This document shows, piece after piece, positions 1 to 64,000 of a stretch of DNA of 64,000 nucleotides. The translations under genes were made by a program, and so were the position numbers. Every line of letters begins with the position of its first letter. Within the stretch, counting starts at the first letter, position 1. Source of the stretch: a virus. The notes below the pieces were generated by a model, which searched no databases, was not told the origin of the DNA, and saw only the letters and a list, made by a program, of their open reading frames with translations. The stretch lies in IMG/VR virus record IMGVR_UViG_3300048834_000455, positions 1 through 64,000 of that record. One strand, written 5' to 3'.

Positions 1-693
1 ACATCTCAGGTGTTTCCGTCGCATTCAAGCGAGCCTAGCGCGGGGATAACCTTGTCGTCTTCGGTTGACGACAAGTTGAAGTTCGCTGTTCAATGTCCGA
101 CGACGCAGATCGAAACACAGTACGACCACCCGCTGCTGTTCGAGGACCGTATCGCGTACCTGGACCCTACCGAGACGCTAATTCTCTTCCCCCCAAAACT
201 CCGGCTCGATACGGGCGATCCGGCGATCGTGAACGAGTCCCATCTCGAATGGGATGCGGCCTGGCATGGGGGCTCAATGGCGACCAATGCGATCGGATAC
301 GCGAGCATCGACCTGGCCGGCGGCGACTACGACAACATGGTGCGCTGCTGGATCGTCGCTCGCACCTGGGAGGGCGCGGAAGAGTGGCGGCACGAGCTTC
401 CGATCGTTAAATCATTTTCCAACCTAGCCAGCAGCACTGACGGCCGCACCTTCATGCTGTACAGAACCAGCGACGGGGACCATGATACAGCAACCGAGCT
501 GCGGTGCCGCATTATTACAACCGCTACCGGGGCTTTGCTCCGCGACTACGACCTCGGGGATTACCCCTATTACCCGATCGAGAGCGTCAATAAGGGCCAG
601 GGATCGCGGGTGTTGTCCGAGACGCTGGCCATCCACGGCGATCGAGTAATCATGCTTGCCGGCGGCAACGCTTACGACCTGGCCCCCGCCTAA
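1..693 (+). CDS. Virion/tail-associated hypothetical protein, 5' partial
   Basis: Frame is open from base 1 and lies directly upstream of the tail-fibre cluster. Confidence 0.55.
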   Translation, partial: TSQVFPSHSSEPSAGITLSSSVDDKLKFAVQCPTTQIETQYDHPLLFEDRIAYLDPTETLILFPPKLRLDTGDPAIVNESHLEWDAAWHGGSMATNAIGYASIDLAGGDYDNMVRCWIVARTWEGAEEWRHELPIVKSFSNLASSTDGRTFMLYRTSDGDHDTATELRCRIITTATGALLRDYDLGDYPYYPIESVNKGQGSRVLSETLAIHGDRVIMLAGGNAYDLAPA

Positions 694-719
694 CATAGGC
701 CCGCAAGAAAGGATCCACG

Positions 720-1064
720 ATGGCCACACCCGAGAAAGTCAAAATCCCCAAGCACACCCGCGGCGACAGTGCCAGGCTCACGTTCAATCTGACGACCGAT
801 GCCGACCTGACGAACTGCACGGCCAAGATGACCTTTCGCAAGAACAGCGCGACGGGCGCCATCGTCAAGACGCTCGACAGCGAGGCCGGAACGCCGACCC
901 TCACGGTGTCCAATAGCCCCAAGAAGGTGGTGACATCGGTGTTCTCTATCGACGTGGTTGGCCAGATTTACTGGGACCTTGAGCTTGTTAATAACGATTG
1001 GGATCTGCCGAAGGTTACCCCGTATGCGGGGGTCTGGCAAATCACGCAGGACCAGACCCCGTAA
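720..1064 (+). CDS. BppU N-terminal-like baseplate/fibre adaptor protein
   Basis: RGDSARLTFNL..DLTNCTAKMTFRK and YWDLELV patterns typical of BppU_N-like Ig folds; preceded by an AAGGA RBS. Confidence 0.6.
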   Translation: MATPEKVKIPKHTRGDSARLTFNLTTDADLTNCTAKMTFRKNSATGAIVKTLDSEAGTPTLTVSNSPKKVVTSVFSIDVVGQIYWDLELVNNDWDLPKVTPYAGVWQITQDQTP

Positions 1065-1669
1065 TGGCTGACTTCAGCATCGGCGCCATACTCGAGGTCC
1101 CGTTTGCGGAGTTCGAGGCCGAGGTCGTGCTCAATATCACCGAGTTCAGCGTAGACTTGGTGCTAGAGTCTGGGCCGGCCGGAGCGGTTGGGCCCGCGGG
1201 CCCGGCTGGTGCGGCTGGAGCAACCGGGGCGGCAGGGCCGGCCGGGCCTCAAGGAATCCAGGGCCCCGCAGGCCCCGCAGGAGACGCCAAGGCCGCCTTC
1301 GTGGCCGAGAACAACGAGCCCAGCGCCACCATCCACGCAGGCCAGGCCGTGGCCACCTCGGCTAGCGGCGGTGTCGTCCTCGCCTCCTGCGCCAACACCG
1401 CCCTGCAAGCCATGGGCATCGCCGAAACCACGGCCGCGCCTGGCGCCGACCTCACCGTGGTAGCCCTCGGAATCGCCGAGGTGGCCGACTGGACGCCAGC
1501 CACCGGGGCCGCCTGGCTACCCGCCAACACCAAAGTTTGGCTGGGGCTAGCCGGGGCCCTGACCACGACCCCAACCGCGACGGCCGGCCAGTATCACCAA
1601 TCCCTGGGCGTGGTGATCGACCCGTATAAAATCGTTGTTTCACCATCTCGAATCATAATTTTGACATAA
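1064..1669 (+). CDS. Collagen-repeat fibre protein with C-terminal beta domain
   Basis: About 13 Gly-X-Y triplets (GPAGAVGPAGPAG...). ATG overlaps the previous stop (TAATG). Confidence 0.75.
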   Translation: MADFSIGAILEVPFAEFEAEVVLNITEFSVDLVLESGPAGAVGPAGPAGAAGATGAAGPAGPQGIQGPAGPAGDAKAAFVAENNEPSATIHAGQAVATSASGGVVLASCANTALQAMGIAETTAAPGADLTVVALGIAEVADWTPATGAAWLPANTKVWLGLAGALTTTPTATAGQYHQSLGVVIDPYKIVVSPSRIIILT

Positions 1670-1693
1670 ATAAGCACCAGGAGAAGCAAGATA

Positions 1694-2413
1694 ATGGCAG
1701 ATCAAAAACCCTTAAAGGTAAACGCGAACGGCGACCCATCTCAATTCGGAACCGGCGACACCATCCCACTGGCGAGCGGCGGTACAGGCCAAGCAGCCGC
1801 CGACGCCGCAGCCCTTCGCACCGCCTTATCCATCCAGACGCAGGACGCCGCGCTGGACGAGATTGCAGCCCTCACCCTGACGAAGGGCGACATCCTGGTC
1901 CACGACGGCACCAACCTCAACAAGTTGGACCCCGGCACTAATGGCCAGGTGCTGGCGGCCGCTAGCGGAGAGGCGACGGGGCTCGATTGGATCGACGTTG
2001 TTACCGCCGCTGAGGCCAAGCACACCACGACCAATGACAACGCCGGCACCGCCAACATGGGCCAGCCGGTGTACATCAAGTCTGACGGCGACTTCGATCT
2101 GGCCCGCGCCAACGCCGAGGGCACCTGCCGCTCGATTGGCTTCGTGCAGGACGCCACCATTGCGGCCGCCGCTGATGGCGAAGTTCAACTAGATGGTGTT
2201 ATCACGCTTGGGGCAACGGCCGACTGGGACGCCATCACGGGCGGCTCTGGCGGGCTTACCCCTGGCGCTATCTACTACGTGAGCACAGCCACGGCGGGCC
2301 TGCTGCAGAGCACGGTGCCATCGGGCGCCGGCAACTACATTTGCCCCGTGCTGCTGGGGCTTTCGGCGACGGCCGGGCAGATCCTGAATCGCCCTCGCAT
2401 CGCGCTGACTTAG
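1694..2413 (+). CDS. Tail fibre/decoration protein
   Basis: GGTG motif, KGDILVHDG and GTNGQVL fibre repeats, and a C-terminal GQPVY...GLTPGAIYYVS domain. Confidence 0.7.
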   Translation: MADQKPLKVNANGDPSQFGTGDTIPLASGGTGQAAADAAALRTALSIQTQDAALDEIAALTLTKGDILVHDGTNLNKLDPGTNGQVLAAASGEATGLDWIDVVTAAEAKHTTTNDNAGTANMGQPVYIKSDGDFDLARANAEGTCRSIGFVQDATIAAAADGEVQLDGVITLGATADWDAITGGSGGLTPGAIYYVSTATAGLLQSTVPSGAGNYICPVLLGLSATAGQILNRPRIALT

Positions 2414-2425
2414 TCTGGAGGCCCA

Positions 2426-3679
2426 ATGGCAGATGTCAAAGTTCTCAAAGCCGGCACGACGGGCGAACCGTCACAACTCGCGACCGGCGACACCCTCGGC
2501 GCGGCACACGGCGGAACCGGCCAGACGACCCTTGCCCTCGCCCTGGCTGCCTTGCTCGGCGAGGTGGGCGGTACACCTGGGGCTGGCAAGGTTCTGGTGG
2601 ACGTTGACGGGGCGGGGACCTATGAGTGGGCGGCACCAGGAGGCGGCATGATCATCGACGACAGCACGGACTTTGGAGACGGGAGTAGCGGCGCTGTTAC
2701 GGCCACTACGGCGACGATCACGGCCGACATCGACGCCACCACGTACACGGTACCAAACGGGGTTACCGTTTCAATCGGCTGGAATTCCTCGGCTGGCAGG
2801 GCTGCCAGAATCCGGGCGCAGCAGTATGTGCGTGTGATAGGAACAGGCAAAATCACTGCTTCCGGGTCCAACGCTCCTACAGGCTCAGGAACAGTTGGCG
2901 CGGTAGGGGGGGCATCCCTGACAGGCGGCGGCGGTGGTGGCGGCGGCGGCGCTTCTGGGGGTGCAGGAGGAACGTCTGGGCGCACTGGAAGTGATGGCTC
3001 AAGCCGTAGCGGAAATAGTGGAGGCGCAGGCGGAACCGGCACCCCTGGGGGAGGAAGCGGGGAGATTCATTCGGGCGGCGCTGGCTCGGGGAGCGGCGGT
3101 TCCGGCCTTTCCGAGACCCCTCTACTGTTTGCGTCAATGGCCGATTGGGTGGCAGCGGACTGGGACGTAGGGGGTAGTGGTGGGGGGGGGGGCGACAAAA
3201 CGGGTTCAGCCCACGGAGGCGGCGGAGGCGGCGGTGGAGGAGTGCTTTTACTCGCAGCCCCCGTCATAGACCTTCGGCGAACCACATCCACCTCTTTACT
3301 GGCCAGTGGTGGAGCCGGTGGCGCGGGTTCTGGGGCTAGTACTGGTGGCGGTGGCGGCGGGGGCGGGGGCGGAGTAATCTCTGTCGTTTGTCGCCAGTTC
3401 CTTATGCCCCAGGTTTATATGTCGCCCACCATTGCTGTTTGCGCCGCTTATGGTGGGGCAACTGGAAGCATAGATACGGCGTCAAGTTATCTCCGTGTTG
3501 GAGTGGGGGGTCGCATTATTGTTGCCTGTGAGAATGCGGACGCAGTAAACAGGGAGAACAAAGCTCTGCAGAATGTGACCAACTCTGCAACCTGCTACTT
3601 GGCCGACCAAGCTAACCCTACTACCCACGGGCAACCGAGCCCACCTGTAATCATTATGCAACAGGTGGCACCCGCATGA
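2426..3679 (+). CDS. Glycine-rich tail fibre/adhesin
   Basis: Multiple polyglycine tracts (GGGGGGGG, GGAGG); N-terminus resembles that of the upstream fibre. Confidence 0.75.
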   Translation: MADVKVLKAGTTGEPSQLATGDTLGAAHGGTGQTTLALALAALLGEVGGTPGAGKVLVDVDGAGTYEWAAPGGGMIIDDSTDFGDGSSGAVTATTATITADIDATTYTVPNGVTVSIGWNSSAGRAARIRAQQYVRVIGTGKITASGSNAPTGSGTVGAVGGASLTGGGGGGGGGASGGAGGTSGRTGSDGSSRSGNSGGAGGTGTPGGGSGEIHSGGAGSGSGGSGLSETPLLFASMADWVAADWDVGGSGGGGGDKTGSAHGGGGGGGGGVLLLAAPVIDLRRTTSTSLLASGGAGGAGSGASTGGGGGGGGGGVISVVCRQFLMPQVYMSPTIAVCAAYGGATGSIDTASSYLRVGVGGRIIVACENADAVNRENKALQNVTNSATCYLADQANPTTHGQPSPPVIIMQQVAPA

Positions 3680-4143
3680 TTATCGCCCTCCCCACCGCCC
3701 TCATCGAGTGGACGAACGTCGCCTGGCCCGAGCTGCTCAAGGTCGGTGGCCTGGGCAACGTCCGTTTCCGCGTCGTGGACAAGCTCCCGTTCGGCAGCGA
3801 CGCCTACGCCATGACCTGGCGCGGCGAGGTGCTAATCCGACGCGAGTGGATAGCGCCGGCGCTCCAAGACCTCGGGCCGAACAACGAACTCTCCCTGCGC
3901 CACCTGTGGGCCGTGAGCATCCTGGCCTGGCACGAGCCTGTTCACGTGCTGGAACAGCGCGGACGCCCCTGGGCCCTCTACCTCGCGCGGTACGTGTGGC
4001 AGTGGGTTTGCGCGGGATTCTCCTATCGTGAAATAGACGAGGAAGAACACGCTTACGAACACCAGGCGCGGTTAGCCGAGAGGTGGCGCAGCGGGCCTCC
4101 GGTGGTGATGCCTGACTGGATTTGGACGAGGCCGGGAGGATAG
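3676..4143 (+). CDS. HExxH zinc-metallopeptidase-like protein (DUF4157-like)
   Basis: AMTWRGEV..WHEPVHVLEQ...EEEHAY motif set. Confidence 0.6.
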   Translation: MIIALPTALIEWTNVAWPELLKVGGLGNVRFRVVDKLPFGSDAYAMTWRGEVLIRREWIAPALQDLGPNNELSLRHLWAVSILAWHEPVHVLEQRGRPWALYLARYVWQWVCAGFSYREIDEEEHAYEHQARLAERWRSGPPVVMPDWIWTRPGG

Positions 4144-4145
4144 CT

Positions 4146-4754
4146 ATGGACGGGACAGAGTTTGGCGGGGTTGGGCTAGCAGCCGGAATCGTGCTCAAGT
4201 CGAGCGTGGACTGGGTCAGAGAGCGCTGGAAGGGGCGCAACGACGCCAAGAAGCTCGACATCCAGCACGACCAGCAGGCGGCCGAGAACGACGCCAGGGC
4301 CGTCCCGGCCTACCAGGACCTGGTGGCAACGCTGATGGCCAGTCAGCAGGCACTGAGCGTCAAGCTCGACACCGTGGAGGCCGGCTACACCGCCAAGCTC
4401 GACAATCTGCAACGCTCATACAACGAGCAGGCCATTAAGCTGGGGATCCTTGAGCACCAAATGGTCGACATGACGAGCAAGCTCGCCGACGCGCACCAGC
4501 AGAAGGCCCTGGACGTGGCCACCATTGGCCACCTCAACTCCGAGGTTGACCGGCTCTGCGACGACCTCGACGACGTTCGGGCGAACCTGATTGCCATGCG
4601 CCGTGACCGCGACAAGTACCGCGATCTATTCCACCAATGCGCCGAGGGTAGTCTTTCGCTGCCCTTCATCGACCCTGGGCCGTTGGTGCTTGATGGCGAA
4701 GAGATTGACGCAACCCAGACGAACAGACTCCTCGGAGTGAAAGGACCAATCTAA
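4146..4754 (+). CDS. Holin-like/lysis accessory protein: N-terminal hydrophobic segment plus coiled coil
   Basis: GGVGLAAGIVL followed by a long heptad region; GGGAGG RBS; immediately upstream of the lysin. Confidence 0.5.
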   Translation: MDGTEFGGVGLAAGIVLKSSVDWVRERWKGRNDAKKLDIQHDQQAAENDARAVPAYQDLVATLMASQQALSVKLDTVEAGYTAKLDNLQRSYNEQAIKLGILEHQMVDMTSKLADAHQQKALDVATIGHLNSEVDRLCDDLDDVRANLIAMRRDRDKYRDLFHQCAEGSLSLPFIDPGPLVLDGEEIDATQTNRLLGVKGPI

Positions 4755-5491
4755 TGCCTGACGCCATCAAGCGCCTGACCTGCCCCGCCGAGGACGCATC
4801 CCGCACCATCGACCTCGACGATATGACGAAGCCCGACCTGGTGCGCTGGATTGCGGGAGCCTTCCCCGACGTGCTGCGATACAACGAGAAGGGCGACAAA
4901 GCGTTTCTCGGCGTCGTGAAGGCCAAGCCCGTGGACCCTCCTGCCAAACCCGGCCCCGTCCACGACCCTTCGCTAGTCGGCCCCAAGAAGACCCCGACTC
5001 TCAAGAAGGGCGACTTCCACCTCGTGGTCAACGACAGGGACGAGACCCTCAAGGCCTACGACAGCGAGGGCAAACTCGTGGCCGAGATTCCCTGTCTCGC
5101 GAAAGGCGTCAACGGGCGCACCACGTGGGCCAACGGAGGCGACACCCCGCCCGGCCTCTACAAGCTCGGCACCCTCTACCGCTGGACCAAGGACGAGGGC
5201 ACGGGCATCCTCAACGCCTTCGGGCTTTTGTGCTGGGACCTTGAGGAGCAAGAGGGCCAGGAGAACGTTCGAGGCCGAGACGGGATCGCTCTCCACTGCG
5301 GCGGCACCGGAGCTTGGCCCAGCCCGACAGCGGCACGGCAGACGCTGGAGAAGACCCTCGGTTGCGTGCGCGTCCACAACGAGGACGCCGAGAAGGTGAT
5401 CCTCCCGCTGAGCCACGTGTTCGTCAAGGGCGCCTGGCAGAGGCGGCCTAACACCGTGTGGGTCTCGGTGTTCCAGGACTGCGACCGATGA
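4754..5491 (+). CDS. L,D-transpeptidase (YkuD) fold protein, putative endolysin
   Basis: DTPPGLYKLG, IALHCGG and TLGCVRVHNED catalytic His/Cys motif. Confidence 0.8.
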   Translation: MPDAIKRLTCPAEDASRTIDLDDMTKPDLVRWIAGAFPDVLRYNEKGDKAFLGVVKAKPVDPPAKPGPVHDPSLVGPKKTPTLKKGDFHLVVNDRDETLKAYDSEGKLVAEIPCLAKGVNGRTTWANGGDTPPGLYKLGTLYRWTKDEGTGILNAFGLLCWDLEEQEGQENVRGRDGIALHCGGTGAWPSPTAARQTLEKTLGCVRVHNEDAEKVILPLSHVFVKGAWQRRPNTVWVSVFQDCDR

Positions 5492-5970
5492 CCGCCGCCG
5501 CTACTCTCGCCGGCCTCCTCGCCCTCGCCGTCATCATGGCCCTGTTCGTGCTGATGGCTCTGTCTGGGGAACCAGAGTCGCCGCGCAGCCCTCGCCCCTC
5601 GGAGAGCGACCCTCTCGCCGGTTCGCAACGCCTGCAGGACTACCGGGCAACTGCCTCCTCGGTCGCTACCATGACGCGCCCGCACGCACGGCCCCGGAAG
5701 CCCTCCGCCCAAGCCTTCCCCTCTCACCACCCACGCAAAGCGCAGCCCTCGAACCCGTGGGCTCACGACGAGGGCCACATGGCCAACCTGTTGCCCCAGG
5801 ATTCCGGGTCCTACGAGGCGAGCACGCATGTCCACCATCACGGCGGTCATCACCACCATTGCACCGTCGAGAGCGGTCACCACTACGTCGACCCTGCGCC
5901 TTGCTACGACTCCGGCTCAAGCTATGATTCGAGCTCTAGCTGTGACAGCGGCTCTGGCGGCTGCGAGTAG
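5488..5970 (+). CDS. Single-TM protein with His-rich and Ser/Gly/Cys-rich tail
   Basis: N-terminal TM segment LAGLLALAVIMALFVLMAL; C-terminus SSSCDSGSGGCE. Confidence 0.6.
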   Translation: MTAAATLAGLLALAVIMALFVLMALSGEPESPRSPRPSESDPLAGSQRLQDYRATASSVATMTRPHARPRKPSAQAFPSHHPRKAQPSNPWAHDEGHMANLLPQDSGSYEASTHVHHHGGHHHHCTVESGHHYVDPAPCYDSGSSYDSSSSCDSGSGGCE

Positions 5971-6071
5971 CGGTCTCGACTCCAGCAGATCCTCTCACCC
6001 TGACCTCCGCGGGCGCTAAGGCTTCGCCGAGACCATAGACGCCCGGGGCTACCCGGGAGAAGCGAGCGTTC

Positions 6072-6281
6072 ATGGGCTACTCGTTCTCTCACCCCAATCG
6101 CGGCCGCGTGCAAGAGCGCCGCAAGACGCGTAGCAAGTGCTCGCTTTTTCGCCGCAAGATCGTTTACGCGAACCCCGACCTCGCCGAAGCCGCTGCCGCC
6201 GAGATGGCCGCGATCTACCAGCAGGAGTTTCGCGCCTACCCCTGTGACCGCTGCCGATGCTGGCACGTGGGCCGACCATGA
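6072..6281 (+). CDS. Small YxCxxCxxWH zinc-finger protein
   Basis: RAYPCDRCRCWHVG motif. Confidence 0.6.
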   Translation: MGYSFSHPNRGRVQERRKTRSKCSLFRRKIVYANPDLAEAAAAEMAAIYQQEFRAYPCDRCRCWHVGRP

Positions 6282-6293
6282 AAGGAGACACCA

Positions 6294-6389
6294 ATGACCG
6301 CACTTGACCAAGCCTGGATCAACCTGGGCTTCTCGCTCTCGCTACTCTTCGCGGCCCTCGCCATCTTCTGGCGCACGGCAAAGCCCTGA
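6294..6389 (+). CDS. 31-aa membrane peptide (not in the ORF track)
   Basis: Strong AAAGGAG RBS; MTALDQAWINLGFSLSLLFAALAIFWRTAKP. Confidence 0.55.
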   Translation: MTALDQAWINLGFSLSLLFAALAIFWRTAKP

Positions 6390-8643
6390 TCCACCTGACG
6401 GCCCTAACCGTCCACTCAGTGGGAACGATGCCCGCAACGACAGCACGCCGGTGTGCACAATCCCACAGGTGCCAAAGAGTCGCGACCTTGGCGGCCAGAG
6501 TCGGAAGCCTGTTGGCCCAGGCCCTGACGTGGTAAAGGTCGCCCTCTGGTCGGTACTGCGGTCCGAGCCAGGCTGACAGCTCCGTAAGGGCTTCGGCGCC
6601 GTCGTCGGAAATCGCCAAGGCCAGGCGCTCCGGAGGCTGACCGTTCACGGGGGTGATGGGAGGTAGCAGTCGGCGGATGGTGTCGCGATAGTCGGCCATC
6701 AGGCTTTCAGGTATGGGCTTGGCGCTACGCACGTCGCGATAGCCAGCACGAGGCAGGGCGAACACCCAGAAAAAGCGCTCCAGTAGCCCGCGCCCCGAGA
6801 ACAGTTGGTTCATGAGGACGCCTCGAAGGTGTACGGGCTGGCTCATGACGAGCATGGCCAACGAGGGTCGCTCGGAGAAGTAGGAGCCTCCCGAAATGGT
6901 GTCCTTGGCCAGAAACTCACCCGAGAACGCGGACATGTAGACCGTTGCCACCTCAGCACGCTGTGAATACTTGCCGGCCATTCCCTCGAAGGGGCCACCC
7001 TCCGCGGAGAGCAGACCGATTGAACCCTGCTCGGCCAGCAGGCTGGCCAGTTTCTCCGGGGTCACGTCCTGGCAAGTGAGGCGCTTGGGTCGGAGAGCGG
7101 CTAGTGCGTTGAGGCGTCGGATGTGGTCGGCCAACTCGGCCCGAAGGTCGTCTTCGCCCTTGCTGGCCCTCTTGAGCAGCGCCGTCCGTCTGCTCTCGAG
7201 CAGTTGGCGTTCGGCCTCCTGCTCGGCGAGCTCGTCGCGGTAAGCCTCTCTGGCTTCAGCTTCGTGGGCGTACAGGGGGGAAGCAAGGTGCGCGATGTCG
7301 GCGCTCTTTCGCTCGGCGCTGTCGGCCCCCACCCCAGCGGCCACGGCGAGATTCTCAAGGCGCTGGCCAATCTTGACATAGTACTGCCCGTGGGTCGCCG
7401 TAGAAATCACACAGGTTGCGATGGCCTGGGGGTTGTCTCGGGGCGTCTGGTTGCACTCGCTGACGGCGTCGGTTACGGCTTCCAGTGACTCCGGCAAGCA
7501 CCCGGTCGGAGGCTCAGGGGTCTCCCAGGCGTCAAGGGGAAGGATCTCCGGCCAATCAAACTCGGTCTCAGGATCCTGGGACAATTGGGACGGAAAGGAA
7601 TCAATCGGCTCGGCATCCGGGTGAGAGTGCCGGGTCCCGTTACCGTTGGTGGGCACGGTGCTCTTGCCGTTCGCCTCCGTCTTGGGGCGAGGTGGGGTGT
7701 AGAACTCCCTGGTCAGCGCGATGGCGCCGCTCACAGTGCCTTCTCCGTAAAGCTCACCAGCCCGCGCGGGTCGGTCCCATTTGGGACGGTAGAGCCCGGA
7801 AGCCCGGAAGGCAGAGTCGACGCGGGCGGGGTCGCCCTGGAGATAAAAGGCAAGCTTCGAGCAAAGCCAGCCGTCCGCCGTGCTTTGGTCCCCATACCAC
7901 GCGCCCCAATCGCCACGGTCATAGAGGGCAATGAACTTGTCGCCATCCTTCGAGCGGCGGGCTACGTCCAACAGCTCTTGATCGGACAACGAGACGGGTT
8001 CACTGGCTTTGGGCTTGTTCGCTGACGCAGGCCTTCTTTTAGCGGCGGCTCGCTCGGTCCGATGGGCCAGGGCGCCCTCGTGGAGCCGGCGAACGTTCTC
8101 TCCGCTATCCGGCAACGTGCCCCCATGCGAGAGATGATGGGCATGCCCGGTTATCGTGAAGTAGCGGGAGCCTGGATATATCTCAGTGACGACCCCGGGT
8201 CGAGGATACCCATCGAACTTGCACCCCGGTGGCAGCGACAATCCAGGTGCATGGACAAACCCCTTAATGCCACGGCCAGAGGGGCTAACCTCCCAGTACG
8301 CTGGTATGTCGGCGATGATTTCAGCAACCTGCCCGTCGAGCACCCCATCCGACGAAATACAATCATCGAAATCGACACCGACAAAATCCGTTCCCCCAAG
8401 CATGAACCCAATGCCAGTGACTGAGTACTTAGCCATGGCTTTGACAGCCGCCCCAAAGCCGACCCCCGACGCGGGAAGGGTGGCGTTGACGGGCAGGCCG
8501 TTACGGGGGTCGACGGGGATTTTAGTAATCTTGCCGTCCCTGTCTTCCGTGTTCCACAGGATGAACGAGGGCACAGTCTTGAGGTCGTCAGGAATGTTTT
8601 CCAGTTGGAGGTCGGCCGCTCCGATCTTGATTGGCGCGTTCAT
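6319..8643 (-). CDS. AEP primase-polymerase (NrS-1-like) plus helix bundle and DUF3987/YfjI domain, apparently C-terminally truncated
   Basis: FVGVDFDDC, EVSPSGRGI, EIY..SRYFTITG; DQSTAD..LAFY..FRASGLYRPKWDR; DVTPEKL..SAEGG..GRGLLERF. The last ~20 aa read antisense through the small phage gene. Confidence 0.85.
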   Translation of the reverse strand: MNAPIKIGAADLQLENIPDDLKTVPSFILWNTEDRDGKITKIPVDPRNGLPVNATLPASGVGFGAAVKAMAKYSVTGIGFMLGGTDFVGVDFDDCISSDGVLDGQVAEIIADIPAYWEVSPSGRGIKGFVHAPGLSLPPGCKFDGYPRPGVVTEIYPGSRYFTITGHAHHLSHGGTLPDSGENVRRLHEGALAHRTERAAAKRRPASANKPKASEPVSLSDQELLDVARRSKDGDKFIALYDRGDWGAWYGDQSTADGWLCSKLAFYLQGDPARVDSAFRASGLYRPKWDRPARAGELYGEGTVSGAIALTREFYTPPRPKTEANGKSTVPTNGNGTRHSHPDAEPIDSFPSQLSQDPETEFDWPEILPLDAWETPEPPTGCLPESLEAVTDAVSECNQTPRDNPQAIATCVISTATHGQYYVKIGQRLENLAVAAGVGADSAERKSADIAHLASPLYAHEAEAREAYRDELAEQEAERQLLESRRTALLKRASKGEDDLRAELADHIRRLNALAALRPKRLTCQDVTPEKLASLLAEQGSIGLLSAEGGPFEGMAGKYSQRAEVATVYMSAFSGEFLAKDTISGGSYFSERPSLAMLVMSQPVHLRGVLMNQLFSGRGLLERFFWVFALPRAGYRDVRSAKPIPESLMADYRDTIRRLLPPITPVNGQPPERLALAISDDGAEALTELSAWLGPQYRPEGDLYHVRAWANRLPTLAAKVATLWHLWDCAHRRAVVAGIVPTEWTVRAVRWIRALPCARRWRGPRRVARARSPG

Positions 8644-9038
8644 GAGCGCACCTCTCCGAGATACTCGTCGAGAGCGGCCAAGGCGAGCGCGGAGAAGGCA
8701 TCGGCCTTGTCGCGGGACACGAAGGTGACCACGGGGTCATAGATCGGTTTGCCGTCCAGGGCCAGCTTGACCTCGCCACCGTACACACGGACTTTGCTCG
8801 GCGGATTGCACCAGCGCCTGCCGTCCTTCTCGAAGACCAGGCAACCGTGATAGATTACACCAGAAGCTGTCTCGATGGTGATAACGTCGGTGGCGGCGCC
8901 AGCGCCGGTTAGCGCTTTGTGTTCGCGGATGACGGCGACGGTCGGCCGAGGCGGTGCGCACATCGCCATGGCCTGGGCGGTCCTGGTGTTGGCGGCGGCC
9001 CCGGAGGGGGCCCCACCTTGGCGAGGCCCCGGGGTCAT
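8640..9038 (-). CDS. SpoVG-like nucleic-acid-binding protein
   Basis: GVIYHGCLVFEKDGRRWCNPPS..YDPVVTF..DAFSALAL pattern. Confidence 0.55.
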   Translation of the reverse strand: MTPGPRQGGAPSGAAANTRTAQAMAMCAPPRPTVAVIREHKALTGAGAATDVITIETASGVIYHGCLVFEKDGRRWCNPPSKVRVYGGEVKLALDGKPIYDPVVTFVSRDKADAFSALALAALDEYLGEVRS

Positions 9039-9286
9039 ACCGTCCCCCTTGCGATGAGCGCGAGGGCCTCGGCGCGGGAGCCAACCAGGTGCCGGATCGG
9101 CGGCTCGCACCAACGGATCACGGTCACGAGCCAGCCCTCTCTTGTGGGGCTGGCGGCGTGTAGCGGGTAGCGCTGGCGGTTGCGCTGATGGGGCGAGGGT
9201 GTTAAACTAACCACGGGTTCGTCATAGCCTTTTTGAGGGTTGCACTTTGCGGGTGCAGCCCTTTTTGTTTTGGGGCGGGGCGTCAT
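9035..9286 (-). CDS. Satellite hypothetical protein
   Basis: AGAAAGG RBS; ATGA coupling to the next gene; basic MTxRxK..AP start. Confidence 0.45.
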   Translation of the reverse strand: MTPRPKTKRAAPAKCNPQKGYDEPVVSLTPSPHQRNRQRYPLHAASPTREGWLVTVIRWCEPPIRHLVGSRAEALALIARGTV

Positions 9287-9384
9287 AATGTAGCCTTTCT
9301 CTGTGGGATTCCGGTCTCTATGCCGGCGGTCGTGGGGCAATGTCGAGCACGCCAGCGGGTGCCGGCGTGCGGGGTTGTCATGGG

Positions 9385-9654
9385 TTAGCGGGCGAGCGCC
9401 TGAACGGTGTGGCGTTCAAGCCACTTGGCAAAATCTGCGATGGCGATGCGCTTGGCGCCGCCAGCGGTAACCTGCGTGTATCGCAACTCTCGGCGATCGC
9501 AGGCCCGGCGGATGGTGTCGTCGCTCACCTCATATGCCTCAGCGAGCGTCGCAATCGATGCGTAGCGAGGAACCGCGCGGCCTTCCTCGAGGCGATCCAG
9601 CTTACGCATGATACGGTCCAGCATCTGTACGGGGTCCTGTTGGGTGTCTCTCAC
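9385..9654 (-). CDS. Excisionase-like HTH_17 protein
   Basis: YASIATLAEAYEVSDDTIRRAC..RIAIADFAKWL; GAGGAGG upstream of the GTG. Confidence 0.7.
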   Translation of the reverse strand: MRDTQQDPVQMLDRIMRKLDRLEEGRAVPRYASIATLAEAYEVSDDTIRRACDRRELRYTQVTAGGAKRIAIADFAKWLERHTVQALAR

Positions 9655-9877
9655 GGTGCTTATCAGTGCCTCCTCTTGCGGTATATGCAGAGGATAGGCT
9701 ATTCTGGCGGCATACATAAGGAGCAATCGTTTGCCACACTCTTTAGCTTCCAGCCTCGCCCGCCGTTCGGTCATCGGGAGTGGCGTAGTCACGGTGCCAG
9801 CCCTGGGGGCTGGGGTGCCTTGGACGGACCAGCCTGATCGAAAATTTAAGCACCAACGCTTTGACAGCGTGTCCAAA

Positions 9878-10747
9878 ATGGCTTTCCCGCTCTATGTCGG
9901 AAATCGACCCTTCGTCCCGGGATACGTGCACTGGACCGCCAATCGGCTGCCCCATCCCTGTCGGTTTGACCTTGGAGAATTTCTCGATAGGCTCGAGCGA
10001 TTCAACCTGGCCGGACTTGACCTCGACGAAGACGACCCGGACCTGCGCGGGGACCTGGGGACGCTTAATTTTGCAGAAACCTATGGACCACTTGGGCGGA
10101 TTTTGGTGACCGCCGACCAGTTCGCGGCAGTAGAAGACTTCGTTCCAAGCGAGCATCTCCAAGGTGATTTCCAGCGGCAGGCCCTGCGCAAATGGCTCGA
10201 TCCGAAGTACAGATTCGTCAGCAGCATGCCGTGGGAGGGGCCATTCTTTGAGCCTCGGAGAGACTGGGAACTAGAGTTAGCGGCGGTATCCTCGACCATC
10301 CTGCTATGGCGGCTGTGGGAAGACACTTCGGTTGACTTTGAGCGTCTCTTCGAGGACGTGCGAGCCCTTGACGAATATCCGGCCGACTTTGTTCTGCGCG
10401 CGGAGTCCTTGGGGGATGATCCTGAGGTTGTCGCGGCTAGCCGTCTTTTCAACCGTTTCGTGACTTCTGAAGACTATGATTCCGCCGAGATCCCCCAAGG
10501 AGACTGGCTTCCAAGCGAGCGCTCAAGGTTTTGGCGGGGTATCCTCTTTGGATTGATCGCCCGGCAGATCGATCAATTCCTTGAAGACCAAGTCTCCGCC
10601 AAGCTTCAGACTTCGCGAAGCCGCGACAGAAGCGCCCTCTCCTTTGTTGCGCCTAAGTCCTTCGCTGGCATCATCTGGATGTCGTTTCTGACGCGCAAAC
10701 CCTCGCCGTTACTGGGTGGCCATAAACGCGGTTTGTGGCCAATTTAA
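9878..10747 (+). CDS. Integrase-associated regulator-like protein, probably lacking its C-terminal Zn finger
   Basis: FAETYGPLG and PKSFAGIIW motifs parallel those of 18523..19578, but the ORF ends before the CxxC. Confidence 0.5.
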   Translation: MAFPLYVGNRPFVPGYVHWTANRLPHPCRFDLGEFLDRLERFNLAGLDLDEDDPDLRGDLGTLNFAETYGPLGRILVTADQFAAVEDFVPSEHLQGDFQRQALRKWLDPKYRFVSSMPWEGPFFEPRRDWELELAAVSSTILLWRLWEDTSVDFERLFEDVRALDEYPADFVLRAESLGDDPEVVAASRLFNRFVTSEDYDSAEIPQGDWLPSERSRFWRGILFGLIARQIDQFLEDQVSAKLQTSRSRDRSALSFVAPKSFAGIIWMSFLTRKPSPLLGGHKRGLWPI

Positions 10748-10796
10748 CTTCCTTCAACTTTGACGCCTCGGAAAGACGAGGAGAAAAGAGCGCACC

Positions 10797-11075
10797 ATGA
10801 GCCCTATCACCACCGAGTTAGACATTCACGCCGCAACCGACAGAGCGAAGGTCGAGGCCGGCTACCACGACGGCAAGCTCGACGCCGCCCTCGTGTTCAA
10901 GGCCAACGACGACACTGACGTGGTCGTGGGGGTTCGCCGCAAGATGCCGGCCGTGCAGGGCCAAGCCTGGGCCGGGTTCCTCGGGAACATCGGAGGCGCC
11001 GTGCAGGACGGCAAGCTCGACCTCACCGACGTGGCCAAGGTGGCCATGGGTAGCGACCTGGGAAAGCTCTTCTAG
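10797..11075 (+). CDS. Hypothetical late protein, with possible -1 frameshift extension to 11485
   Basis: GAGGAG RBS; internal DGKLD repeat; G GGA AAG at 11060-11066. Confidence 0.65.
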   Translation: MSPITTELDIHAATDRAKVEAGYHDGKLDAALVFKANDDTDVVVGVRRKMPAVQGQAWAGFLGNIGGAVQDGKLDLTDVAKVAMGSDLGKLF

Positions 11076-11489
11076 GCGAGATCGCGTCTCAGACCCTGGA
11101 GGCCGTCCTCGTTCCCGTTCTCGACAAGCTCCTTCCCGACCCTCCGCCCAAGCCCGGCAACCCCTTCGCCTCCCAGGTGCAGGACGAGACGGCGAGGCTG
11201 CAGGGCAGGGGCGACGGCAGCGAGAGGCCTGCAAACGAGGGCGACCTCTCGCCTGACCACGGCGAGCGGAGAGACCTCGCGCCCATCGTGGTGCCCGCCG
11301 CTCACGACGAGGGCGGGGACGCTGCCACCGAGACCACCGAGCTAGAGGCGGCACTCGACGCGACACCGGCCGCACGGTTCGAGCTTGAGACGCACCGGGG
11401 GATCGTAGGAAGCGAGGGCGAGTTTGCGCCGTTCCGCGGACTCGAAGACCTGCCAGCACCTGCGGTCGACCCCTGGCCGGACTAGTGCT

Positions 11490-11537
11490 GGCGTGGTAGG
11501 ATGGTGGCAACAGGTTCGACTCCTACCTGACTCGCCA
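11490..11537 (+). other. tRNA 3'-end remnant (T-loop, acceptor strand, CCA)
   Basis: AGG TTCGACT CCTAC CTGACTC G CCA has correct T-arm/acceptor spacing; no D or anticodon arm. Confidence 0.5.
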
Positions 11538-11566
11538 CTAAACGCAAGGGCTTCGGCCCATAGAAT

Positions 11567-11606
11567 GCAAAAAAGCCCCCGCCCTAACCGGCGGGGGCTT
11601 TTTTGC
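11567..11606. terminator. Bidirectional intrinsic terminator
   Basis: GCAAAAAAGCCCCCGCC-ctaacc-GGCGGGGGCTTTTTTGC between convergent operons. Confidence 0.92.
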
Positions 11607-11610
11607 GTCT

Positions 11611-12177
11611 CTAGGTGGTCTCAACCCACTCGGGCACTCCGTGCGGATAGATGGGGACGATAGCGGGCGATTTCGTGCGAGTCACTACCAAGCCGCCACC
11701 CATGCTCTCGATGTCGTCGGACATGGCGTCCATCCTGCGGTAGATGCCGTACTCCTCGCGAGTGGACTCAGCCTTCTCGACGTGCCACCCGTGGGGATTG
11801 TCGATCTTGCCGTCAGGGGCTCCCGCGACAATGGTGGGCCGCAGGAACTCGGCGTAGGTTTCGGGGACGAGAGCACCATCGCCGCGCCCGTCCAGCTTGT
11901 CGTAGCCGTGGGGCTCGCCGAGGAATTTGATTCGCTTCCAGCCCTCGGGCGCGTGAGCGTCAGTGGCCAGGGGTGCAGGGTGGGCGCACAACTCATAGTC
12001 GCCCACCAAGGCAACGCCCGAGTCAATCACGACTCCTGTCGTGCCGTTGATGTATCCAAGGGTTTTGGCCGGGGTCTCGAAAGCCGTCCAGTCCTCCAGG
12101 CGGGCACTGACTCCCGTGCCCAAGATGCGGGCGAGGATGGTCAGTTTCTGGCGGTGGAAATCTTTACGGGTGCTCAT
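11611..12177 (-). CDS. Hypothetical protein
   Basis: AGAGGGT RBS; phage-like codon use; ends at the terminator. Confidence 0.65.
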   Translation of the reverse strand: MSTRKDFHRQKLTILARILGTGVSARLEDWTAFETPAKTLGYINGTTGVVIDSGVALVGDYELCAHPAPLATDAHAPEGWKRIKFLGEPHGYDKLDGRGDGALVPETYAEFLRPTIVAGAPDGKIDNPHGWHVEKAESTREEYGIYRRMDAMSDDIESMGGGLVVTRTKSPAIVPIYPHGVPEWVETT

Positions 12178-12408
12178 TTAGGCCACCCTCTTTCGGCTGA
12201 CTTCGAGCAGTGTTTTCGGGGCGGCGTAGCGGGTCTTCACGTTGACGCTGTCGGCGCCGTACCACTGCTGGCGGCCCGCGCCGTCCACGGTCAGCACTAG
12301 GCCCTCTTGCTCGGCGACCACCCAGACGTGGGCGACGGTGCTAGGACCTGACTTGACCGGGCTGAATACGTGGGCGGTGGCTCTTGCGATTACTTGGGGG
12401 TTTCTCAT
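12178..12408 (-). CDS. Hypothetical protein
   Basis: AAAGGAGAA RBS behind a consensus promoter. Confidence 0.65.
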   Translation of the reverse strand: MRNPQVIARATAHVFSPVKSGPSTVAHVWVVAEQEGLVLTVDGAGRQQWYGADSVNVKTRYAAPKTLLEVSRKRVA

Positions 12409-12454
12409 CTTCGTTCTCCTTTGTTGTTGGCCGTTTGCGCTCGGCCTTGATACT

Positions 12455-12483
12455 GTTATATCACCGCGTTAACCCGGTGTCAA
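12455..12483 (-). promoter_or_regulatory. Sigma70 promoter with palindromic operator, copy 1
   Basis: TTGACA-ccgggttaacgcggtga(17)-TATAAC; contains CACCG-N8-CGGTG. Confidence 0.85.
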
Positions 12484-12842
12484 GCATATCTGTTTGCGAG
12501 TTTCTCTAGCTCTCGCTCCCACTGCTCCCGCCCGGCGACGCGAGAGGCCGCCTGGAGCCGCTCTTTGAGGCTCGGCGGCACTTTCACGGCCCACGCCACC
12601 CGCGCAACCCCGTCGCCGTTACGCTGCCACTCGCACCGGGTGCAGGTGCAGTCGGTGGGATGGCCGGACCCGGTGAGGCGAGAGATCTTTTCGTCGAGGG
12701 CTGTCAGGCGCTTGGTCAGCTTTTCGCGCTCTTTGCGGGCCAGCCGTGCCTCGGCGCTCTGGTCCGCTTCTGGGTGCTCGGGGATGGCCGCCAGCGCCTG
12801 GGCGGTCTCTCGTCGCTGCTGCTGGGTTTCGCGGAGGGTCAT
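12480..12842 (-). CDS. Coiled-coil/Zn protein with RHH-like C-terminus
   Basis: HPTDCTCTRC and WAVKVPPSLKERLQAA motifs. Confidence 0.55.
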   Translation of the reverse strand: MTLRETQQQRRETAQALAAIPEHPEADQSAEARLARKEREKLTKRLTALDEKISRLTGSGHPTDCTCTRCEWQRNGDGVARVAWAVKVPPSLKERLQAASRVAGREQWERELEKLANRYA

Positions 12843-13270
12843 AGCTGCTGCAGGGCCTCTCTGGCGCCGGGCGTCATGTAGTCAACACGGCGCTCTTTGG
12901 CGCTGGCCACAACGACGATCTGCCTGTTGGGCTCGATGTCGCGGCGGTAGATACCGAGCCCGCCGACGAAATCCAGCTCGCTCTGGGTGACGTAGCGGAC
13001 CTGCTGGCGCTCCACCTCGACCATGGCGGCTTCTCGCGCTTCATCGTCTGCTAGTTTGGCCAGGCGGTAGGTCGGCTCCACGCCCATCCTGACTGCCGCC
13101 TCCACGAAAGTCTCGCCGTCGAGTTTGCGGCCTATCCGTTCGACTGCGCGGAATCGGTCTTCGCTGTCGGGGTACTCCTCGAATCTCCAGAGGTCCCAGT
13201 CGTAGCCGCGACTGTCGCCAGGAGTGACGTCGTAGAATGCGTGATTCTCGTTGATTTTGCGTACTGCCAT
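12839..13270 (-). CDS. Hypothetical protein
   Basis: ATGA coupling; start refined to MAVRKIN. Confidence 0.55.
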   Translation of the reverse strand: MAVRKINENHAFYDVTPGDSRGYDWDLWRFEEYPDSEDRFRAVERIGRKLDGETFVEAAVRMGVEPTYRLAKLADDEAREAAMVEVERQQVRYVTQSELDFVGGLGIYRRDIEPNRQIVVVASAKERRVDYMTPGAREALQQL

Positions 13271-13316
13271 GATGAGAACTTCTTTCTGCGCGGATTGGCC
13301 CCCGCGCGGGCTGTGT

Positions 13317-13550
13317 CTAGAACCCCTCGTATTCCTCGAGGGCACATTTGGCGGCCAAGTCGGGCCGGCTCGCCAAGCACTCGGGGCAGACGTCATAGGG
13401 GTGAGGGTCGTTGCCAATGGTGTAGTGGCTCCAGCCAGCCTCGATGGCCGCGCTGTCGGCCTCCGCGTCGTCGGCCTTCGCCAGGTCCCGGCTCTCGGTG
13501 GTGCAACCTGGCGTGTCGCACGCCAGCCAGTGGAGGGAGCGGTCGGACAT
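13317..13550 (-). CDS. Small CxxxxC/CxxC Zn-binding protein
   Basis: LACDTPGC..AIEAGW..DVCPECL; TAATG coupling. Confidence 0.6.
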   Translation of the reverse strand: MSDRSLHWLACDTPGCTTESRDLAKADDAEADSAAIEAGWSHYTIGNDPHPYDVCPECLASRPDLAAKCALEEYEGF

Positions 13551-13825
13551 TAGACTCGAGCGCAAGCCGCGTCAAAGGCTTCGTTGAGAAGGCGACCAAT
13601 CTGATCTTTGGTTTCATCGTAAGCCTTGCAGGCCTCGTAACTGTCGCCCTCGCTAGGCTCGATCTCGATCTTGGTGTCGAGATAGCGATCGGCCACCTCG
13701 ACTGTGACTTCGGCGCCCTCATAGAAGGTGCCGACGATCTCTTCAGCGGTCTCGGCGTACAGGTCGGCTGGAACTCCGTCTAGGCCCTCGGTGCTGGTGG
13801 TGACGATAATTTTGGTGATGTTCAT
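13550..13825 (-). CDS. Small acidic hypothetical protein
   Basis: AAAGGAGAA RBS; first gene after a consensus promoter; D/E-rich. Confidence 0.7.
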   Translation of the reverse strand: MNITKIIVTTSTEGLDGVPADLYAETAEEIVGTFYEGAEVTVEVADRYLDTKIEIEPSEGDSYEACKAYDETKDQIGRLLNEAFDAACARV

Positions 13826-13872
13826 CTTGCGTTTCTCCTTTGCGTTTCGGGGTTTGCGCTCCCCGTGCTATA

Positions 13873-13901
13873 GTTATATCACCGCGTTAACTCGGTGTCA
13901 A
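13873..13901 (-). promoter_or_regulatory. Sigma70 promoter with palindromic operator, copy 2
   Basis: TTGACA-ccgagttaacgcggtga-TATAAC; 28/29 identical to copy 1. Confidence 0.85.
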
Positions 13902-13910
13902 CACCTGCGA

Positions 13911-14025
13911 GAAATAAAAGTGGCCGTCCCGATTTGCGCAAACAAAGGGCGGCCAACAAAGGAGCCGGGATTCACGCCCGGACGGGCTTTCGCTCCGCTC
14001 TCCGGGGAAGCTCGCCCCGAGGAGG
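13911..14025 (-). ncRNA. Candidate structured small RNA of about 115 nt
   Basis: Promoter TTGCCC-17-(TGG)TACGCT at 14059-14031, several hairpins, and a terminator TGGCCGCCC...GGGACGGCCA-CTTTTATTT. Confidence 0.5.
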
Positions 14026-14064
14026 GCTCTAGCGTACCACGGCGTGGCGGGGTGGGCAAGCGGG

Positions 14065-14244
14065 CTAGGCCTCCTCGTTGCGCTCGGCGGTCTCCTCAAC
14101 GTAGGCGTCCCAGTCGCGCTCGGTCCAGGAGGAACAGATGGCGCGAACTCTCTGCTCTACGGCCTGGGCCTGCTCTAGATCGCCCTTGGCTTCAAGTCTC
14201 TCGACCTGCCGAGCCAGCTTGTACACGGTATCAAAAGCCGTCAT
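14065..14244 (-). CDS. 59-aa hypothetical protein (not in the ORF track)
   Basis: GAAGGAGGAG RBS; MTAFDTVYKLARQVERLEAKGD... Confidence 0.6.
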   Translation of the reverse strand: MTAFDTVYKLARQVERLEAKGDLEQAQAVEQRVRAICSSWTERDWDAYVEETAERNEEA

Positions 14245-14677
14245 TGCTCTCCTCCTTCTGCTCGGCCTCTAGCCTAGCGGTCGCCGCCTCGTAAGGCAAA
14301 TTCTCGCGCAGGCAGTACAGCCCCGCCGCCAATCCCACCACCGCAAGCTCCAGCGTCTCCTGCGCGGTCCCCTCGGCGGTCACCCAGCGGCAGGTCGACC
14401 AGGTGGGGTGGTCGGTCGGGTAGATGCTCAGCGTCGCGTGGTCGTTCGTCTCATGTGCGGCCTTGATGCCGTCGACATCGCTCTCGACGTTCACCTGCTC
14501 GGCGATGTCGCGGAGCTGCCACAGGAAGGCGATGGCGGCCTTCTCCTCCTGCGCGATCTCGGGGTACATGTGGCGTTGCGTCCGGCAGCGGTCCGAGCGC
14601 TCTTGGACGCCGTCACTGGCGAGGTCGAGCAGGGTATCGAGCAGGTCTTTGAGGGTGGGGGCGGGGTCGGTGGTCAT
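14231..14677 (-). CDS. Hypothetical protein
   Basis: GGAGGT RBS; abuts dndB. Confidence 0.6.
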   Translation of the reverse strand: MTTDPAPTLKDLLDTLLDLASDGVQERSDRCRTQRHMYPEIAQEEKAAIAFLWQLRDIAEQVNVESDVDGIKAAHETNDHATLSIYPTDHPTWSTCRWVTAEGTAQETLELAVVGLAAGLYCLRENLPYEAATARLEAEQKEESNDGF

Positions 14678-15745
14678 CTAGCTCACCTCCAGCCCAAGGA
14701 CACCCTTGAGGTAGTTGGCCGTAGCCGTGACGTGAGCCGAGGTCTTCTGGACCACCCCACCGGTCAGCGCCTTGCCCTCCCAATGCGGGGCCGAGCGTAG
14801 CCAGTTGACGTCCTCGAGAGGCTGGAGTCGCCCCTCCCAGTCGCTGTGCTCCGAGACCAGAGCTTCGCCGGCCACTCCGAGAGCTTGCAGAGCCACGGCG
14901 TGAGCGTGAACGGTGTCTTGCCGAAGCTCGGCGCTCTGGACTTGGCCGAGGCGAGCGCGCGACCAATCGGGGATGCAGTTGCCGACCTCTTCCCAGAAGC
15001 GGTGAGCCAGAGCCGCCTGCTGCTTCGTTGGCGAACCCTTGCGGCCAATCCCGAGCAGAGCCTGCGTGGCCTGGTGGATCGCGCCGATGGTGAACAGCTT
15101 GCGACTGGCCTTGCCAATGCTGGGCTTCTCCATCTCGGTCAGCCCCCGGAAGGTCGGATTCCTGGTGGCTAGATCGCGGGCGAGGTCAGCCATGGCGTCG
15201 CGGTGATCATACAGCACACCGAGACTCTTGGCGGGCTTGGCGCCGTGGAAGTTCAGGTCCGAGAAGAGCTGCTGCGAACGCTTCAGGCCAGCGTCTATGA
15301 ACAGCACCACGGACAGGCTCTCGCTCGCCAACTCGGGCCGCTCCTTGATGGCGCGGATGATGGCCGCCCTTCGGTGCTGGCCGTCGTTGACGAGGATGGT
15401 GGCCGACATTGGCACGTGGAGAGTCCCAATGTTGTGGTTGCCCTCGCTGGCCTCGAACCGGACCTCGGCGGCGATGCTCGCGATGATGGGCGGGAGCACG
15501 TAGTCGTTGGCGTTGTCCACGAGATAGCGAGCAATCCCAGGCACTCGCGAGGGGTTGAGCACTCGTTGCGCCCGGAGCTCGGGGCTCAGCTCTTCCTCGT
15601 CAATCACGAGGATTCGGGGGATTAGCTGGAGCGGGCACATGATCGAGAAGTAGGAGCGACCGGCCTGGATGCCGCGCAGAGCTGCGAACGAGTAGGCCAT
15701 GGTTTCCACGCGGGGCGGGGTGGGTTTGGTTTGAGTCTTAGACAT
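14678..15745 (-). CDS. dndB: DndB-family DGQHR-domain protein
   Basis: ALRGIQAGR.YF..MCPL, PELRAQRVLN, NDGQHRRAAI, GLKRSQQLFSDLN, LYDHRD and SRKLFT motifs; AGAAAGGA RBS. Confidence 0.9.
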   Translation of the reverse strand: MSKTQTKPTPPRVETMAYSFAALRGIQAGRSYFSIMCPLQLIPRILVIDEEELSPELRAQRVLNPSRVPGIARYLVDNANDYVLPPIIASIAAEVRFEASEGNHNIGTLHVPMSATILVNDGQHRRAAIIRAIKERPELASESLSVVLFIDAGLKRSQQLFSDLNFHGAKPAKSLGVLYDHRDAMADLARDLATRNPTFRGLTEMEKPSIGKASRKLFTIGAIHQATQALLGIGRKGSPTKQQAALAHRFWEEVGNCIPDWSRARLGQVQSAELRQDTVHAHAVALQALGVAGEALVSEHSDWEGRLQPLEDVNWLRSAPHWEGKALTGGVVQKTSAHVTATANYLKGVLGLEVS

Positions 15746-15770
15746 GTGGTCCTTTCTATATAGAGGGGGG

Positions 15771-16118
15771 TCAAACTTCGTCTTCGGCCAGCGCCACAGG
15801 GTCCCAGCCAAGGTGATACTCGCCGAACCACTGCCCCACGTGCTCCACCCCATCCACACTCACCGTGAACTCGGTGTCGCCAGGGATCGCGAGGTCAGCG
15901 CAGATGGCCGCGTGAGCCGCCGTGGTGACCGCCTCGAGCTGGTCGGCGTTCAAATCGGCAAGGCGCAATGTGTCGAAGGTGACGGCGGCCTCGGTGGTCT
16001 GTGCGAAGGTTAGCTTCAGCCGGGTGTCGTCGGCCTCGCGGCACCCGCAGTCTCGCGCGTCGGCGAGGCAGTCTGGGCACTGGTGCTTCTTCAGGGGCTC
16101 TTGGTAGTCGCAGCGCAT
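15771..16118 (-). CDS. Hypothetical Cys-rich protein
   Basis: TGATG coupling; CPDC motif. Confidence 0.55.
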   Translation of the reverse strand: MRCDYQEPLKKHQCPDCLADARDCGCREADDTRLKLTFAQTTEAAVTFDTLRLADLNADQLEAVTTAAHAAICADLAIPGDTEFTVSVDGVEHVGQWFGEYHLGWDPVALAEDEV

Positions 16119-16384
16119 CAGATGTCACCCCAGCGGCTCAGCTCGTCGCCCACCTGTGACAGCTCGAGCCCGCGCAGGGAGAAGGAGCGGCTCACGAGGC
16201 AGCGGTTGCCGTTCTCGTGCTCGCAGTAGAGCCCGCGCCCGTTCGTCGCGGTGCGGTAGGTGGTGCGCGTGGAGACCGGCTCGCGGGTCACGGGGTGGCT
16301 GTAGGTGTGCACCCAGGTCCACTCCCAGCCGTGGGCGCCGTTGGGGCGGAGGTCGGAGATTCCAGTGGCGATGGTGGCGGTCAT
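16118..16384 (-). CDS. Hypothetical protein
   Basis: GAAAGGA RBS. Confidence 0.55.
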   Translation of the reverse strand: MTATIATGISDLRPNGAHGWEWTWVHTYSHPVTREPVSTRTTYRTATNGRGLYCEHENGNRCLVSRSFSLRGLELSQVGDELSRWGDI

Positions 16385-16433
16385 TTGCAGGGTCCTTTCT
16401 GCCCGGTTTGGGCGCCGGGCCGCCGTAGTGAGG

Positions 16434-16694
16434 TTAAGCGCCGAACCAAGTCTTGCGCCAGGCTGCATTGGCGGCTTCCTGTGCGCGGTCGGCCTGGTGC
16501 TCGGCGAGGATGGCGCGAGCCTCGTCCTCGGTGATGCCGAAGCGCTTGGCGCGGCTGGCGACCAGGGTGGGGCAAAGGGCGAGCTTGGCCGCCTCGAAGG
16601 CCTCGGAGTAGCTGAAGGCCGGGGCGGAAGCGACTTCGACGAAGCCGCCGTTCCCCAAGGTGTAGAAGCGTTCGGTGGTGGCGGTGGGGTTCAT
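16434..16694 (-). CDS. Hypothetical protein
   Basis: GAAGGAG RBS. Confidence 0.6.
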   Translation of the reverse strand: MNPTATTERFYTLGNGGFVEVASAPAFSYSEAFEAAKLALCPTLVASRAKRFGITEDEARAILAEHQADRAQEAANAAWRKTWFGA

Positions 16695-16741
16695 AGCGGG
16701 CTCCTTCTTGCCGGATTTGGGCTCCGGCTGGCCCTTAAAAT

Positions 16742-17017
16742 TTAGCGGTAGCTGTTAGCGATTTGGTTGAGCAGGTAGCGGTCGACGAGGCGCTGCAACG
16801 CCTCAACGGTGCGAGGGTTAAGGTTCGCCAACTCGACCCAAGCAAGCTGGCTGCACTCCGTAGCCCAGCCAAGGAAGCGCTCGGCGTGAGCGGCATGTAG
16901 AGGCTTGGGGAAGGTGGTCTCTACCCATCCATCCACCCAGCCGCCGTGAGACTTGGTGTTGACGCAGACGACGGCGCCCATAACTGTGATGGTGAAAGAG
17001 GTTTGAAAAACAGGCAC
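16742..17017 (-). CDS. Hypothetical protein
   Basis: AAGGAGG RBS before the GTG. Confidence 0.55.
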   Translation of the reverse strand: MPVFQTSFTITVMGAVVCVNTKSHGGWVDGWVETTFPKPLHAAHAERFLGWATECSQLAWVELANLNPRTVEALQRLVDRYLLNQIANSYR

Positions 17018-17234
17018 GGTGTGCCCTCCTTGGGTGGTGTAAGCGGCGAACCGCTTCTCTATGCTCGTCCTCGTAGGCGTCGAGCCTGCCCAGCGTTGCT
17101 AGCGCCTTGCGTGGCCCTTTGAAGCGGTTGCCCTCCGCTGTTCCCCTCGCGACTTACGGGGGAGCCCGTCCGGGCTAGCCCCTCCCGCGCGAACGGGGAG
17201 TCCCCGCCACCCGGCGGGTATGTTCTGCGAAACT

Positions 17235-17426
17235 TTAGAGGCTAGTGTGGAGGCCGGTGGCAGAGGTGAAGACTTCGCGGAGACTCTCTGCGTAAATGCC
17301 GGTGCTCTCGTTCACGACCCGGGCGTTGGCTCCGCGCATCGCGTAGAAGGCGACATCGTAGAGGTCGGCCGGCGTCAGGGTGATGACCACGGCGCGGATG
17401 CCATCCTTCGCGAAACCGTTGACTTT
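17235..17426 (-). pseudogene. 3' half of a conserved phage protein, 5' end lost
   Basis: Frame reads NGFAKDGIRAVVITLTPADLYDVAF..GIYAESLREVFTSATGLHTSL*, with an in-frame TGA at 17427-29 and no RBS. Confidence 0.65.
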
Positions 17427-17570
17427 TCACTCTGCAAAAAGGTAGGAAGCAGAAAGCCCGTAAAACCAGGGTTTCTCTGCAGGCACTGGCCCGGGCTGGC
17501 CCTTTTTGCAGTTCGTACTTTTCGCTCGCTGCAAGAAGGCAGGTCGCGAAAAACCTGACTAACCCTAGCC

Positions 17571-17828
17571 TCAGGATACACCCGCACCCTTTTTACCCTT
17601 TTTACAGACCGATCCTAGAGAGTGGGGGAGGGTGGAAGGGAAAAGCTCGGCTGGTAAAGTCTCCAGGTCTGGTTGCGACACCAGGGCCAAAGCTCTGCCT
17701 AGCGCATCAGATCCGTAGTAATGACAGATACCACCGGCGTGTGGTATTCTGTCTGCGGTTGTCGTAGAGGTCAATCGCGAGCGCTTTCCCGTGCCACCGG
17801 GGGCGCTCTGTTTCGTTCTAGAGGTCAT
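17571..17828 (-). CDS. Satellite hypothetical protein
   Basis: AGGAGA RBS; MTSRTKQSAP start resembles 9035..9286. Confidence 0.45.
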   Translation of the reverse strand: MTSRTKQSAPGGTGKRSRLTSTTTADRIPHAGGICHYYGSDALGRALALVSQPDLETLPAELFPSTLPHSLGSVCKKGKKGAGVS

Positions 17829-17848
17829 CTCGTCTCCTAACCTGGGCC

Positions 17849-18217
17849 CTACAGGCTCCAGTTAATGTTCTCGGCTCTCGCCGAAGCTTTCTTGTTGGTG
17901 GCGGGGTCAATACGGTGTTTGTGTAGGTAAGCGAGCACGTCGCTTACGAGCACCCTTACGCGGTGACCCTCGGCCTCTTGGATGCGCGGCAGCTCGCCGT
18001 CCCGGACCAGCTTTGCCGCCGTCTTCTCGTGGGCTCCGATCATCTTGCCAACGGCTTTTAGGCCGATAGCAACGTCATAGTCGGGGTGAGCAACAGCGGG
18101 GGCGGTCCCGCACCAAGCTGCAATCTGCTGGCCCTGCAACTGGAGCGCTGAGGCCAAAAGCCTAACCTCGTCTGTCAGGCACGCCACCATCGCCTTTAGG
18201 TCGGCGACATCAGACAT
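17849..18217 (-). CDS. Excisionase-like HTH_17 protein
   Basis: IGLKAVGKMIGAHEKTAAKLVRDGELP..RVRVLVSDVLAYL. Confidence 0.7.
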   Translation of the reverse strand: MSDVADLKAMVACLTDEVRLLASALQLQGQQIAAWCGTAPAVAHPDYDVAIGLKAVGKMIGAHEKTAAKLVRDGELPRIQEAEGHRVRVLVSDVLAYLHKHRIDPATNKKASARAENINWSL

Positions 18218-18434
18218 GGGCAGATTCGCTCTCGAGGGGCCAGCCGTCCGGAGCAAACAATTCCTCTACTGGGCACCCGAGGGTCTGCGCCACCCTTGCA
18301 CGGACCCTGGGTCCGGCTGGAGTTTTTCCTGCGCGCAAGCGGTATAGGTTGCTTGGATGAGTACCAACGGCGCGGGAAAACTCTGGCATCCCGAGCCCCG
18401 CTGCCTCCATGGCTACCTGGATCATGGTCGTCAT
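18210..18434 (-). CDS. XRE/Cro-like HTH protein
   Basis: GLGMPEFSRAVGTHPSNLYRLRAGK..VAQTLGCPVEELF; AAGGAGG RBS. Confidence 0.8.
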   Translation of the reverse strand: MTTMIQVAMEAAGLGMPEFSRAVGTHPSNLYRLRAGKTPAGPRVRARVAQTLGCPVEELFAPDGWPLESESAHV

Positions 18435-18522
18435 TTTCTCGACCTCCTTGTCAGTGATAGGCCCAGTGTAGTATCTTCTTGTAACTAGACAAAGTTAAAA
18501 CTGGTTACAGGGGTTACGAAAA

Positions 18523-19578
18523 ATGCACCGCGGCGACATCACTTTTCACTGGCACCGAGACCCTATCGGGTATGAGGTAAAGCCTGATATCAGGTATGAG
18601 AAGAACCCGGATCGAAGCGATAGAGAGGTGAGGGAGGGGCTGGCGATATGGGAGAAGAGCGCCATAGGGGCGGCGGAGACAACTTGGCCGCTCACGCCCA
18701 ATCCGGTGACAGGTGAATGCGAAAATGACGGCTCTGTCCTTTTGGTTAGCCAACTCGCGGAAGTAGAACTCACCAAGGCCGGCCTTGAGAAGTGGTGCAA
18801 TCGGCACGGCCTGCTATTCACCGGGGAAGAGCGGTTGCTGCGAGACGCAAAGGGCTTCCTTACCCCTGGCTGCCCCAACAACAGGGTTGTCAACCTGGTC
18901 GAAAGCTACAAGGATCCAATCCGACAAGCGAAGGCATTCATGGCGTTCCTGTCAATGATGCAGACAGGAATCGACCCAGGCTATATAAGCCCGCACCCAC
19001 TCGCTAAGGCACTCGAGGCTCACGGGGTGCCCACCAACCGCTTCCCCGGGTTAGGATATCTCAACATTTTCGAAGCCAGCCCCGAGTGGGAACCCATTCC
19101 GCCAGCCTGGCCGGGGCAGGAATTCAAACCTGATGACGTCCCGCTGATGGCGCAAAGGATCCTTTGGTCCTTTCTGTTCAAGGTGCTCAAAGAAAAGGTC
19201 AACCTTGTCTCTGTTGTGGAGCAAACGGGGATGGCTGAAAGGATGGCGCTTAGGCCTGTCGACTTCGAGGCAGCCATTTGGTTGCAGGCTTCGTTCCATC
19301 TTCACGAAGGGAAACACGCCAGGGTGTGCCCCATCTGCAACAAAGTCTATGAGGTGAGCGCTGAGACCCCGAAGGGTCCCACGTCTCAGCGCTATTGTGG
19401 AGGCAGGTCCAGCAAGACTTGCAAAGTTCGGGCCAACGAGCGCCGCCGGGATAAGGCTTTTGAGCTATTCAAGGCTGGCGCGAATGTCCAGGAGGTTCTA
19501 GAGCAAGTGAACGGGATGGGGTTCGGAGTATCTAAGCGGGATACAATCGAGGGCTGGAGGGCGAAGGTCAATGGCTAG
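18523..19578 (+). CDS. Integrase-associated regulator with C-terminal CGNR-like Zn finger
   Basis: WCNRHGLL; RVCPICNKVY..RYCGGRSSKTCKVRANERR. Confidence 0.65.
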   Translation: MHRGDITFHWHRDPIGYEVKPDIRYEKNPDRSDREVREGLAIWEKSAIGAAETTWPLTPNPVTGECENDGSVLLVSQLAEVELTKAGLEKWCNRHGLLFTGEERLLRDAKGFLTPGCPNNRVVNLVESYKDPIRQAKAFMAFLSMMQTGIDPGYISPHPLAKALEAHGVPTNRFPGLGYLNIFEASPEWEPIPPAWPGQEFKPDDVPLMAQRILWSFLFKVLKEKVNLVSVVEQTGMAERMALRPVDFEAAIWLQASFHLHEGKHARVCPICNKVYEVSAETPKGPTSQRYCGGRSSKTCKVRANERRRDKAFELFKAGANVQEVLEQVNGMGFGVSKRDTIEGWRAKVNG

Positions 19579-20245
19579 AGCGGACGGTAAAGACCGTGGA
19601 CTATTCCAGAAGCCAGCCAACTCCGGCGTGTGGTGGATTCGATTTGCCGACCACCGCAAGCGCGAGCGGCGCTTTAAGGTCGGCAAAAAGAGCGATGCCC
19701 AGAAAGCCTATGCCCACAAGAAGCAGATCGTCCAGAAGATCAAGCTGGGGACCCTCCCCGAAACAGCTCTGGACGGCGAGGACATTCCGACCCTGAAGGA
19801 ATACCTCGAATCGATCACCCCAGAGCTAGAGCAGAAAAAGAGCTGGCGAGACGATCAGCGCTTCCTTAAACGGTGGGTAGCGATGCTCGGAAGCTACGGG
19901 ATCGACGAAATCCAGGCCAAGCATGCGGTGAAACGACGAACAGCTCAGCTCGCCAAGGGTAAAAAGCCCGCGACCGTAAACCGAGAGACGGCGTTCCTCA
20001 AGGCTGCCTTGACCAGAGCGGTACGCGATGGGGTTCTCGAGAAGAATCCCCTAGCCGGCTTCAAGATGCTGCCCGAGAACAACGAGCACGACCTTTATCT
20101 CACCGAGCCCCAGGAGGTGCGCCTGGCCGCCGTCATGGCGCCAGAGGACTTCGAGGTGGTAGCGCCATTTAGTTATAGTTTATGGCAGACATCTAGTCAA
20201 TATGGTTGGCAAATGTTTTTGGCAGACATATACTCAAGGCTATGA
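19571..20245 (+). pseudogene. Tyrosine integrase N-terminal half (arm- and core-binding domains only)
   Basis: WWIRFAD..RRFKVG, PATVNRETAFLKAAL..NPL, LYLT motifs. Homology stops at EDFEVVA (20164), before the catalytic TGLR. Confidence 0.85.
20172..20234. promoter_or_regulatory. Divergent sigma70 promoter pair with direct-repeat operators
   Basis: Minus strand TTGACT-17-TATAAC (20200-20172); plus strand TTGGCA-17-TATACT (20206-20234); TGGCAGACAT at 20183 and 20220. Confidence 0.8.
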
Positions 20246-20442
20246 CAGACGAGGAAAGACGCAAGATGGGGCGGCCCCGAGAGTACGACGGGAATGAGCC
20301 TGGAGCGCCGCGACTTACGATCCGATTTCGGCCGGACGTGCTGGCTTGGCTGCGCGCTCAACCGGGAGGACCCCGCCGCGCCATCGAGCGATGGGCCCTG
20401 GGCGAGATGGCTGCCGAGCGCAAAAAAGCCCCACCGAAGTGA
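20242..20442 (+). CDS. BrnA-like/RHH small DNA-binding protein, probably leaderless
   Basis: MGRPR..LTIRFRPDVLAWLRAQPGG; ATG 7 nt after the -10 box. Confidence 0.7.
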   Translation: MTDEERRKMGRPREYDGNEPGAPRLTIRFRPDVLAWLRAQPGGPRRAIERWALGEMAAERKKAPPK

Positions 20443-20475
20443 GGCTGGCTGGAGGCTCCGAGAGGCTTTCGCCCT

Positions 20476-20658
20476 TCACACCGCTTTCGCTGCCCGCGCA
20501 GAGACCAGCTCTGCCCGCAGGAGCGCGATGGCCGTCAGCTCGGAACAGATGGCCCGCGCGTTCGCGACGGTGGCCGGTGCTGAGCGCAGGCGCTGCAGGT
20601 TCTCGTGCGCGAGGCGGTAGCGGTCGGAGAGGTCCTGGAGGTTATCGGTGCTGGTCAT
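20476..20658 (-). CDS. Small helical hypothetical protein
   Basis: TGC-TATCCT lies 6 nt upstream of the ATG (leaderless-like). Confidence 0.4.
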   Translation of the reverse strand: MTSTDNLQDLSDRYRLAHENLQRLRSAPATVANARAICSELTAIALLRAELVSARAAKAV

Positions 20659-20746
20659 AGGCACAGGATAGCAGGCGGGGCGAGGGCAATCGGTGACGGT
20701 TGTCACTGGGGCGGCTGGGTGTCACTCCTTGCCGCACGATTTGCAC

Positions 20747-20981
20747 GGGTGTCCCGTCAGGTGTCCCCATGTCGGCCGAACTGAGCTGCACTGTGCGGCA
20801 AACCCTTACTTCTCTTGGTGGGCCTCGAATCTCCATTTTGCTTGACCTTTCTCGTGAAACTGTGCTATTTTCTCGAGGCTCGCCGGGATAGCTCAGGGGT
20901 AGAGCAACTCACTCGTAATGATCGAGGCTCCCCCGCAACCACAACGACTGCCATCGTGGGTGTCCCCAAAGGTGTCCCCAA
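20747..20981. other. attP: tRNA-derived core flanked by arm-type repeats
   Basis: GGTGTCCC tandem pairs with a 12-bp period at 20748/20760 and 20959/20971, on either side of a tRNA fragment and next to the integrase stop. Confidence 0.8.
20882..20921 (+). tRNA. 5' half of tRNA-Thr(CGT), truncated (att core)
   Basis: GCCGGGA TA GCTC AGGGGTA GAGC A ACTCA CT CGT AA TGA, then homology is lost; no T arm. Confidence 0.85.
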
Positions 20982-22034
20982 CTATGGTTCTTCCTCTCGG
21001 TCGAGCACCTTGACCGCCTCGTGCAGATGGTCGGGAGAGAGCTTCGCGTACCTCTCCGTGATAGTGATCGAGCGGTGTCCCGCGAGAAGCTGGATGGTCC
21101 GCAGAGGTGTCCCTGCCATTGCCAACCGGCTGCAGTAGGTATGTCGCAGGTCGTGCCATCGCAGGTCGCGGATTCCGGCCTTCGCTAGCGCGGGCTTGAA
21201 GTGCTTTCGGTAGAAGTTGACGCCTGACCACGCCGTCCCCGTCAAAGGGTGGGGGAACAGCCACTCTGACCCCAGCGCCTCGGCGAGCTCCAATTGCTTG
21301 ATGATGAGCCTCCGCAGGTCGGCCCCCATCGGAACCTCGCGAGGGTAGCCGCTCTTCGTCAGGGGTAACCGGAGAACATTGGCGTCCAGGAGTACCTGGT
21401 TCGTCTTCGCCAGGAACTGCTCGGACTGTCTCATGCCCGATAGGAAGGCGATCTGCACGAAGCGCCACTTCCACGGCTCCATGTGTTCACGTAACCGTGC
21501 CTCCTCGCTGTCGCTAAGCCAACGTAAGCGGCCGTGGTCCTCCTTGAGCGCCTTGTATCCGCGGAGAGGGTTGGCCGGCAAGATGCGGTCTCTGACTGCC
21601 AAATTCAGCAGCGCATGGAGTCGCCTGGTCACGCGATTGACGCTGGCCGGTTGAAGCCCTCGCGCCAGCTCCTTCTGTTGCCACAGGCTCACCATCATCG
21701 GCGAAATCTTGGCAATCTTCGGATCGTTGAGGTCTCGGACCAGCCGGTTCTCTATGTGCTCGTGGTAGCGGTGTTGACGGTTGCGGGCCTGGTCGTCAGC
21801 GCGGTATCGCTTGGCCAGCTCGGAGAGGCGAACCGGCGTCTGCATCATGTCCGCTTGGATCTGATCCATCATCTCGAGGATCTTCTGTGCGGCCTTCTTG
21901 CCGTCTTTGCCGGGTCCACACTTGCGGCGGAATCGACGGCCGGTGTCGAGCTTCTTGTCTACCCAGTAATCGCCCGTCGTTGGGTCTTGTCGAATGTATT
22001 GCAGCTTCGTGCTAACTAGTGTGGGAATAGCCAT
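20982..22034 (-). CDS. int: Tyrosine recombinase/integrase
   Basis: SGMRQSE, TKSG, RWHDLRHTYCS, LAGH, ERY catalytic set; AAAGGAG RBS. Confidence 0.95.
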   Translation of the reverse strand: MAIPTLVSTKLQYIRQDPTTGDYWVDKKLDTGRRFRRKCGPGKDGKKAAQKILEMMDQIQADMMQTPVRLSELAKRYRADDQARNRQHRYHEHIENRLVRDLNDPKIAKISPMMVSLWQQKELARGLQPASVNRVTRRLHALLNLAVRDRILPANPLRGYKALKEDHGRLRWLSDSEEARLREHMEPWKWRFVQIAFLSGMRQSEQFLAKTNQVLLDANVLRLPLTKSGYPREVPMGADLRRLIIKQLELAEALGSEWLFPHPLTGTAWSGVNFYRKHFKPALAKAGIRDLRWHDLRHTYCSRLAMAGTPLRTIQLLAGHRSITITERYAKLSPDHLHEAVKVLDREEEP

Positions 22035-22181
22035 GCTTCTCCTTTGGGAGGCGACCCGGCCGAGAGCGCGAAGAACAGGTTCTTCAGGCGCAGGTCTCGG
22101 GCTATCGGCTCGGGGCCTCGTTTTCTTCTGTGCCCTCATCATAAGGGCAGTTCTCAAATCGCGGGACGCGGTCGCCAAGAA

Positions 22182-22853
22182 TTATTTTGGATTCTTGGAA
22201 TTGACCGCCGCGTCTTCTCCTGGCAAGGGTTGCCGGTAGGCGTTAAGGTCCACGACTCGGCCCCCTCGAGGCCCGTGGTTCTCGTCTCGCCAGGCGATGG
22301 CCACCGACTTCCCGTCTTGGGCTCGACGTAGCAGGTTGAGCCTGCACAGCCTCTCCGCGACCGCAGACCGCGTGATCCTGAACCTGTTGGCGATGCCCTC
22401 GAGGTGGTGCTTGATTTGTCCATAGTGCATTTTCTCTCGCCGCTGCCAGCAAAGGATCAACTCGCGGCAGTCAGGGTCTTCTCGCAGCATCTCTCGAGGC
22501 AGCAAGAAAGTCATCTGGTACGTGAACGCCTCCTCTTCTTGCTGGGCCCCCATCGGGTATCCGCGAACCAAGCGCACTCTGTGCAAACGAAAGTGCGCCA
22601 TCTCGTGACACTTCAGGCCAACCTCCAGACCCATCAGGTTCGCCTGTGCATGGCACAGCCTCGCCAAGTGCTTGTTGATGAGAATGGCCGGTCGGCTCAG
22701 GTCGAGAGCCGCCTCCCTTTGCCCCAGCGGTACCCTGACCACGGGCAGGTTGAGCGCCTCCAATATCTCGTCCAAATGATCGGCTGGGACGCCAGCCTTT
22801 CCTCCAAGTAAAAAATTCCGATCATACTCACAAATCTCCTCAAGTTTACTCAC
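22182..22853 (-). CDS. ImmA/IrrE-family metallopeptidase (antirepressor)
   Basis: CHEMAHF, EEEAFTY..FLLPR and IANRFRITRSAVAERL motifs. Confidence 0.8.
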   Translation of the reverse strand: MSKLEEICEYDRNFLLGGKAGVPADHLDEILEALNLPVVRVPLGQREAALDLSRPAILINKHLARLCHAQANLMGLEVGLKCHEMAHFRLHRVRLVRGYPMGAQQEEEAFTYQMTFLLPREMLREDPDCRELILCWQRREKMHYGQIKHHLEGIANRFRITRSAVAERLCRLNLLRRAQDGKSVAIAWRDENHGPRGGRVVDLNAYRQPLPGEDAAVNSKNPK

Positions 22854-23012
22854 TTAGTCCCTCCATCCGTTCGGATTGCTAGACTATCATGAACGTGAAC
22901 ATAAGATCACTAGGTGTGTGCGGAAGGAATGTTTTGGGTCGCTGTCATGTTCACGGAAATAAGCCGAAAATTATTCGAAAAATTTCTGGCTTACATGCAT
23001 GACCTTACGAAA

Positions 23013-23516
23013 TCATTTCTTTGGCGGGAGTGGGAGATTCTGCTGTTCTGGATCCGTCTCCATAAAGTCGGAAGGATCACGCTTGGTTACAATCAGCGTA
23101 GCGCCCCGAAGTCTAACTATGCATTGCAGCACTTGAAACAGGATACTAGAAAAGAAAAGAAGAGCGACATAGGTCAGTTTCGAGATGTCCAAGATGGCTG
23201 CCGCAGCGAAAAGCGGAATCCCGGCCAAAGCCCAATAGATGGTCTGATTGAAACTGTCTAGCAGAACTCTGTCTTTTCCCGTCTTTCTGAGGATCTCGAA
23301 ATGAGGCGATTGAACATAAAGGAGCATAACCGAAACCACGCTAGCCAGTAAGGCCGCTAGCGCCAGGCTTCCTCCTAGAATCGCCTCAATCAAGCTACTC
23401 TGGTGAATATCCCGGAAGATTTTGGCGGAAGTTTCCGGGGCCCGCCATCGTAGCACCGCCAAGCAAACGGGTATTACGGCCGCAATAAAGCTATTCGTCC
23501 AGAAGGCTTGGCGCAT
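23013..23516 (-). CDS. Four-TM membrane protein, low GC
   Basis: Four hydrophobic segments; overlaps the upstream gene by 26 nt. Confidence 0.7.
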   Translation of the reverse strand: MRQAFWTNSFIAAVIPVCLAVLRWRAPETSAKIFRDIHQSSLIEAILGGSLALAALLASVVSVMLLYVQSPHFEILRKTGKDRVLLDSFNQTIYWALAGIPLFAAAAILDISKLTYVALLFFSSILFQVLQCIVRLRGATLIVTKRDPSDFMETDPEQQNLPLPPKK

Positions 23517-24723
23517 CTTCTATGCTCTTGTCGGTTCCTTTCTTCGGGAGAACCAATTTTGCGTTAAGAATGTGGTCGCGGTGTTGGAGAAAAACGGCGT
23601 CTAGTTCAGCGAATGCCGCGATAGGATCCAAAACTCTTGAGCTACTCTTTTTTGTGGGGAGATCCACTTGGAATTCGCAGTACTTTTTGAGCAGATTGTA
23701 CTGCATTTCCTCGCCCCTGCTCGTCTTGCCCTTAAGACCGAGCTTCTTCACTTGACGTCCGATAGCCTTGCCTTCAGCGAGTTTGGTTAACCATTTTCTG
23801 ACCCATCCGTCGAACATTTTTGGACTTGTCCGAGACAGCATTATGATTTTAACAAGGTCTGGCTCACTGTCACTTATCAGTTTTCCCATATGCGTGTCTA
23901 ACTCAGCATCTTCTAGAAGATTTAACTGGTGGTCGGAGCCAGCGACAACCAACTCAAACTGATGAAACTCGTCCACATCTCTTAGAATATCTTCTGGCTT
24001 ATCTAGATCGGCCAGTTTCCAGAATCCTATAGTACCATGGACTTCTCGCAATCTTGGGTCTAGCTGTCTCGCAATGAAGCGGATCAGATGGAGGTCTTGG
24101 GGGCCATTCTTGTGCTTGATGAGACCAATTAGATTAGGAGCAAAAAAACTGAAGAAACAGCTATTGGCAATCCACCCTGCACGATGGTCGAAGTCTTTTA
24201 GTTCTCCATTGTGCTCTAGTTCCGGACAATCGTTGCCCGTTGAAAGGGCGAGCTGGTAGCGATTGGAACCGTGGCTGACAAGGGTTAGTCGAGAAGTCTC
24301 CGTGAGTTGCTGGACCCGCAAGTCTTTTTCAATAGAGTCGAGGGCAGCAATTAGCGTGGCTGCAGTCAAAGATGCGGAGTTTTTCTCGGATCGGAAGCGC
24401 TGAAACCTCAAGCGCCGACTAACTTTTCTCAGTCTTTCTGGCTCAAGCTCCTGGTTTCCACCCTTAGTGGAGACAGCTGCATAGGAGCCCTCGGGCTGCA
24501 AGAACCTTGCCGCGCTTCTGGGCTCCAGTGTGCGAACCAAGGGGAGTAATGCGAATTCACCCACCAGCACTTCAGCAACCTTCTTGGACTCGTGATCAAT
24601 GGCGACAATTACATCGTCGAACGGGTCTGGAGCTTTAACATGAAGTGGGCGCCGAAACTCAGTGTACTCAGGGCCTACCGCTGCCCTTGCTTGCTCGATT
24701 GGATCCCTCAATTTTCCTCGCAA
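23491..24723 (-). CDS. DUF6731/DUF4747-like soluble protein, low GC, start uncertain
   Basis: FFSFF..NLIGLIKHKNGP..L.RFI and YNLLK pattern recalled for this clan; paired with the TM gene. Confidence 0.5.
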   Translation of the reverse strand: MRGKLRDPIEQARAAVGPEYTEFRRPLHVKAPDPFDDVIVAIDHESKKVAEVLVGEFALLPLVRTLEPRSAARFLQPEGSYAAVSTKGGNQELEPERLRKVSRRLRFQRFRSEKNSASLTAATLIAALDSIEKDLRVQQLTETSRLTLVSHGSNRYQLALSTGNDCPELEHNGELKDFDHRAGWIANSCFFSFFAPNLIGLIKHKNGPQDLHLIRFIARQLDPRLREVHGTIGFWKLADLDKPEDILRDVDEFHQFELVVAGSDHQLNLLEDAELDTHMGKLISDSEPDLVKIIMLSRTSPKMFDGWVRKWLTKLAEGKAIGRQVKKLGLKGKTSRGEEMQYNLLKKYCEFQVDLPTKKSSSRVLDPIAAFAELDAVFLQHRDHILNAKLVLPKKGTDKSIEDAPSLLDE

Positions 24724-24784
24724 GGCACCCGTTGACGGCCGCCTCGAAAGAGGCCCTTCGTGCCATGTTTTCTGTCGACCGCGA

Positions 24785-25465
24785 TCATTGCTCCACGAAT
24801 ATGGGTGGCCATTTTTGCAGTACCCCCTTCATGCTAACCTCGTCGGCGTCGAGCGGAGAGACGGCCGCTTGCCCCATTTCCTTGAGCTTTAGCTCGTCGA
24901 TGGCCAGTCGCTGAACGTTGGCCATGGCCTTGATGTCGTTGACGTAGGGATCGGCTTTCCTGTTGGCTTTTTCCTCGGCGTCACATATCTGCCTGAAGAC
25001 CGCCCTCTGGACGCTCTCGGAATCGGGTAGCCGCGGCGTAACCTTTCCACGGACGCCATCCGAACGCTTAAGATAGCGGGACTCCCCCGAGAAGACGTAG
25101 ACCTCGAAGAATTCTCCAGTCTCTCCAGCGTACTTGACGGAAGAACCGCGTCGAAGGATTCCAATCTTCTCGCCACCCACCGAAGCCCAGACCTGAGCGT
25201 CCTTGGTCGCGGTCACTGCATCAACAGGGTCCGGGGCTTTGTAATCGCCAAAGGGGGTAAGGTCCGGCTTTTTCGTTTTACTCTCAGGCGCTTGAGGCTT
25301 CTCCGAAGACACCTCTTTGGGGGCCGGCTTCGGCTTAGCGTTCCGCTGCGGAGAGTCGTCGCCGGAGCATACCACAGCGCAAAGGACGAAGAAGGCTGCG
25401 ACGGAGTAGATGCAGCCCTTAGCAAGGCAACCGGGCACCTTCTTTTGGCCAACAGGTTCAGCCAT
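24785..25465 (-). CDS. Membrane-anchored protein with SH3-like domain
   Basis: GCLAKGC plus TM, Pro/Lys linker, then IGILRRGSSVKYAGETGEFFEV. Confidence 0.6.
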   Translation of the reverse strand: MAEPVGQKKVPGCLAKGCIYSVAAFFVLCAVVCSGDDSPQRNAKPKPAPKEVSSEKPQAPESKTKKPDLTPFGDYKAPDPVDAVTATKDAQVWASVGGEKIGILRRGSSVKYAGETGEFFEVYVFSGESRYLKRSDGVRGKVTPRLPDSESVQRAVFRQICDAEEKANRKADPYVNDIKAMANVQRLAIDELKLKEMGQAAVSPLDADEVSMKGVLQKWPPIFVEQ

Positions 25466-25480
25466 AGAAGTAACCGCTCA

Positions 25481-25960
25481 TCAACCTTTCCCCCCCTTTT
25501 TCTTGTTGTTGCCACCGTCGCCGCGCTTCTTCTTGTCGTTCCGCGCGGCTAACTCGGCCTGCTCGGGAACCGCGACACCCATCTGAAGTGACTCCATCAT
25601 CAGCGCAAGGTTCTCATCAACGGCGCCGTCGGCGAACTTAGCCACCATCTCGTCGGTCCAAGCGAGTTGGTGGAGCGCTTTCTTGACTGCTTTGGCTTGC
25701 TGAATCTCGCCGTTTACGATCTGCATCGCGAGCTCAGGAGATATCGGCACAGGATCGTTCTCGTCTTCTCCCAGCAGCCAAGAGATTTTGACCCCGAGCT
25801 GCGCAGCCAACAGGGGCATCTGATCCCAGCTTGGCTTGTACTCCCCGTTGGTCCATCCGCCCACATTGCTGGCCCGCACGTCCATGCGCTTAGCCAGTTC
25901 ATACTTGCTTATCCCAAGCGCATTCCGCGCCATCTCTAGCCTTTCGGCAAATCGATCCAT
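25481..25960 (-). CDS. CI-like XRE repressor with no S24 peptidase domain
   Basis: FAERLEMAR..SKYELAKRMDV..VGGWTNGEYKPS..LAAQLGVKISWLLGE. Confidence 0.88.
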   Translation of the reverse strand: MDRFAERLEMARNALGISKYELAKRMDVRASNVGGWTNGEYKPSWDQMPLLAAQLGVKISWLLGEDENDPVPISPELAMQIVNGEIQQAKAVKKALHQLAWTDEMVAKFADGAVDENLALMMESLQMGVAVPEQAELAARNDKKKRGDGGNNKKKGGKG

Positions 25961-25967
25961 ATCGGCG

Positions 25968-26037
25968 ATCCTAATGCAGAAGTTCTGTATTGACAACGAC
26001 CGGTTCATCTGTCATAAATGAATACAGAGGAACTGTA
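25968..26037. promoter_or_regulatory. Lysis-lysogeny switch: PRM/PR-like promoters and three operators
   Basis: Minus strand TTGTCA-17-TAGGAT, 7 nt before the cI ATG; plus strand TTGACA at 25990; TRCAG-N5-CTGTA boxes at 25975 and 26023, with a degenerate box at 25999. Confidence 0.7.
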
Positions 26038-26040
26038 ATA

Positions 26041-26259
26041 GTGACTGTAGCCGAAAAGATAAAAGCCCTCCGTCAAGAGCGCGGACTCACCATGAAAGAG
26101 CTAGCCGAGGCCCTGGGGCTCAAGCACGCTTCACAGGTATCTAACTGGGAGAACGAGGCCAACGGGCCCAGCAAAACTGCCATTGTTCGCCTGGCCGAAT
26201 TCTTCGGGAAAGACACCGGATTCTTTTTGGAAGGCGCAAGTACCGCAACCAAAAGTTGA
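26041..26259 (+). CDS. Cro-like XRE protein
   Basis: KIKALRQERGLTMKELAEALG..VSNWENEANGPS; divergent from cI. Confidence 0.88.
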   Translation: MTVAEKIKALRQERGLTMKELAEALGLKHASQVSNWENEANGPSKTAIVRLAEFFGKDTGFFLEGASTATKS

Positions 26260-26354
26260 CGGCCCTTGGTGGGCCACGACACGGCGTGTTCATACGCCGA
26301 TTATACGGCCGCTCTCGGTATCGCGGGACGCGCCTACAAGAAAGGAGTGAGAAA

Positions 26355-26588
26355 ATGTATAGACCCGTGATGCAGGGAGGCCGTGGATTCGTGAGCCTCA
26401 CCCCCGAAATCGACAAACACCAAGAGTACTGGGAAAACGTCGTCTCCATCGGCCTGACGCAGATTCAACGCTGCGAGGATGCCCGGTGGAAGGTCCGTCA
26501 AGCCGTCGAGGAGCGCAAGGTGATTCCCGTCGACTTTCAACCCCGACCCGCCCAGATAAGAACAAAGCCGCCCAAAAGAGCGGCTTAG
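26355..26588 (+). CDS. Hypothetical protein
   Basis: AAAGGAG RBS. Confidence 0.55.
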   Translation: MYRPVMQGGRGFVSLTPEIDKHQEYWENVVSIGLTQIQRCEDARWKVRQAVEERKVIPVDFQPRPAQIRTKPPKRAA

Positions 26589-26680
26589 CTTTCCCGCTCG
26601 GCGTTCACAGCGCCGGGTGGGGTTCCCTCGGAGAGAGTTCTTGCCTCCGAGTATATCAACCGCTGGAGGTTTTCACAAGA

Positions 26681-26902
26681 GTGTCTGCTCTAACCCTGAC
26701 CGTAAAAGACATCGCTACTGACCTTCGTGTCCACGAGGACACCATCTACCGCGCTCTCTGGGCCGGGAAGCTCCGTGGCACCAAGCACAGCTTCGGCTGG
26801 CGCATTGCCCCATCTGACTACCGCAAGTGGCTCGACCATCATAGCTCTTCGCCTGCCGACGAGAAGGAAGCTCTGAAGGAGGCCCTCTATGGCCGCCGCT
26901 AA
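26681..26902 (+). CDS. Excisionase-like HTH_17 protein
   Basis: LTVKDIATDLRVHEDTIYRALWAGKLRG..WRI; GGAGGT RBS. Confidence 0.8.
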   Translation: MSALTLTVKDIATDLRVHEDTIYRALWAGKLRGTKHSFGWRIAPSDYRKWLDHHSSSPADEKEALKEALYGRR

Positions 26903-27089
26903 CGACCGCTACGCCCTCGGTGTCCACACCATCTCCGAGGACGCTTACCCCGCGTTCCTGCTGGCTAAAATCCAGGCCGACCACGCGCAAGCCCCCGCAG
27001 AATCCCCCCTCCTCGGAGCCGCCGCCGTCGTTGGCGCCGTGCTGGGCGTCGTCCTCGTGTGCTACTGGCTGGGAGGTGTGTTGTCATGA
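26889..27089 (+). CDS. Small membrane protein
   Basis: C-terminal TM segment; AAGGAGG RBS. Confidence 0.55.
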   Translation: MAAANDRYALGVHTISEDAYPAFLLAKIQADHAQAPAESPLLGAAAVVGAVLGVVLVCYWLGGVLS

Positions 27090-27373
27090 GGGAGATTCAC
27101 AGCATCCGCTACAGTCTCACGCTGGGCAGCCGCGCCGACGAGGTGTTCGCCGACACCTTGTGGGCCGAGGGCGAGAAGTTCGCGCGCATCCTCCAGGACG
27201 GCGACCTCGTGACCGCCGTTCTCGCGGAGGTGCCCGAGGGGCTATCGTCGCGGCCGGCGCGCACGTTCACCTGTCCCCTGGAGGCCGTCAAGTGGCTCAC
27301 CCGTGGCCTGCGTAGCGACGCCCGAGCGCTGTACATCGAGGCCGAGCAGGCGCAAGGGCTGGTGGCGGCATGA
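27086..27373 (+). CDS. Hypothetical protein
   Basis: ATGA coupling; GGAGGT RBS. Confidence 0.55.
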   Translation: MREIHSIRYSLTLGSRADEVFADTLWAEGEKFARILQDGDLVTAVLAEVPEGLSSRPARTFTCPLEAVKWLTRGLRSDARALYIEAEQAQGLVAA

Positions 27374-27612
27374 GCTATCTAGTACGCCTACCCGTCTGGA
27401 TCGAGGTCTACGCCGACGAGGCTCCCGCCGACCCCGAGGCCTTCGCCAAAGACGCCGCCGAGGATGGAAGTGCCAACCTGGTGGTGGTCGGACCCGCCGA
27501 GACCACTTGCGTTGACTGCGGTCTCGGGCCTGACCACTGCGGGTGTGTCTCAGACGACGAGGACGCCCGCCAACTCGATAACCTGCAGAGAGCGAGAGAT
27601 ATCGCGGCATGA
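27370..27612 (+). CDS. Hypothetical protein
   Basis: ATGA coupling; CVDC..HCGC motif. Confidence 0.5.
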   Translation: MSYLVRLPVWIEVYADEAPADPEAFAKDAAEDGSANLVVVGPAETTCVDCGLGPDHCGCVSDDEDARQLDNLQRARDIAA

Positions 27613-28202
27613 TCGAAACTTCTCACCTCCAAATCGCCCGTGACGCCCTCCGCGAAAAAGTCGATGCCCTTGAAAAAGAGCGCGATAAGGCCGCGAAGGC
27701 GGTGCGGGAATACACGAATGTAGGCGACTGGCTTGCCCTCGGTCGGGAGCACTACGAGGCTTTTGAGGCCGCCGCCACCGAGCGATACCGCGAGGCGCTG
27801 TTTGCCCTGGACGCGCTAGGCAACCGCCTGGAGAGCCTGGAGCGCAAAGTCAAGAAGGCTCCCAGCTCGGTGACCCTCGCCTTCACCATGTCGATGCCTG
27901 GCCGCAACTCGTGGAACGGGCGCTGGTCGGGCGAGGACAAGGTCTACGCCCTGGTCCGCACCTTTCGCGGCAAAGACGTTCCCGCAGCGCAGGCCCTGGT
28001 CGCTAAAGACTACCTCTACCGCTGGGATGACGGCTGGTGCGCGGGCGTAACCGTCACCGAAGTCACGAGCGCGGAGGCTGCCAAGCTGCGCCGCAAGTCG
28101 GCCGGCTTCTGCGGCTACGACTGGATGGTTGGCTCGATCGTCAGACACGGCCGCATCACCACCGACCACGACCTTGCCAAGGAGGCTTCATGCGCAACCT
28201 AA
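27609..28202 (+). CDS. Conserved phage protein
   Basis: SMPGRNSWNGRWSGE..YRWDDGWCA..GFCGYDWMV motif set. Confidence 0.65.
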   Translation: MIETSHLQIARDALREKVDALEKERDKAAKAVREYTNVGDWLALGREHYEAFEAAATERYREALFALDALGNRLESLERKVKKAPSSVTLAFTMSMPGRNSWNGRWSGEDKVYALVRTFRGKDVPAAQALVAKDYLYRWDDGWCAGVTVTEVTSAEAAKLRRKSAGFCGYDWMVGSIVRHGRITTDHDLAKEASCAT

Positions 28203-28414
28203 CCATGTACGGCTACGCCGCCGAGGGCAAGCACGATCTCGGTGCCTACGCCTTTCTTCACGAAGACCAGCGCGACGAGGAGGCCAAAGAGGCCCACCGT
28301 TTCGGTACCAACACCCGTGTGCGGAAATTCAAGTTCACGCTCGAGTTTGCCGAGGACCTGTTCCCGGCCGAGCCCGAGGTTAACGGCGGAGCGACCAAGG
28401 CGGTGCTTTCATGA
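28190..28414 (+). CDS. Hypothetical protein
   Basis: AAGGAGG RBS. Confidence 0.55.
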   Translation: MRNLTMYGYAAEGKHDLGAYAFLHEDQRDEEAKEAHRFGTNTRVRKFKFTLEFAEDLFPAEPEVNGGATKAVLS

Positions 28415-28638
28415 ACGGCTTCACCGACGAGCAATGGGTTCGCTACCAAGCGGAGCACACCGCCGCCGCTACCGAGATGCTCTATCGCAACGTGCGCGAC
28501 AAAGCCACCGAGGTGCACAACGAGAAGCTGCGCGAGCTTCGCCCCATCGGCGGTGTCATCGCTAGCGCCGTCACCGGCAACCCCCAGGCCCCGGCCGAGG
28601 TTCGCGAGTTCTGGGCGCGGATTGGAGACCGCAAGTGA
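28411..28638 (+). CDS. Hypothetical protein
   Basis: ATGA coupling. Confidence 0.55.
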   Translation: MNGFTDEQWVRYQAEHTAAATEMLYRNVRDKATEVHNEKLRELRPIGGVIASAVTGNPQAPAEVREFWARIGDRK

Positions 28639-28892
28639 AGATCCATCCCACGTTTCGCGCCGCCGAGTATCCCGTCGACTGGAGCCGCCTCACCGTGCTC
28701 TCGGTGGCGCTGGGCAAGCTGCCTTGCTACGGCGAGCCCGACCCCTACCTCGCACACCTCGTTGACCGCGACCCGCCTGCGCTGTCCGAGGCGCGGATGG
28801 AGGACCTGCGGGGCCTGGCCCGTGCCGGCGTGACACCCGAGGAGATTCTGGCGAGGCTTTCGCCGGACGAGCTTGCGAGGTTGCCCTACTGA
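28635..28892 (+). CDS. Hypothetical protein
   Basis: GTGA coupling. Confidence 0.5.
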   Translation: MKIHPTFRAAEYPVDWSRLTVLSVALGKLPCYGEPDPYLAHLVDRDPPALSEARMEDLRGLARAGVTPEEILARLSPDELARLPY

Positions 28893-29317
28893 TGGCCACT
28901 AACGAGAAAATCGAATCCCGCCTGATGTCGCACGTCTACGCTCTCGAACTGCTGAAATCAGAGTTCATGGAGATCATCTCCGCCGAGGAGCCCGCGACCG
29001 ACCGGGCCGTCAAGGCGGCCGCCCTCTTTGCCCGAGCAACGGAGGACTTCGGGTCCTTTATCGCCTGCGTGAAGGACGACATTGCCCATCTGGTGCCCGC
29101 CGCGAAAGACGAGTTCCAGGTGGGGAAAATCCGCGTTCGCCATACCATCACCGAAAACAAGAAGCTCGACCAGGAGCGCTGGGCCGAAGCCGTAGGCGCA
29201 TCTGAGGAGTTGGCCCGTATCGAGCAGGCTTCCACCCAAGCCGCTGCGGCTCTCCGAAAGGCGCGCCTCCCCTATATGCTGCCGAGCTATGGCATTGAGA
29301 TCAAGGAAGTGAAGTGA
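28892..29317 (+). CDS. Recombination-module protein (Gam/gp157-like position)
   Basis: Helical protein ending IEIKEVK, directly before the AAA gene. Confidence 0.5.
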   Translation: MATNEKIESRLMSHVYALELLKSEFMEIISAEEPATDRAVKAAALFARATEDFGSFIACVKDDIAHLVPAAKDEFQVGKIRVRHTITENKKLDQERWAEAVGASEELARIEQASTQAAAALRKARLPYMLPSYGIEIKEVK

Positions 29318-29318
29318 T

Positions 29319-30533
29319 ATGAGCATTTTTAAGAAAGCCACCCGTGACCAACTGAAGCTCCGCATGGCGCTGGCCGGCCCGAGCGGGAGCGGCAAGACGT
29401 TCTCCGCCATGACCATCGCCAAGCGATTCGGGAAGGTCGCGGTCATTGACACCGAGCACCGCAGCGCCAGTCGCTACGCCGACCTGTTCGAGTTCGACGT
29501 GGACGAGTTCGAGCCACCGTTCCATCCCGACCGCCTGATCCGCCACATCAACGCCGCCGAAGAGGCAGGCTACGACGTTGTGGTCGTGGATAGCCTGTCC
29601 CATTTCTGGGCTGGCAAAGGCGGCATCCTAGAGATTGTCGACGAGGTGACCGCCAAGTCTCGCAGCAAGAATTCTTACAATGCCTGGAACGATGGCACGG
29701 CCATCTTCAACGACATGGTCGACAAGATCATCCGCTGCAAGATTCACATCATCTGCACTATGCGAAGCAAGTCTGAGTACCTCCAGACCGAGGACGACAA
29801 GGGCCGCAAGAAGATCGAGAAGGTCGGTACCAAGCCCATCCAGCGTGATGGCCTGGAATATGAGTTTGACCTCGTTTACGACATGGACCTTCAACACAAG
29901 GCCATCGTCTGCAAGAGCCGCGTGTTCGGTGCTCCGGACGTGGTGCGTTTGCCCGGTGTAGAGTTGGCCGAGCTTCTCTACAACTGGACGCAGACCGGGT
30001 CTCCACCAGCGCCGAGCCAGCCGGCGAAGACTCCCGAGGAAGATCGCCATGCCCGCACCCTGGCCCGCCTCCGTGAGTTGTTCGGCAAGGTTTATGGCAA
30101 AGACGCCAAGGCCTTCTCCGAGACCTTCGGCGTGGAGGCCAAGGACCTGCCCTCTCTGTCTCTCGAGGAGCTGGAGGCCATCGGTCGCGGTCTGGCCGCC
30201 CTGTCCGAGAAACGCCTGCAACCCGCACCACCTGCCGACCCTGAGCCCGTGACCACTCCCGCCAAGGCGGAGCCGCTGTTCAAGGATGCCAACCCCGAGA
30301 AGTACGCCTCGATGAAGGCCAAGCTGTTCGCGGTGGCCGGCGAGGTTTGGCCCGACGACGTGAAGAGCGAGAAGACCTACGCTTTCTTCGCCGAGCACAG
30401 CCTTCTCGCTGGACACCCCACGCAGGCCCGCCGTTCCGTGAGCCTGTCGACCGAGCGCCAACTCTCCGACGCCATCAAAGCCGTCGAGAAGAAGCACACC
30501 ACCAAAGCCGCCCTGACCGGCGTGAAAAACTAG
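29319..30533 (+). CDS. AAA_24/Sak4-like ATPase
   Basis: LAGPSGSGKT, VIDTEHRSASRYAD, VVDSLSHFW and QRDGLEYEFD motifs. Confidence 0.9.
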   Translation: MSIFKKATRDQLKLRMALAGPSGSGKTFSAMTIAKRFGKVAVIDTEHRSASRYADLFEFDVDEFEPPFHPDRLIRHINAAEEAGYDVVVVDSLSHFWAGKGGILEIVDEVTAKSRSKNSYNAWNDGTAIFNDMVDKIIRCKIHIICTMRSKSEYLQTEDDKGRKKIEKVGTKPIQRDGLEYEFDLVYDMDLQHKAIVCKSRVFGAPDVVRLPGVELAELLYNWTQTGSPPAPSQPAKTPEEDRHARTLARLRELFGKVYGKDAKAFSETFGVEAKDLPSLSLEELEAIGRGLAALSEKRLQPAPPADPEPVTTPAKAEPLFKDANPEKYASMKAKLFAVAGEVWPDDVKSEKTYAFFAEHSLLAGHPTQARRSVSLSTERQLSDAIKAVEKKHTTKAALTGVKN

Positions 30534-30542
30534 GAGAAGACC

Positions 30543-30986
30543 ATGAATTCTGTTGCTATTACGGGCCGCTTAGGCGGAGACCCCGAATTGAGATTCACGA
30601 ACAACGGGAAAGCCGTTGCTTCGTTCTCACTGGCCATCAAGCAGACCAAAGAGATTACCCATTGGGTACAGTGTGAAGCGTGGGAGAAGACCGCCGAGTT
30701 CATCAACCAGTATTTCGTAAAGGGCGATGGCATCGAGATTGTCGGCTCCCTCAAAGAGGAGACCTGGCAAGATAAAAACGGTGGAGGCAAGCGCTCTAAG
30801 CTCATGGTGCGCGTTGGCCAGGCGCACTTCCCCGAAGGCAAAGCCGGTGGCAATGGCGGACAGGGAGAGGGCGACCGCCAGCCTGCCCGAAGTGGCCAGC
30901 AGTCATCTCGTGGCGGGCGCAACGACTACGGCAACGACTCGGGGCTGAACCACGACGACCTCGGACCCGACGAGATCCCGTTTTGA
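30543..30986 (+). CDS. ssb: Single-stranded DNA-binding protein
   Basis: GRLGGDPELRFT..AVASFSLA; acidic DEIPF tail. Confidence 0.95.
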   Translation: MNSVAITGRLGGDPELRFTNNGKAVASFSLAIKQTKEITHWVQCEAWEKTAEFINQYFVKGDGIEIVGSLKEETWQDKNGGGKRSKLMVRVGQAHFPEGKAGGNGGQGEGDRQPARSGQQSSRGGRNDYGNDSGLNHDDLGPDEIPF

Positions 30987-31213
30987 TGGCCACCTCTACC
31001 CCCACCCAACTCTATCGCATCGAGGCGCAGGTATCTCCCCTCCACGCCGAGGCCCTCACCCTCCGCGGCTATGCCTTCGCTCCCGAGCCAAAGGGAGTCT
31101 GGCAGCGCACGGTTCCCGAGGCCGACCGCGACCGCGAGCTAGCGTGGGTCGACGCCAACGCCCCTGGCTGCCGTCGCAAGGCTGTGGCTGTTCCGCTGGA
31201 GGTGGCGAGATGA
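30986..31213 (+). CDS. Hypothetical protein
   Basis: TGATG coupling. Confidence 0.5.
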   Translation: MATSTPTQLYRIEAQVSPLHAEALTLRGYAFAPEPKGVWQRTVPEADRDRELAWVDANAPGCRRKAVAVPLEVAR

Positions 31214-31632
31214 GCGACCTTAGCCCCAAAGACCACCTTCGCGAAGCCGTGGCCGCCCTGCGCGAGAAGCTCGAGGAGATGCCCGACCAATGCTGGAGCG
31301 CCGAGGAAATCGACGCCACCCGCCAAGCCCTGGGCTATCTCCAGAGCTTGGCCAAGGTCGCCAATGCTATCACCGTGACGGCTAAGACTAGGCCCGGTCG
31401 CGGTGAGTGGGTCGACTTCGAGCACCGCAACTGCGACGGCACCGTGTCCATCCAGCGTGTCTACGACGAGACGAGCGGTCACCGAGGCCTGTTCATCCCC
31501 GACAAGGGCATCAAGCCCAATCATGCCGACACCATCAAGGCCGAGGGCTGGGACGCTATGGCGCGAGGCCTTCTCGACCACATGGCCGTCGCTGAGTGGA
31601 CCCGCCGCAACCGGACAGAGGTAACACCGTGA
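31210..31632 (+). CDS. Hypothetical protein
   Basis: GGAGGT RBS; ATGA coupling. Confidence 0.55.
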   Translation: MSDLSPKDHLREAVAALREKLEEMPDQCWSAEEIDATRQALGYLQSLAKVANAITVTAKTRPGRGEWVDFEHRNCDGTVSIQRVYDETSGHRGLFIPDKGIKPNHADTIKAEGWDAMARGLLDHMAVAEWTRRNRTEVTP

Positions 31633-32213
31633 AGCCCCTATCCACCAAACCCATCATCCGCGACGGCGTCACCATCGCCAACGCCTACCAGTGGAGCTTC
31701 GGTTGGTGCGCCGAGTGGGTCGAGTTTGAGGGCGAACAGGAGAAGGCTCGACCCTTCAGCCTCCTCAGTCACCCCTCCAGCAAGCACGATATTTGCGCCA
31801 CCTTCGAGACTCTGAAGCAGAACGTGCTCCGAACGCATGCCGAGCTGACGAAGCAGGGCCTGGCGTTCAATGCCGTGCCTCCGACTGTCGAGGTGGTCTT
31901 CTACGGTGCCAGCGACGACAACATTGAGATCGAGGGTCCGATAGAAGGCGCTGACGAGTACGGCGCTTGGATGAGCCGCGACCACAGGGGCTGCGGGGTG
32001 GTCGGCATCTTCCTCCTTGAGGGCTACGGTGGAGCCTGCCATATCAACGCCATCTATGACGGCTGCTGGTCGTTTGCCGTGGGCCAGACCGAGGAGAACA
32101 CGCCCCTGCCGCCCTGGCCAGTATCGTTGTCGGCCGAGGGCTACACCACCAAGCTTACCCTGACCGTGCCCGTGGGAACTAGCGTGAGCAAGGTTGGTGA
32201 CGACGATGAGTAG
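31629..32213 (+). CDS. Conserved phage protein
   Basis: FYGASDDNIEIEG..DEYG..GCWSF motif. Confidence 0.6.
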   Translation: MKPLSTKPIIRDGVTIANAYQWSFGWCAEWVEFEGEQEKARPFSLLSHPSSKHDICATFETLKQNVLRTHAELTKQGLAFNAVPPTVEVVFYGASDDNIEIEGPIEGADEYGAWMSRDHRGCGVVGIFLLEGYGGACHINAIYDGCWSFAVGQTEENTPLPPWPVSLSAEGYTTKLTLTVPVGTSVSKVGDDDE

Positions 32214-32754
32214 CCCCTTCAACCCCTTCGTCGTTGCCGTGGAGGCGCTGCGCGAACGCATCGACGCCTACGAGGACGTTATCGCTACCCGCGAGGAGCA
32301 CGACGTGCCCACCGACTCCCACGAGCAGCGATTGGCTGACACTCGAAAGGCGCTGGCTCGCTTCGAGCGCCTAGCCGCCAGAGAGGTGGAGGCGCCCGGC
32401 GAGGGCTCTCTATCGCTCGGCAACCTCACTTACGCCCCCGAGGCTGACGGCGCCCTTCGTGTCGACCTCGACGGCTACGGGGTTAGCGGGCGCATGTGGA
32501 TGGACACGGCCGAGAAGGTCGCCCTCCATCGCTACCTTGGCGGCTTCGTGTTGCCGAAGGTGGAGCGGTTCCCTGTTGGCTCGCGCACGGATGCGGCGGG
32601 CTTCACCGGCAGGCCGTGGGTGGACATCGCTGTCTATCGCACGACGAACCGCGTTCACGTTGGCGAGAAGGTCTTGACGCCGAAGGGGGCCCGTGCCCTT
32701 GCCGCGTGTCTGCAGGCTGCTGCTGATGAAGCGGAGGGGGTGGCCAATGCTTAA
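32206..32754 (+). CDS. Hypothetical protein
   Basis: Overlap coupling; C-terminal LTPKGARALAACLQAAAD motif. Confidence 0.55.
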   Translation: MSSPFNPFVVAVEALRERIDAYEDVIATREEHDVPTDSHEQRLADTRKALARFERLAAREVEAPGEGSLSLGNLTYAPEADGALRVDLDGYGVSGRMWMDTAEKVALHRYLGGFVLPKVERFPVGSRTDAAGFTGRPWVDIAVYRTTNRVHVGEKVLTPKGARALAACLQAAADEAEGVANA

Positions 32755-33388
32755 GCCCTCCTTCATCACCTTCACCGGCGTCGACGAGCGCACCGACTGG
32801 CAGCGCGTCCAAGCGCTAAGCGACCGCTATCCCGTGGAATGGGCCGCGCTGTTTTCTCGGGACCGGCAGGGCCGCGAACGGCGCTACCCGTCAGCGGCCT
32901 GCATAGGGGCGTTTCGCGCTCTGCCCGTGACCAAGGCGGCCCACGTCTGCGGATGCTACGCCAAAGCGGTCATGGCCTGGTCTCAAGTTGACCTCGACCT
33001 GACGGGCTTCGACCGTATTCAGGTCAACCACAGTAAGCCCGAGGCCGGTGCTATTCGCGCTTTCGCTCAGGAGTGGGGAGCGAAGGGCATCATGCAGACC
33101 CGCACCCTCGAGTTTCCTTACGGCCAACGCGTTGCACAACTCTTCGACCGCTCAGGCGGGCGTGGAGAATATCCGAGCCGTTGGCCCACCCACCCCGGCA
33201 ACGGTCGTCTCGTGGGCTATGCTGGCGGTATCGGCCCCGACAACGTGCTCGACACTCTCCGCGCCATCGTCGCGACCGGCCCTTACTGGATCGACATGGA
33301 GAGCGGCGTGCGCACGGACGACTGGCTGGACCTCGACAAGTGCGAGGCTGTGCTGCGGGCGGTGTATGGCAAGGCGGTGCCCCGATGA
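32747..33388 (+). CDS. TIM-barrel phosphoribosylanthranilate-isomerase-like phage protein
   Basis: ITFTGVDE, RIQVN, LFDRSGGRG, VGYAGGIGPDNV and WIDMESGVR motifs. Confidence 0.75.
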   Translation: MLKPSFITFTGVDERTDWQRVQALSDRYPVEWAALFSRDRQGRERRYPSAACIGAFRALPVTKAAHVCGCYAKAVMAWSQVDLDLTGFDRIQVNHSKPEAGAIRAFAQEWGAKGIMQTRTLEFPYGQRVAQLFDRSGGRGEYPSRWPTHPGNGRLVGYAGGIGPDNVLDTLRAIVATGPYWIDMESGVRTDDWLDLDKCEAVLRAVYGKAVPR

Positions 33389-33603
33389 ACGCCAAGGCCC
33401 GCAAAGCGCTGCTCGCCCACGAGGTATTCGGCCAACTCGCGGCGGCCATCGAGTGGCACGTGGCGACTAGCGACTGGGACGCCTTCAACTCCGACGACTT
33501 CACGGCCGAGGAAATTCAGGCCGCACTGGAAGAGCATCGCCAGAAGTTCCGCGCTAAAGCCCACGAGAACTGGAACAGGTTCAAGCGGGAGGTCCACCGA
33601 TGA
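33385..33603 (+). CDS. Hypothetical protein
   Basis: ATGA coupling. Confidence 0.5.
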   Translation: MNAKARKALLAHEVFGQLAAAIEWHVATSDWDAFNSDDFTAEEIQAALEEHRQKFRAKAHENWNRFKREVHR

Positions 33604-33736
33604 GCGTCCCCCGTTTCGTTCTAGAGGAGCCCATCGACTGGGCTCTCCTCGTTTGGTACCTATCGCCGGAAGAGCGATGGCTGTTGGCCGTGTTCTGCCG
33701 CGCCTTGCTCCGCGTAAGGTCGCAGGAGGCTACGGC

Positions 33737-34057
33737 ATGACCGACGAGGAGCTTCAGTACCTCAAGGATTGGCACCACAGCACTCAGGGCTTGATTGGTC
33801 TGGTTCACTGGAACCTAAAACAGGCGAACGGTCTGGGCGAGTTGGGTGACAAGAGCCAACGAGCCTACGAGTTGGTTTCGTCCTTCGTTCGTAACGCGCC
33901 GCGAAGCCCTGGCGAGCGTCGCCTAGCCGAGAGCCAAGCCAAGGCCGAAGCCCGTTACAAATACGGGGATGGCTGGTGCGACCAGATCAAAGACCACCGT
34001 TCCGAGTGCGAAGTCTGCATGAAGACCTACGACGACGGCGAGGTGCCACATGTCTAG
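33737..34057 (+). CDS. Hypothetical protein
   Basis: AGGAGG RBS. Confidence 0.55.
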   Translation: MTDEELQYLKDWHHSTQGLIGLVHWNLKQANGLGELGDKSQRAYELVSSFVRNAPRSPGERRLAESQAKAEARYKYGDGWCDQIKDHRSECEVCMKTYDDGEVPHV

Positions 34058-34376
34058 CACCCTAGCCCAACGTCTTCGCGTCGCCGCAGAAGCTGAGAAC
34101 GTTCGTCGTCACGTCACGCGGAGCCACCTCGACGGCATGGTGCGCTGGAAGGGCCGTCCCTCCTCGATAGGCCCGTTCCTCCTGCGCGTCCTGCAAACCG
34201 GCCCTGAGACATGGAGCGCGCTGGAGGTCGTGAAGGTCGAGTGCGGCCGCGATGGCCACTCGGAGCACTTCTACCAGCGCACGGGCGCCATCATCGCCAA
34301 CGCTGACAGCACTGATGCCGCTATCCGCGCCGGGCTTCTGGCGTTGGCGGAGCGACTGGAGGCCTCGAATGGCTAA
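34050..34376 (+). CDS. Hypothetical protein
   Basis: GAGGT RBS; 8-nt overlap. Confidence 0.55.
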   Translation: MSSTLAQRLRVAAEAENVRRHVTRSHLDGMVRWKGRPSSIGPFLLRVLQTGPETWSALEVVKVECGRDGHSEHFYQRTGAIIANADSTDAAIRAGLLALAERLEASNG

Positions 34377-34905
34377 GCGCACGGCAAACTTCGGCGACTC
34401 ACCTCGCACCGTTCCCGCCAACCCGCCCTTGCTCTTCCTCGACATCGACGGCGTGCTCAACGGCCACGAGCAACACGCGAACAAGTTCTGCGGCATCGGC
34501 GCAACCCAGGCCGCGTTCCTGAACCAGATTCTCGCCGACGTGCCCGACCTGCAGATCGTGGTCTCCTCCGCGTGGCGCTACATGATTCTCGGTGGGGCGA
34601 TGACCCTTAAGGGCTTCGAGCACTTGCTGCAGACCCACGGTGTCTGCGCCTACAACCGCCTGCACGGGCACACCGAGGCCGACCTAACCGACGAGATTCT
34701 TGGAGGCGGGCCGCCTCCATACGGTGGGAGAGCCGAGCTTATCGAGCGCTACGTCGACCAGCACCAGCCGAGCGCCTGGGCCGTCGTCGATGACCTGTTG
34801 CTCGCGGTCGACAACTTCGTGCAGACCGACCCCAAGCGGGGGCTCACCGAGGCGAACGTGGCCGACATCGTCACGATCCTGATGTGGGACGGGGCGACGC
34901 CATGA
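34369..34905 (+). CDS. HAD domain protein (Swiss Army Knife RNA-repair type)
   Basis: LFLDIDGVLN, IVVSSAWR, WAVVDD and FVQTDPKRGLT motifs. Confidence 0.85.
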   Translation: MAKRTANFGDSPRTVPANPPLLFLDIDGVLNGHEQHANKFCGIGATQAAFLNQILADVPDLQIVVSSAWRYMILGGAMTLKGFEHLLQTHGVCAYNRLHGHTEADLTDEILGGGPPPYGGRAELIERYVDQHQPSAWAVVDDLLLAVDNFVQTDPKRGLTEANVADIVTILMWDGATP

Positions 34906-35159
34906 CCACCTGGTTCTTCATCCTCGACTGCTCCGACGACAGGTTCAAGGTGCTGTCTCGGCATCGCGCCAAGCACGTCGCCTTTGCCCGCCTCAAGAAG
35001 GGCCATCGCTGTCACGCCATATTCCGCCTGCAGAAGGGGCTCTACCACAAGATCTCCCGATGGGTGACGCCCTACGACCAACCCGGCTTCTTCAAGGAGG
35101 TCGACCTAGCCAGCGACCTTCACCGAGAGCTTCTAGCCAAAATGGAGACCCACCAATGA
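34902..35159 (+). CDS. Hypothetical protein
   Basis: ATGA coupling. Confidence 0.5.
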   Translation: MTTWFFILDCSDDRFKVLSRHRAKHVAFARLKKGHRCHAIFRLQKGLYHKISRWVTPYDQPGFFKEVDLASDLHRELLAKMETHQ

Positions 35160-35431
35160 CCGCATACATTCACGGCACCTACCTGGTCCGTTCCCCCGAC
35201 TACCACGGCGACGACGAGGGCTCGCCCGTCGAGGCCAGCTTCCCCGACGACGCGGCCGAGAAGTACGCCGCCGAGAACGACTGCGAGCACGACTACCGCT
35301 TCCAGGATGGCGACGGCATTGTGCTCGAGGTCACGCACCCCGACGGCAAGGTCAGCCACTGGCGCACTTGGGGCGAGCGGGACGTCGTCTACCGCTCCCT
35401 CGAGGTGGACGAGCAGGGGGCAAAGGTATGA
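35156..35431 (+). CDS. Acidic hypothetical protein
   Basis: GGAG RBS; VEASFPDDAAEKYA motif. Confidence 0.55.
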   Translation: MTAYIHGTYLVRSPDYHGDDEGSPVEASFPDDAAEKYAAENDCEHDYRFQDGDGIVLEVTHPDGKVSHWRTWGERDVVYRSLEVDEQGAKV

Positions 35432-35790
35432 CTGCCACCAAGTGGAACCCCCGATACGCCGCATACGCCCTCGCGAACAACCGCACGCCCGAGGAGCAGA
35501 AGGCTGCCGAGCCCGGCAACTGCGGCTACATCCTGTGGGTGACGAAGGCGCTGCGTGAGTACCGCGAGGAGAACGACCTCGAGGAGTGGGCGCCGCTGAG
35601 CAATGACGACGTGGACACCTGGCTGTGGATGCACGCCGAGGGCGAGCGCATCCTGGCGATGAGTGACGAGGAGATTCTCGCTGACTGCCGGGCACGAGGC
35701 GAGGACCCCGAGGTGGTCGCTGCCGAGACCAAGGCTATGCTGCTGGCCGCGCTTGATGCCGCCTGCGGGCCGACGGAGGCGACGGTATGA
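35428..35790 (+). CDS. Hypothetical protein
   Basis: WNPRYAAYA..RTPEEQ motif; ATGA coupling. Confidence 0.55.
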   Translation: MTATKWNPRYAAYALANNRTPEEQKAAEPGNCGYILWVTKALREYREENDLEEWAPLSNDDVDTWLWMHAEGERILAMSDEEILADCRARGEDPEVVAAETKAMLLAALDAACGPTEATV

Positions 35791-36356
35791 CCGCCGAGAC
35801 CTTCGCGCAAAACTTGCGAGCCGAGATGGGGCGGCTCTTCAAATCGCATTGCGATCTATATACCGCTCTCCCCACCGGTCTTAAGCGATCATCGGGTGAC
35901 TTCATAAACGGACGACGGCTCCCCACCCCCGCCGCAATCATCGCCCTCGCCACCGCCCTCGGCTGCCCCGTTGAGCGGCTAACCGTCTCGCGGGAGGAGT
36001 TGGAACGGCGCTGGTTGCGCGCGTCTCAGTCGCTCTATCGCGTGCGAGAGTACGCCGACGCGGCCCGAGGAGAGGGCGACACCGAGACCGCCGAGTACCT
36101 CCACATGCTCCTCGACGAAGAGAGGGTTCCAGACCTGTGGTGGTGGCAACACGCCGAGGACGAGGAGAAGCTCGACCGCCTTCAGGAGGAGTGCGACCAC
36201 CACGCCGCCCGAGCTTCGAAGCTGGACTGCGAGCGAACCGACCTCGAGTATCGCGTAGCCGAGCTTGAGCGTCGCCTAGCCAGCGCCGAAGCCGCTTGCG
36301 CCGATGTCTCGTGGGAGTGCCCTGGGTGCGCCGCTGCGAGAGAGGCCAAGCCATGA
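35787..36356 (+). CDS. XRE-like HTH plus coiled-coil protein
   Basis: FAQNLRAEM..FINGRRLPT..IALATALGCPVERL. Confidence 0.6.
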   Translation: MTAETFAQNLRAEMGRLFKSHCDLYTALPTGLKRSSGDFINGRRLPTPAAIIALATALGCPVERLTVSREELERRWLRASQSLYRVREYADAARGEGDTETAEYLHMLLDEERVPDLWWWQHAEDEEKLDRLQEECDHHAARASKLDCERTDLEYRVAELERRLASAEAACADVSWECPGCAAAREAKP

Positions 36357-37135
36357 GCATGGACTCCTTCGGTCAACCATACTACGACGCCGTCAAACGC
36401 CGCTTCCTCAAGGACGTTGAAGGGCACACCATCACACTGGCGATGGCCGACCCGTTGCCTTCCCGTTACATCGTGGTCCGCAACCCGAAGGAGAGCGGCT
36501 ACTGGTGGAAGATCGTCACCTACCCAGGCGGCCTGCTCATAACTGGGGACATGGGCACCTACTGCTTCGAGCGCGAGAACGACATGTTCGGCTGGTGGCC
36601 GGCGGACTACCGAGGTCACCCATCTTATTCCTACATCGCAGAGAAGTGCGTCGCCGCCGACAAGGGCGGGACTGGAGTCAAGCGCTTCAACGAGGCCAAA
36701 GCCAAGCACCTGATCGATGAGCTCGAGCGCGAGCATCGCGAGGAGTACGGGCCACAGGCGGCCGAGGACGAGGACGACGAGCCGATAGAGGATCGAACCA
36801 ACCCCGATTTCCTGCAAATGATCGTCTCCATTCGCGAGTGGTTCGACAGCGACGAATTCCATGAGAGCGACACCTTGTTCTATCAGGCCATCGAGAGAGC
36901 GAATCAGCGCCTCTGGAATGAGCGCACCGGCGAGAGCACCCGCGACTATGATCGATTCCACATCGACCTTTGCGAATTCGGCTCACCCAACGACTACAGC
37001 TTCCATTTCCTCTGGTGTGTTCACGCCGTGCGCTGGACCATCGACCGCTTAGCCGCGCAGCAAACCGAGAGCGAGGCGCGCGAACAGAGCCTGCTTCAAC
37101 TCCTAAACCAAACCGAAAGCGAGACACCATCATGA
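36353..37135 (+). CDS. Conserved phage protein
   Basis: YWWKIVTYPGGLLITGDMGTYCFER..DMF..YIAEK..FLWC motif set. Confidence 0.7.
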   Translation: MSMDSFGQPYYDAVKRRFLKDVEGHTITLAMADPLPSRYIVVRNPKESGYWWKIVTYPGGLLITGDMGTYCFERENDMFGWWPADYRGHPSYSYIAEKCVAADKGGTGVKRFNEAKAKHLIDELEREHREEYGPQAAEDEDDEPIEDRTNPDFLQMIVSIREWFDSDEFHESDTLFYQAIERANQRLWNERTGESTRDYDRFHIDLCEFGSPNDYSFHFLWCVHAVRWTIDRLAAQQTESEAREQSLLQLLNQTESETPS

Positions 37136-37425
37136 CCACAAATGACCGCACCATCGCCCGCGCCATCCACGGCGACACCAAGCCCGAGCTGCGCGACGTT
37201 ACCGCCGACTACGACGAGATGCGTGCCGCGTACAACAGCGCCAAGCTTGGCGAGGAGGCCTGCGAGAAGCTGCTCGACACGATGGCCGCGGTGGTCAAGG
37301 AGGATCACCCTCCCGCCGAGATGCTCTTGCGGCTCAAGGCTTGCCTGACGCACCATGACCGCGAAGTGCGCCCTTTGCTTCGTCGCGACATGGCCGCCAC
37401 TGCCGCCCCAGAGGTGCCAGCATGA
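37132..37425 (+). CDS. Hypothetical protein
   Basis: ATGA coupling. Confidence 0.5.
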   Translation: MTTNDRTIARAIHGDTKPELRDVTADYDEMRAAYNSAKLGEEACEKLLDTMAAVVKEDHPPAEMLLRLKACLTHHDREVRPLLRRDMAATAAPEVPA

Positions 37426-37649
37426 ACCTCACCACCTCGCACACCATCGTTCCCCTCGCAGACCACCCGAGCCGCAACGACGACACCGCGCAGATCGTGT
37501 GGACCGAGTTCGCTCGCCGCCTCCCGACCGTCTACGCCGTACGCGGTGGCTTCCTTCTCACGTGGGGCGGGAGCGCTGTGCTGGAGCTGTTCGCGACCGA
37601 GGGCGAGGCCGTCAGCGCGTGGCGTGGTATTGCCAAGGAGGCCTTATGA
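37422..37649 (+). CDS. Hypothetical protein
   Basis: GAGGT RBS. Confidence 0.5.
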   Translation: MNLTTSHTIVPLADHPSRNDDTAQIVWTEFARRLPTVYAVRGGFLLTWGGSAVLELFATEGEAVSAWRGIAKEAL

Positions 37650-38095
37650 CCGCTGAGCGCCTAGCCGAAATCCGCGAGGCCGCCGCTACCAAGGCGCCCG
37701 CTCACGCCGCTGACCACCGCCGCGAGCTGCTCGACCACGTGCGAGAGATGGAGTGCGCCCGCGACCTGGCCGTGCGCCGTTGCGAGGACTGGTTCGCGAT
37801 CGCGCAGACCCTCCGCGCCGAGGTCGACACCCTTCTCGTGCGCGTGCAGGCTGCCGAGGGGCGCCATCAGCAGAACGTGCAGATTCGCAAGATGTGGCTT
37901 GAGGAGCGGCGGAGGAAGGCTTCGCCCGAACTGCAGGATCGAGTGGAGGAGTTGGCCCGAGAGGTGCGCGACCTTCAGTGCGACTTGCGCAACGCGGAAG
38001 AGGACGCGCAGGAGGACCGCGACGAGGTCGACCGCCTTCGCAAGTTAGTCCCGTATGAGTGCCAATGGGCGACGCCTGGCGAGGTGCGGAGATGA
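37646..38095 (+). CDS. Coiled-coil hypothetical protein
   Basis: AAGGAGG RBS; MTAERLAEIRE start. Confidence 0.55.
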   Translation: MTAERLAEIREAAATKAPAHAADHRRELLDHVREMECARDLAVRRCEDWFAIAQTLRAEVDTLLVRVQAAEGRHQQNVQIRKMWLEERRRKASPELQDRVEELAREVRDLQCDLRNAEEDAQEDRDEVDRLRKLVPYECQWATPGEVRR

Positions 38096-38595
38096 GAGGC
38101 GATCACACCGTTCTTCGTGGCGCCATCAAGGACCACCGTGTCGCCTCTCTCGCCGACCTCAATGCTCGACCTTTGCGCAGGCTTGCCAAGCGCCGATGCC
38201 GTGGCGTCAAGCTTGGCAAGACCTGTCAGCGAGTGCTCGAGTTCATCGCCTCCTGCGCTTACAGCCCTTCGCTACGGGAGATTGGCGAGGCCGTTGGGCT
38301 CTCAAGCTCAAGCTCGGTGCAGGCCCACGTGAAGAATCTGGAGGCCTTGGGCTATCTAGAGCCGTCGGTACCCGGCAAGCCTCGATCCATCGTGCTGGCC
38401 AACCGCCCCGACTACCTCGGCCGAGCCCTAGCCCTCGCGCAAAGCCTCGCTTCGGAGACCGGCCGCGAAGATGCCACAACGCTGCTCGACATCCTCGAAA
38501 AGATGGCAGGGCTGGACCCACGTGATGGGACCGCCGAGAGCATCGCCGAAGCTTCCATGCCCCACAATTCACCGCAGAAAGAGAACCAGTCATGA
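38092..38595 (+). CDS. LexA-type DNA-binding domain protein
   Basis: QRVLEFI..YSPSLREIGEAVGLSSSSSVQAHVKNLEALGYL..PGKPRSI; no peptidase domain. Confidence 0.8.
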   Translation: MRGDHTVLRGAIKDHRVASLADLNARPLRRLAKRRCRGVKLGKTCQRVLEFIASCAYSPSLREIGEAVGLSSSSSVQAHVKNLEALGYLEPSVPGKPRSIVLANRPDYLGRALALAQSLASETGREDATTLLDILEKMAGLDPRDGTAESIAEASMPHNSPQKENQS

Positions 38596-38721
38596 CGATA
38601 CACTACCGCTGCAACCCTGACGGCACCTCGACCCCCACTGAGCCCTGCGACCTCACGCCCATTTGCTTCGGCGTCGCTAAGCTTGTCGCGGGTCTCGAGA
38701 GCGCGCTGCTGGAGGTGCGAG

Positions 38722-39219
38722 ATGCGTAACCTCCGCCTCTTCATCGCCGGAGCCAGTAGTCAGCGCCTGGCTGTGCGCGAGGTCATCGACGCCTGCACCG
38801 CCCTCGGCCACACCGTGACATACGACTGGACCCGGGCGCCAGAGTGGGAGCAAGACTTCCCGCTGACCCGCCTTCAGTCCATCGCCGCAGCCGAGGCCAA
38901 CATGGCTGGAGTGCGAGAGTGCTGGGCGCTCATCTGGGTCGTGGACCGCGACCACCCGAGCCACGGAGCACCGTTCGAGGCTGGCGTCGCTTGGGCGTCT
39001 GGCAAGCCTGTCGTCGCGCTTTGGTCGGGAGACCTCGCCGCTATGGACTACTGGATCTACGCGGCTGGAGCGATGGGCCATGCGGTTCACAACGTGCGCA
39101 GCGCCATCTATGTTCTCTCTGACCTCGTGCTGGGGTTCAGGCCTCCCGAATCTGACTTCGAGACCTTAGCCGAAGCCGACGTTCCCGGGCAGATTCTGCT
39201 CGCGGAGGTGGCGTTGTGA
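38722..39219 (+). CDS. Nucleoside 2-deoxyribosyltransferase-like protein
   Basis: [33 protein letters not shown]; GGAGGT RBS. Confidence 0.65.
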
Positions 39220-39932
39220 GCACGGGTATCGAGTGGACCGACGAGACTTACAACCCGCTCAGCGGCTGCGACAAGATTAGCCCTGGCTGTGCTCATTGCT
39301 ACGCCGAAGTGATGGCCAAGCGCCTGCAGAGGATGGGCCAGCCTAACTACCGCGACGGCTTCAAGCTCACCTTCCACCCGCACATGCTCGACAGACCGCG
39401 CCGGTGGAAACGGCCGCGCATGATCTTCGTCAACAGCATGAGCGACCTGTTCCATGTCGGGGTCCCGTTGGAGTACATCCAGAGGGTCTTCACGGTCATG
39501 CGCGAGACGCCCCAGCACACCTACCAGGTGTTGACAAAGCGCGCTGATCGCCTCGCCTCTCTGGCGCCAGAGATCGACTGGCCGGCCAATGTTTGGCAAG
39601 GGGTCTCAGTCGAGAACCGCCGCTTCACTGACCGCATTGACCACCTTCGAACCGTGCCGGCCACCGTGCGCTTTCTATCGCTAGAGCCTCTACTGGGCCC
39701 GCTTCCGAACCTGAACCTCGAGGGCATCCACTGGGTGATCGTCGGTGGCGAGAGCGGCAACGGTGCGCGGCCGATGGAAGAGGCTTGGGTCCGCGACATC
39801 AAGGCGCAGTGTGACCGCGCGGGCGTGGCGTTCTTCTTCAAGCAGTGGGGAGGCACGAACAAGAAGGCCACCGGGCGCCTGCTCGACGGCCGCACGTGGG
39901 ACGCGATGCCACCAAGAGGGGTGCTCGCATGA
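39216..39932 (+). CDS. DUF5131 (phage Gp37/Gp68) radical-SAM-like protein
   Basis: [49 protein letters not shown] and FFFKQWGG motifs. Confidence 0.92.
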
Positions 39933-40693
39933 TCATCGATACCCCACCACCAACGGGCCTAATCCCCATCTCGTTTGACCAGCCCCGCGTTGAGCTCCAA
40001 GCGCCGCTGTCGAAGGCCAAGGGCAAAGCAGAGATGCTCGCGAGATGGCAGGCCGCTATCGACGCCGCAAGCCGTCACCCTGGCACGTTCACCGAGTTGG
40101 CCGACTACGCGCAGCACCAGCAGGCTATGCGCCTCTGCCGTGACTACCTCGCCGAGGCTATCACCCACGCCCGCAGCAAGTCCGCGAGTGTCGGCGGTGG
40201 CCCCCAAGCGGTCTCGACACCGCGACCGTTCTTCGAGTTCGTGCAGGCTCACCTCGGCGTATACTTCGGCATCGACCTCGCCGCGGTGGCCGAGAACGCC
40301 CTCTGCGCCGAGTACTTCGGGCCGTGCGCAGGGTCGCTTGCATGCGACGCCCTCACGCAGGACTGGGCCGCTGTCACCGGGCCGAGTCGCTGGGGCTGGC
40401 TAAACCCGCCCTTCTCGCACGTTCTGCCCTGGGTCCGCAAGGCCCGGCTCGAGTGCGCCAGAGGTGCGCGCCTGGTCATGTTGCTCAAGCTCGCGCCCGG
40501 CACCAAGTGGCACATCGAGGAGATTGACGGCCAGAACTGCAGCGTCTTCAAGATGAGAGGGCGCCTGAAGTTCCCTGGCTTCGACCACGGAGCCGCGTTC
40601 GACACGCAAGTGGTCATGTTTGACGGACTGCCCTTCCGTGAACGCACATGGGACTGGAGGCCTGCGATGAAGGCTGCGGGGTTCGAGGTATGA
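39929..40693 (+). CDS. Phage DNA N6-adenine methyltransferase (Dam-like)
   Basis: STP..FF..IDLAA..ENA, DALTQDW, WLNPPFS and GRLKF motifs. Confidence 0.85.
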
Positions 40694-41364
40694 TCATCCT
40701 GCCTTACGCCAACGCCAGCTTCGCCACCGCTGAGCTAGACCCACCATGGGACGGCAAGGAGAAAGGCTGCCGTGGCTATGCCGGTGTCAAAGGCTACGAC
40801 GTGGATGCCGCCTCTCAGTACGAGAACGTGATGTCTCTCGCCGAGATCGAGGCCCTCGGCTTCGAGGCCATCCGCTGCTGCAAGCCGAGCTTCCACCTCT
40901 GGCTCTGGGTCACGGAGTTGTTCCTCGAAGAGGGGCTGCTGCTGCTCAAGCGGTGGGGCCTGCAGCGCAAGCGAACGCACGTGTGGGTCAAGACCACGAG
41001 GGGCATTTCGCGCACGCTGAAGGGGCTCGAAGGCTTCTCTCGCCAGCGCATAGCCGAAGCTTCGGAGGTCCTGGAGGCAGCCGGCTACTCTGGCAAGCCG
41101 TACTCGCGCACCGGTCACTGGGGCAAGATGGGTCACGAGTACCTCATCATGGCCACCAACGACGCTAGCATGCGCACCCTCAACGCGACCCGCGAGCCGA
41201 GCGTGTTCTTCGCGCCTGTACCCGATGGCAAGCACTCGGCCAAGCCGCCCGAGGCTTACGACCTTATCGCGCGCAACAGCCCTGGCCCTCGCTTGAGCTT
41301 GTTCCAGCGCACACACCGACCCGGCTTCGAGTGCTGGGGGAATCAACTGGAGGCGGTTTCGTGA
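40690..41364 (+). CDS. MT-A70-family methyltransferase
   Basis: LDPPW, HLWLWVT, VWVK, HSAKP and LSLFQR..WGNQ motifs. Confidence 0.85.
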   Translation: MIILPYANASFATAELDPPWDGKEKGCRGYAGVKGYDVDAASQYENVMSLAEIEALGFEAIRCCKPSFHLWLWVTELFLEEGLLLLKRWGLQRKRTHVWVKTTRGISRTLKGLEGFSRQRIAEASEVLEAAGYSGKPYSRTGHWGKMGHEYLIMATNDASMRTLNATREPSVFFAPVPDGKHSAKPPEAYDLIARNSPGPRLSLFQRTHRPGFECWGNQLEAVS

Positions 41365-41984
41365 GTTCACGTTATCAACAGGGTTGTCCACTGGCGTTAT
41401 CTACGGGCCCCTGCCGAACCCTGACCCTCACCCGAGAGCAGCGCGACCGCGAGAGTGCCGAGATGCTGGTTCGCGGCAACGTGCTCAGTCTCGTCGGCCG
41501 CACCGTGCCGAGAAGCGCTGGACACATGGTGGACTGCAAGTGTTGCGGCAAGACGTTCCGTGTAATCCACCACAAACAAGTCGTTTGCAGTGAGGCGTGT
41601 CGCAAACGATGGGACCGGGTGCGCAGCGGCAACCGACCAGGGCGAAGCACTCTCGGCCGGCCGTTCAAGGCGCTTGACCTCCGCGAAGTCCTCGCGTCTA
41701 CAAGCTACACCGTTCCCGAGGCTACGCAGTTCATCGCCACCGTTGACGCTCTTCGTGCTGCGTGCCTCGCACAGTACGGCGGAATCTATCCGTGCGAGAA
41801 GGCCCTCGGGTTACGCCGTGGCGCCATCGCTGCCCTGTGCCAGCCCGACCCCGGGCTGCAGCGCGTCAAGCAGCGGCGCCTCGAATCCCTCGCTGCTCGG
41901 ATCGGAGTTACCCACAGTATCCCCATGGCCTATTACGATAGGGACAATAGACTAAAAGATAATCAAGCGGAGGCGGCTTCATGA
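41361..41984 (+). CDS. Zn-ribbon DNA-binding protein
   Basis: CKCCGKTF..VVCSEAC motif. Confidence 0.5.
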   Translation: MSSRYQQGCPLALSTGPCRTLTLTREQRDRESAEMLVRGNVLSLVGRTVPRSAGHMVDCKCCGKTFRVIHHKQVVCSEACRKRWDRVRSGNRPGRSTLGRPFKALDLREVLASTSYTVPEATQFIATVDALRAACLAQYGGIYPCEKALGLRRGAIAALCQPDPGLQRVKQRRLESLAARIGVTHSIPMAYYDRDNRLKDNQAEAAS

Positions 41985-42051
41985 CTTCCGATTTGTTCAC
42001 AAGGATCCAGCTACTTACCCAGGGTAAAGACATACTGGTTGACGATCTTTT

Positions 42052-42840
42052 ATGAGCATCACTGACCGCATATGTCGGACGCTCGACGAGGAGTCCGCTC
42101 GGGCCCTCCTCCTTCACGAGGAGATTCCAGACTGGATAGACATCGAGCGCCGACCAGAAAAACCACGACCAGCACCGCGACCCGAAAAGAAAGCAGCAAC
42201 AATGGGAATCCCGCAACACGCACCGCAAAAAGAATCCCTCGATCTAGTCGGTCAAGCCATGGCCAAGATCGGACGAGGCGCCATTACCGAGGCGTCAGTT
42301 GCTACTGGCCTTGGGCGAAACACGGGCGGACTCCATCGTTGGCTGAAGACCGGTACCGGACTGTCGGCTCCGCGCGTGGCAAAGCTAATGGAGTGGGCCC
42401 AGGAGGTGTTGGACGCCGAGGACCCTGGCGCCGCTGTCCGCGAGAGGTGGGATGAGGCGCGGAAGAAGATGTCCACCGCAAAGAAACTCTCCCGCGCCGC
42501 CACCCCGCAAAGCTTCGCCGATGACCGCGCAGGCACCGAGAAGGCGAAGGCCGAGATCGAGGCGCCACCCGAAGCGGTCGACCACTTCGGTGGCAAGAGA
42601 GTGCTCTGCCCTGGCTGCCGAGGTTGGTTCGAGCCGGGTGACCGCTGCGCGTGCTTGGGTCCCGCCTCAACAGCCCTGGGTCAGCGGGCGATGATCGCCG
42701 CTACACCCTCACCCGCGCCCCCCGGTGACGCCGTCCTCGTCGAGCACCTGGAGCGCATGCTGGCCGACGAGATCGCGCGGCTGGCTCCGAACGCGGCGCC
42801 GAGGATTCGCGCGAGAGTGCTGCTGGAGGCGAGGGTATAA
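42052..42840 (+). CDS. Hypothetical protein (HTH-like plus CxxC)
   Basis: TAATG coupling to the MTase. Confidence 0.5.
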   Translation: MSITDRICRTLDEESARALLLHEEIPDWIDIERRPEKPRPAPRPEKKAATMGIPQHAPQKESLDLVGQAMAKIGRGAITEASVATGLGRNTGGLHRWLKTGTGLSAPRVAKLMEWAQEVLDAEDPGAAVRERWDEARKKMSTAKKLSRAATPQSFADDRAGTEKAKAEIEAPPEAVDHFGGKRVLCPGCRGWFEPGDRCACLGPASTALGQRAMIAATPSPAPPGDAVLVEHLERMLADEIARLAPNAAPRIRARVLLEARV

Positions 42841-44759
42841 TGGGCGCCACACTCAAGGCAAAACGTGACACCGAGGGCCAGGGCTGGCTATCCGAGGAGA
42901 GCACCGAATTCGCCGCTTGCGAAGCGCTAGTTGACAAGCTCAAGGCGCTAGAGTCCACCGAGGAGATGATCGTCGACCTCTTCGCCGGTGGAGGCGGAGC
43001 GTCACACGGCATCTTCATGGCCACCGGCAAGCACCCACACGCCGCTGTCAACCACGACCGAGAAGCCATCCTGATGCATAGCATCAATCACCCCGACACC
43101 GTCCACTATGTCTCCGATATCCGCGGCATCATCCCGTGGGAAGTGACGAAAGGCCGCCCCGTGGGCTTGCTCTGGGCCTCGCCCGATTGCAAACATTTTA
43201 GTAAGGCGAAAGGTGGGACGCCCGTCGAGAAGGAGATTCGCGACCTCGCTTGGGTCGTGCCAACGTGGGCCCAGACCGTTCGTCCCCGCGTCATCTGTTT
43301 GGAAAACGTCGAGGAGTTCATCACCTGGTGCCCGCTCGTCGAGAAGGTGGACAAGATCACCGGCCTGGTGGTCATCAATCCGCGAACCGGCAAGCCGATG
43401 ATGGAGCCCGACGCCTCCAAAAAGGGCGAGACGTTCACCGCATGGGTGGATGCCCTCAAGCGCTGCGGCTATGCCGTGGAGTGGAAGGAGCTTGTCGCGG
43501 CCAACTACGGCGTGCCCACCACGCGGAAGCGCCTCTTCGTTATCGCGAGGTGCGATGGCCTGCCTATCGTTTGGCCTGAGCCAACCCACAGCAAGGGAGG
43601 AGCAGGGGGCCTTTTGCCCTGGCGCAGCGCCGCCGAGTGCATCGACTGGAAGCTGCCTACGCGAAGCATATTCGGCCGGCCGCGTCCTCTTGCCCACGCC
43701 ACTATGGCCCGCATCGCCAAAGGCATCGAGCGCTTCGTTCTCAACAACCCGAGGCCGTTTCTCGTACCGTTGACCCACCAGGGAGCACCCCGGGTTTACG
43801 ACATAGACGACCCCTTCCGCACGGTCACGGCCGCCCATCGCGGAGAAGTCGCTATCGTGGAGCCGGTCATGGCGCCGACCACGAACGGTGTCGGCGGACG
43901 CGCTGGGCAAAGTAGACCGCGATCGGTCGAGGAGCCTGCCGCCACCATCACTTCGAAGGCCGATACGGTCCTAACGGTGACGCACATGGCGCCCTACGGT
44001 GTTCCCCGCTACGGTGAACGCGAGGGGCAGGAGCCGCGAACCAACGACATCCAGGAGCCGATGCCGACCGTCGTGACAACAGGCAACGGGTTCCAACTCT
44101 GCTCGGCTTTCATGGCGCAGCACAACGGCGGATTCAACACGACCCCCGGTCACCCGCTGGAAGCCCCCGTCTCAACCATTTGCCAGAGCGGGGCGAATCA
44201 GCAGCTCGTGACCTCGCATCTGATGATCCAGCGCAGAAACGCCTTTGGCCGGAGTATGGAGGAGCCATCGCCGACCAGTACGGCGCACACGAACCATCTT
44301 CACGCCGTGACCGGCCATCTGGAGGTGATGCGCAACAACGCGAACGGCCAGGACGTGCAGGAACCTGCACCTACCGTCTGCGCCCAGGGAACTCACCTGA
44401 GCGTCGTGCTGAGCTTCCTCACTAGCTTCTATGGCACGGGGCTCGGCCAGGACTGCCGCGCACCGCTGCGCACCGTGACCACCTGCGACCGCTTCGGGGT
44501 CGTGACCGCTCACGCCGCCGTCGAGATTGACGGCCAGACCTACGCTCTCTCGGATATCCACATGCGGATGCTGGCGCCGAGAGAACTCTACCTCGCTCAA
44601 GGGTTTCCGCCCGAGTACGTGATCGACCCGATACTCGACGGAAAACCCCTCACGAAGACCGCGCAGGTTCGAATGTGTGGCAACAGCGTTTGTCCCGGCC
44701 TGGCAGCCGCCATCGTCAGCGCCAACTACCAGCCGCTAGAGATGCAGGTAGCAGCATGA
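42840..44759 (+). CDS. C5-cytosine DNA methyltransferase with internal repeats
   Basis: DLFAGGGG, WASPDCKHFS, LENVEEF, RKRLF, AQGFP and CGNSV motifs. Confidence 0.93.
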   Translation: MGATLKAKRDTEGQGWLSEESTEFAACEALVDKLKALESTEEMIVDLFAGGGGASHGIFMATGKHPHAAVNHDREAILMHSINHPDTVHYVSDIRGIIPWEVTKGRPVGLLWASPDCKHFSKAKGGTPVEKEIRDLAWVVPTWAQTVRPRVICLENVEEFITWCPLVEKVDKITGLVVINPRTGKPMMEPDASKKGETFTAWVDALKRCGYAVEWKELVAANYGVPTTRKRLFVIARCDGLPIVWPEPTHSKGGAGGLLPWRSAAECIDWKLPTRSIFGRPRPLAHATMARIAKGIERFVLNNPRPFLVPLTHQGAPRVYDIDDPFRTVTAAHRGEVAIVEPVMAPTTNGVGGRAGQSRPRSVEEPAATITSKADTVLTVTHMAPYGVPRYGEREGQEPRTNDIQEPMPTVVTTGNGFQLCSAFMAQHNGGFNTTPGHPLEAPVSTICQSGANQQLVTSHLMIQRRNAFGRSMEEPSPTSTAHTNHLHAVTGHLEVMRNNANGQDVQEPAPTVCAQGTHLSVVLSFLTSFYGTGLGQDCRAPLRTVTTCDRFGVVTAHAAVEIDGQTYALSDIHMRMLAPRELYLAQGFPPEYVIDPILDGKPLTKTAQVRMCGNSVCPGLAAAIVSANYQPLEMQVAA

Positions 44760-44959
44760 GCCTAGACCCCGCCTTCCTCCGAGGCGTCCAGCGATACTGC
44801 GGCGCCTACAAGAATCCGAAGCGGCGCTACCCAACCAAGGCCGACGCACAGCGCTCCCTCGGCAAGCTCTACGCCACCGCCAAAAGGCAGCGCTCGCAGA
44901 TGCCGGAGCCATTCCACTGCGCTACATGCGGAGCGTGGCACAACGGGAGGCGACGGTGA
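44756..44959 (+). CDS. Small CxxCxxWH zinc-finger protein
   Basis: KRRYPTKADA..PFHCATCGAWHNG. Confidence 0.6.
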   Translation: MSLDPAFLRGVQRYCGAYKNPKRRYPTKADAQRSLGKLYATAKRQRSQMPEPFHCATCGAWHNGRRR

Positions 44960-45023
44960 GGGTGGGAGGAGCGAAAGTTAACATGAGATTCCCACCGTTT
45001 TCGACATGAGGTCCTCAAGACAA

Positions 45024-45278
45024 ATGGCGGCTACTGTAATACAATTAGGACCTAGGCAGGATAAGGATTTGAGCACGATACACACCATGCGCGTAATACG
45101 CAAAAACAAGGGCCTGAAGATGGTCCAACTGGCCGAGCTAACCGGCATCCATATCGCCGATCTTTCGAAGGTCGAGACTGGCGAGCGCCGGCCTTTCCCC
45201 GGGTGGCGCCGTCGCATCGCCGAGGCTCTTGAGACGCCCGAGGCGGAGCTGTTCCCAAGCGAGGCGGAGCAGCCATGA
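45024..45278 (+). CDS. XRE HTH protein
   Basis: RKNKGLKMVQLAELTGI..LSKVETGERRP..IAEAL. Confidence 0.8.
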   Translation: MAATVIQLGPRQDKDLSTIHTMRVIRKNKGLKMVQLAELTGIHIADLSKVETGERRPFPGWRRRIAEALETPEAELFPSEAEQP

Positions 45279-47494
45279 GTGCACTGTTTCGCGAATACGC
45301 GCTAACCCATCTACAGTCTCGGCCTCGCGCCGCGGACAATGGGCTCTGGCATGACTTTCGATGCCAGCAACCAGGCCATGACGACCGTTCGGCGAGTTGC
45401 TCCATCAATACCGAGGACGGCCGCGTGCGATGCCAAGCTCCCTCCTGCAACTTTGATGGGTGGATCGATGAATACGCCTCGGAATGTGGCATGCCCGCGC
45501 CCCCCGATAAGCCAGGGTGGAAGGATGGGAAGCCGATTCGAGACGAGGATCTCGACAAGCTCAAGACCAGTACACCGCTCTCGACCAGGGTCCGCCCATC
45601 CGCAAACTATCCTTATGACGACGCGGACCACAAGCCATACATGCGGGTTCAGCGCCTCGACTTTGGGGACGGCCGCAAGAGCTACCCGCAAAGCGCCTTC
45701 GTCAACGGTGAATGGACCAGCGGCCTACCTAAAGATTTCGAGCGTATTCTCTATCGTCTTCCCGACCTGCTAAAGAGCCGCGACGCTCTCGTGCTGGTGT
45801 GCGAGGGCGAGAAGAGCGCCGACCTCGCGAGACGCCTCGGCTTCACCGCGACAACGGCTTCGGGGGGCGCCGGCAACGCGCACAAGACCCGCGACTGGAC
45901 ACCGCTTGCCGACAAAGATGTCGTGATCATCCGGGACAACGACGAGGCCGGTATGGCCCATGCGCGACAGGTCGCAGGCCTTCTCATCGGCATTGCGCGG
46001 AGCATTCGCATCATCACCATGCCCGACGTGGCCGAGAAGGGCGACCTGGTGGATTGGGTGGAGGCTGGTGGTGACGCCGACGGGCTGCGGGAGCTTATCG
46101 AGGCTACGCCGGCTTTCGGGCTGCCCGTTCCGCCACCACCACCACCAACCTTGTCCCGGGTTTTCGCCGAGAGGGCCTTTGTCTGCAATGCCTGGGACCA
46201 CTTACCAACCGCGAATGTTCTCGCCAGCTTTCGGTCCAAGCAATTCAAGGACCCTGCCGCCCGAGCTGGCGCCCAAGCCATCAAGCGCATCCTCAAGAAC
46301 AACTCCGAGCTCGAACCTCTGGCCGTCGGAGCCGAGATGGGGCGAACCGGACACTTTGAACTCTGGCTGCAACTCGAGAAATTCAGCAACGAACGCCTCC
46401 AGCATCTGGGCATGGCGCGAGCCAGCACCTATAAGGCGTTCCGGGAGCATTGTTCTTGGGATAGCGGCCTGGCCTTTGTTCGAGACGCCGAGGAGTCGCA
46501 CGGGAGAGGATCGTTCCAGGACTGGATCGCTACCAGGCAAGAAGGTGTTGCTGAACTGCTGGCCCACGCGAGCACGACGGAACTCAAGACTCTAAAGACG
46601 CACGTCGAGGAATGGCTTGATGAGCTAATCGCCGGCCGAAAGAGCGAAGGCCTCTTTAACCTGGCGTTGCTGGCGCCCATCATCGGAGAGTCTGGCGGTG
46701 GGGATGTCATTGTTGGAATTGCTCCACCCAAAACCGGGAAGACCACGTTCGTCGGCAAGCTCATGACCGACCTGGCCAACGAGAACGTGAAGAGCCTTTA
46801 CGGGCAACTTGAGATGAGAATGGATCAGGTCGTCAAGCGCGAGGTAGCAAAGCTCCTCCAGAAACCCGTGAAAGACGTGACCGAGGCCGACGCTAGAGAA
46901 CTCCGGAAGAGCGGCAAGCTTAGCCACTTGGCAAACATCTACATGACCAAGAGGTGCACGACCCTGAGTTCCTATCGCGCCGAAGTCTCGTCCATTCTCG
47001 CGAAGAACCCTGACATCAAGTTCTGGGTAACCGACTATGCGGAATGCCTTCAGCGCTTTGGCGATGGCGCCAACCGCGTCGACGAGTCCGAGGCCATTGC
47101 CAAGATGATCAAGGAGACCGCCATCGCGTTCAACGTGTGCGCCTTCCTCCTGGTCCAGCCCACCAAGGAATACTCCAAGGAGGGTGCCGCTGGACCCAAG
47201 CCTTACCACGCCAAAAACTCCGGCAAATGGGAACAGGATGCTCAAGCGATGATCTTCCTGCAATCGCCGGCCCGCTTCTTCGCGGATATGCCCAAGGAGT
47301 ACCTAGAGGTTCATGTTATGGCCTCTCGCGACTCCGATACCGGTGTTATCCCTCTCCGTTGGAACCCAGCGACATTTGATTATGAGCTATGGAAGGGCCC
47401 GGTACCCGCTGGTGGTGGGCGACCCCTGAAACAGCAGACTGAGACCCAGCGCTATGCGCTTGACCAGGTAGAAATGGAAGACATCCCCCTATGA
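45275..47494 (+). CDS. Zn finger-TOPRIM primase-DnaB-like helicase fusion
   Basis: C..PGHDD..C..C; VCEGEKSAD, DNDEAG; APPKTGKT, TDYAE and NSGKWEQDA motifs. Confidence 0.88.
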   Translation: MSALFREYALTHLQSRPRAADNGLWHDFRCQQPGHDDRSASCSINTEDGRVRCQAPSCNFDGWIDEYASECGMPAPPDKPGWKDGKPIRDEDLDKLKTSTPLSTRVRPSANYPYDDADHKPYMRVQRLDFGDGRKSYPQSAFVNGEWTSGLPKDFERILYRLPDLLKSRDALVLVCEGEKSADLARRLGFTATTASGGAGNAHKTRDWTPLADKDVVIIRDNDEAGMAHARQVAGLLIGIARSIRIITMPDVAEKGDLVDWVEAGGDADGLRELIEATPAFGLPVPPPPPPTLSRVFAERAFVCNAWDHLPTANVLASFRSKQFKDPAARAGAQAIKRILKNNSELEPLAVGAEMGRTGHFELWLQLEKFSNERLQHLGMARASTYKAFREHCSWDSGLAFVRDAEESHGRGSFQDWIATRQEGVAELLAHASTTELKTLKTHVEEWLDELIAGRKSEGLFNLALLAPIIGESGGGDVIVGIAPPKTGKTTFVGKLMTDLANENVKSLYGQLEMRMDQVVKREVAKLLQKPVKDVTEADARELRKSGKLSHLANIYMTKRCTTLSSYRAEVSSILAKNPDIKFWVTDYAECLQRFGDGANRVDESEAIAKMIKETAIAFNVCAFLLVQPTKEYSKEGAAGPKPYHAKNSGKWEQDAQAMIFLQSPARFFADMPKEYLEVHVMASRDSDTGVIPLRWNPATFDYELWKGPVPAGGGRPLKQQTETQRYALDQVEMEDIPL

Positions 47495-48579
47495 ATCGAC
47501 CAGCATACGAAGACAAACGGGACGCAAGTGTGCGCCGATATCTGCTGAGAGCCTTGAGGAAGTGCAAGCTCTCTGGCCTGCAGTGGGACATCCTTGCCTA
47601 CATCATCGAGGAGACCTACGGATGGGAAGACCCAGACCGGAAGGCTCGTGGGCAAAAGTGCCTTCCTCGCAAGGATCGGAACGACTTCTGGTATCAGGAG
47701 ATAGCCGAGGAGGTCGAGGCCACTTGGGACGCAGTTTCAAGAGCTATGCGTAAGCTCATCACCATGCAAATCCTAACCGAGTATTCGGTCGCCTCCAAGA
47801 TTGCCCCAGGGTGCTACGGGATCAATTCCGACCCGTCAACATGGATCATCCCACCACGTGATAGGTCGGCTAAATTGCCGACCCAAAAGGCCCCTATTCG
47901 TCGGCCAAATTGCCGACCGAACACAGTTTTCGGTCGGCTCAAAAGTGTCGATTTTTCGGACAAATTGCCGACCAATGTTGCCGAAAAAGCCGATAACCAA
48001 GCCGTTTGCGAGGCCCCTAATCTAGACAATCTAGATAAAGATCCCCCTGTAGTCCCCCAGGGGACTGACCATGACGGTACGGATTCGGAAGTACTTTCGG
48101 GGGATCCGGGCTACACGCTGATCGAGACAGCCGCGAAAGCTCTGGAACGACAGGATATGAGCATTGACGAAGTTATGTGGCAGGCCGAGAAGCATTACTC
48201 CAGGCGGTTCGTTCGAGACCTGGACGCCAGCAAGGGCGAACCGAGAAAACTCCGGTCTTACTTCGAGTCGAGCCGTTTTCGGGGGTCGCTGTTGAGCTTT
48301 TGGATCGGTGCGATGACGCCGGTTTTCGACGCTCGCCAACTCGCCAAGCGACAGCCGCAAGAGCAGCGATATGTTCCCCGTTCACCGTTCAGGGACTGCC
48401 TCGACCGGGTCCAGGACGTGGTGGCTGAGCGCAAGCGAGAAGCGGAGATTCGAAGCGAGCAAGCTAGAGGGGCGGGACCGCTGGACCCTAGCCAGCGGGG
48501 AGAGGCCCGGGGACAGCCGACCCCGAGACCTCCCCTGGCATTCCGTGACCACCGAGACCAACGCAAGGAGACCGCATGA
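47491..48579 (+). CDS. Lambda-O-like replication initiator
   Basis: LSGLQWDILAYIIEETYGW..EIAEEV..VSRAMRKL..YGINSD; internal iterons. Confidence 0.7.
   Translation: MNRPAYEDKRDASVRRYLLRALRKCKLSGLQWDILAYIIEETYGWEDPDRKARGQKCLPRKDRNDFWYQEIAEEVEATWDAVSRAMRKLITMQILTEYSVASKIAPGCYGINSDPSTWIIPPRDRSAKLPTQKAPIRRPNCRPNTVFGRLKSVDFSDKLPTNVAEKADNQAVCEAPNLDNLDKDPPVVPQGTDHDGTDSEVLSGDPGYTLIETAAKALERQDMSIDEVMWQAEKHYSRRFVRDLDASKGEPRKLRSYFESSRFRGSLLSFWIGAMTPVFDARQLAKRQPQEQRYVPRSPFRDCLDRVQDVVAERKREAEIRSEQARGAGPLDPSQRGEARGQPTPRPPLAFRDHRDQRKETA
47864..47973. repeat. Palindromic iterons (putative ori)
   Basis: AAATTGCCGACC at 47872, 47907 and 47962, each within TCGG-N8-CCGA. Confidence 0.75.
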
Positions 48580-49142
48580 GCGCCCAAAAAACCACCGTCA
48601 CTATTCGTTTCGAGGTCACCGATGAGCGTGCGCTTTGGAGCGACGAGGATTTCGACCAGCACGAATGGCTGCGGACTGGCTTGAAGCAGTTTCTTAAGGA
48701 CTCTAAACTCCCGATTGAACTTTGCGGATGGGGGCTCGACGAGGGAGACGGAATGACCACGCTCGTCATCGGCAAGGTCGTTTCTTGCACAGTCAAGGCC
48801 GACAAGACTCCAGGATTCATCTACTTCGCCCGCACTGATGGCGCGTTCAAGATTGGTCGCAGCAAGACGCCGGTGAAGCGATTGGCTTCAATCGCCACTG
48901 GTTGCCCATACCCGGTGGAGATCTACCGGCAGATCGAGGTCGACGACATGGCCACTGCCGAGAAGTGGTTTCACGATGCGTTCCAGCACGTTCGTATTCG
49001 TCCGAGAGGCGAGTGGTTCAAGGCTGACCCGGTGGAGCTAGACACGGCTATCCGGACCTTCGCCTTCCCGCCCGCTAGTCGTGGACGTGCGAAGCGATAC
49101 TCCCAAGCTGAACTAGCTCGACTGGAAGCCGAGCTAGGCTAA
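48576..49142 (+). CDS. GIY-YIG/T5orf172 domain protein
   Basis: GFIYF..FKIGRS..RLASIATGCP..EKWFH..RGEWF. Confidence 0.85.
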   Translation: MSAQKTTVTIRFEVTDERALWSDEDFDQHEWLRTGLKQFLKDSKLPIELCGWGLDEGDGMTTLVIGKVVSCTVKADKTPGFIYFARTDGAFKIGRSKTPVKRLASIATGCPYPVEIYRQIEVDDMATAEKWFHDAFQHVRIRPRGEWFKADPVELDTAIRTFAFPPASRGRAKRYSQAELARLEAELG

Positions 49143-49676
49143 ACCCCCCCTCGCCCTCCCCACCAAACCCCCGAACACCGTCGGCCACGCCCGGCCACAC
49201 GCCACCAAACAACACGTTAGCGCCACAAACCCCCAGATTCCGCCGAGTCCACCCCTCACCCCTCCCCCCTCACCGCGAAAGGAGCGCACATGCCACACCA
49301 ACCCGAGTCTGACTGCGAACCCCGAGAGGCCCCGCGGTGGTAGTCGTGGTGCCCCTGCTGGGTTCGCGAATCCTGGGCTCGACAACGGCCTGGATGCTGA
49401 GCGAGACGCCTCTGGTGCTGGTGGCGCCGAAGCCTCGAGCAGTCGAGTCGAAGCCCATGTGGGACCCTCGTTTGCAACCGGTCCTCGCTCGGACCTGCGC
49501 TGCGCCGGGTTGCACAAACGCCACCGTGACCCTCACGAAGCCCCGAGGTGGTGGCACCGGTGACCGCCGCTACTGCTGCTTCGAGTGCCAGCAGCGGGCG
49601 TACCGGGTTCGGGCGAAAAGGCGCAAGATAATTCTCCGCGTGATGGGACCCAGCGAGACCGAGGGGCGAAGCTAGC

Positions 49677-50129
49677 GTGATGAGCAGAACTGACAGCAAG
49701 AAACCAACCCCCACTACCGTGGCCACTGTAGGCCTCTCAGAGCCCGACTTGACCTCGAAGGGTACCTTGAGCAAGGCCGAGGTCCAGGAACGCCTCCCAG
49801 AGCAACGACACACGTGTGAATCCCGAGAGAAAAAAGACTCCGAGTTGGCGTTCGGGTCGCCAGAGTGGCATGCGGTCCACGGCGGGGGTCGCTCGACACC
49901 TCTCCGCGACATGCCGGAGGGTGTGCTGGGTGCCGCGAAGCAGGTGCGCAAATTCTGTCTGGAGTGCGTTGGCGGGTCGCCGACCCTCGTGCGGCACTGC
50001 GCCGGGTTCTCGTGCCCGCTGTGGGCCTGGAGGTTCGGCAAGGACCCTCGCTTCGTCAAGGACGGCGACCTACTCGATCCCGAGAAGGTCCGGGCCCTAG
50101 CGTTCGCCACCGAGGCGGTCCCGTGCTAG
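49677..50129 (+). CDS. Cys-motif hypothetical protein
   Basis: VRKFCLECVGGS..VRHC..CPLWAWRFGK. Confidence 0.6.
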   Translation: MMSRTDSKKPTPTTVATVGLSEPDLTSKGTLSKAEVQERLPEQRHTCESREKKDSELAFGSPEWHAVHGGGRSTPLRDMPEGVLGAAKQVRKFCLECVGGSPTLVRHCAGFSCPLWAWRFGKDPRFVKDGDLLDPEKVRALAFATEAVPC

Positions 50130-50320
50130 TCGGCCTCATCATCGGCCTAGCCCTTGCCCTCCTCGTCGCTGCCGCCTACCGCTACCAGGCCGAGGCGATG
50201 GACGACGACCTCGAGATCCACCTGACCCGCGCCGAGGTGCCTGGCGTGCTGACCGACCTGCAGGAGCGGGGCTATGCCGTCGGCACCGTGACCCTCGTGA
50301 TCGTGGAGGCGCCGCTATGA
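50123..50320 (+). CDS. Small membrane protein
   Basis: GAGG RBS; N-terminal TM segment. Confidence 0.5.
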   Translation: MLVGLIIGLALALLVAAAYRYQAEAMDDDLEIHLTRAEVPGVLTDLQERGYAVGTVTLVIVEAPL

Positions 50321-50564
50321 GCGCCGACCCGTCGACACCAAACGCCCCTCACGCTGCACAGGATGGCCCAGGAGGCACACTTGGGTCCTGGGCGGCACTT
50401 GGCGAAGGCGAGACTGCAAGTTGGCCTCAGGAGGCGTCTGAGAGCGTTTCTGGCGTGCGGCTGTTTGACGCGGACTTGAAGACGCTGCGGGTGTACTCGG
50501 CCGAGCAGGTGGATCGGCTCGTGGCGGGTTTGTCGGAGAGAATACGTTTACTGGAGGTAGAGAG

Positions 50565-51020
50565 ATGAGCGAAGTTTTGGACCTGGGGAAACCGCGAGAC
50601 GAGTACCTCTCCGGGAGGAAGGCGAAGCGTCTTTGTGACCTTCTCGTCGCCACTGGCTATGACCCCTCGATAGTTCGCGACACGGCGTGGATTCACCGCA
50701 TCAGCAAGCGAGTTGTTCTCGGCTATTCCGTAGAGATCGAAGGGTTTCGCGAGCGCGATCTGGACCTCGCGGTGGCCTTCCCGGAAGATGCCGAGCTTCC
50801 CGTGACCGTGAAGGCTGACCGTTTCCCACTCGCCTCCTTCCAAGCTGTTCTCGCCATGATATCCAAGGCTGAAACCGAGGCTGACTCTCGACTAGAAGAG
50901 GCGGTCAGGGTCGGAGTGGTGCGTCCTGATGGCTCAAGGCGCAAGGTTGGTGAGCCATGGGAGAAGCCAGACCCCTTCCGTGGCGTGGGCATCAAGACTC
51001 TTGGGGGCATGCAGTCATGA
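50565..51020 (+). CDS. Hypothetical protein
   Basis: GGAGGT RBS. Confidence 0.55.
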   Translation: MSEVLDLGKPRDEYLSGRKAKRLCDLLVATGYDPSIVRDTAWIHRISKRVVLGYSVEIEGFRERDLDLAVAFPEDAELPVTVKADRFPLASFQAVLAMISKAETEADSRLEEAVRVGVVRPDGSRRKVGEPWEKPDPFRGVGIKTLGGMQS

Positions 51021-51322
51021 CCGGCGCGGAGATCCTGGCCCTCCCAATAGGGGTCAACGACTGCGACGCCAAGACCATCGGCGAGTATCTCGGCAAGCTG
51101 CTGTCCACACTGTGGGAAGAGGCCGAGGGGTTTAGCGGAAAGCGGCCTTTCGGCAACAGCGGGTGGCAGGGGCCTGTTGAGGTGGCGCTCGTTCGTGGCG
51201 GTGTTGTGCGTGGCAATATCATCGAGGAGACCTACGGATGCTGGCTCGATGATTACGACGAGCCTGGCGCAGAAGCGGCTGTGCAGTTGGCGATACGGGC
51301 GATGTGGGAGGGCGTGAGATGA
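51017..51322 (+). CDS. Conserved phage protein
   Basis: TIGEYL..LL..LWEEAEGFSGKRPFGNSGW motif. Confidence 0.65.
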   Translation: MTGAEILALPIGVNDCDAKTIGEYLGKLLSTLWEEAEGFSGKRPFGNSGWQGPVEVALVRGGVVRGNIIEETYGCWLDDYDEPGAEAAVQLAIRAMWEGVR

Positions 51323-51759
51323 GTGACCGACTAGCTCCCCTGGTGGAGGAACGCCGCATCGTGCTGGTAGTGGACCCGGACCGGCTCGACCGGACACTCT
51401 TGGTGAACATGGCCCAGGTTTGCGCGGACGTGTGGATTGACGGGGCAGGCATGGTTCATGCGTTGAGCGGCACCGTGGTCGCGATGGAGGAGGGGCCTGG
51501 CCCTGACGCTACCGGCAACTGGTCTCTCGATGTCGCGGGCGAGGATAGTTGCCCGGCCTGCAGTCACAACTTCGAAGCGGCGGCTATCAACCTTGCCAAG
51601 GCCCTGCGACTCCAAAAAGGCCTGGAGGCTATCCTCGACCACGTGGGGCGAACGGCTCCGAGAGGTGGCGGGGCTTCGTGTGACACCTCGCAGGCGCTAG
51701 CGACCGAGGCCACGGTTCGGCGGTTAGCCAAGAAGGCGCTGAAGGCGGAGCCGAGATGA
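51319..51759 (+). CDS. Hypothetical protein
   Basis: GGAGG RBS; ATGA coupling. Confidence 0.5.
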   Translation: MSDRLAPLVEERRIVLVVDPDRLDRTLLVNMAQVCADVWIDGAGMVHALSGTVVAMEEGPGPDATGNWSLDVAGEDSCPACSHNFEAAAINLAKALRLQKGLEAILDHVGRTAPRGGGASCDTSQALATEATVRRLAKKALKAEPR

Positions 51760-51928
51760 CCGACACCGAGGCCCTGAATCTGGTGCTGACCATGGCCACC
51801 CTTTGGCAAGATGGCAAGGTGGATCGCGCGCGGATGTTCGCCCCGGGATTCGCCGACGACGGACTTGACGAGACTGCCGAGGCGTTGCGGATTGCTCGGC
51901 ACGTGGTGGCCGGGATGGAGGCAGGACG

Positions 51929-52774
51929 ATGAGCCTGGACCTTGACGCCATCGAAGCGCGTTTCTCGGTGGCAACGAGAGCGCCGTGGAGCGTCGTCGGT
52001 GCTGAGCTTCTGCGGTTCGCACAGGCCGACGTTCCGCTACTGACCACCGAGGTTCGCCGCCTTCGCGAGGAGGTCAGCCTGCAGTGCTGCTATGCCATCC
52101 CGCCACACCTCGAGGGGATGACCGCTGAGCAACTGGCCCACCGCCTGGAGATGATGCGAGCGAGGGTGGAGACACTGGCCGTCACCTTCCCGGGGGTCGA
52201 GGAGATGCCGAGGATGCTGGAGCACCTGGCCGAGCCTGCGTTCGGAATTATCGACACGGCTGTGCGTCTCGAGTGGGCCCAGGAGTGGCTCGAGAACGCA
52301 AGGGCGCGAGGGAGCGCTGAGCGTGGCGCCAGGGTTGATGCTGAGGAGGCAAGGGCGGAAGCAGAGGCCGCGCTGGTCAGTCCCCCGACTAGACGCTGCC
52401 TAGATACCCTCACCCTCACTGACCGCAAAGGCGAGGGGTTGGCGGTCATGTTCCAGACGTGCTGCAACGGCGAGATGGGGTCGACGGCAGAGATGCAGCT
52501 CGAAGGCCGCAATCTCGAGGACCTGTTCCTCTTCGTTGCTCCGATGGTGTTGCCGTGGCCGTCGGGCTTCAGCAACGACCGCCCGAGGATTCGCGGGTGG
52601 GTAGGTCGCGGAGAGGACTGTGGCCATCTCGTCTACACGAGGTTCAGCAAGCCGCGCACCATTCGCTGGGGCCCCGACTTTGAGTCGCACGAGATGAGCG
52701 TGCAGGAGGCGAAAGAGCTGGCTGGATGCCTGCTCGCGGCCATCTTTGAGGCGGAGAGGGGGACGTGGCCATGA
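51929..52774 (+). CDS. Hypothetical protein (Ead/Ea22-like N-terminus)
   Basis: LDLDAIEAR..ATRAPW..DVPLLTTEVRRLR. Confidence 0.55.
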   Translation: MSLDLDAIEARFSVATRAPWSVVGAELLRFAQADVPLLTTEVRRLREEVSLQCCYAIPPHLEGMTAEQLAHRLEMMRARVETLAVTFPGVEEMPRMLEHLAEPAFGIIDTAVRLEWAQEWLENARARGSAERGARVDAEEARAEAEAALVSPPTRRCLDTLTLTDRKGEGLAVMFQTCCNGEMGSTAEMQLEGRNLEDLFLFVAPMVLPWPSGFSNDRPRIRGWVGRGEDCGHLVYTRFSKPRTIRWGPDFESHEMSVQEAKELAGCLLAAIFEAERGTWP

Positions 52775-53217
52775 GCATAGAGCAAGAGCCGCCGTTGAAG
52801 CGACATCTCGAGATTGCCCTGGACTGCATCAACGCCTGCCTCGACGAGGGTGGGTTTCGGTACGATTCGCTGAGCCAGGAGACCCGCGACGCCCTCGCCT
52901 TCTTTGAGTCTCTGACATCCGTCCAGCTAAGGCAGGTCTCCCGCGATGGACGCCCTTACTGGATTGCTCGCGATGTGCAGCCGGTACACGTCTCGGACTC
53001 GCTGCACGTGGGGTTCTTCGTGCCAGAGAGTCAGGAGTCTCCGTTCTGGCGTCCGGGCGGGGCAACCGCTATCGGTCTGGCGCTCATCGCTGCTGACGCT
53101 GACGCTCTCGCGAAGAAGGCCCGCGAGGATGCCGAGTATGAGCGCACCGGTCCGATGGCCTGGGAAGACGATGCGCGCGCCATCGACTGGCGGAAGCGGA
53201 ACGGGGTGCAGTCTTGA
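52771..53217 (+). CDS. Hypothetical protein
   Basis: ATGA coupling. Confidence 0.5.
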   Translation: MSIEQEPPLKRHLEIALDCINACLDEGGFRYDSLSQETRDALAFFESLTSVQLRQVSRDGRPYWIARDVQPVHVSDSLHVGFFVPESQESPFWRPGGATAIGLALIAADADALAKKAREDAEYERTGPMAWEDDARAIDWRKRNGVQS

Positions 53218-53567
53218 GCCAGGCCGTCATCGCTGCGCTTTCCGCCGTGCGCTTCCGCTGGACGGGCGAGAAAGACCTCCAGGACGGTATCGAGAGTGTG
53301 TTGGTGGGCGCGGGACTGGAGTTTCGGCGCGAGCACCGGTTGAGCGGCGCCGACGTGATCGACTTCCTCGTGGGGTCTACCGGCGTGGAGGTGAAGATCA
53401 AGGGCCAGGCGGCTGCCGTGCTGGCCCAACTCACCCGGTACGCCGAGCATGAGAGCGTCACTGAGCTGGTGCTGGTCACCGGTCGGCTGCAACTGACGAG
53501 GATGCCGGGGATGCTGAACGGGAAGCCGCTGCGGGTCATTCCGCTGACGGGAAGTTTGCTCGGGTGA
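53214..53567 (+). CDS. PD-(D/E)XK nuclease-like protein
   Basis: EKDLQDGI..REHRL..IDFLV..GVEVK..QLTRYA. Confidence 0.7.
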   Translation: MSQAVIAALSAVRFRWTGEKDLQDGIESVLVGAGLEFRREHRLSGADVIDFLVGSTGVEVKIKGQAAAVLAQLTRYAEHESVTELVLVTGRLQLTRMPGMLNGKPLRVIPLTGSLLG

Positions 53568-55441
53568 AGAACGGGACGGTGACATGGCTTGCGTCAGGAC
53601 CGACCTCGCCCCGCCCTCATTGGCTTGTGCAGTGTAAGCCGCACGTGATGATCCGTCTCAAGCGTAACTTCGAGCGTGTGGACAAGAGCCAGCACGGCGC
53701 GGTGCTTATCGTCGACACGCCCGAGAGTAGCCGAGACCTGCTCTGGTTCATGCAGCGATTCCCGATGGAGATCGGAAACTCCGACCGCGCTGCGTTGACG
53801 GCGAGAGCTGAAGTTCACTTGAAGCGCGAAGAGATGACCGAGAGCATCCTTTCGGGAGAGTATGTTCCGCCGAGCGACACCAAGATGGCGCTGCCCGCGA
53901 GGCCATACCAGCAGGTGGCCGCTGACCTCGTTTGTGCAACGGGTCAACTCTTGCTCGCTGACGATCTTGGGCTTGGAAAGACGATCACGGCAATCACGGC
54001 CATCGCGAAGGTTGGCAAGTTCCCGGCCCTGGTGGTCACGATGACGCATCTACCCACGCAATGGCAGCGTGAGCTGAACCGCTTCTGTCCTGGGCTGAAG
54101 ACGCACGTGCTCGAGAAAGGCACGCCTTACGACCTGGCCAACGAACGGCGTGGTCGGCGCAAGAAGTCCGATGTGCAGGCAGTCGGGATGCCTGACGTGA
54201 TTATCACGAACTACCACAAGCTGTCGGGCTGGGCGGAAACGCTCGTAGAGCTCGGAGTGCAGACGGTGGTCTTTGACGAGGTGCAAGAGCTTCGCCGCGG
54301 TGAGACGCAAGCCGGTACCAAGACGCTTAAGTACGCCGCTGCCGAGTACGTTTCGCACCGGGCCGCCGTCAGGATGGGTTTATCCCATACTCCAATTTAC
54401 AACTATGGCGGCGAGATGTACCACGTGATGTCCGCGCTGGCGCCTGATTCGCTGGGCACGCAGGGTGAGTTTCATCGAGAGTGGTGTGTCTCGGATAACG
54501 GGAAGTGGCGCCTGGAAGATCCCGTGGCTTTCGGGGAGTACATGCGAGACTCGGGATTGATGCTGAGGCGAACCCGCGCTGATGTGGGACGAGAGGTGCC
54601 GGCGCTATCCATCTTCCCTCACCAGGTGGAGACCGACAAGAAGAAGTTCACGGGTGCCGACCTGGCCGCGCTGGCGAGAACCATCATGTCAAGCGAGCAA
54701 CTTGAGAAGGGCGCCAAGTTTCGTGCGGCAAGTGAGCTAGATTATAAGCTGCGCCGCGAGACTGGGATGGCGAAAGCCGAGTATGTCTCCACGTTTGTGC
54801 GCGGTCTCGTGGAGAACGGGGAGGCCGTGGTTCTGTTCGGGTGGCACCGTGACTGCTACACCGTATGGCGCCAGGCTCTTTCGGACCTTGACCCCGCCTT
54901 CTACACCGGCAAGGAGACTGCGGCCCAGAAGGAGGCGGAAATCAACCGCTTCAAGGAGGGCAAGACCAAGGTGGCCATCATCTCGCTTCGTGCTGGAGCT
55001 GGACTCGACGGCCTTCAACACGTTTGTCGCACCGTGGTGTTTGGCGAGATCGACTGGAGCCCGGGAATCCATGAGCAATGCGTGGGCAGGGTGCACCGTG
55101 ACGGCCAGACCGACCCCGTTTGTGCATACTTTCTCCTCGCGGACTGGGGCAGCGACCCGATCATAGCTGACGCCCTCGGCGTGAAGCGCGGACAGATAGC
55201 AGGCCTGCGCGACCCCAACGCACCCTTAGTGGAGGCTGGTGTCGACCCGCACCACATGCGCAAGCTGGCAGAGAGCTTCCTGCGCCAACGGGGCGAGCTA
55301 CCGCCAGAGGCCGAGTCGTCTACCGAGTCGGAACCCTCAACCCCACTTGCCGAAGCTCCGCCGGTTGTCACCGTCGAGGACTCCCGCGAAGGCGCTTTCC
55401 AGCTTGGCCTATTCGAAGAGCAGGAGTCAAGCGCTGCATGA
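53564..55441 (+). CDS. SNF2-family helicase
   Basis: LLADDLGLGKT, FDEVQ, MLRRTRADV, GAGLDGLQ and EQCVGRVHRDGQ motifs. Confidence 0.92.
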   Translation: MKNGTVTWLASGPTSPRPHWLVQCKPHVMIRLKRNFERVDKSQHGAVLIVDTPESSRDLLWFMQRFPMEIGNSDRAALTARAEVHLKREEMTESILSGEYVPPSDTKMALPARPYQQVAADLVCATGQLLLADDLGLGKTITAITAIAKVGKFPALVVTMTHLPTQWQRELNRFCPGLKTHVLEKGTPYDLANERRGRRKKSDVQAVGMPDVIITNYHKLSGWAETLVELGVQTVVFDEVQELRRGETQAGTKTLKYAAAEYVSHRAAVRMGLSHTPIYNYGGEMYHVMSALAPDSLGTQGEFHREWCVSDNGKWRLEDPVAFGEYMRDSGLMLRRTRADVGREVPALSIFPHQVETDKKKFTGADLAALARTIMSSEQLEKGAKFRAASELDYKLRRETGMAKAEYVSTFVRGLVENGEAVVLFGWHRDCYTVWRQALSDLDPAFYTGKETAAQKEAEINRFKEGKTKVAIISLRAGAGLDGLQHVCRTVVFGEIDWSPGIHEQCVGRVHRDGQTDPVCAYFLLADWGSDPIIADALGVKRGQIAGLRDPNAPLVEAGVDPHHMRKLAESFLRQRGELPPEAESSTESEPSTPLAEAPPVVTVEDSREGAFQLGLFEEQESSAA

Positions 55442-55641
55442 ACTTCGTCCTCATCATCAACACCATCTGGGAGCGTGGCCGGCAGACCATCTGGACCGAC
55501 GGTGGCGAGGACCTGCGACGACGTCCACCAGAGGTGGCCTACAACGAGCGCGACTGACGCCGCAAGGATGCTCGAAGTCGCCGCTTTCATCGAAGCCCAG
55601 CAGAAGCTTCCGCTACCGACCCACGACATCAAGGAGCCGAC

Positions 55642-55896
55642 ATGACCGAAGAAAAGCAGATCGCGGAGTGGAACCGCAAGAACGCCGAGGATAGCCCTGA
55701 CCGCCTGACCCACAAGAGGAAGCTGGCGGAGTTGGGCGAGCATTGCAACGCCATCGTGGCGCTCGTCGACGACTACTTTCAGCCGCCGAACCTGATGGCC
55801 TGGCGTGGCGATGGGGACTGGGAGGTCTTCATCCGGCGCAAGGGCAGCAGTGTCGAGTTTGGGCCGAGCGAGTGGGAAGCGGAGGAGACGTTATGA
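55642..55896 (+). CDS. Hypothetical protein
   Basis: AAGGAG RBS. Confidence 0.55.
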   Translation: MTEEKQIAEWNRKNAEDSPDRLTHKRKLAELGEHCNAIVALVDDYFQPPNLMAWRGDGDWEVFIRRKGSSVEFGPSEWEAEETL

Positions 55897-56678
55897 GCAT
55901 CTGTGGGATTTGCGCGTGCGAGAGGTGCATCTGTGCTGAAGCGGGCATAGGCTTACCTTCAGCACAGTTTGTCGCAGACATGGCCACTCGCTCGGCCCAG
56001 TTTGCCGAATCGGTCGCGCGGCACTGCGCGAAGGAGCCCGCTCCTCCCGTAGAGGTCGCCGTCGATGGAAAGATGGCTGTCAACCTCCGCTTCAGGGTAA
56101 ACGGCTGCGACGTGCCTGCCGAGCAGTTCGCCGAGGCTGTTGCGAGGACGAAGGGCGAGGGCAGCTTCCGCCACGAGATCCTCGTCGCTGACGACCTGCA
56201 CGAGCCGACGACTCCCGAGGATGAGGCGAAGGCGCGGGAGTGGTACCAGACGATAATCCCTCGCGCTGGTGGTGGAACCGCGCACCATGAATACGACGTG
56301 GCCGCGTACATCGTGGGGGACATGGTCGCGGAGGAGCGAGAGGCGTCGCCCGCCCATCTCGGATCGGGAGAGTGGATCTGCGGCATCTTTGAGGATGGAC
56401 CCGAGGGCAATAACCCGTGGGCGCGCTATGCAATGCAACTCCTGCAGGCGCTCAGGAACGCCAAGGCCGCAGACGCCAGCTTCTACAAGTGCCCGGGTGA
56501 GCGGGAGAGCACGGTGTGGGGGCACATCGAGAGAGCGCTGGCCCTGCCGATGCCGGGGGCCGACGATGCCGCCATGGTGCTCGACATCGGCTGCGAGTGC
56601 AACAAGGCTGGCCGGCCGCACAAGACGGGATGCCCGATGCCAGTCGACGAGATTGAGGAGACGAAGGGCCGTGGTTAG
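55893..56678 (+). CDS. Hypothetical Cys-rich protein
   Basis: GGAGGAG RBS. Confidence 0.5.
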   Translation: MSICGICACERCICAEAGIGLPSAQFVADMATRSAQFAESVARHCAKEPAPPVEVAVDGKMAVNLRFRVNGCDVPAEQFAEAVARTKGEGSFRHEILVADDLHEPTTPEDEAKAREWYQTIIPRAGGGTAHHEYDVAAYIVGDMVAEEREASPAHLGSGEWICGIFEDGPEGNNPWARYAMQLLQALRNAKAADASFYKCPGERESTVWGHIERALALPMPGADDAAMVLDIGCECNKAGRPHKTGCPMPVDEIEETKGRG

Positions 56679-56682
56679 CGTG

Positions 56683-57063
56683 ATGACCGAGAGCCAGTTC
56701 CAGGCACGTGCTGGCGTGGCGGTGATGGCGAAGCACCGAGGACGCTATGACCTCCTGTGGGCCAACGAGAAGGTGTTCTACAAGGGGAATGATAGCTACA
56801 CCTACCAGTACCACGGTGAGCTTGTGCCCGACCAGGTCCCGCCGAGCTTCAACGACCGCGCTCTGGCCTTCTCGCTGTGGGTGCGGCACCGCGTGTGCCC
56901 GTGGATTGACCGCGTGCTCTGGGCCATCGCTTTCCTGGGGTTCCTTGTGGGGTTCATGGCGGGCTTTGCGGAGGCTGGGTTCTCGTTGCCGGCGACACCG
57001 GGAGCGGCGGCCATCGGGTTCCTCACAGGGTGGGGCATCGCGTTTCGCACGAGGTTGCCGTGA
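56683..57063 (+). CDS. Two-TM membrane protein
   Basis: Two C-terminal hydrophobic segments. Confidence 0.5.
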   Translation: MTESQFQARAGVAVMAKHRGRYDLLWANEKVFYKGNDSYTYQYHGELVPDQVPPSFNDRALAFSLWVRHRVCPWIDRVLWAIAFLGFLVGFMAGFAEAGFSLPATPGAAAIGFLTGWGIAFRTRLP

Positions 57064-57560
57064 TCGCCACCTGCGACCGCTTCCGTCGCCCGAAGCGCTG
57101 CTATACCACGGAGATAGAGGCCAAGATTGCCATCGACGTGATGCGATCGCGCGGGACCGGCAAGGTCGGCGTTCCCTTCGCACGTGAGCGCCTGCAAAGC
57201 CTGGCCCCTTTCCAGTGCGAGGTCTGCGGCAGTTGGCACGTGGGCAGTCAGCGAGGCCTAGCGCCAAAGCTCCTTGCGTCTTCCCAGAAGCAGGCGGCGC
57301 TGGATGCCCTCGCCTCGGCGCCCGAGGAGATGCACACCTCTGCAGCGGCCGCGTTCTGCTTCGTCGGCGTGCGGCGGGTGCTCAACGCCGTCGGGCAGCA
57401 TCTCTGGCCGAAGCTCGTGGACAACGGCGGGCCCGACTACCTCTTCTCGCGGGACCAGCTTCGCGCGTGGGTTGTTGCGGGATGGCCACGGTCGTCACCG
57501 AGGGTGAGAATGCGGGTGGTGCTCGACCGGCACTTTCCTCCGAAAGAGAAGCTCGCGTGA
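57060..57560 (+). CDS. CxxCxxWH zinc finger plus HTH-like domain
   Basis: KRCYTTEIEA..PFQCEVCGSWHVG. Confidence 0.55.
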   Translation: MIATCDRFRRPKRCYTTEIEAKIAIDVMRSRGTGKVGVPFARERLQSLAPFQCEVCGSWHVGSQRGLAPKLLASSQKQAALDALASAPEEMHTSAAAAFCFVGVRRVLNAVGQHLWPKLVDNGGPDYLFSRDQLRAWVVAGWPRSSPRVRMRVVLDRHFPPKEKLA

Positions 57561-57617
57561 TGGGACCTATCGGCGGGGCTTGGCGAAGAATGTGTGAGGA
57601 TTTCGAGAGGAGACACC

Positions 57618-58181
57618 ATGATTCCAGATGAGATGCCGGCCGGGTTGGCCAGAGTGGTGCGCGGCTATGGCGCCGATTGGATGACATGGAGGCCGGGTGT
57701 AACCGACCCCACCTGGACCGCCAGGACGCATGGTTACACCTTCTGGCTGCAGGAGACGAGAGCCCTGACTACATGGCGCGAGCCTGACGTGCTGGTCGCG
57801 ATGCTAGATCACGGCTCGCGCCTTGTAGAGCGACTATTTCTCAACGTGGAGAGCTACAGCGAGACGCTCATCAAGTGGTTCAAGAAGGCCAGGATAGCCG
57901 AGCAACAAGCCAACCGCGTCGACGAAGACGCTCTGGAGATTCTCTCGGCCGGTTGGTCCGGCAACGACCCAGAGAACAGGAGCAAGGTTTCCTTTCAGCA
58001 CTGCCAAGCTGGAGAGTTGGCAATGATGGGCGTTTTCATTATGCGGCGGCAATGGCCCGGCGAACCCTGGCGCGAGGTTGACGACGGATGGCTAGACGCT
58101 GCGGGCATGGAGCGTCTAGAAACGTACTTGGCCGAGTGCAGGGCGAGGCGCGAGAAGGCAGCCGCCGAGGCCACCTCGTGA
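57618..58181 (+). CDS. Hypothetical protein
   Basis: GAGGAG RBS. Confidence 0.55.
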   Translation: MIPDEMPAGLARVVRGYGADWMTWRPGVTDPTWTARTHGYTFWLQETRALTTWREPDVLVAMLDHGSRLVERLFLNVESYSETLIKWFKKARIAEQQANRVDEDALEILSAGWSGNDPENRSKVSFQHCQAGELAMMGVFIMRRQWPGEPWREVDDGWLDAAGMERLETYLAECRARREKAAAEATS

Positions 58182-58798
58182 CCGACACCGAGAAGCTCGT
58201 CGAGCGATGCCCCGGCATGCCCGTGCATGCCGCTCACGCTATCGTGATGCACGGTGGCCAGGACCTCGCGTGGCAATGGTTCGATGCTGGTAACGTCTGC
58301 CACGCCAAAGGCGAGCGGGACCTCCTCGTGCGCGTCGAGCTTGCAGGGCGGCCGGGGCAGGAGCATGGCTATCTGTTCCAGTTTGGCAGAGGTGACGACT
58401 GGAGCGCATATCGCCAGCACTGGTTCCAGTACGAGGCGGTTGGGCACGGCGATGTCAGGCCTGCGGTGGTCGAGCTGTTCGAGCAGATGCGCACGATGGA
58501 CCCTCGCTTCCTCACGGGGCTGCCCGAGGATCTGCGGAAGATAGCCGAGCAGGCTCTCACGATGCACCGAGCCTGGGACACGGCATGGGCGGCCGGTGGA
58601 GTGAACAGCCTCTTTCTCGTCTGGGGCGATAGCGACGACATACCACGGGCGCGAATCCACTGGACCAAGCGCCACTTCGTGCAGATGTCCTACAACGGAC
58701 CAGATGACGAGGTCTTTAGCCTGCAGACGAAGGACCTTCGCTACTCTGACGACTTCGCCAAGTTCGTGCAGTGCTTCCGGGTGGAGGCCACGGTATGA
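58178..58798 (+). CDS. Hypothetical protein
   Basis: GTGA coupling. Confidence 0.55.
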   Translation: MTDTEKLVERCPGMPVHAAHAIVMHGGQDLAWQWFDAGNVCHAKGERDLLVRVELAGRPGQEHGYLFQFGRGDDWSAYRQHWFQYEAVGHGDVRPAVVELFEQMRTMDPRFLTGLPEDLRKIAEQALTMHRAWDTAWAAGGVNSLFLVWGDSDDIPRARIHWTKRHFVQMSYNGPDDEVFSLQTKDLRYSDDFAKFVQCFRVEATV

Positions 58799-59106
58799 GC
58801 GACACGATCTTGGGCGACAAGCCCGCACCCAACAGCCTCTGCGACTATGGCAACGGGCCGAACGTGACGGAGAAATACATGCTCCGCCTAATCGCTGACG
58901 ATGCCGACCTCGACAAGACGCTGGTTAGAGTTCGGTGGGAGCTTTTCTACGGCTGCCATGGCAGCACGACGACGGTGTTCAAGGGGTCCTACCCTAGCCC
59001 GGCCGAGGCGGCGCAAGCTGGAGCCGATGCTATCAAGCACCACCGAGAGGGCTTCGCCCACGCGAATGAGCTAGCGGTGTTGATGGCGAGGTACAACCGG
59101 ATATGA
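58795..59106 (+). CDS. Hypothetical protein
   Basis: GGAGG RBS. Confidence 0.55.
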   Translation: MSDTILGDKPAPNSLCDYGNGPNVTEKYMLRLIADDADLDKTLVRVRWELFYGCHGSTTTVFKGSYPSPAEAAQAGADAIKHHREGFAHANELAVLMARYNRI

Positions 59107-59888
59107 CCGCGCTCCTAACCGTCATCACGCTTCTGGCACCTCTGGCCGTGGTGGCGTTCGCGATGTGCCCTTTCTTCGCTGCGGTTTCAGAGCGTGCCCG
59201 CGAGCAGATTGACCTCGAATGGGTGCTGGTCTGTACGCTGATTGTGGTCGCGCTTCTCGGAACGTTCACCTCGGGCTGGTTCATCTCTGCCCTCTGGTAT
59301 CGACCCAATGCTCTACCGCCGCTGGTTGCCCTCGTCTGGGCCTCGCTTCTGGGCGGCTGGCTGGTGTCGATGGGGCAGCACTTCAAGCGGCACAGCCAGA
59401 TGGAGAAGGAATGGTTCGAGATGCGCCGCGCCAAGGAGGGCGCCGAGAACGCCTTGACCTGCGCGGACATGCTCGAGTGGCACCACGCTTGGTTCATCTC
59501 AGACCTTGACCTCGTTCTCCTGACGATGCTCGATGGAAAGCCCGAGGTTCTCGCCAACCTCTGGGAAGGGTGGGGCTACGATAAGCGCAACGAGGTCAGA
59601 TTTTCGCTGTGGAAATTGCAGAGGGCTGGCCTGACGGAGCTTGGCCCCAAGATCTCCTGTAGGGTTCCTGACGAGTGGACGGGTCACCTAGAAGACTCCT
59701 CCGAGCGAACGGAGACGCGAGACCGCAGCACCATCCAGACGAGCGTCAAAGGTCGCGAGACCGTGGCAAGGTGCTTCGGCAAAGGCAGGTTCTCGCCGTC
59801 GCACGCCCGCGAGTCGATAGAGGCTCAGGTCGCGGAGCGGTGGGCCAATGCGGCGTCTTGGCGCAAGTATGCGGGTGCCACCAAGTGA
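59103..59888 (+). CDS. Three-TM protein with soluble C-terminal domain
   Basis: Three N-terminal hydrophobic helices. Confidence 0.6.
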   Translation: MTALLTVITLLAPLAVVAFAMCPFFAAVSERAREQIDLEWVLVCTLIVVALLGTFTSGWFISALWYRPNALPPLVALVWASLLGGWLVSMGQHFKRHSQMEKEWFEMRRAKEGAENALTCADMLEWHHAWFISDLDLVLLTMLDGKPEVLANLWEGWGYDKRNEVRFSLWKLQRAGLTELGPKISCRVPDEWTGHLEDSSERTETRDRSTIQTSVKGRETVARCFGKGRFSPSHARESIEAQVAERWANAASWRKYAGATK

Positions 59889-60211
59889 CCGCACTACTCC
59901 TCGCTTCCGGCCTCGCCCTCTTCCTCGGCTACCGCTGGGGCCGGTGGTCACGGTTGCGGCAGTTGGTCCAGTGCTTCGGCTCCGAGCAGCTTTGCAAGCA
60001 GGAGCTGGTGACGATGGCCGAGCGGCAACGGCATCGCAACCTGCTGCGAACGGGCGACAAGGACGTGGTTGCGCTAGTTGACGCGCTGGATGAGCTTTGG
60101 ACGGACTACGTGGAGTGCGAGTGGCAGACGACTCCCGAGGGCCTGGAGCTTCGGCAGGCGCTGAAGACGGTTGCGGATGCTGTTGGCCGGCCGTTGGGAG
60201 CGTGCGCGTGA
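59885..60211 (+). CDS. Membrane-anchored hypothetical protein
   Basis: GTGA coupling; N-terminal TM segment. Confidence 0.5.
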   Translation: MTALLLASGLALFLGYRWGRWSRLRQLVQCFGSEQLCKQELVTMAERQRHRNLLRTGDKDVVALVDALDELWTDYVECEWQTTPEGLELRQALKTVADAVGRPLGACA

Positions 60212-60492
60212 TGTATCTAGCCCTCAAGGAGATAGCGTTTATGGTCGAGCATCGGCAAGAGCTTATCAACGAGATTCTCGACCAGGCGCAGACGAGCGCG
60301 GAGTCCTACGGGCACTTCCCGCAGTCAGACGTGAGCAATGTGCGGATGTGCGCTTGCATCCTCTGGGACCTCGCGCAGGCCATGGAGACGAAGCCTGCCA
60401 AGGGCGAGAAGAGGGCGTCTAGCTTCACGATATCGCCCGAAATGAAGGCGTTCCTGGAGCGGGCCTATGCGGCGGGAGAGTTGACGAGATGA
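60211..60492 (+). CDS. Hypothetical protein
   Basis: TGATG coupling. Confidence 0.5.
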   Translation: MYLALKEIAFMVEHRQELINEILDQAQTSAESYGHFPQSDVSNVRMCACILWDLAQAMETKPAKGEKRASSFTISPEMKAFLERAYAAGELTR

Positions 60493-60640
60493 GCGCTTCC
60501 GTCGGCGACATGATTCTCGTGGCTGTCTTTGCGGCTGGGTGGGCCTTCGGCCTCGGCTGGTCTCGCGGCTACCTCGCGGGCTACAAGTATTGCTACTGGA
60601 TATATAAGGGTCGGAAGTGGCCTGAGCCAGGGGACGAGGA

Positions 60641-61084
60641 GTGATGCACGTTGTAGAGGATGCTCACGCCGAGCCTGAATTCGAGATGAAGGTTCGCCTC
60701 CAACGCCTTTCCGATGGGAGCTACACGGTTCTCGGGCTGCGTCTCGACGAGGAGGACGAGAAGCACGCGCCACACGGCAAGCCGATGCTGACGGCCGTCT
60801 TTCGCTGGATGCGGCAGTTTGTGCTGCCCGGCATCAACCTCGTCGCGAAGATGAACTGGGGCTTCGGCCAGGCCATCCTGATGGACGACGCTACAGCCCT
60901 GGCGACTCAGGCGCAGTTCGATGCGCTGTCAGAGTACTCGGCGAGCTTCCCTAGCGACACCTACGTGGGCAAGGTCTGGAAGCGGCGTCACGGTGACGGC
61001 TGGCTCCTGGGCGAGTACGTCGACACGCCCGACCCGAACCTCGTGGGCGTGAAGTGGCGTGAGCTTCTGGTGGTGGAGGCATGA
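60641..61084 (+). CDS. Conserved phage protein
   Basis: FDALSEYSASFPSDTYVGKVWKR motif. Confidence 0.6.
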   Translation: MMHVVEDAHAEPEFEMKVRLQRLSDGSYTVLGLRLDEEDEKHAPHGKPMLTAVFRWMRQFVLPGINLVAKMNWGFGQAILMDDATALATQAQFDALSEYSASFPSDTYVGKVWKRRHGDGWLLGEYVDTPDPNLVGVKWRELLVVEA

Positions 61085-61416
61085 TGACCGTGACCAAGCC
61101 CACGCCGCAGACCCTCAAGCGCATCGAGGCCGAGGTGGTGCACTGGCCCGAGAAGGGTGTGTCGAACCTCGTTCAGCTTCGCCGTATCCGCGACGGCGAC
61201 CAGACGCACTACGAGGTGTATTGGCGCCGAGAGTGGCTTCACCTCGGCTGTGTTCGCAAGTATCGCGACGAGGACCACGGGTGGGTATGGGAGCAGCGTT
61301 GGCCCTGGGAGAGCGAATTCTGGGCCGCATACAAGGGCAACCGGGGCGAGGCGATCCGCGACCTCGTGCAGGTTTACGTCTACAACAACGGCACCGGCGA
61401 GGATGACGAGTCGTGA
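61081..61416 (+). CDS. Hypothetical protein
   Basis: GGAGG RBS. Confidence 0.55.
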   Translation: MMTVTKPTPQTLKRIEAEVVHWPEKGVSNLVQLRRIRDGDQTHYEVYWRREWLHLGCVRKYRDEDHGWVWEQRWPWESEFWAAYKGNRGEAIRDLVQVYVYNNGTGEDDES

Positions 61417-61718
61417 AGATTGGCGAGGCCACGAGGATAGACGACAGGTGCTTCCATCCCGCCAACCCCGACCACCGGGTCGAGCCCACGAAGGACGGCG
61501 GCTACTGCGTCTTCGACCCTGGCGGCGTGCAGATTGGCGCCGTCGCCCGAGAGAACAGCGGCACGTGGTGCTTCGCGGGTGCCATCGCTGGAGCAGGATC
61601 GTTCGCCTCGCCTCTCGCTGCTCTCGTGGCGCTGTTCGATGAGCTTTGGAAGCGCGTCGACAAGATCGCCGTCAACCGGAACCCTCGCCCCAAGGTCGCA
61701 AACGGGAGACGCAAGTGA
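61413..61718 (+). CDS. Hypothetical protein
   Basis: GTGA coupling. Confidence 0.5.
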   Translation: MKIGEATRIDDRCFHPANPDHRVEPTKDGGYCVFDPGGVQIGAVARENSGTWCFAGAIAGAGSFASPLAALVALFDELWKRVDKIAVNRNPRPKVANGRRK

Positions 61719-62116
61719 TGACCACAGAGACCGACGAAGCACCCGGCCTGGTCGCCCTCATCTTCTCGTGCATCTGCTGCGGCACGACGGAGGGCGGGCG
61801 CGTGCTCGCCTCGCTAGGGCCGTTCTGCCACCGATGCCACCAGAAGGGCGAGGACGAGCCGAAGCTTGGCCGCTACACCGAGGCCGAGCAAGCGGCGCTC
61901 ATCGACATCGCGGTGGCCAGCGGGTGGGAGCATCCGTGGCAGGTGAACCTCTGGCAGCGCGAGGTCTGGCGTGCGGCGCGAGGGCGAACGCTCAAAGGTG
62001 CGACGACGGCGCTGAAGAGGCTACTGGAGCGCAAGAGCCTGGAGCCTTGGCGGTGGGCAGACCCCGAGGGTGCGGAGTTGCTGGACTATGGGCGGCTGGC
62101 GGAGGTGAGGGCGTGA
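61718..62116 (+). CDS. Hypothetical Zn-binding protein
   Basis: CICC..FCHRC motif. Confidence 0.5.
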   Translation: MTTETDEAPGLVALIFSCICCGTTEGGRVLASLGPFCHRCHQKGEDEPKLGRYTEAEQAALIDIAVASGWEHPWQVNLWQREVWRAARGRTLKGATTALKRLLERKSLEPWRWADPEGAELLDYGRLAEVRA

Positions 62117-62583
62117 GTGAAGAGTATGACCCAGCAGATGAACGATGCTTCTGTCACGGCTACGATGTCGACTGCTGCCCGTGCGTCAACGGCGATGAGC
62201 CTTGGCCTGACGTGAGGCCCGCACTGGCCAAAGACACCGTCGAGTACGCATCCCACTTCAAGGCGTTCATGGCCCACTGTGCGGAAGGCGCCGCCGATAC
62301 CAGTAGGGCGCACCGGAAGACCTTCTGGCGCAGCGTCATGTGCCCGTGCCCGGTGGAGGGATTCCCGAGGGTCGTGCAAGTCGAGGGTCCTGCCGCTGCC
62401 CACCTCTGCGGTATGGTCGCGGTTGTGGTCGCTCTCGAGGGGCATCCGCAGTGGGGCCGAGCTTGGGTGGAGATAAAGGGCCATGAGCTTGACCGCTACG
62501 GGTTGGAGAACCTGCAGTTGGCGTTGGCTTCGGCGCACGAGGACATGGCGCACATCGAGTATGCGCCCGAGGGGGACGAGTGA
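62113..62583 (+). CDS. Hypothetical protein
   Basis: GGAGGT RBS; GTGA coupling. Confidence 0.5.
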   Translation: MSEEYDPADERCFCHGYDVDCCPCVNGDEPWPDVRPALAKDTVEYASHFKAFMAHCAEGAADTSRAHRKTFWRSVMCPCPVEGFPRVVQVEGPAAAHLCGMVAVVVALEGHPQWGRAWVEIKGHELDRYGLENLQLALASAHEDMAHIEYAPEGDE

Positions 62584-63080
62584 AGCACCTCCGCTATCTC
62601 TCCTACCTCCTTCGCCACAAGTGGTGGGTCGTGTTCGCCGCTGTGAAGATGCGCCTCTGGCCCTGGGGCCACCCTTGGCTTTGGCTGCGCCTACTCGTGC
62701 ACGACTGGAGCAAATGCTTGCCATCAGAGTGGATTCCGTATGCCGAGAGCTTCTACGGGCCGCACGAGTGGAAGGCGAGGCCGACTGAGATGAAGGCCGC
62801 CTTCAACAGAGCCTGGCTACTGCATATCCACCGGCAAGACCACCATTGGCAGCATCATTGCCTCTTGGAGGACAGTGGCGGGATGAAGGTGCTCGAGATG
62901 GGCACGGCCGCCACCTTGGAGATGGTTTGCGATTGGGCTGGAGCAGGGCGAGCTATCCAGGGTCGATGGGACCTTGGCGCGTGGTACACAGCTAACCGAG
63001 ACCGCATGCACCTTGGGCCGGAGACACGGCGGAAGGTCGAAGGACTCATAGCCCGACACTGGACGGCATCGCCACCGTGA
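62580..63080 (+). CDS. DUF5662-like HD-domain protein
   Basis: LLRHKW, LLVHDWSK, HIHRQDHHWQH and EMVCDWAGAG motifs. Confidence 0.75.
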   Translation: MKHLRYLSYLLRHKWWVVFAAVKMRLWPWGHPWLWLRLLVHDWSKCLPSEWIPYAESFYGPHEWKARPTEMKAAFNRAWLLHIHRQDHHWQHHCLLEDSGGMKVLEMGTAATLEMVCDWAGAGRAIQGRWDLGAWYTANRDRMHLGPETRRKVEGLIARHWTASPP

Positions 63081-63499
63081 GCACCACCAACTTCGAGATC
63101 ACCACCGTCATCGTGCGCCACCACGATACTGGGCAGCTCGCCCTTGCGCCCTCTCACGCCGAACTGCCTGACGGCAAGATTGCAGACGCCAGCCTGCCGC
63201 TCTTTCGCCGCCTGTTCCGCAGCATGTGGCGGATGATGCTGCCGCTCGTGTACCAGCAGCAGACCGGCGACCTGATGGTGGAGCTAGACGGCGAGGGTCC
63301 ACGCGGGCCAAGGGTGTTCCTCTCGCGCATCGACGCCGCCAACGGGCACCACTGGGCGGCTATGTCGCCAGAGGTGCAGTACCTCAACGCCTACGAGATG
63401 CGCCTTCACGCGGCGGCTCTGCTTGAGGGTGCCGACATGATGGACGCCAAGAATGCGACCGAGAATATGCTGCGGGAGACGCTGGAGGGGAAGCGTTGA
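63077..63499 (+). CDS. Hypothetical protein
   Basis: GTGA coupling. Confidence 0.55.
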   Translation: MSTTNFEITTVIVRHHDTGQLALAPSHAELPDGKIADASLPLFRRLFRSMWRMMLPLVYQQQTGDLMVELDGEGPRGPRVFLSRIDAANGHHWAAMSPEVQYLNAYEMRLHAAALLEGADMMDAKNATENMLRETLEGKR

Positions 63500-63521
63500 G
63501 AGGTGCGCGAACCCTTTGCTG

Positions 63522-63821
63522 ATGACCAGTTGGCGCCCCATCCACGAGCTTTACCTGGAAGCTGCCGAGAACTTCGACGAGATGGCCAAGCTTCGGCCGG
63601 CGACATCTGCTCTCGGGAGGAGCGGGTTCATGCTCGAGTTTCGCGGTGATGTGCTGGCTATCGTCGCTCAGCATGCGGACGGCCATTGGTGCGCGACGAT
63701 GCCCCGCAAGATGGGAGAGGCTGAGGGCAAGACGCCGCGCGAGGCGTCTATGGCACTGCTGCGGATGCTCTATCAGCGAGGCGTCGAGAGGCAAGCGCGG
63801 AGAGCGGAAAAAGCCGAGTAA
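63522..63821 (+). CDS. Hypothetical protein
   Basis: EAEGKTPREASMAL motif. Confidence 0.45.
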   Translation: MTSWRPIHELYLEAAENFDEMAKLRPATSALGRSGFMLEFRGDVLAIVAQHADGHWCATMPRKMGEAEGKTPREASMALLRMLYQRGVERQARRAEKAE

Positions 63822-63900
63822 GTTTCTCGGCGCGTGATGGGACCGATCCAAGGTGGCCGCCGAAACTCTGGAGACTAAGATTCAATAAGGAGACCAGAGA

Positions 63901-64000
63901 ATGCCTAAGACCCTGCGCCTGTCGCAAGTGATTGCCATCGAGAAGCAAGTAAAATCTCGCACCAACGGAGAGGGCGCTGAGTTGCACAAAGCCAACCAGA
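63901..64000 (+). CDS. Conserved phage protein, 3' partial
   Basis: TAAGGAG RBS; MPKTLRLSQVIAIEKQVKSR. Confidence 0.6.
   Translation, partial: MPKTLRLSQVIAIEKQVKSRTNGEGAELHKANQ

Follow-up and report, generated by a model that had tools for sequence, protein, structure and literature searches.

The window (i.e. the whole stretch of 64,000 nucleotides that was analysed) comes from a temperate phage of 90 kb. Two blocks of genes lie in its accessory arm, which is bounded by the lysis genes and attP. Block A extends from 6385 to ~10700 (4.3 kb) and block B from ~17400 to 20163 (2.7 kb). Both have the architecture pointed out in a preliminary description of this DNA, i.e. a leftward HTH_17 gene that is divergent from a rightward member of a single protein family. 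Three of the block ends fall inside genes, these being the primase-helicase and the regulator of block A and the integrase of block B. The lambdoid b region is non-essential and a sink for mosaic remnants, and the blocks are similarly placed between late/lysis genes and attP amid small accessory ORFs and cargo. Unlike the lambdoid phages, this phage has only distant kinship with known phages, its TerL being at most 33.3% identical to known ones. The cargo in the arm includes a DndB-like gene and a low-GC cassette. The features of block A are the following.

6319..8643, minus strand: truncated primase-polymerase/DUF3987 helicase gene, 774 aa (Pfam, relatives, tblastn)
8640..9113, minus strand: 157-aa ORF between the small ORF and the primase gene (no Pfam or PHROG match)
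9035..9286, minus strand: 83-aa basic ORF downstream of the HTH_17 gene (no Pfam or PHROG match)
9385..9876, minus strand: HTH_17 (AlpA/excisionase-like) gene (Pfam HTH_17, PHROG 66)
9878..10747, plus strand: truncated member of the Zn-ribbon/HTH family, 289 aa by the database gene call (HMM built without B, hhalign)

The 774-aa ORF carries both of the expected domains, the DUF3987 helicase (Pfam E 3.5e-59, profile positions 1-351 of 364) and the primase-polymerase helix bundle (NrS1-1_pol-like_HBD, E 2e-19). Its four closest relatives are 875-905 aa in length, and one of these (P0002, 901 aa) is 87% identical across the helicase half. In a tblastn search residues 3-746 of P0002 match window positions 8646-6385 and no further, and in the alignment with the relatives (A1) divergence starts after VRWIR. 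The likeness stops at 6385, and the final 22 codons of the ORF are unrelated DNA. All four close relatives have a C-terminal region of ~150 aa that is absent from block A; in the relative P0005 the missing part contains a MarR_2-like stretch (Pfam, residues 777-826). The missing tail was sought elsewhere in the phage genome and not found, all other matches having E >= 0.29. Thus the gene is cut as had been claimed, with ~155 C-terminal residues missing, but the cut does not fall in the DUF3987 domain. That domain is whole, reaching profile positions 352-354 in full-length relatives compared with 351 here, and the loss lies beyond it.

The 157-aa ORF has only weak matches in the fetched bacterial loci (best E 1.8e-4), and an exact copy of the 83-aa protein has been called as a gene on 1 contig on record. 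The HTH_17 gene of block A (Pfam E 9.3e-6, 26.3 bits with a cut-off of 27; PHROG 66 E 5.9e-5) probably begins inside the ORF given above, the Met at 9774 being a likely start. PHROG 66 is annotated as 'excisionase and transcriptional regulator'.

Block B contains the following features.

17571..17828, minus strand: 85-aa basic ORF downstream of the HTH_17 gene (no Pfam or PHROG match)
17849..18256, minus strand: HTH_17 (AlpA/excisionase-like) gene (Pfam HTH_17, PHROG 66)
18210..18434, minus strand: XRE/Cro-type HTH gene, 74 aa, heading the leftward unit (Pfam)
18435..18522, no strand: divergent intergenic switch region, with a promoter-like site
18523..19578, plus strand: complete member of the Zn-ribbon/HTH family, 351 aa (phmmer, HMM, Cys positions)
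19571..20245, plus strand: N-terminal half of a tyrosine integrase, 224 aa (Int_N, tblastn)

The HTH_17 gene of block B (Pfam E 1.3e-5, 25.8 bits with a cut-off of 27; PHROG 66 E 3.8e-6) is called from 18217 as a protein of 122 aa. The XRE gene matches HTH_31 (5.2e-5) and HTH_26 (1.8e-4) in Pfam, and its ATG is preceded by AAGGAGG. These two proteins and the 85-aa protein are each recorded as exact copies on 2 contigs. The promoter-like site in the switch region is on the plus strand at 18448-18477, with 9/12 matches. The regulator has 73 relatives by phmmer, matches positions 3-302 of 319 in a profile built without it (E 3.5e-45) and holds the invariant C269, C272, C292 and C300. Its gene overlaps that of the integrase half by 8 nt on the same strand, so that here too the family gene lies directly upstream of a same-strand tyrosine integrase. 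The block is cut within this integrase, as had been described; Pfam detects Int_N and the Phage_integrase domain is absent. Likeness to the complete integrase of locus L001 (tblastn, E 3e-32), the closest to the B half and itself coupled to a family member, ends at 20163. This is five residues before the TGLRRSE motif, i.e. before the first catalytic Arg motif, and the 224-aa ORF lacks the catalytic R..K..H-R-H/W..Y domain. Block B has no primase-replicase.

The assignment of the two rightward ORFs to one family was borne out by profile comparison. An HMM built from 71 relatives of the B regulator, with B left out, was run against 1766 six-frame segments of the genome and found the A regulator with E 7e-7 and 25.7 bits over profile positions 68-223 of 319; the best score from 1000 shuffles of the A regulator was 6.5 bits. 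Using hhalign the kinship has a probability of 89% (E 2.3e-6), and the two motif pairs on which it was originally proposed (FAETYGPLG/WCNRHGLL and PKSFAGIIW/PVDFEAAIW) sit in aligned columns. BLASTP between the two regulators gave no significant likeness (E 0.55), and at this distance the two regulators come from two different sources. The A regulator is indeed cut before the Zn finger. It stops at profile position 223, so that all four invariant Cys are missing, as is the C-terminal HTH; the family likeness ends near 10690, and its downstream partner gene is missing. The supposed likeness of the two basic MTxRxK..AP ORFs falls short of significance (E 0.46), and no relatives of either were found among 15 fetched bacterial loci.

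Both blocks had been regarded as doubly truncated. This is correct for A, but at the left end of B (~17400) we see a GC step from 0.64-0.66 to 0.55 and no cut gene, so double truncation is shown for A only. Block B is foreign in composition (its GC of 0.55-0.58 changes stepwise at ~17.4 and 20.2 kb, and the tetranucleotide z is ~1.8), whereas the composition of A is that of the phage (z ~0), so that A is either old or derived from the same host background. The preliminary description was right that att repeats and a complete integrase are lacking; a search for flanking direct repeats at seed 11 gave none, and A has no integrase at all while B has the N-terminal half. No ORF of either block has a Pfam or PHROG match to a small terminase or capsid-morphogenesis gene. 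It is very improbable that the blocks are assembly chimeras of the metagenomic contig. Three of the four junctions do rest on a single assembly, but each block would need two false joins back to the same phage in correct order and orientation, and the junctions are without repeats. Moreover the left junction of B has been seen twice, in that a second contig shares eight identical proteins spanning 13550-19578. These are the four complete proteins of B and four phage proteins from 13550-16694, each on 2 contigs.

Every ORF in the two blocks is open and uninterrupted by stops or frameshifts. This is compatible with recent capture, and equally with selection. As B additionally retains its XRE and HTH_17 genes and the regulator in full, a degree of regulatory function may persist, judging from the genes present.

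The protein family has no matching Pfam or PHROG family for either the A or the B regulator. Its hallmarks are a four-Cys zinc ribbon and a C-terminal HTH (an HTH_23-like motif) in ~320-370 aa, and the profile includes the motifs FA..YG.L and P..L..A.WLQFA. Structural neighbours of the B regulator in the Atlas, which we take as leads only, are a CGNR zinc-finger cluster (TM 0.55/0.51), ABATE+zf-CGNR (0.38/0.54) and DUF6076 (0.42). Neither ABATE/zf-CGNR nor DUF6076 is matched in Pfam by the A and B regulators themselves; DUF6076 matches were found in 3 of the 10 family relatives scanned, of which one (P0037, 24.2 bits) lies above the cut-off of 23.5.

Family members occur in ~2-3% of the bacterial genomes sampled (8/401 and 10/301), in two distant groups. 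A complete tyrosine integrase lies directly downstream on the same strand in 10 of 15 bacterial places, and the first gene divergent from the family gene is HTH_17 in six of the eight loci tested. A replicase comes after the HTH_17 gene, with eight different kinds across the loci. Three elements could be delimited, of 8.5, ~14 and ~14.2 kb, with adjoining tRNA genes and tRNA-derived repeats. One of them has terS-/TerL-like genes and another capsid/protease- and tape-measure-like genes. The preliminary description had likened the layout of the blocks to that of satellites. Real integrative elements do share it, although these may be mobile elements other than satellites. From the gene order and the sizes of the elements delimited at tRNA genes, satellite-sized parents of the blocks are plausible.

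The blocks might instead derive from ordinary temperate phages by phage-to-phage mosaicism, which we consider quite unlikely. P0002 matched 272 phage records including phi105, and prim-pol/DUF3987 replicases are frequent in true phages. The two family-bearing elements with terminase, or with capsid and tape-measure-like genes, point in the same direction, as do clusters labelled Uroviricota among the Atlas neighbours of B (a lead only). Against this, no family members were found by tblastn with three family queries in 50,697 deposited phage genomes, and all three delimited elements (8.5-14.2 kb) are small for complete tailed phages.

The parent class resembles the PICI and cfPICI satellites as set out by de Sousa et al. 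(2023, PMC10085698), whose integrase, AlpA/MerR/Stl-type regulator and primase-replicase come in a conserved order that includes a divergent switch. The elements of 8.5-14 kb at tRNA genes are also similar in size, and share with them terS- and TerL-like genes in one case and capsid/protease-like genes in another. The blocks differ in lacking a complete integrase, att sites, and packaging or capsid-remodelling genes, and the integrase-coupled regulator is a Zn-ribbon/HTH protein that matched no Pfam or PHROG family. The parent-class elements are described here by size and gene content, and dependence on a helper would be a hypothetical property. According to the same paper, an integrase, AlpA-like regulator and replicase on their own form the 'Type C' set, and such sets may belong to mobile elements of other kinds. 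Traffic of genes between satellite and helper is documented (Tommasini, Mageeney and Williams 2023, PMC10111431), and like the HE-PICIs described there the blocks are satellite-type DNA inside a (pro)phage genome. An HE-PICI is an intact element that interrupts late genes and brings its own integrase and att sites; the blocks are two truncated fragments without att sites, in the accessory arm and outside the late genes.

To the right of block B the phage has its own integration and switch genes.

20882..20921, plus strand: tRNA-Thr(CGU) 5′ fragment (partial Rfam match, 38/40 bases shared with the tRNA of locus L044)
20982..22178, minus strand: the phage's own complete tyrosine integrase (Phage_integrase E 1.2e-22, Int_N)
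25481..26008, minus strand: CI-like gene (HTH_3 5.9e-9, Phage_CI_repr 1.2e-4)
25975..26256, plus strand: Cro-like gene (HTH_3 3.3e-14)
26363..26899, plus strand: the phage's own HTH_17 gene, beside the Cro-like gene (HTH_17 9.4e-7, 29.4 bits)

The tRNA fragment is probably the core of the phage's own attP. Its Rfam match is partial (18.7 bits, under the gathering score), and the tRNA of L044 with which it agrees is a complete tRNA-Thr(CGT). On either side of it, at 20748-21114, are GGTGTCCCC repeats, and all three exact copies of this 9-mer in the window are found there. The phage integrase aligns over its full length with those of L001 and L043. This integrase with its attP lies 0.8 kb to the right of B. 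The phage also encodes a DnaB-primase and an O-like initiator. Since the phage thus possesses a CI/Cro switch, an HTH_17 gene, an integrase, an attP-like site and replication genes of its own, the blocks are supernumerary.

The leftward genes of B are directly upstream of, and co-oriented with, a leftward operon of the phage (17017 to 11611), and they are found together with it on the second contig. The DndB-like gene is part of this operon. B might now be part of the phage wiring, with the XRE/HTH_17 promoter driving or gating the operon, or with the HTH_17 protein as excision factor for the phage integrase. The excisionase annotation of HTH_17/PHROG 66 proteins and the attP-like site 0.7 kb from B are consistent with the latter. 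Such incorporation is improbable, because another HTH_17 gene already adjoins the Cro-like gene of the phage, the operon owns near-identical consensus promoters at 12455-12483 and 13873-13901, and the GC steps show B to be foreign. In addition, the B integrase half and the phage integrase align over the core-binding part only, so that shared arm sites are not indicated.

The most likely reading is that A and B are recombination remnants. More specifically, we think it rather probable that two different small integrative elements, both of one architectural class, left them behind as non-autonomous remnants. The Zn-ribbon/HTH protein of this class would be co-transcribed with a tyrosine integrase, and an AlpA/Cox-like HTH_17 gene in the opposite direction would head a replication operon, an arrangement that we take to be a switch of the P2/186 type. 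Integrase and maintenance regulator share a transcript in P2 (C-int / cox-B-A) and 186 (cI-int / apl ... A), and a small HTH excisionase/repressor gene divergent from the regulator heads the replication operon. The present proteins have no sequence relationship to those, the regulator here being of ~320-370 aa with a four-Cys ribbon and C-terminal HTH_23-like motif.

We infer that recombination with co-resident elements brought in the blocks and that trimming came later, the direction and timing of these events being part of that inference. Deletion would have cost B the catalytic domain of its integrase; A would have lost the zinc ribbon and HTH with which its regulator binds DNA, and the winged-helix part at the C-terminus of its primase-helicase. 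Neither block is capable of integration, excision or replication as an element. By default they would be scars in a region tolerant of cargo. Against scars, an old neutral ORF of 2.3 kb in A would be expected to have decayed, and the leftward unit of B could drive or regulate the adjacent leftward operon.

The blocks could alternatively have been kept as weapons against competing elements, i.e. satellites, or temperate phages whose switch is of this kind, which we regard as unlikely. The complete regulator of B would repress elements sharing its operators (heterotypic immunity), the A regulator without its DNA-binding part and the A helicase without its winged helix would poison cognate oligomers, and the integrase half of B would sit on att sites without catalysis. 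The open state of every ORF, the intact switch regions with promoter-like sites in both blocks, the full length of the B regulator against the family profile and the presence of two independent remnants of one module class in a single phage are all consistent with this. There is also a precedent, in that phage-encoded systems aimed at satellites are described (10.64898/2026.10.15.759431). However, random trimming alone yields a kept central switch and lost C-termini. Pieces of 2.7 and 4.3 kb from elements of 8-14 kb would often include the central switch, so its retention is weak evidence, and C-terminal loss at every outer end is dictated by the geometry of trimmed elements. Moreover, no recurrence in other phages was found in scans of viral contigs with window proteins and the family alignment A3 or by tblastn in the 50,697 phage records, and any target element is hypothetical. 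No result here favours a decoy, repressor or antisense role as had been suggested, nor a benefit of the blocks to the phage. That trimmed switch modules constitute a protein-based defence, combining a heterotypic repressor, a dominant-negative regulator and helicase and an att-site-blocking integrase, is more doubtful still.

As recombination remnants the blocks provide a clean case of phage mosaicism, in which two separately derived and truncated lysogeny/replication modules are found in a novel temperate phage of 90 kb. Of greater use is a by-product, the module as such, comprising an uncharacterised Zn-ribbon/HTH family tightly coupled to tyrosine integrases; in small elements borne on tRNA genes it faces an HTH_17 gene together with replicases that are interchangeable. 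The protein is a candidate maintenance regulator of a class of satellite-sized elements, which current satellite markers may sort only ambiguously. If the remnants are active against such elements, a protein-based route would be added to the known conflicts between phages and satellites, and 'broken' mobile-element genes in the accessory arms of phages would then form a class of weapons against satellites or phages.

The virus record is a single sequence of 89,905 bp without a visible terminal repeat, and the window covers its first 64 kb. Across the whole record there are tail-fibre-like genes, a DnaB-type primase-helicase, an O-like initiator and a Sak4-like protein, and an ImmA-like gene is also present. 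The large terminase has a best identity of 33.3% to those of 50,697 deposited phages. Given this divergence and the genes for lysogeny and replication, this is a novel temperate tailed phage with its own full lysogeny and replication set. The phage genes that frame the region under study are:

4754 to 5491, YkuD-like gene on the lysis side
20982 to 22178, the phage's own complete tyrosine integrase
25481 to 26008, CI-like gene
25975 to 26256, Cro-like gene, with the phage's own HTH_17 gene next to it

Block A (6385 to about 10700) and block B (about 17400 to 20163) are both sited between the lysis-side genes and an attP-like site, with small leftward ORFs, a DndB-like gene and a bidirectional terminator as neighbours. 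The DndB-family gene (14678-15859, minus strand) is full-length (E 2.5e-120) and lies in the leftward accessory operon; other dnd genes are absent nearby. The point where the leftward operon converges with the rightward genes of the late side carries, at 11567-11606, a perfect inverted repeat of 17 bp bordered on either side by runs of T and A, which resembles a terminator working in both directions. Inside that operon are two 29-nt promoter-like copies (12455-12483 and 13873-13901, minus strand), identical at 28 of 29 positions and carrying the consensus TTGACA, 17 nt, TATAAC, for which shuffling gives an expectation of zero by chance. They differ from the CGCGTGATGGGACC motif found elsewhere in the genome, and a promoter motif common to the operon and the rest of the phage was therefore rejected. 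Between the ImmA-like and CI-like genes, 22000-26000 is a low-GC stretch (0.51-0.54) of strongly deviant composition, where the tetranucleotide z reaches as much as 5.3; its ORFs of 410, 226 and 167 aa have no Pfam match, and the first two have no PHROG match either.

Block B contains a divergent switch, in which a rightward regulator gene faces a leftward HTH_17-like gene (25.8 bits; PHROG 66 at 3.8e-6). Its other genes are:

18210 to 18434, leftward, XRE-type gene
leftward, basic ORF of 85 aa
18523 to 19578, rightward, regulator ORF of 351 aa

The regulator gene overlaps by 8 nt a rightward ORF of 224 aa, with Int_N as its sole domain. This ORF aligns from its first residues with the complete integrase of L001, a bacterial locus bearing the same regulator family (E 3e-32). 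The likeness ends at 20163, five residues short of TGLRRSE, the motif with the first catalytic arginine. Compared with the phage's own integrase, the half agrees at 40%, in the core-binding part only. Near 17400 the GC content, 0.64-0.66 up to there, falls to about 0.55, and near 20200 it climbs from 0.55-0.58 to 0.63-0.70; the tetranucleotide distance of the block from the genome reaches z of about 1.8. The step near 17400 is not accompanied by a broken gene, and thus the left end of B is marked by composition only. The preliminary description had both blocks cut mid-gene; this holds for the right end of B, within the integrase, but not for its left end. Within 20206-20442, the region's best promoter-like site (TTGGCA-17-TATACT, 10 of 12 matches) lies exactly at the right junction. 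It is followed by an ORF of 66 or 78 aa with a weak BrnA-antitoxin-like match (E 0.0018, below the cut-off).

Block A ends within the ORF at 6319-8643 (minus strand), which encodes a primase-polymerase/DUF3987 helicase (DUF3987 E 3.5e-59, profile positions 1-351 of 364) with an NrS-1 helix-bundle domain (E 2e-19). A search of 5.8 billion proteins gave 13 matches to residues 380-774, the closest four being P0002 (901 aa), P0003 (887 aa), P0004 (875 aa) and P0005 (905 aa); P0002 is 87% identical over those residues. When aligned with these relatives the window protein tracks them as far as VRWIR (residue 752) and then continues into 22 unrelated arginine-rich codons, while the relatives extend about 150 residues further. 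By tblastn, residues 3-746 of P0002 map to 8646-6385, and no trace of the missing tail was found anywhere in the genome, other matches having E of at least 0.29. In P0005 a MarR_2-like stretch lies in the part absent from the window protein. The break at 6385 is therefore real, but it is placed just after the DUF3987 domain and not inside it as had been proposed, since the Pfam match of the relatives likewise stops at 352-354 of 364. Searching metagenome and genome contigs with the alignment of the relatives gave no confirmed match.

Upstream on the same strand are an ORF of 157 aa, a basic ORF of 83 aa and an HTH_17-like gene, for which the domain score is 26.3 bits (cut-off 27) and PHROG 66, 'excisionase and transcriptional regulator', matches at 5.9e-5. 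Divergent from these leftward genes is:

9731 or 9878 to 10747, plus strand, regulator ORF of block A

This regulator stops just before the zinc ribbon, as the preliminary description had stated, and so lacks the HTH as well; no remnant of either was found downstream. The composition of block A is that of the phage itself. The preliminary observation is sound overall, and at three of the junctions the coordinates first proposed proved accurate to within a few bases.

Exact-sequence look-ups bear on whether the blocks could be a chimera of assembly. The regulator, XRE, HTH_17 and basic ORF proteins of block B are each found on two contigs, and so are four phage proteins from 13550-16694; the second contig therefore spans the left junction of B together with phage genes. 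The integrase half of B, its right-hand neighbour (an ORF of 66 aa) and the 188-aa protein of 11611-12177 are on one contig only, as is each of the three block A proteins on record (five other sequences, with guessed starts, were absent from the record). Three of the four junctions thus rest on one assembly, as a chimera would allow. Yet each block would have to be explained by two chimeric joins, the second leading back into the phage, and repeats are absent at the joins; we consider this explanation unlikely.

Are the two regulators related? Direct comparison by BLASTP gave an E value of 0.55, and word-based homolog searches with A and B returned the queries alone. With B as query, an exhaustive phmmer search detected 73 proteins (E ≤ 0.001), mostly of 300-370 aa and sharing a C-terminal core; an alignment of 48 sequences has four invariant cysteines and almost complete conservation of W253 and Q255. 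A profile of 72 family proteins matches the A regulator at E 6.4e-7. On removal of B the remaining 71 sequences still match A (25.7 bits, E 7e-7, profile positions 68-223 of 319) in a search of 1766 six-frame segments; when A was shuffled 1000 times the highest score was 6.5 bits. The probability given by hhalign is 89%. The earlier claim that the two rightward ORFs belong to one family is therefore right, and the two motif pairs on which it had been based fall in the aligned span from FA..YG.L to P..L..A.WLQFA. By contrast the likeness claimed for the two basic ORFs is not supported (E 0.46), and no relatives of either were found in the fetched bacterial loci. The possibility that A and B are two pieces of one element was rejected, the regulators being too divergent by BLASTP. 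The blocks belong to one module class but are distinct members of it, each retaining its divergent switch.

The family is unnamed and uncharacterised, as judged by Pfam, PHROGs, the source names and a non-exhaustive literature search. Neither regulator has a Pfam or PHROG match, and the source names of the members are 'hypothetical protein'. Among ten relatives scanned, one exceeded the cut-off for HTH_23 and one that for DUF6076, all other matches being below. Structural neighbours of B in the Atlas included CGNR zinc-finger, ABATE and DUF6076 clusters (TM 0.38-0.55), which serve as leads only; the Atlas yielded nothing usable for A, and a PDB profile search gave HTH-level matches only. Three family queries found no member in the 50,697 deposited phage genomes, and the family alignment had no match in viral contigs. 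Nor did megablast of 6000-21000 against the same phage records give any match. No related loci were found in viral contigs with the primase, B regulator, DndB-like and YkuD-like proteins as queries. An exact 40-nt stretch of B was absent from viral and metagenome contigs, a search outside which near-identical genomes possibly lie.

The module does occur in bacteria. A scan of genome contigs found two family loci, one in a MAG of Candidatus Xenobia and one in a Nitrobacter MAG. Of 401 genomes from one class 8 had a match to the family profile, as did 10 of 301 from one phylum. We fetched 15 places from 14 of the 18 positive genomes, omitting the four weakest (G407, G416, G423 and G531). In ten places the family gene is followed by a complete tyrosine integrase on the same strand (gaps of -228 to +308 nt; in locus L032 the two genes overlap by 4 nt). 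Of the other five, four lack an integrase and one has it on the opposite strand at a distance of 788 nt. In six of eight loci (L001 and L002 being left out) HTH_17 is encoded by the first or second divergent ORF; of the remaining two, one has an XRE-type gene there and one an ORF without a match. A replicase comes next, of varying type: Prim-Pol with PriCT_1 (twice), DUF927, AAA_25, DnaB_C, DnaG-type, Toprim or DUF5906. Six of the ten loci linked to an integrase have tRNA genes next to them. Repeats set the bounds of three elements:

L002, 2975 to 11557 in the Nitrobacter MAG, 8.5 kb, 50-nt tRNA-Met repeat, 96% identical
L037/L045, about 14 kb, tRNA-derived exact repeat of 39 nt
G460 contig 38, about 14.2 kb, exact repeat of 16 nt at tRNA-Thr(CGT)

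No repeat of at least 13 nt was found within the fetched stretches of L031, L032 and L033. The 14-kb elements have as cargo either genes like terS and TerL, or a second integrase together with capsid/protease-like and tape-measure-like genes. From the integrase coupling, tRNA sites and sizes of 8.5-14.2 kb, the module can be assigned to small elements that are tRNA-borne and of satellite size, for which helper dependence is putative. P2 has the layout C-int / cox-B-A and 186 the layout cI-int / apl ... A, and the switch of the module appears to resemble both. According to de Sousa et al. (PMC10085698), an integrase, AlpA-like regulator and replicase alone form an ambiguous 'Type C' set. We note that the L002 element has a 244-aa integrase fragment (3790-4524) besides its complete integrase, so that broken integrases occur within such elements in bacteria too. 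The leftward arm of the L032 element encodes a 711-aa TIR/ThsB-like and TPR protein (2295-4430), a possible defence cargo.

The site at 20740-21115 is probably the attP of the phage. Its core (20882-20921) corresponds to positions 1-41 of tRNA-Thr(CGU), a 5′ fragment with a partial Rfam match of only 18.7 bits; it matches the complete tRNA-Thr of bacterial locus L044 at 38 of 40 bases. ARAGORN found no tRNA genes in the window. The fragment is flanked by all three exact GGTGTCCCC copies of the window, six GGTGTCCC(C)-type repeats on one strand lie on both sides of it, and a promoter-like site (TTGACC-18-TATTTT) is directly upstream. Integration here would restore a tRNA with the 5′ half and promoter supplied by the phage. 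Most attP sites hold the 3′ part of a tRNA, and a phage-borne 5′ half is therefore unusual. In two family-bearing elements (L033 and L037) the 3′ end of the integrase gene faces the 5′ end of the adjoining tRNA-Ser gene, and the phage integrase likewise faces its 5′ tRNA fragment; these integrases may form a clade targeting tRNA 5′ halves. Two small genes separate B from the core, and the integrase half of B faces the 5′ tRNA fragment, whereas another arrangement would be expected of a neighbour at the same tRNA. On these grounds, by inference only, it was rejected that B had been captured through simple aberrant excision beside attP.

Each block has lost parts that an element requires for movement or replication: integrase catalysis in B, and regulator DNA binding and the replicase C-terminal region in A. 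As first described, there are no att repeats. Retention of the central switch with loss of every outer C-terminus is what is expected from trimming of an element of 8-14 kb with divergent transcription. The blocks would have entered by recombination with co-resident elements, followed by trimming in a region tolerant of cargo. Satellite DNA in helper prophages, and gene traffic between satellites and helpers, are documented (PMC10111431).

All ORFs of both blocks are open, the B regulator is complete and the leftward unit of B is directed into the leftward operon of the phage. These features, with the composition of A, are compatible with a retained function and are no evidence for it. The preliminary description had suggested that the blocks act against satellites. 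Phage systems aimed at satellites do exist, according to 10.64898/2026.10.15.759431, but we regard such a role here as improbable and see no support for the functional interpretation. What was found is phage mosaicism of an ordinary kind, and its informative by-product is a widespread, unnamed family of integrase-coupled Zn-ribbon/HTH regulators together with a conserved switch module.
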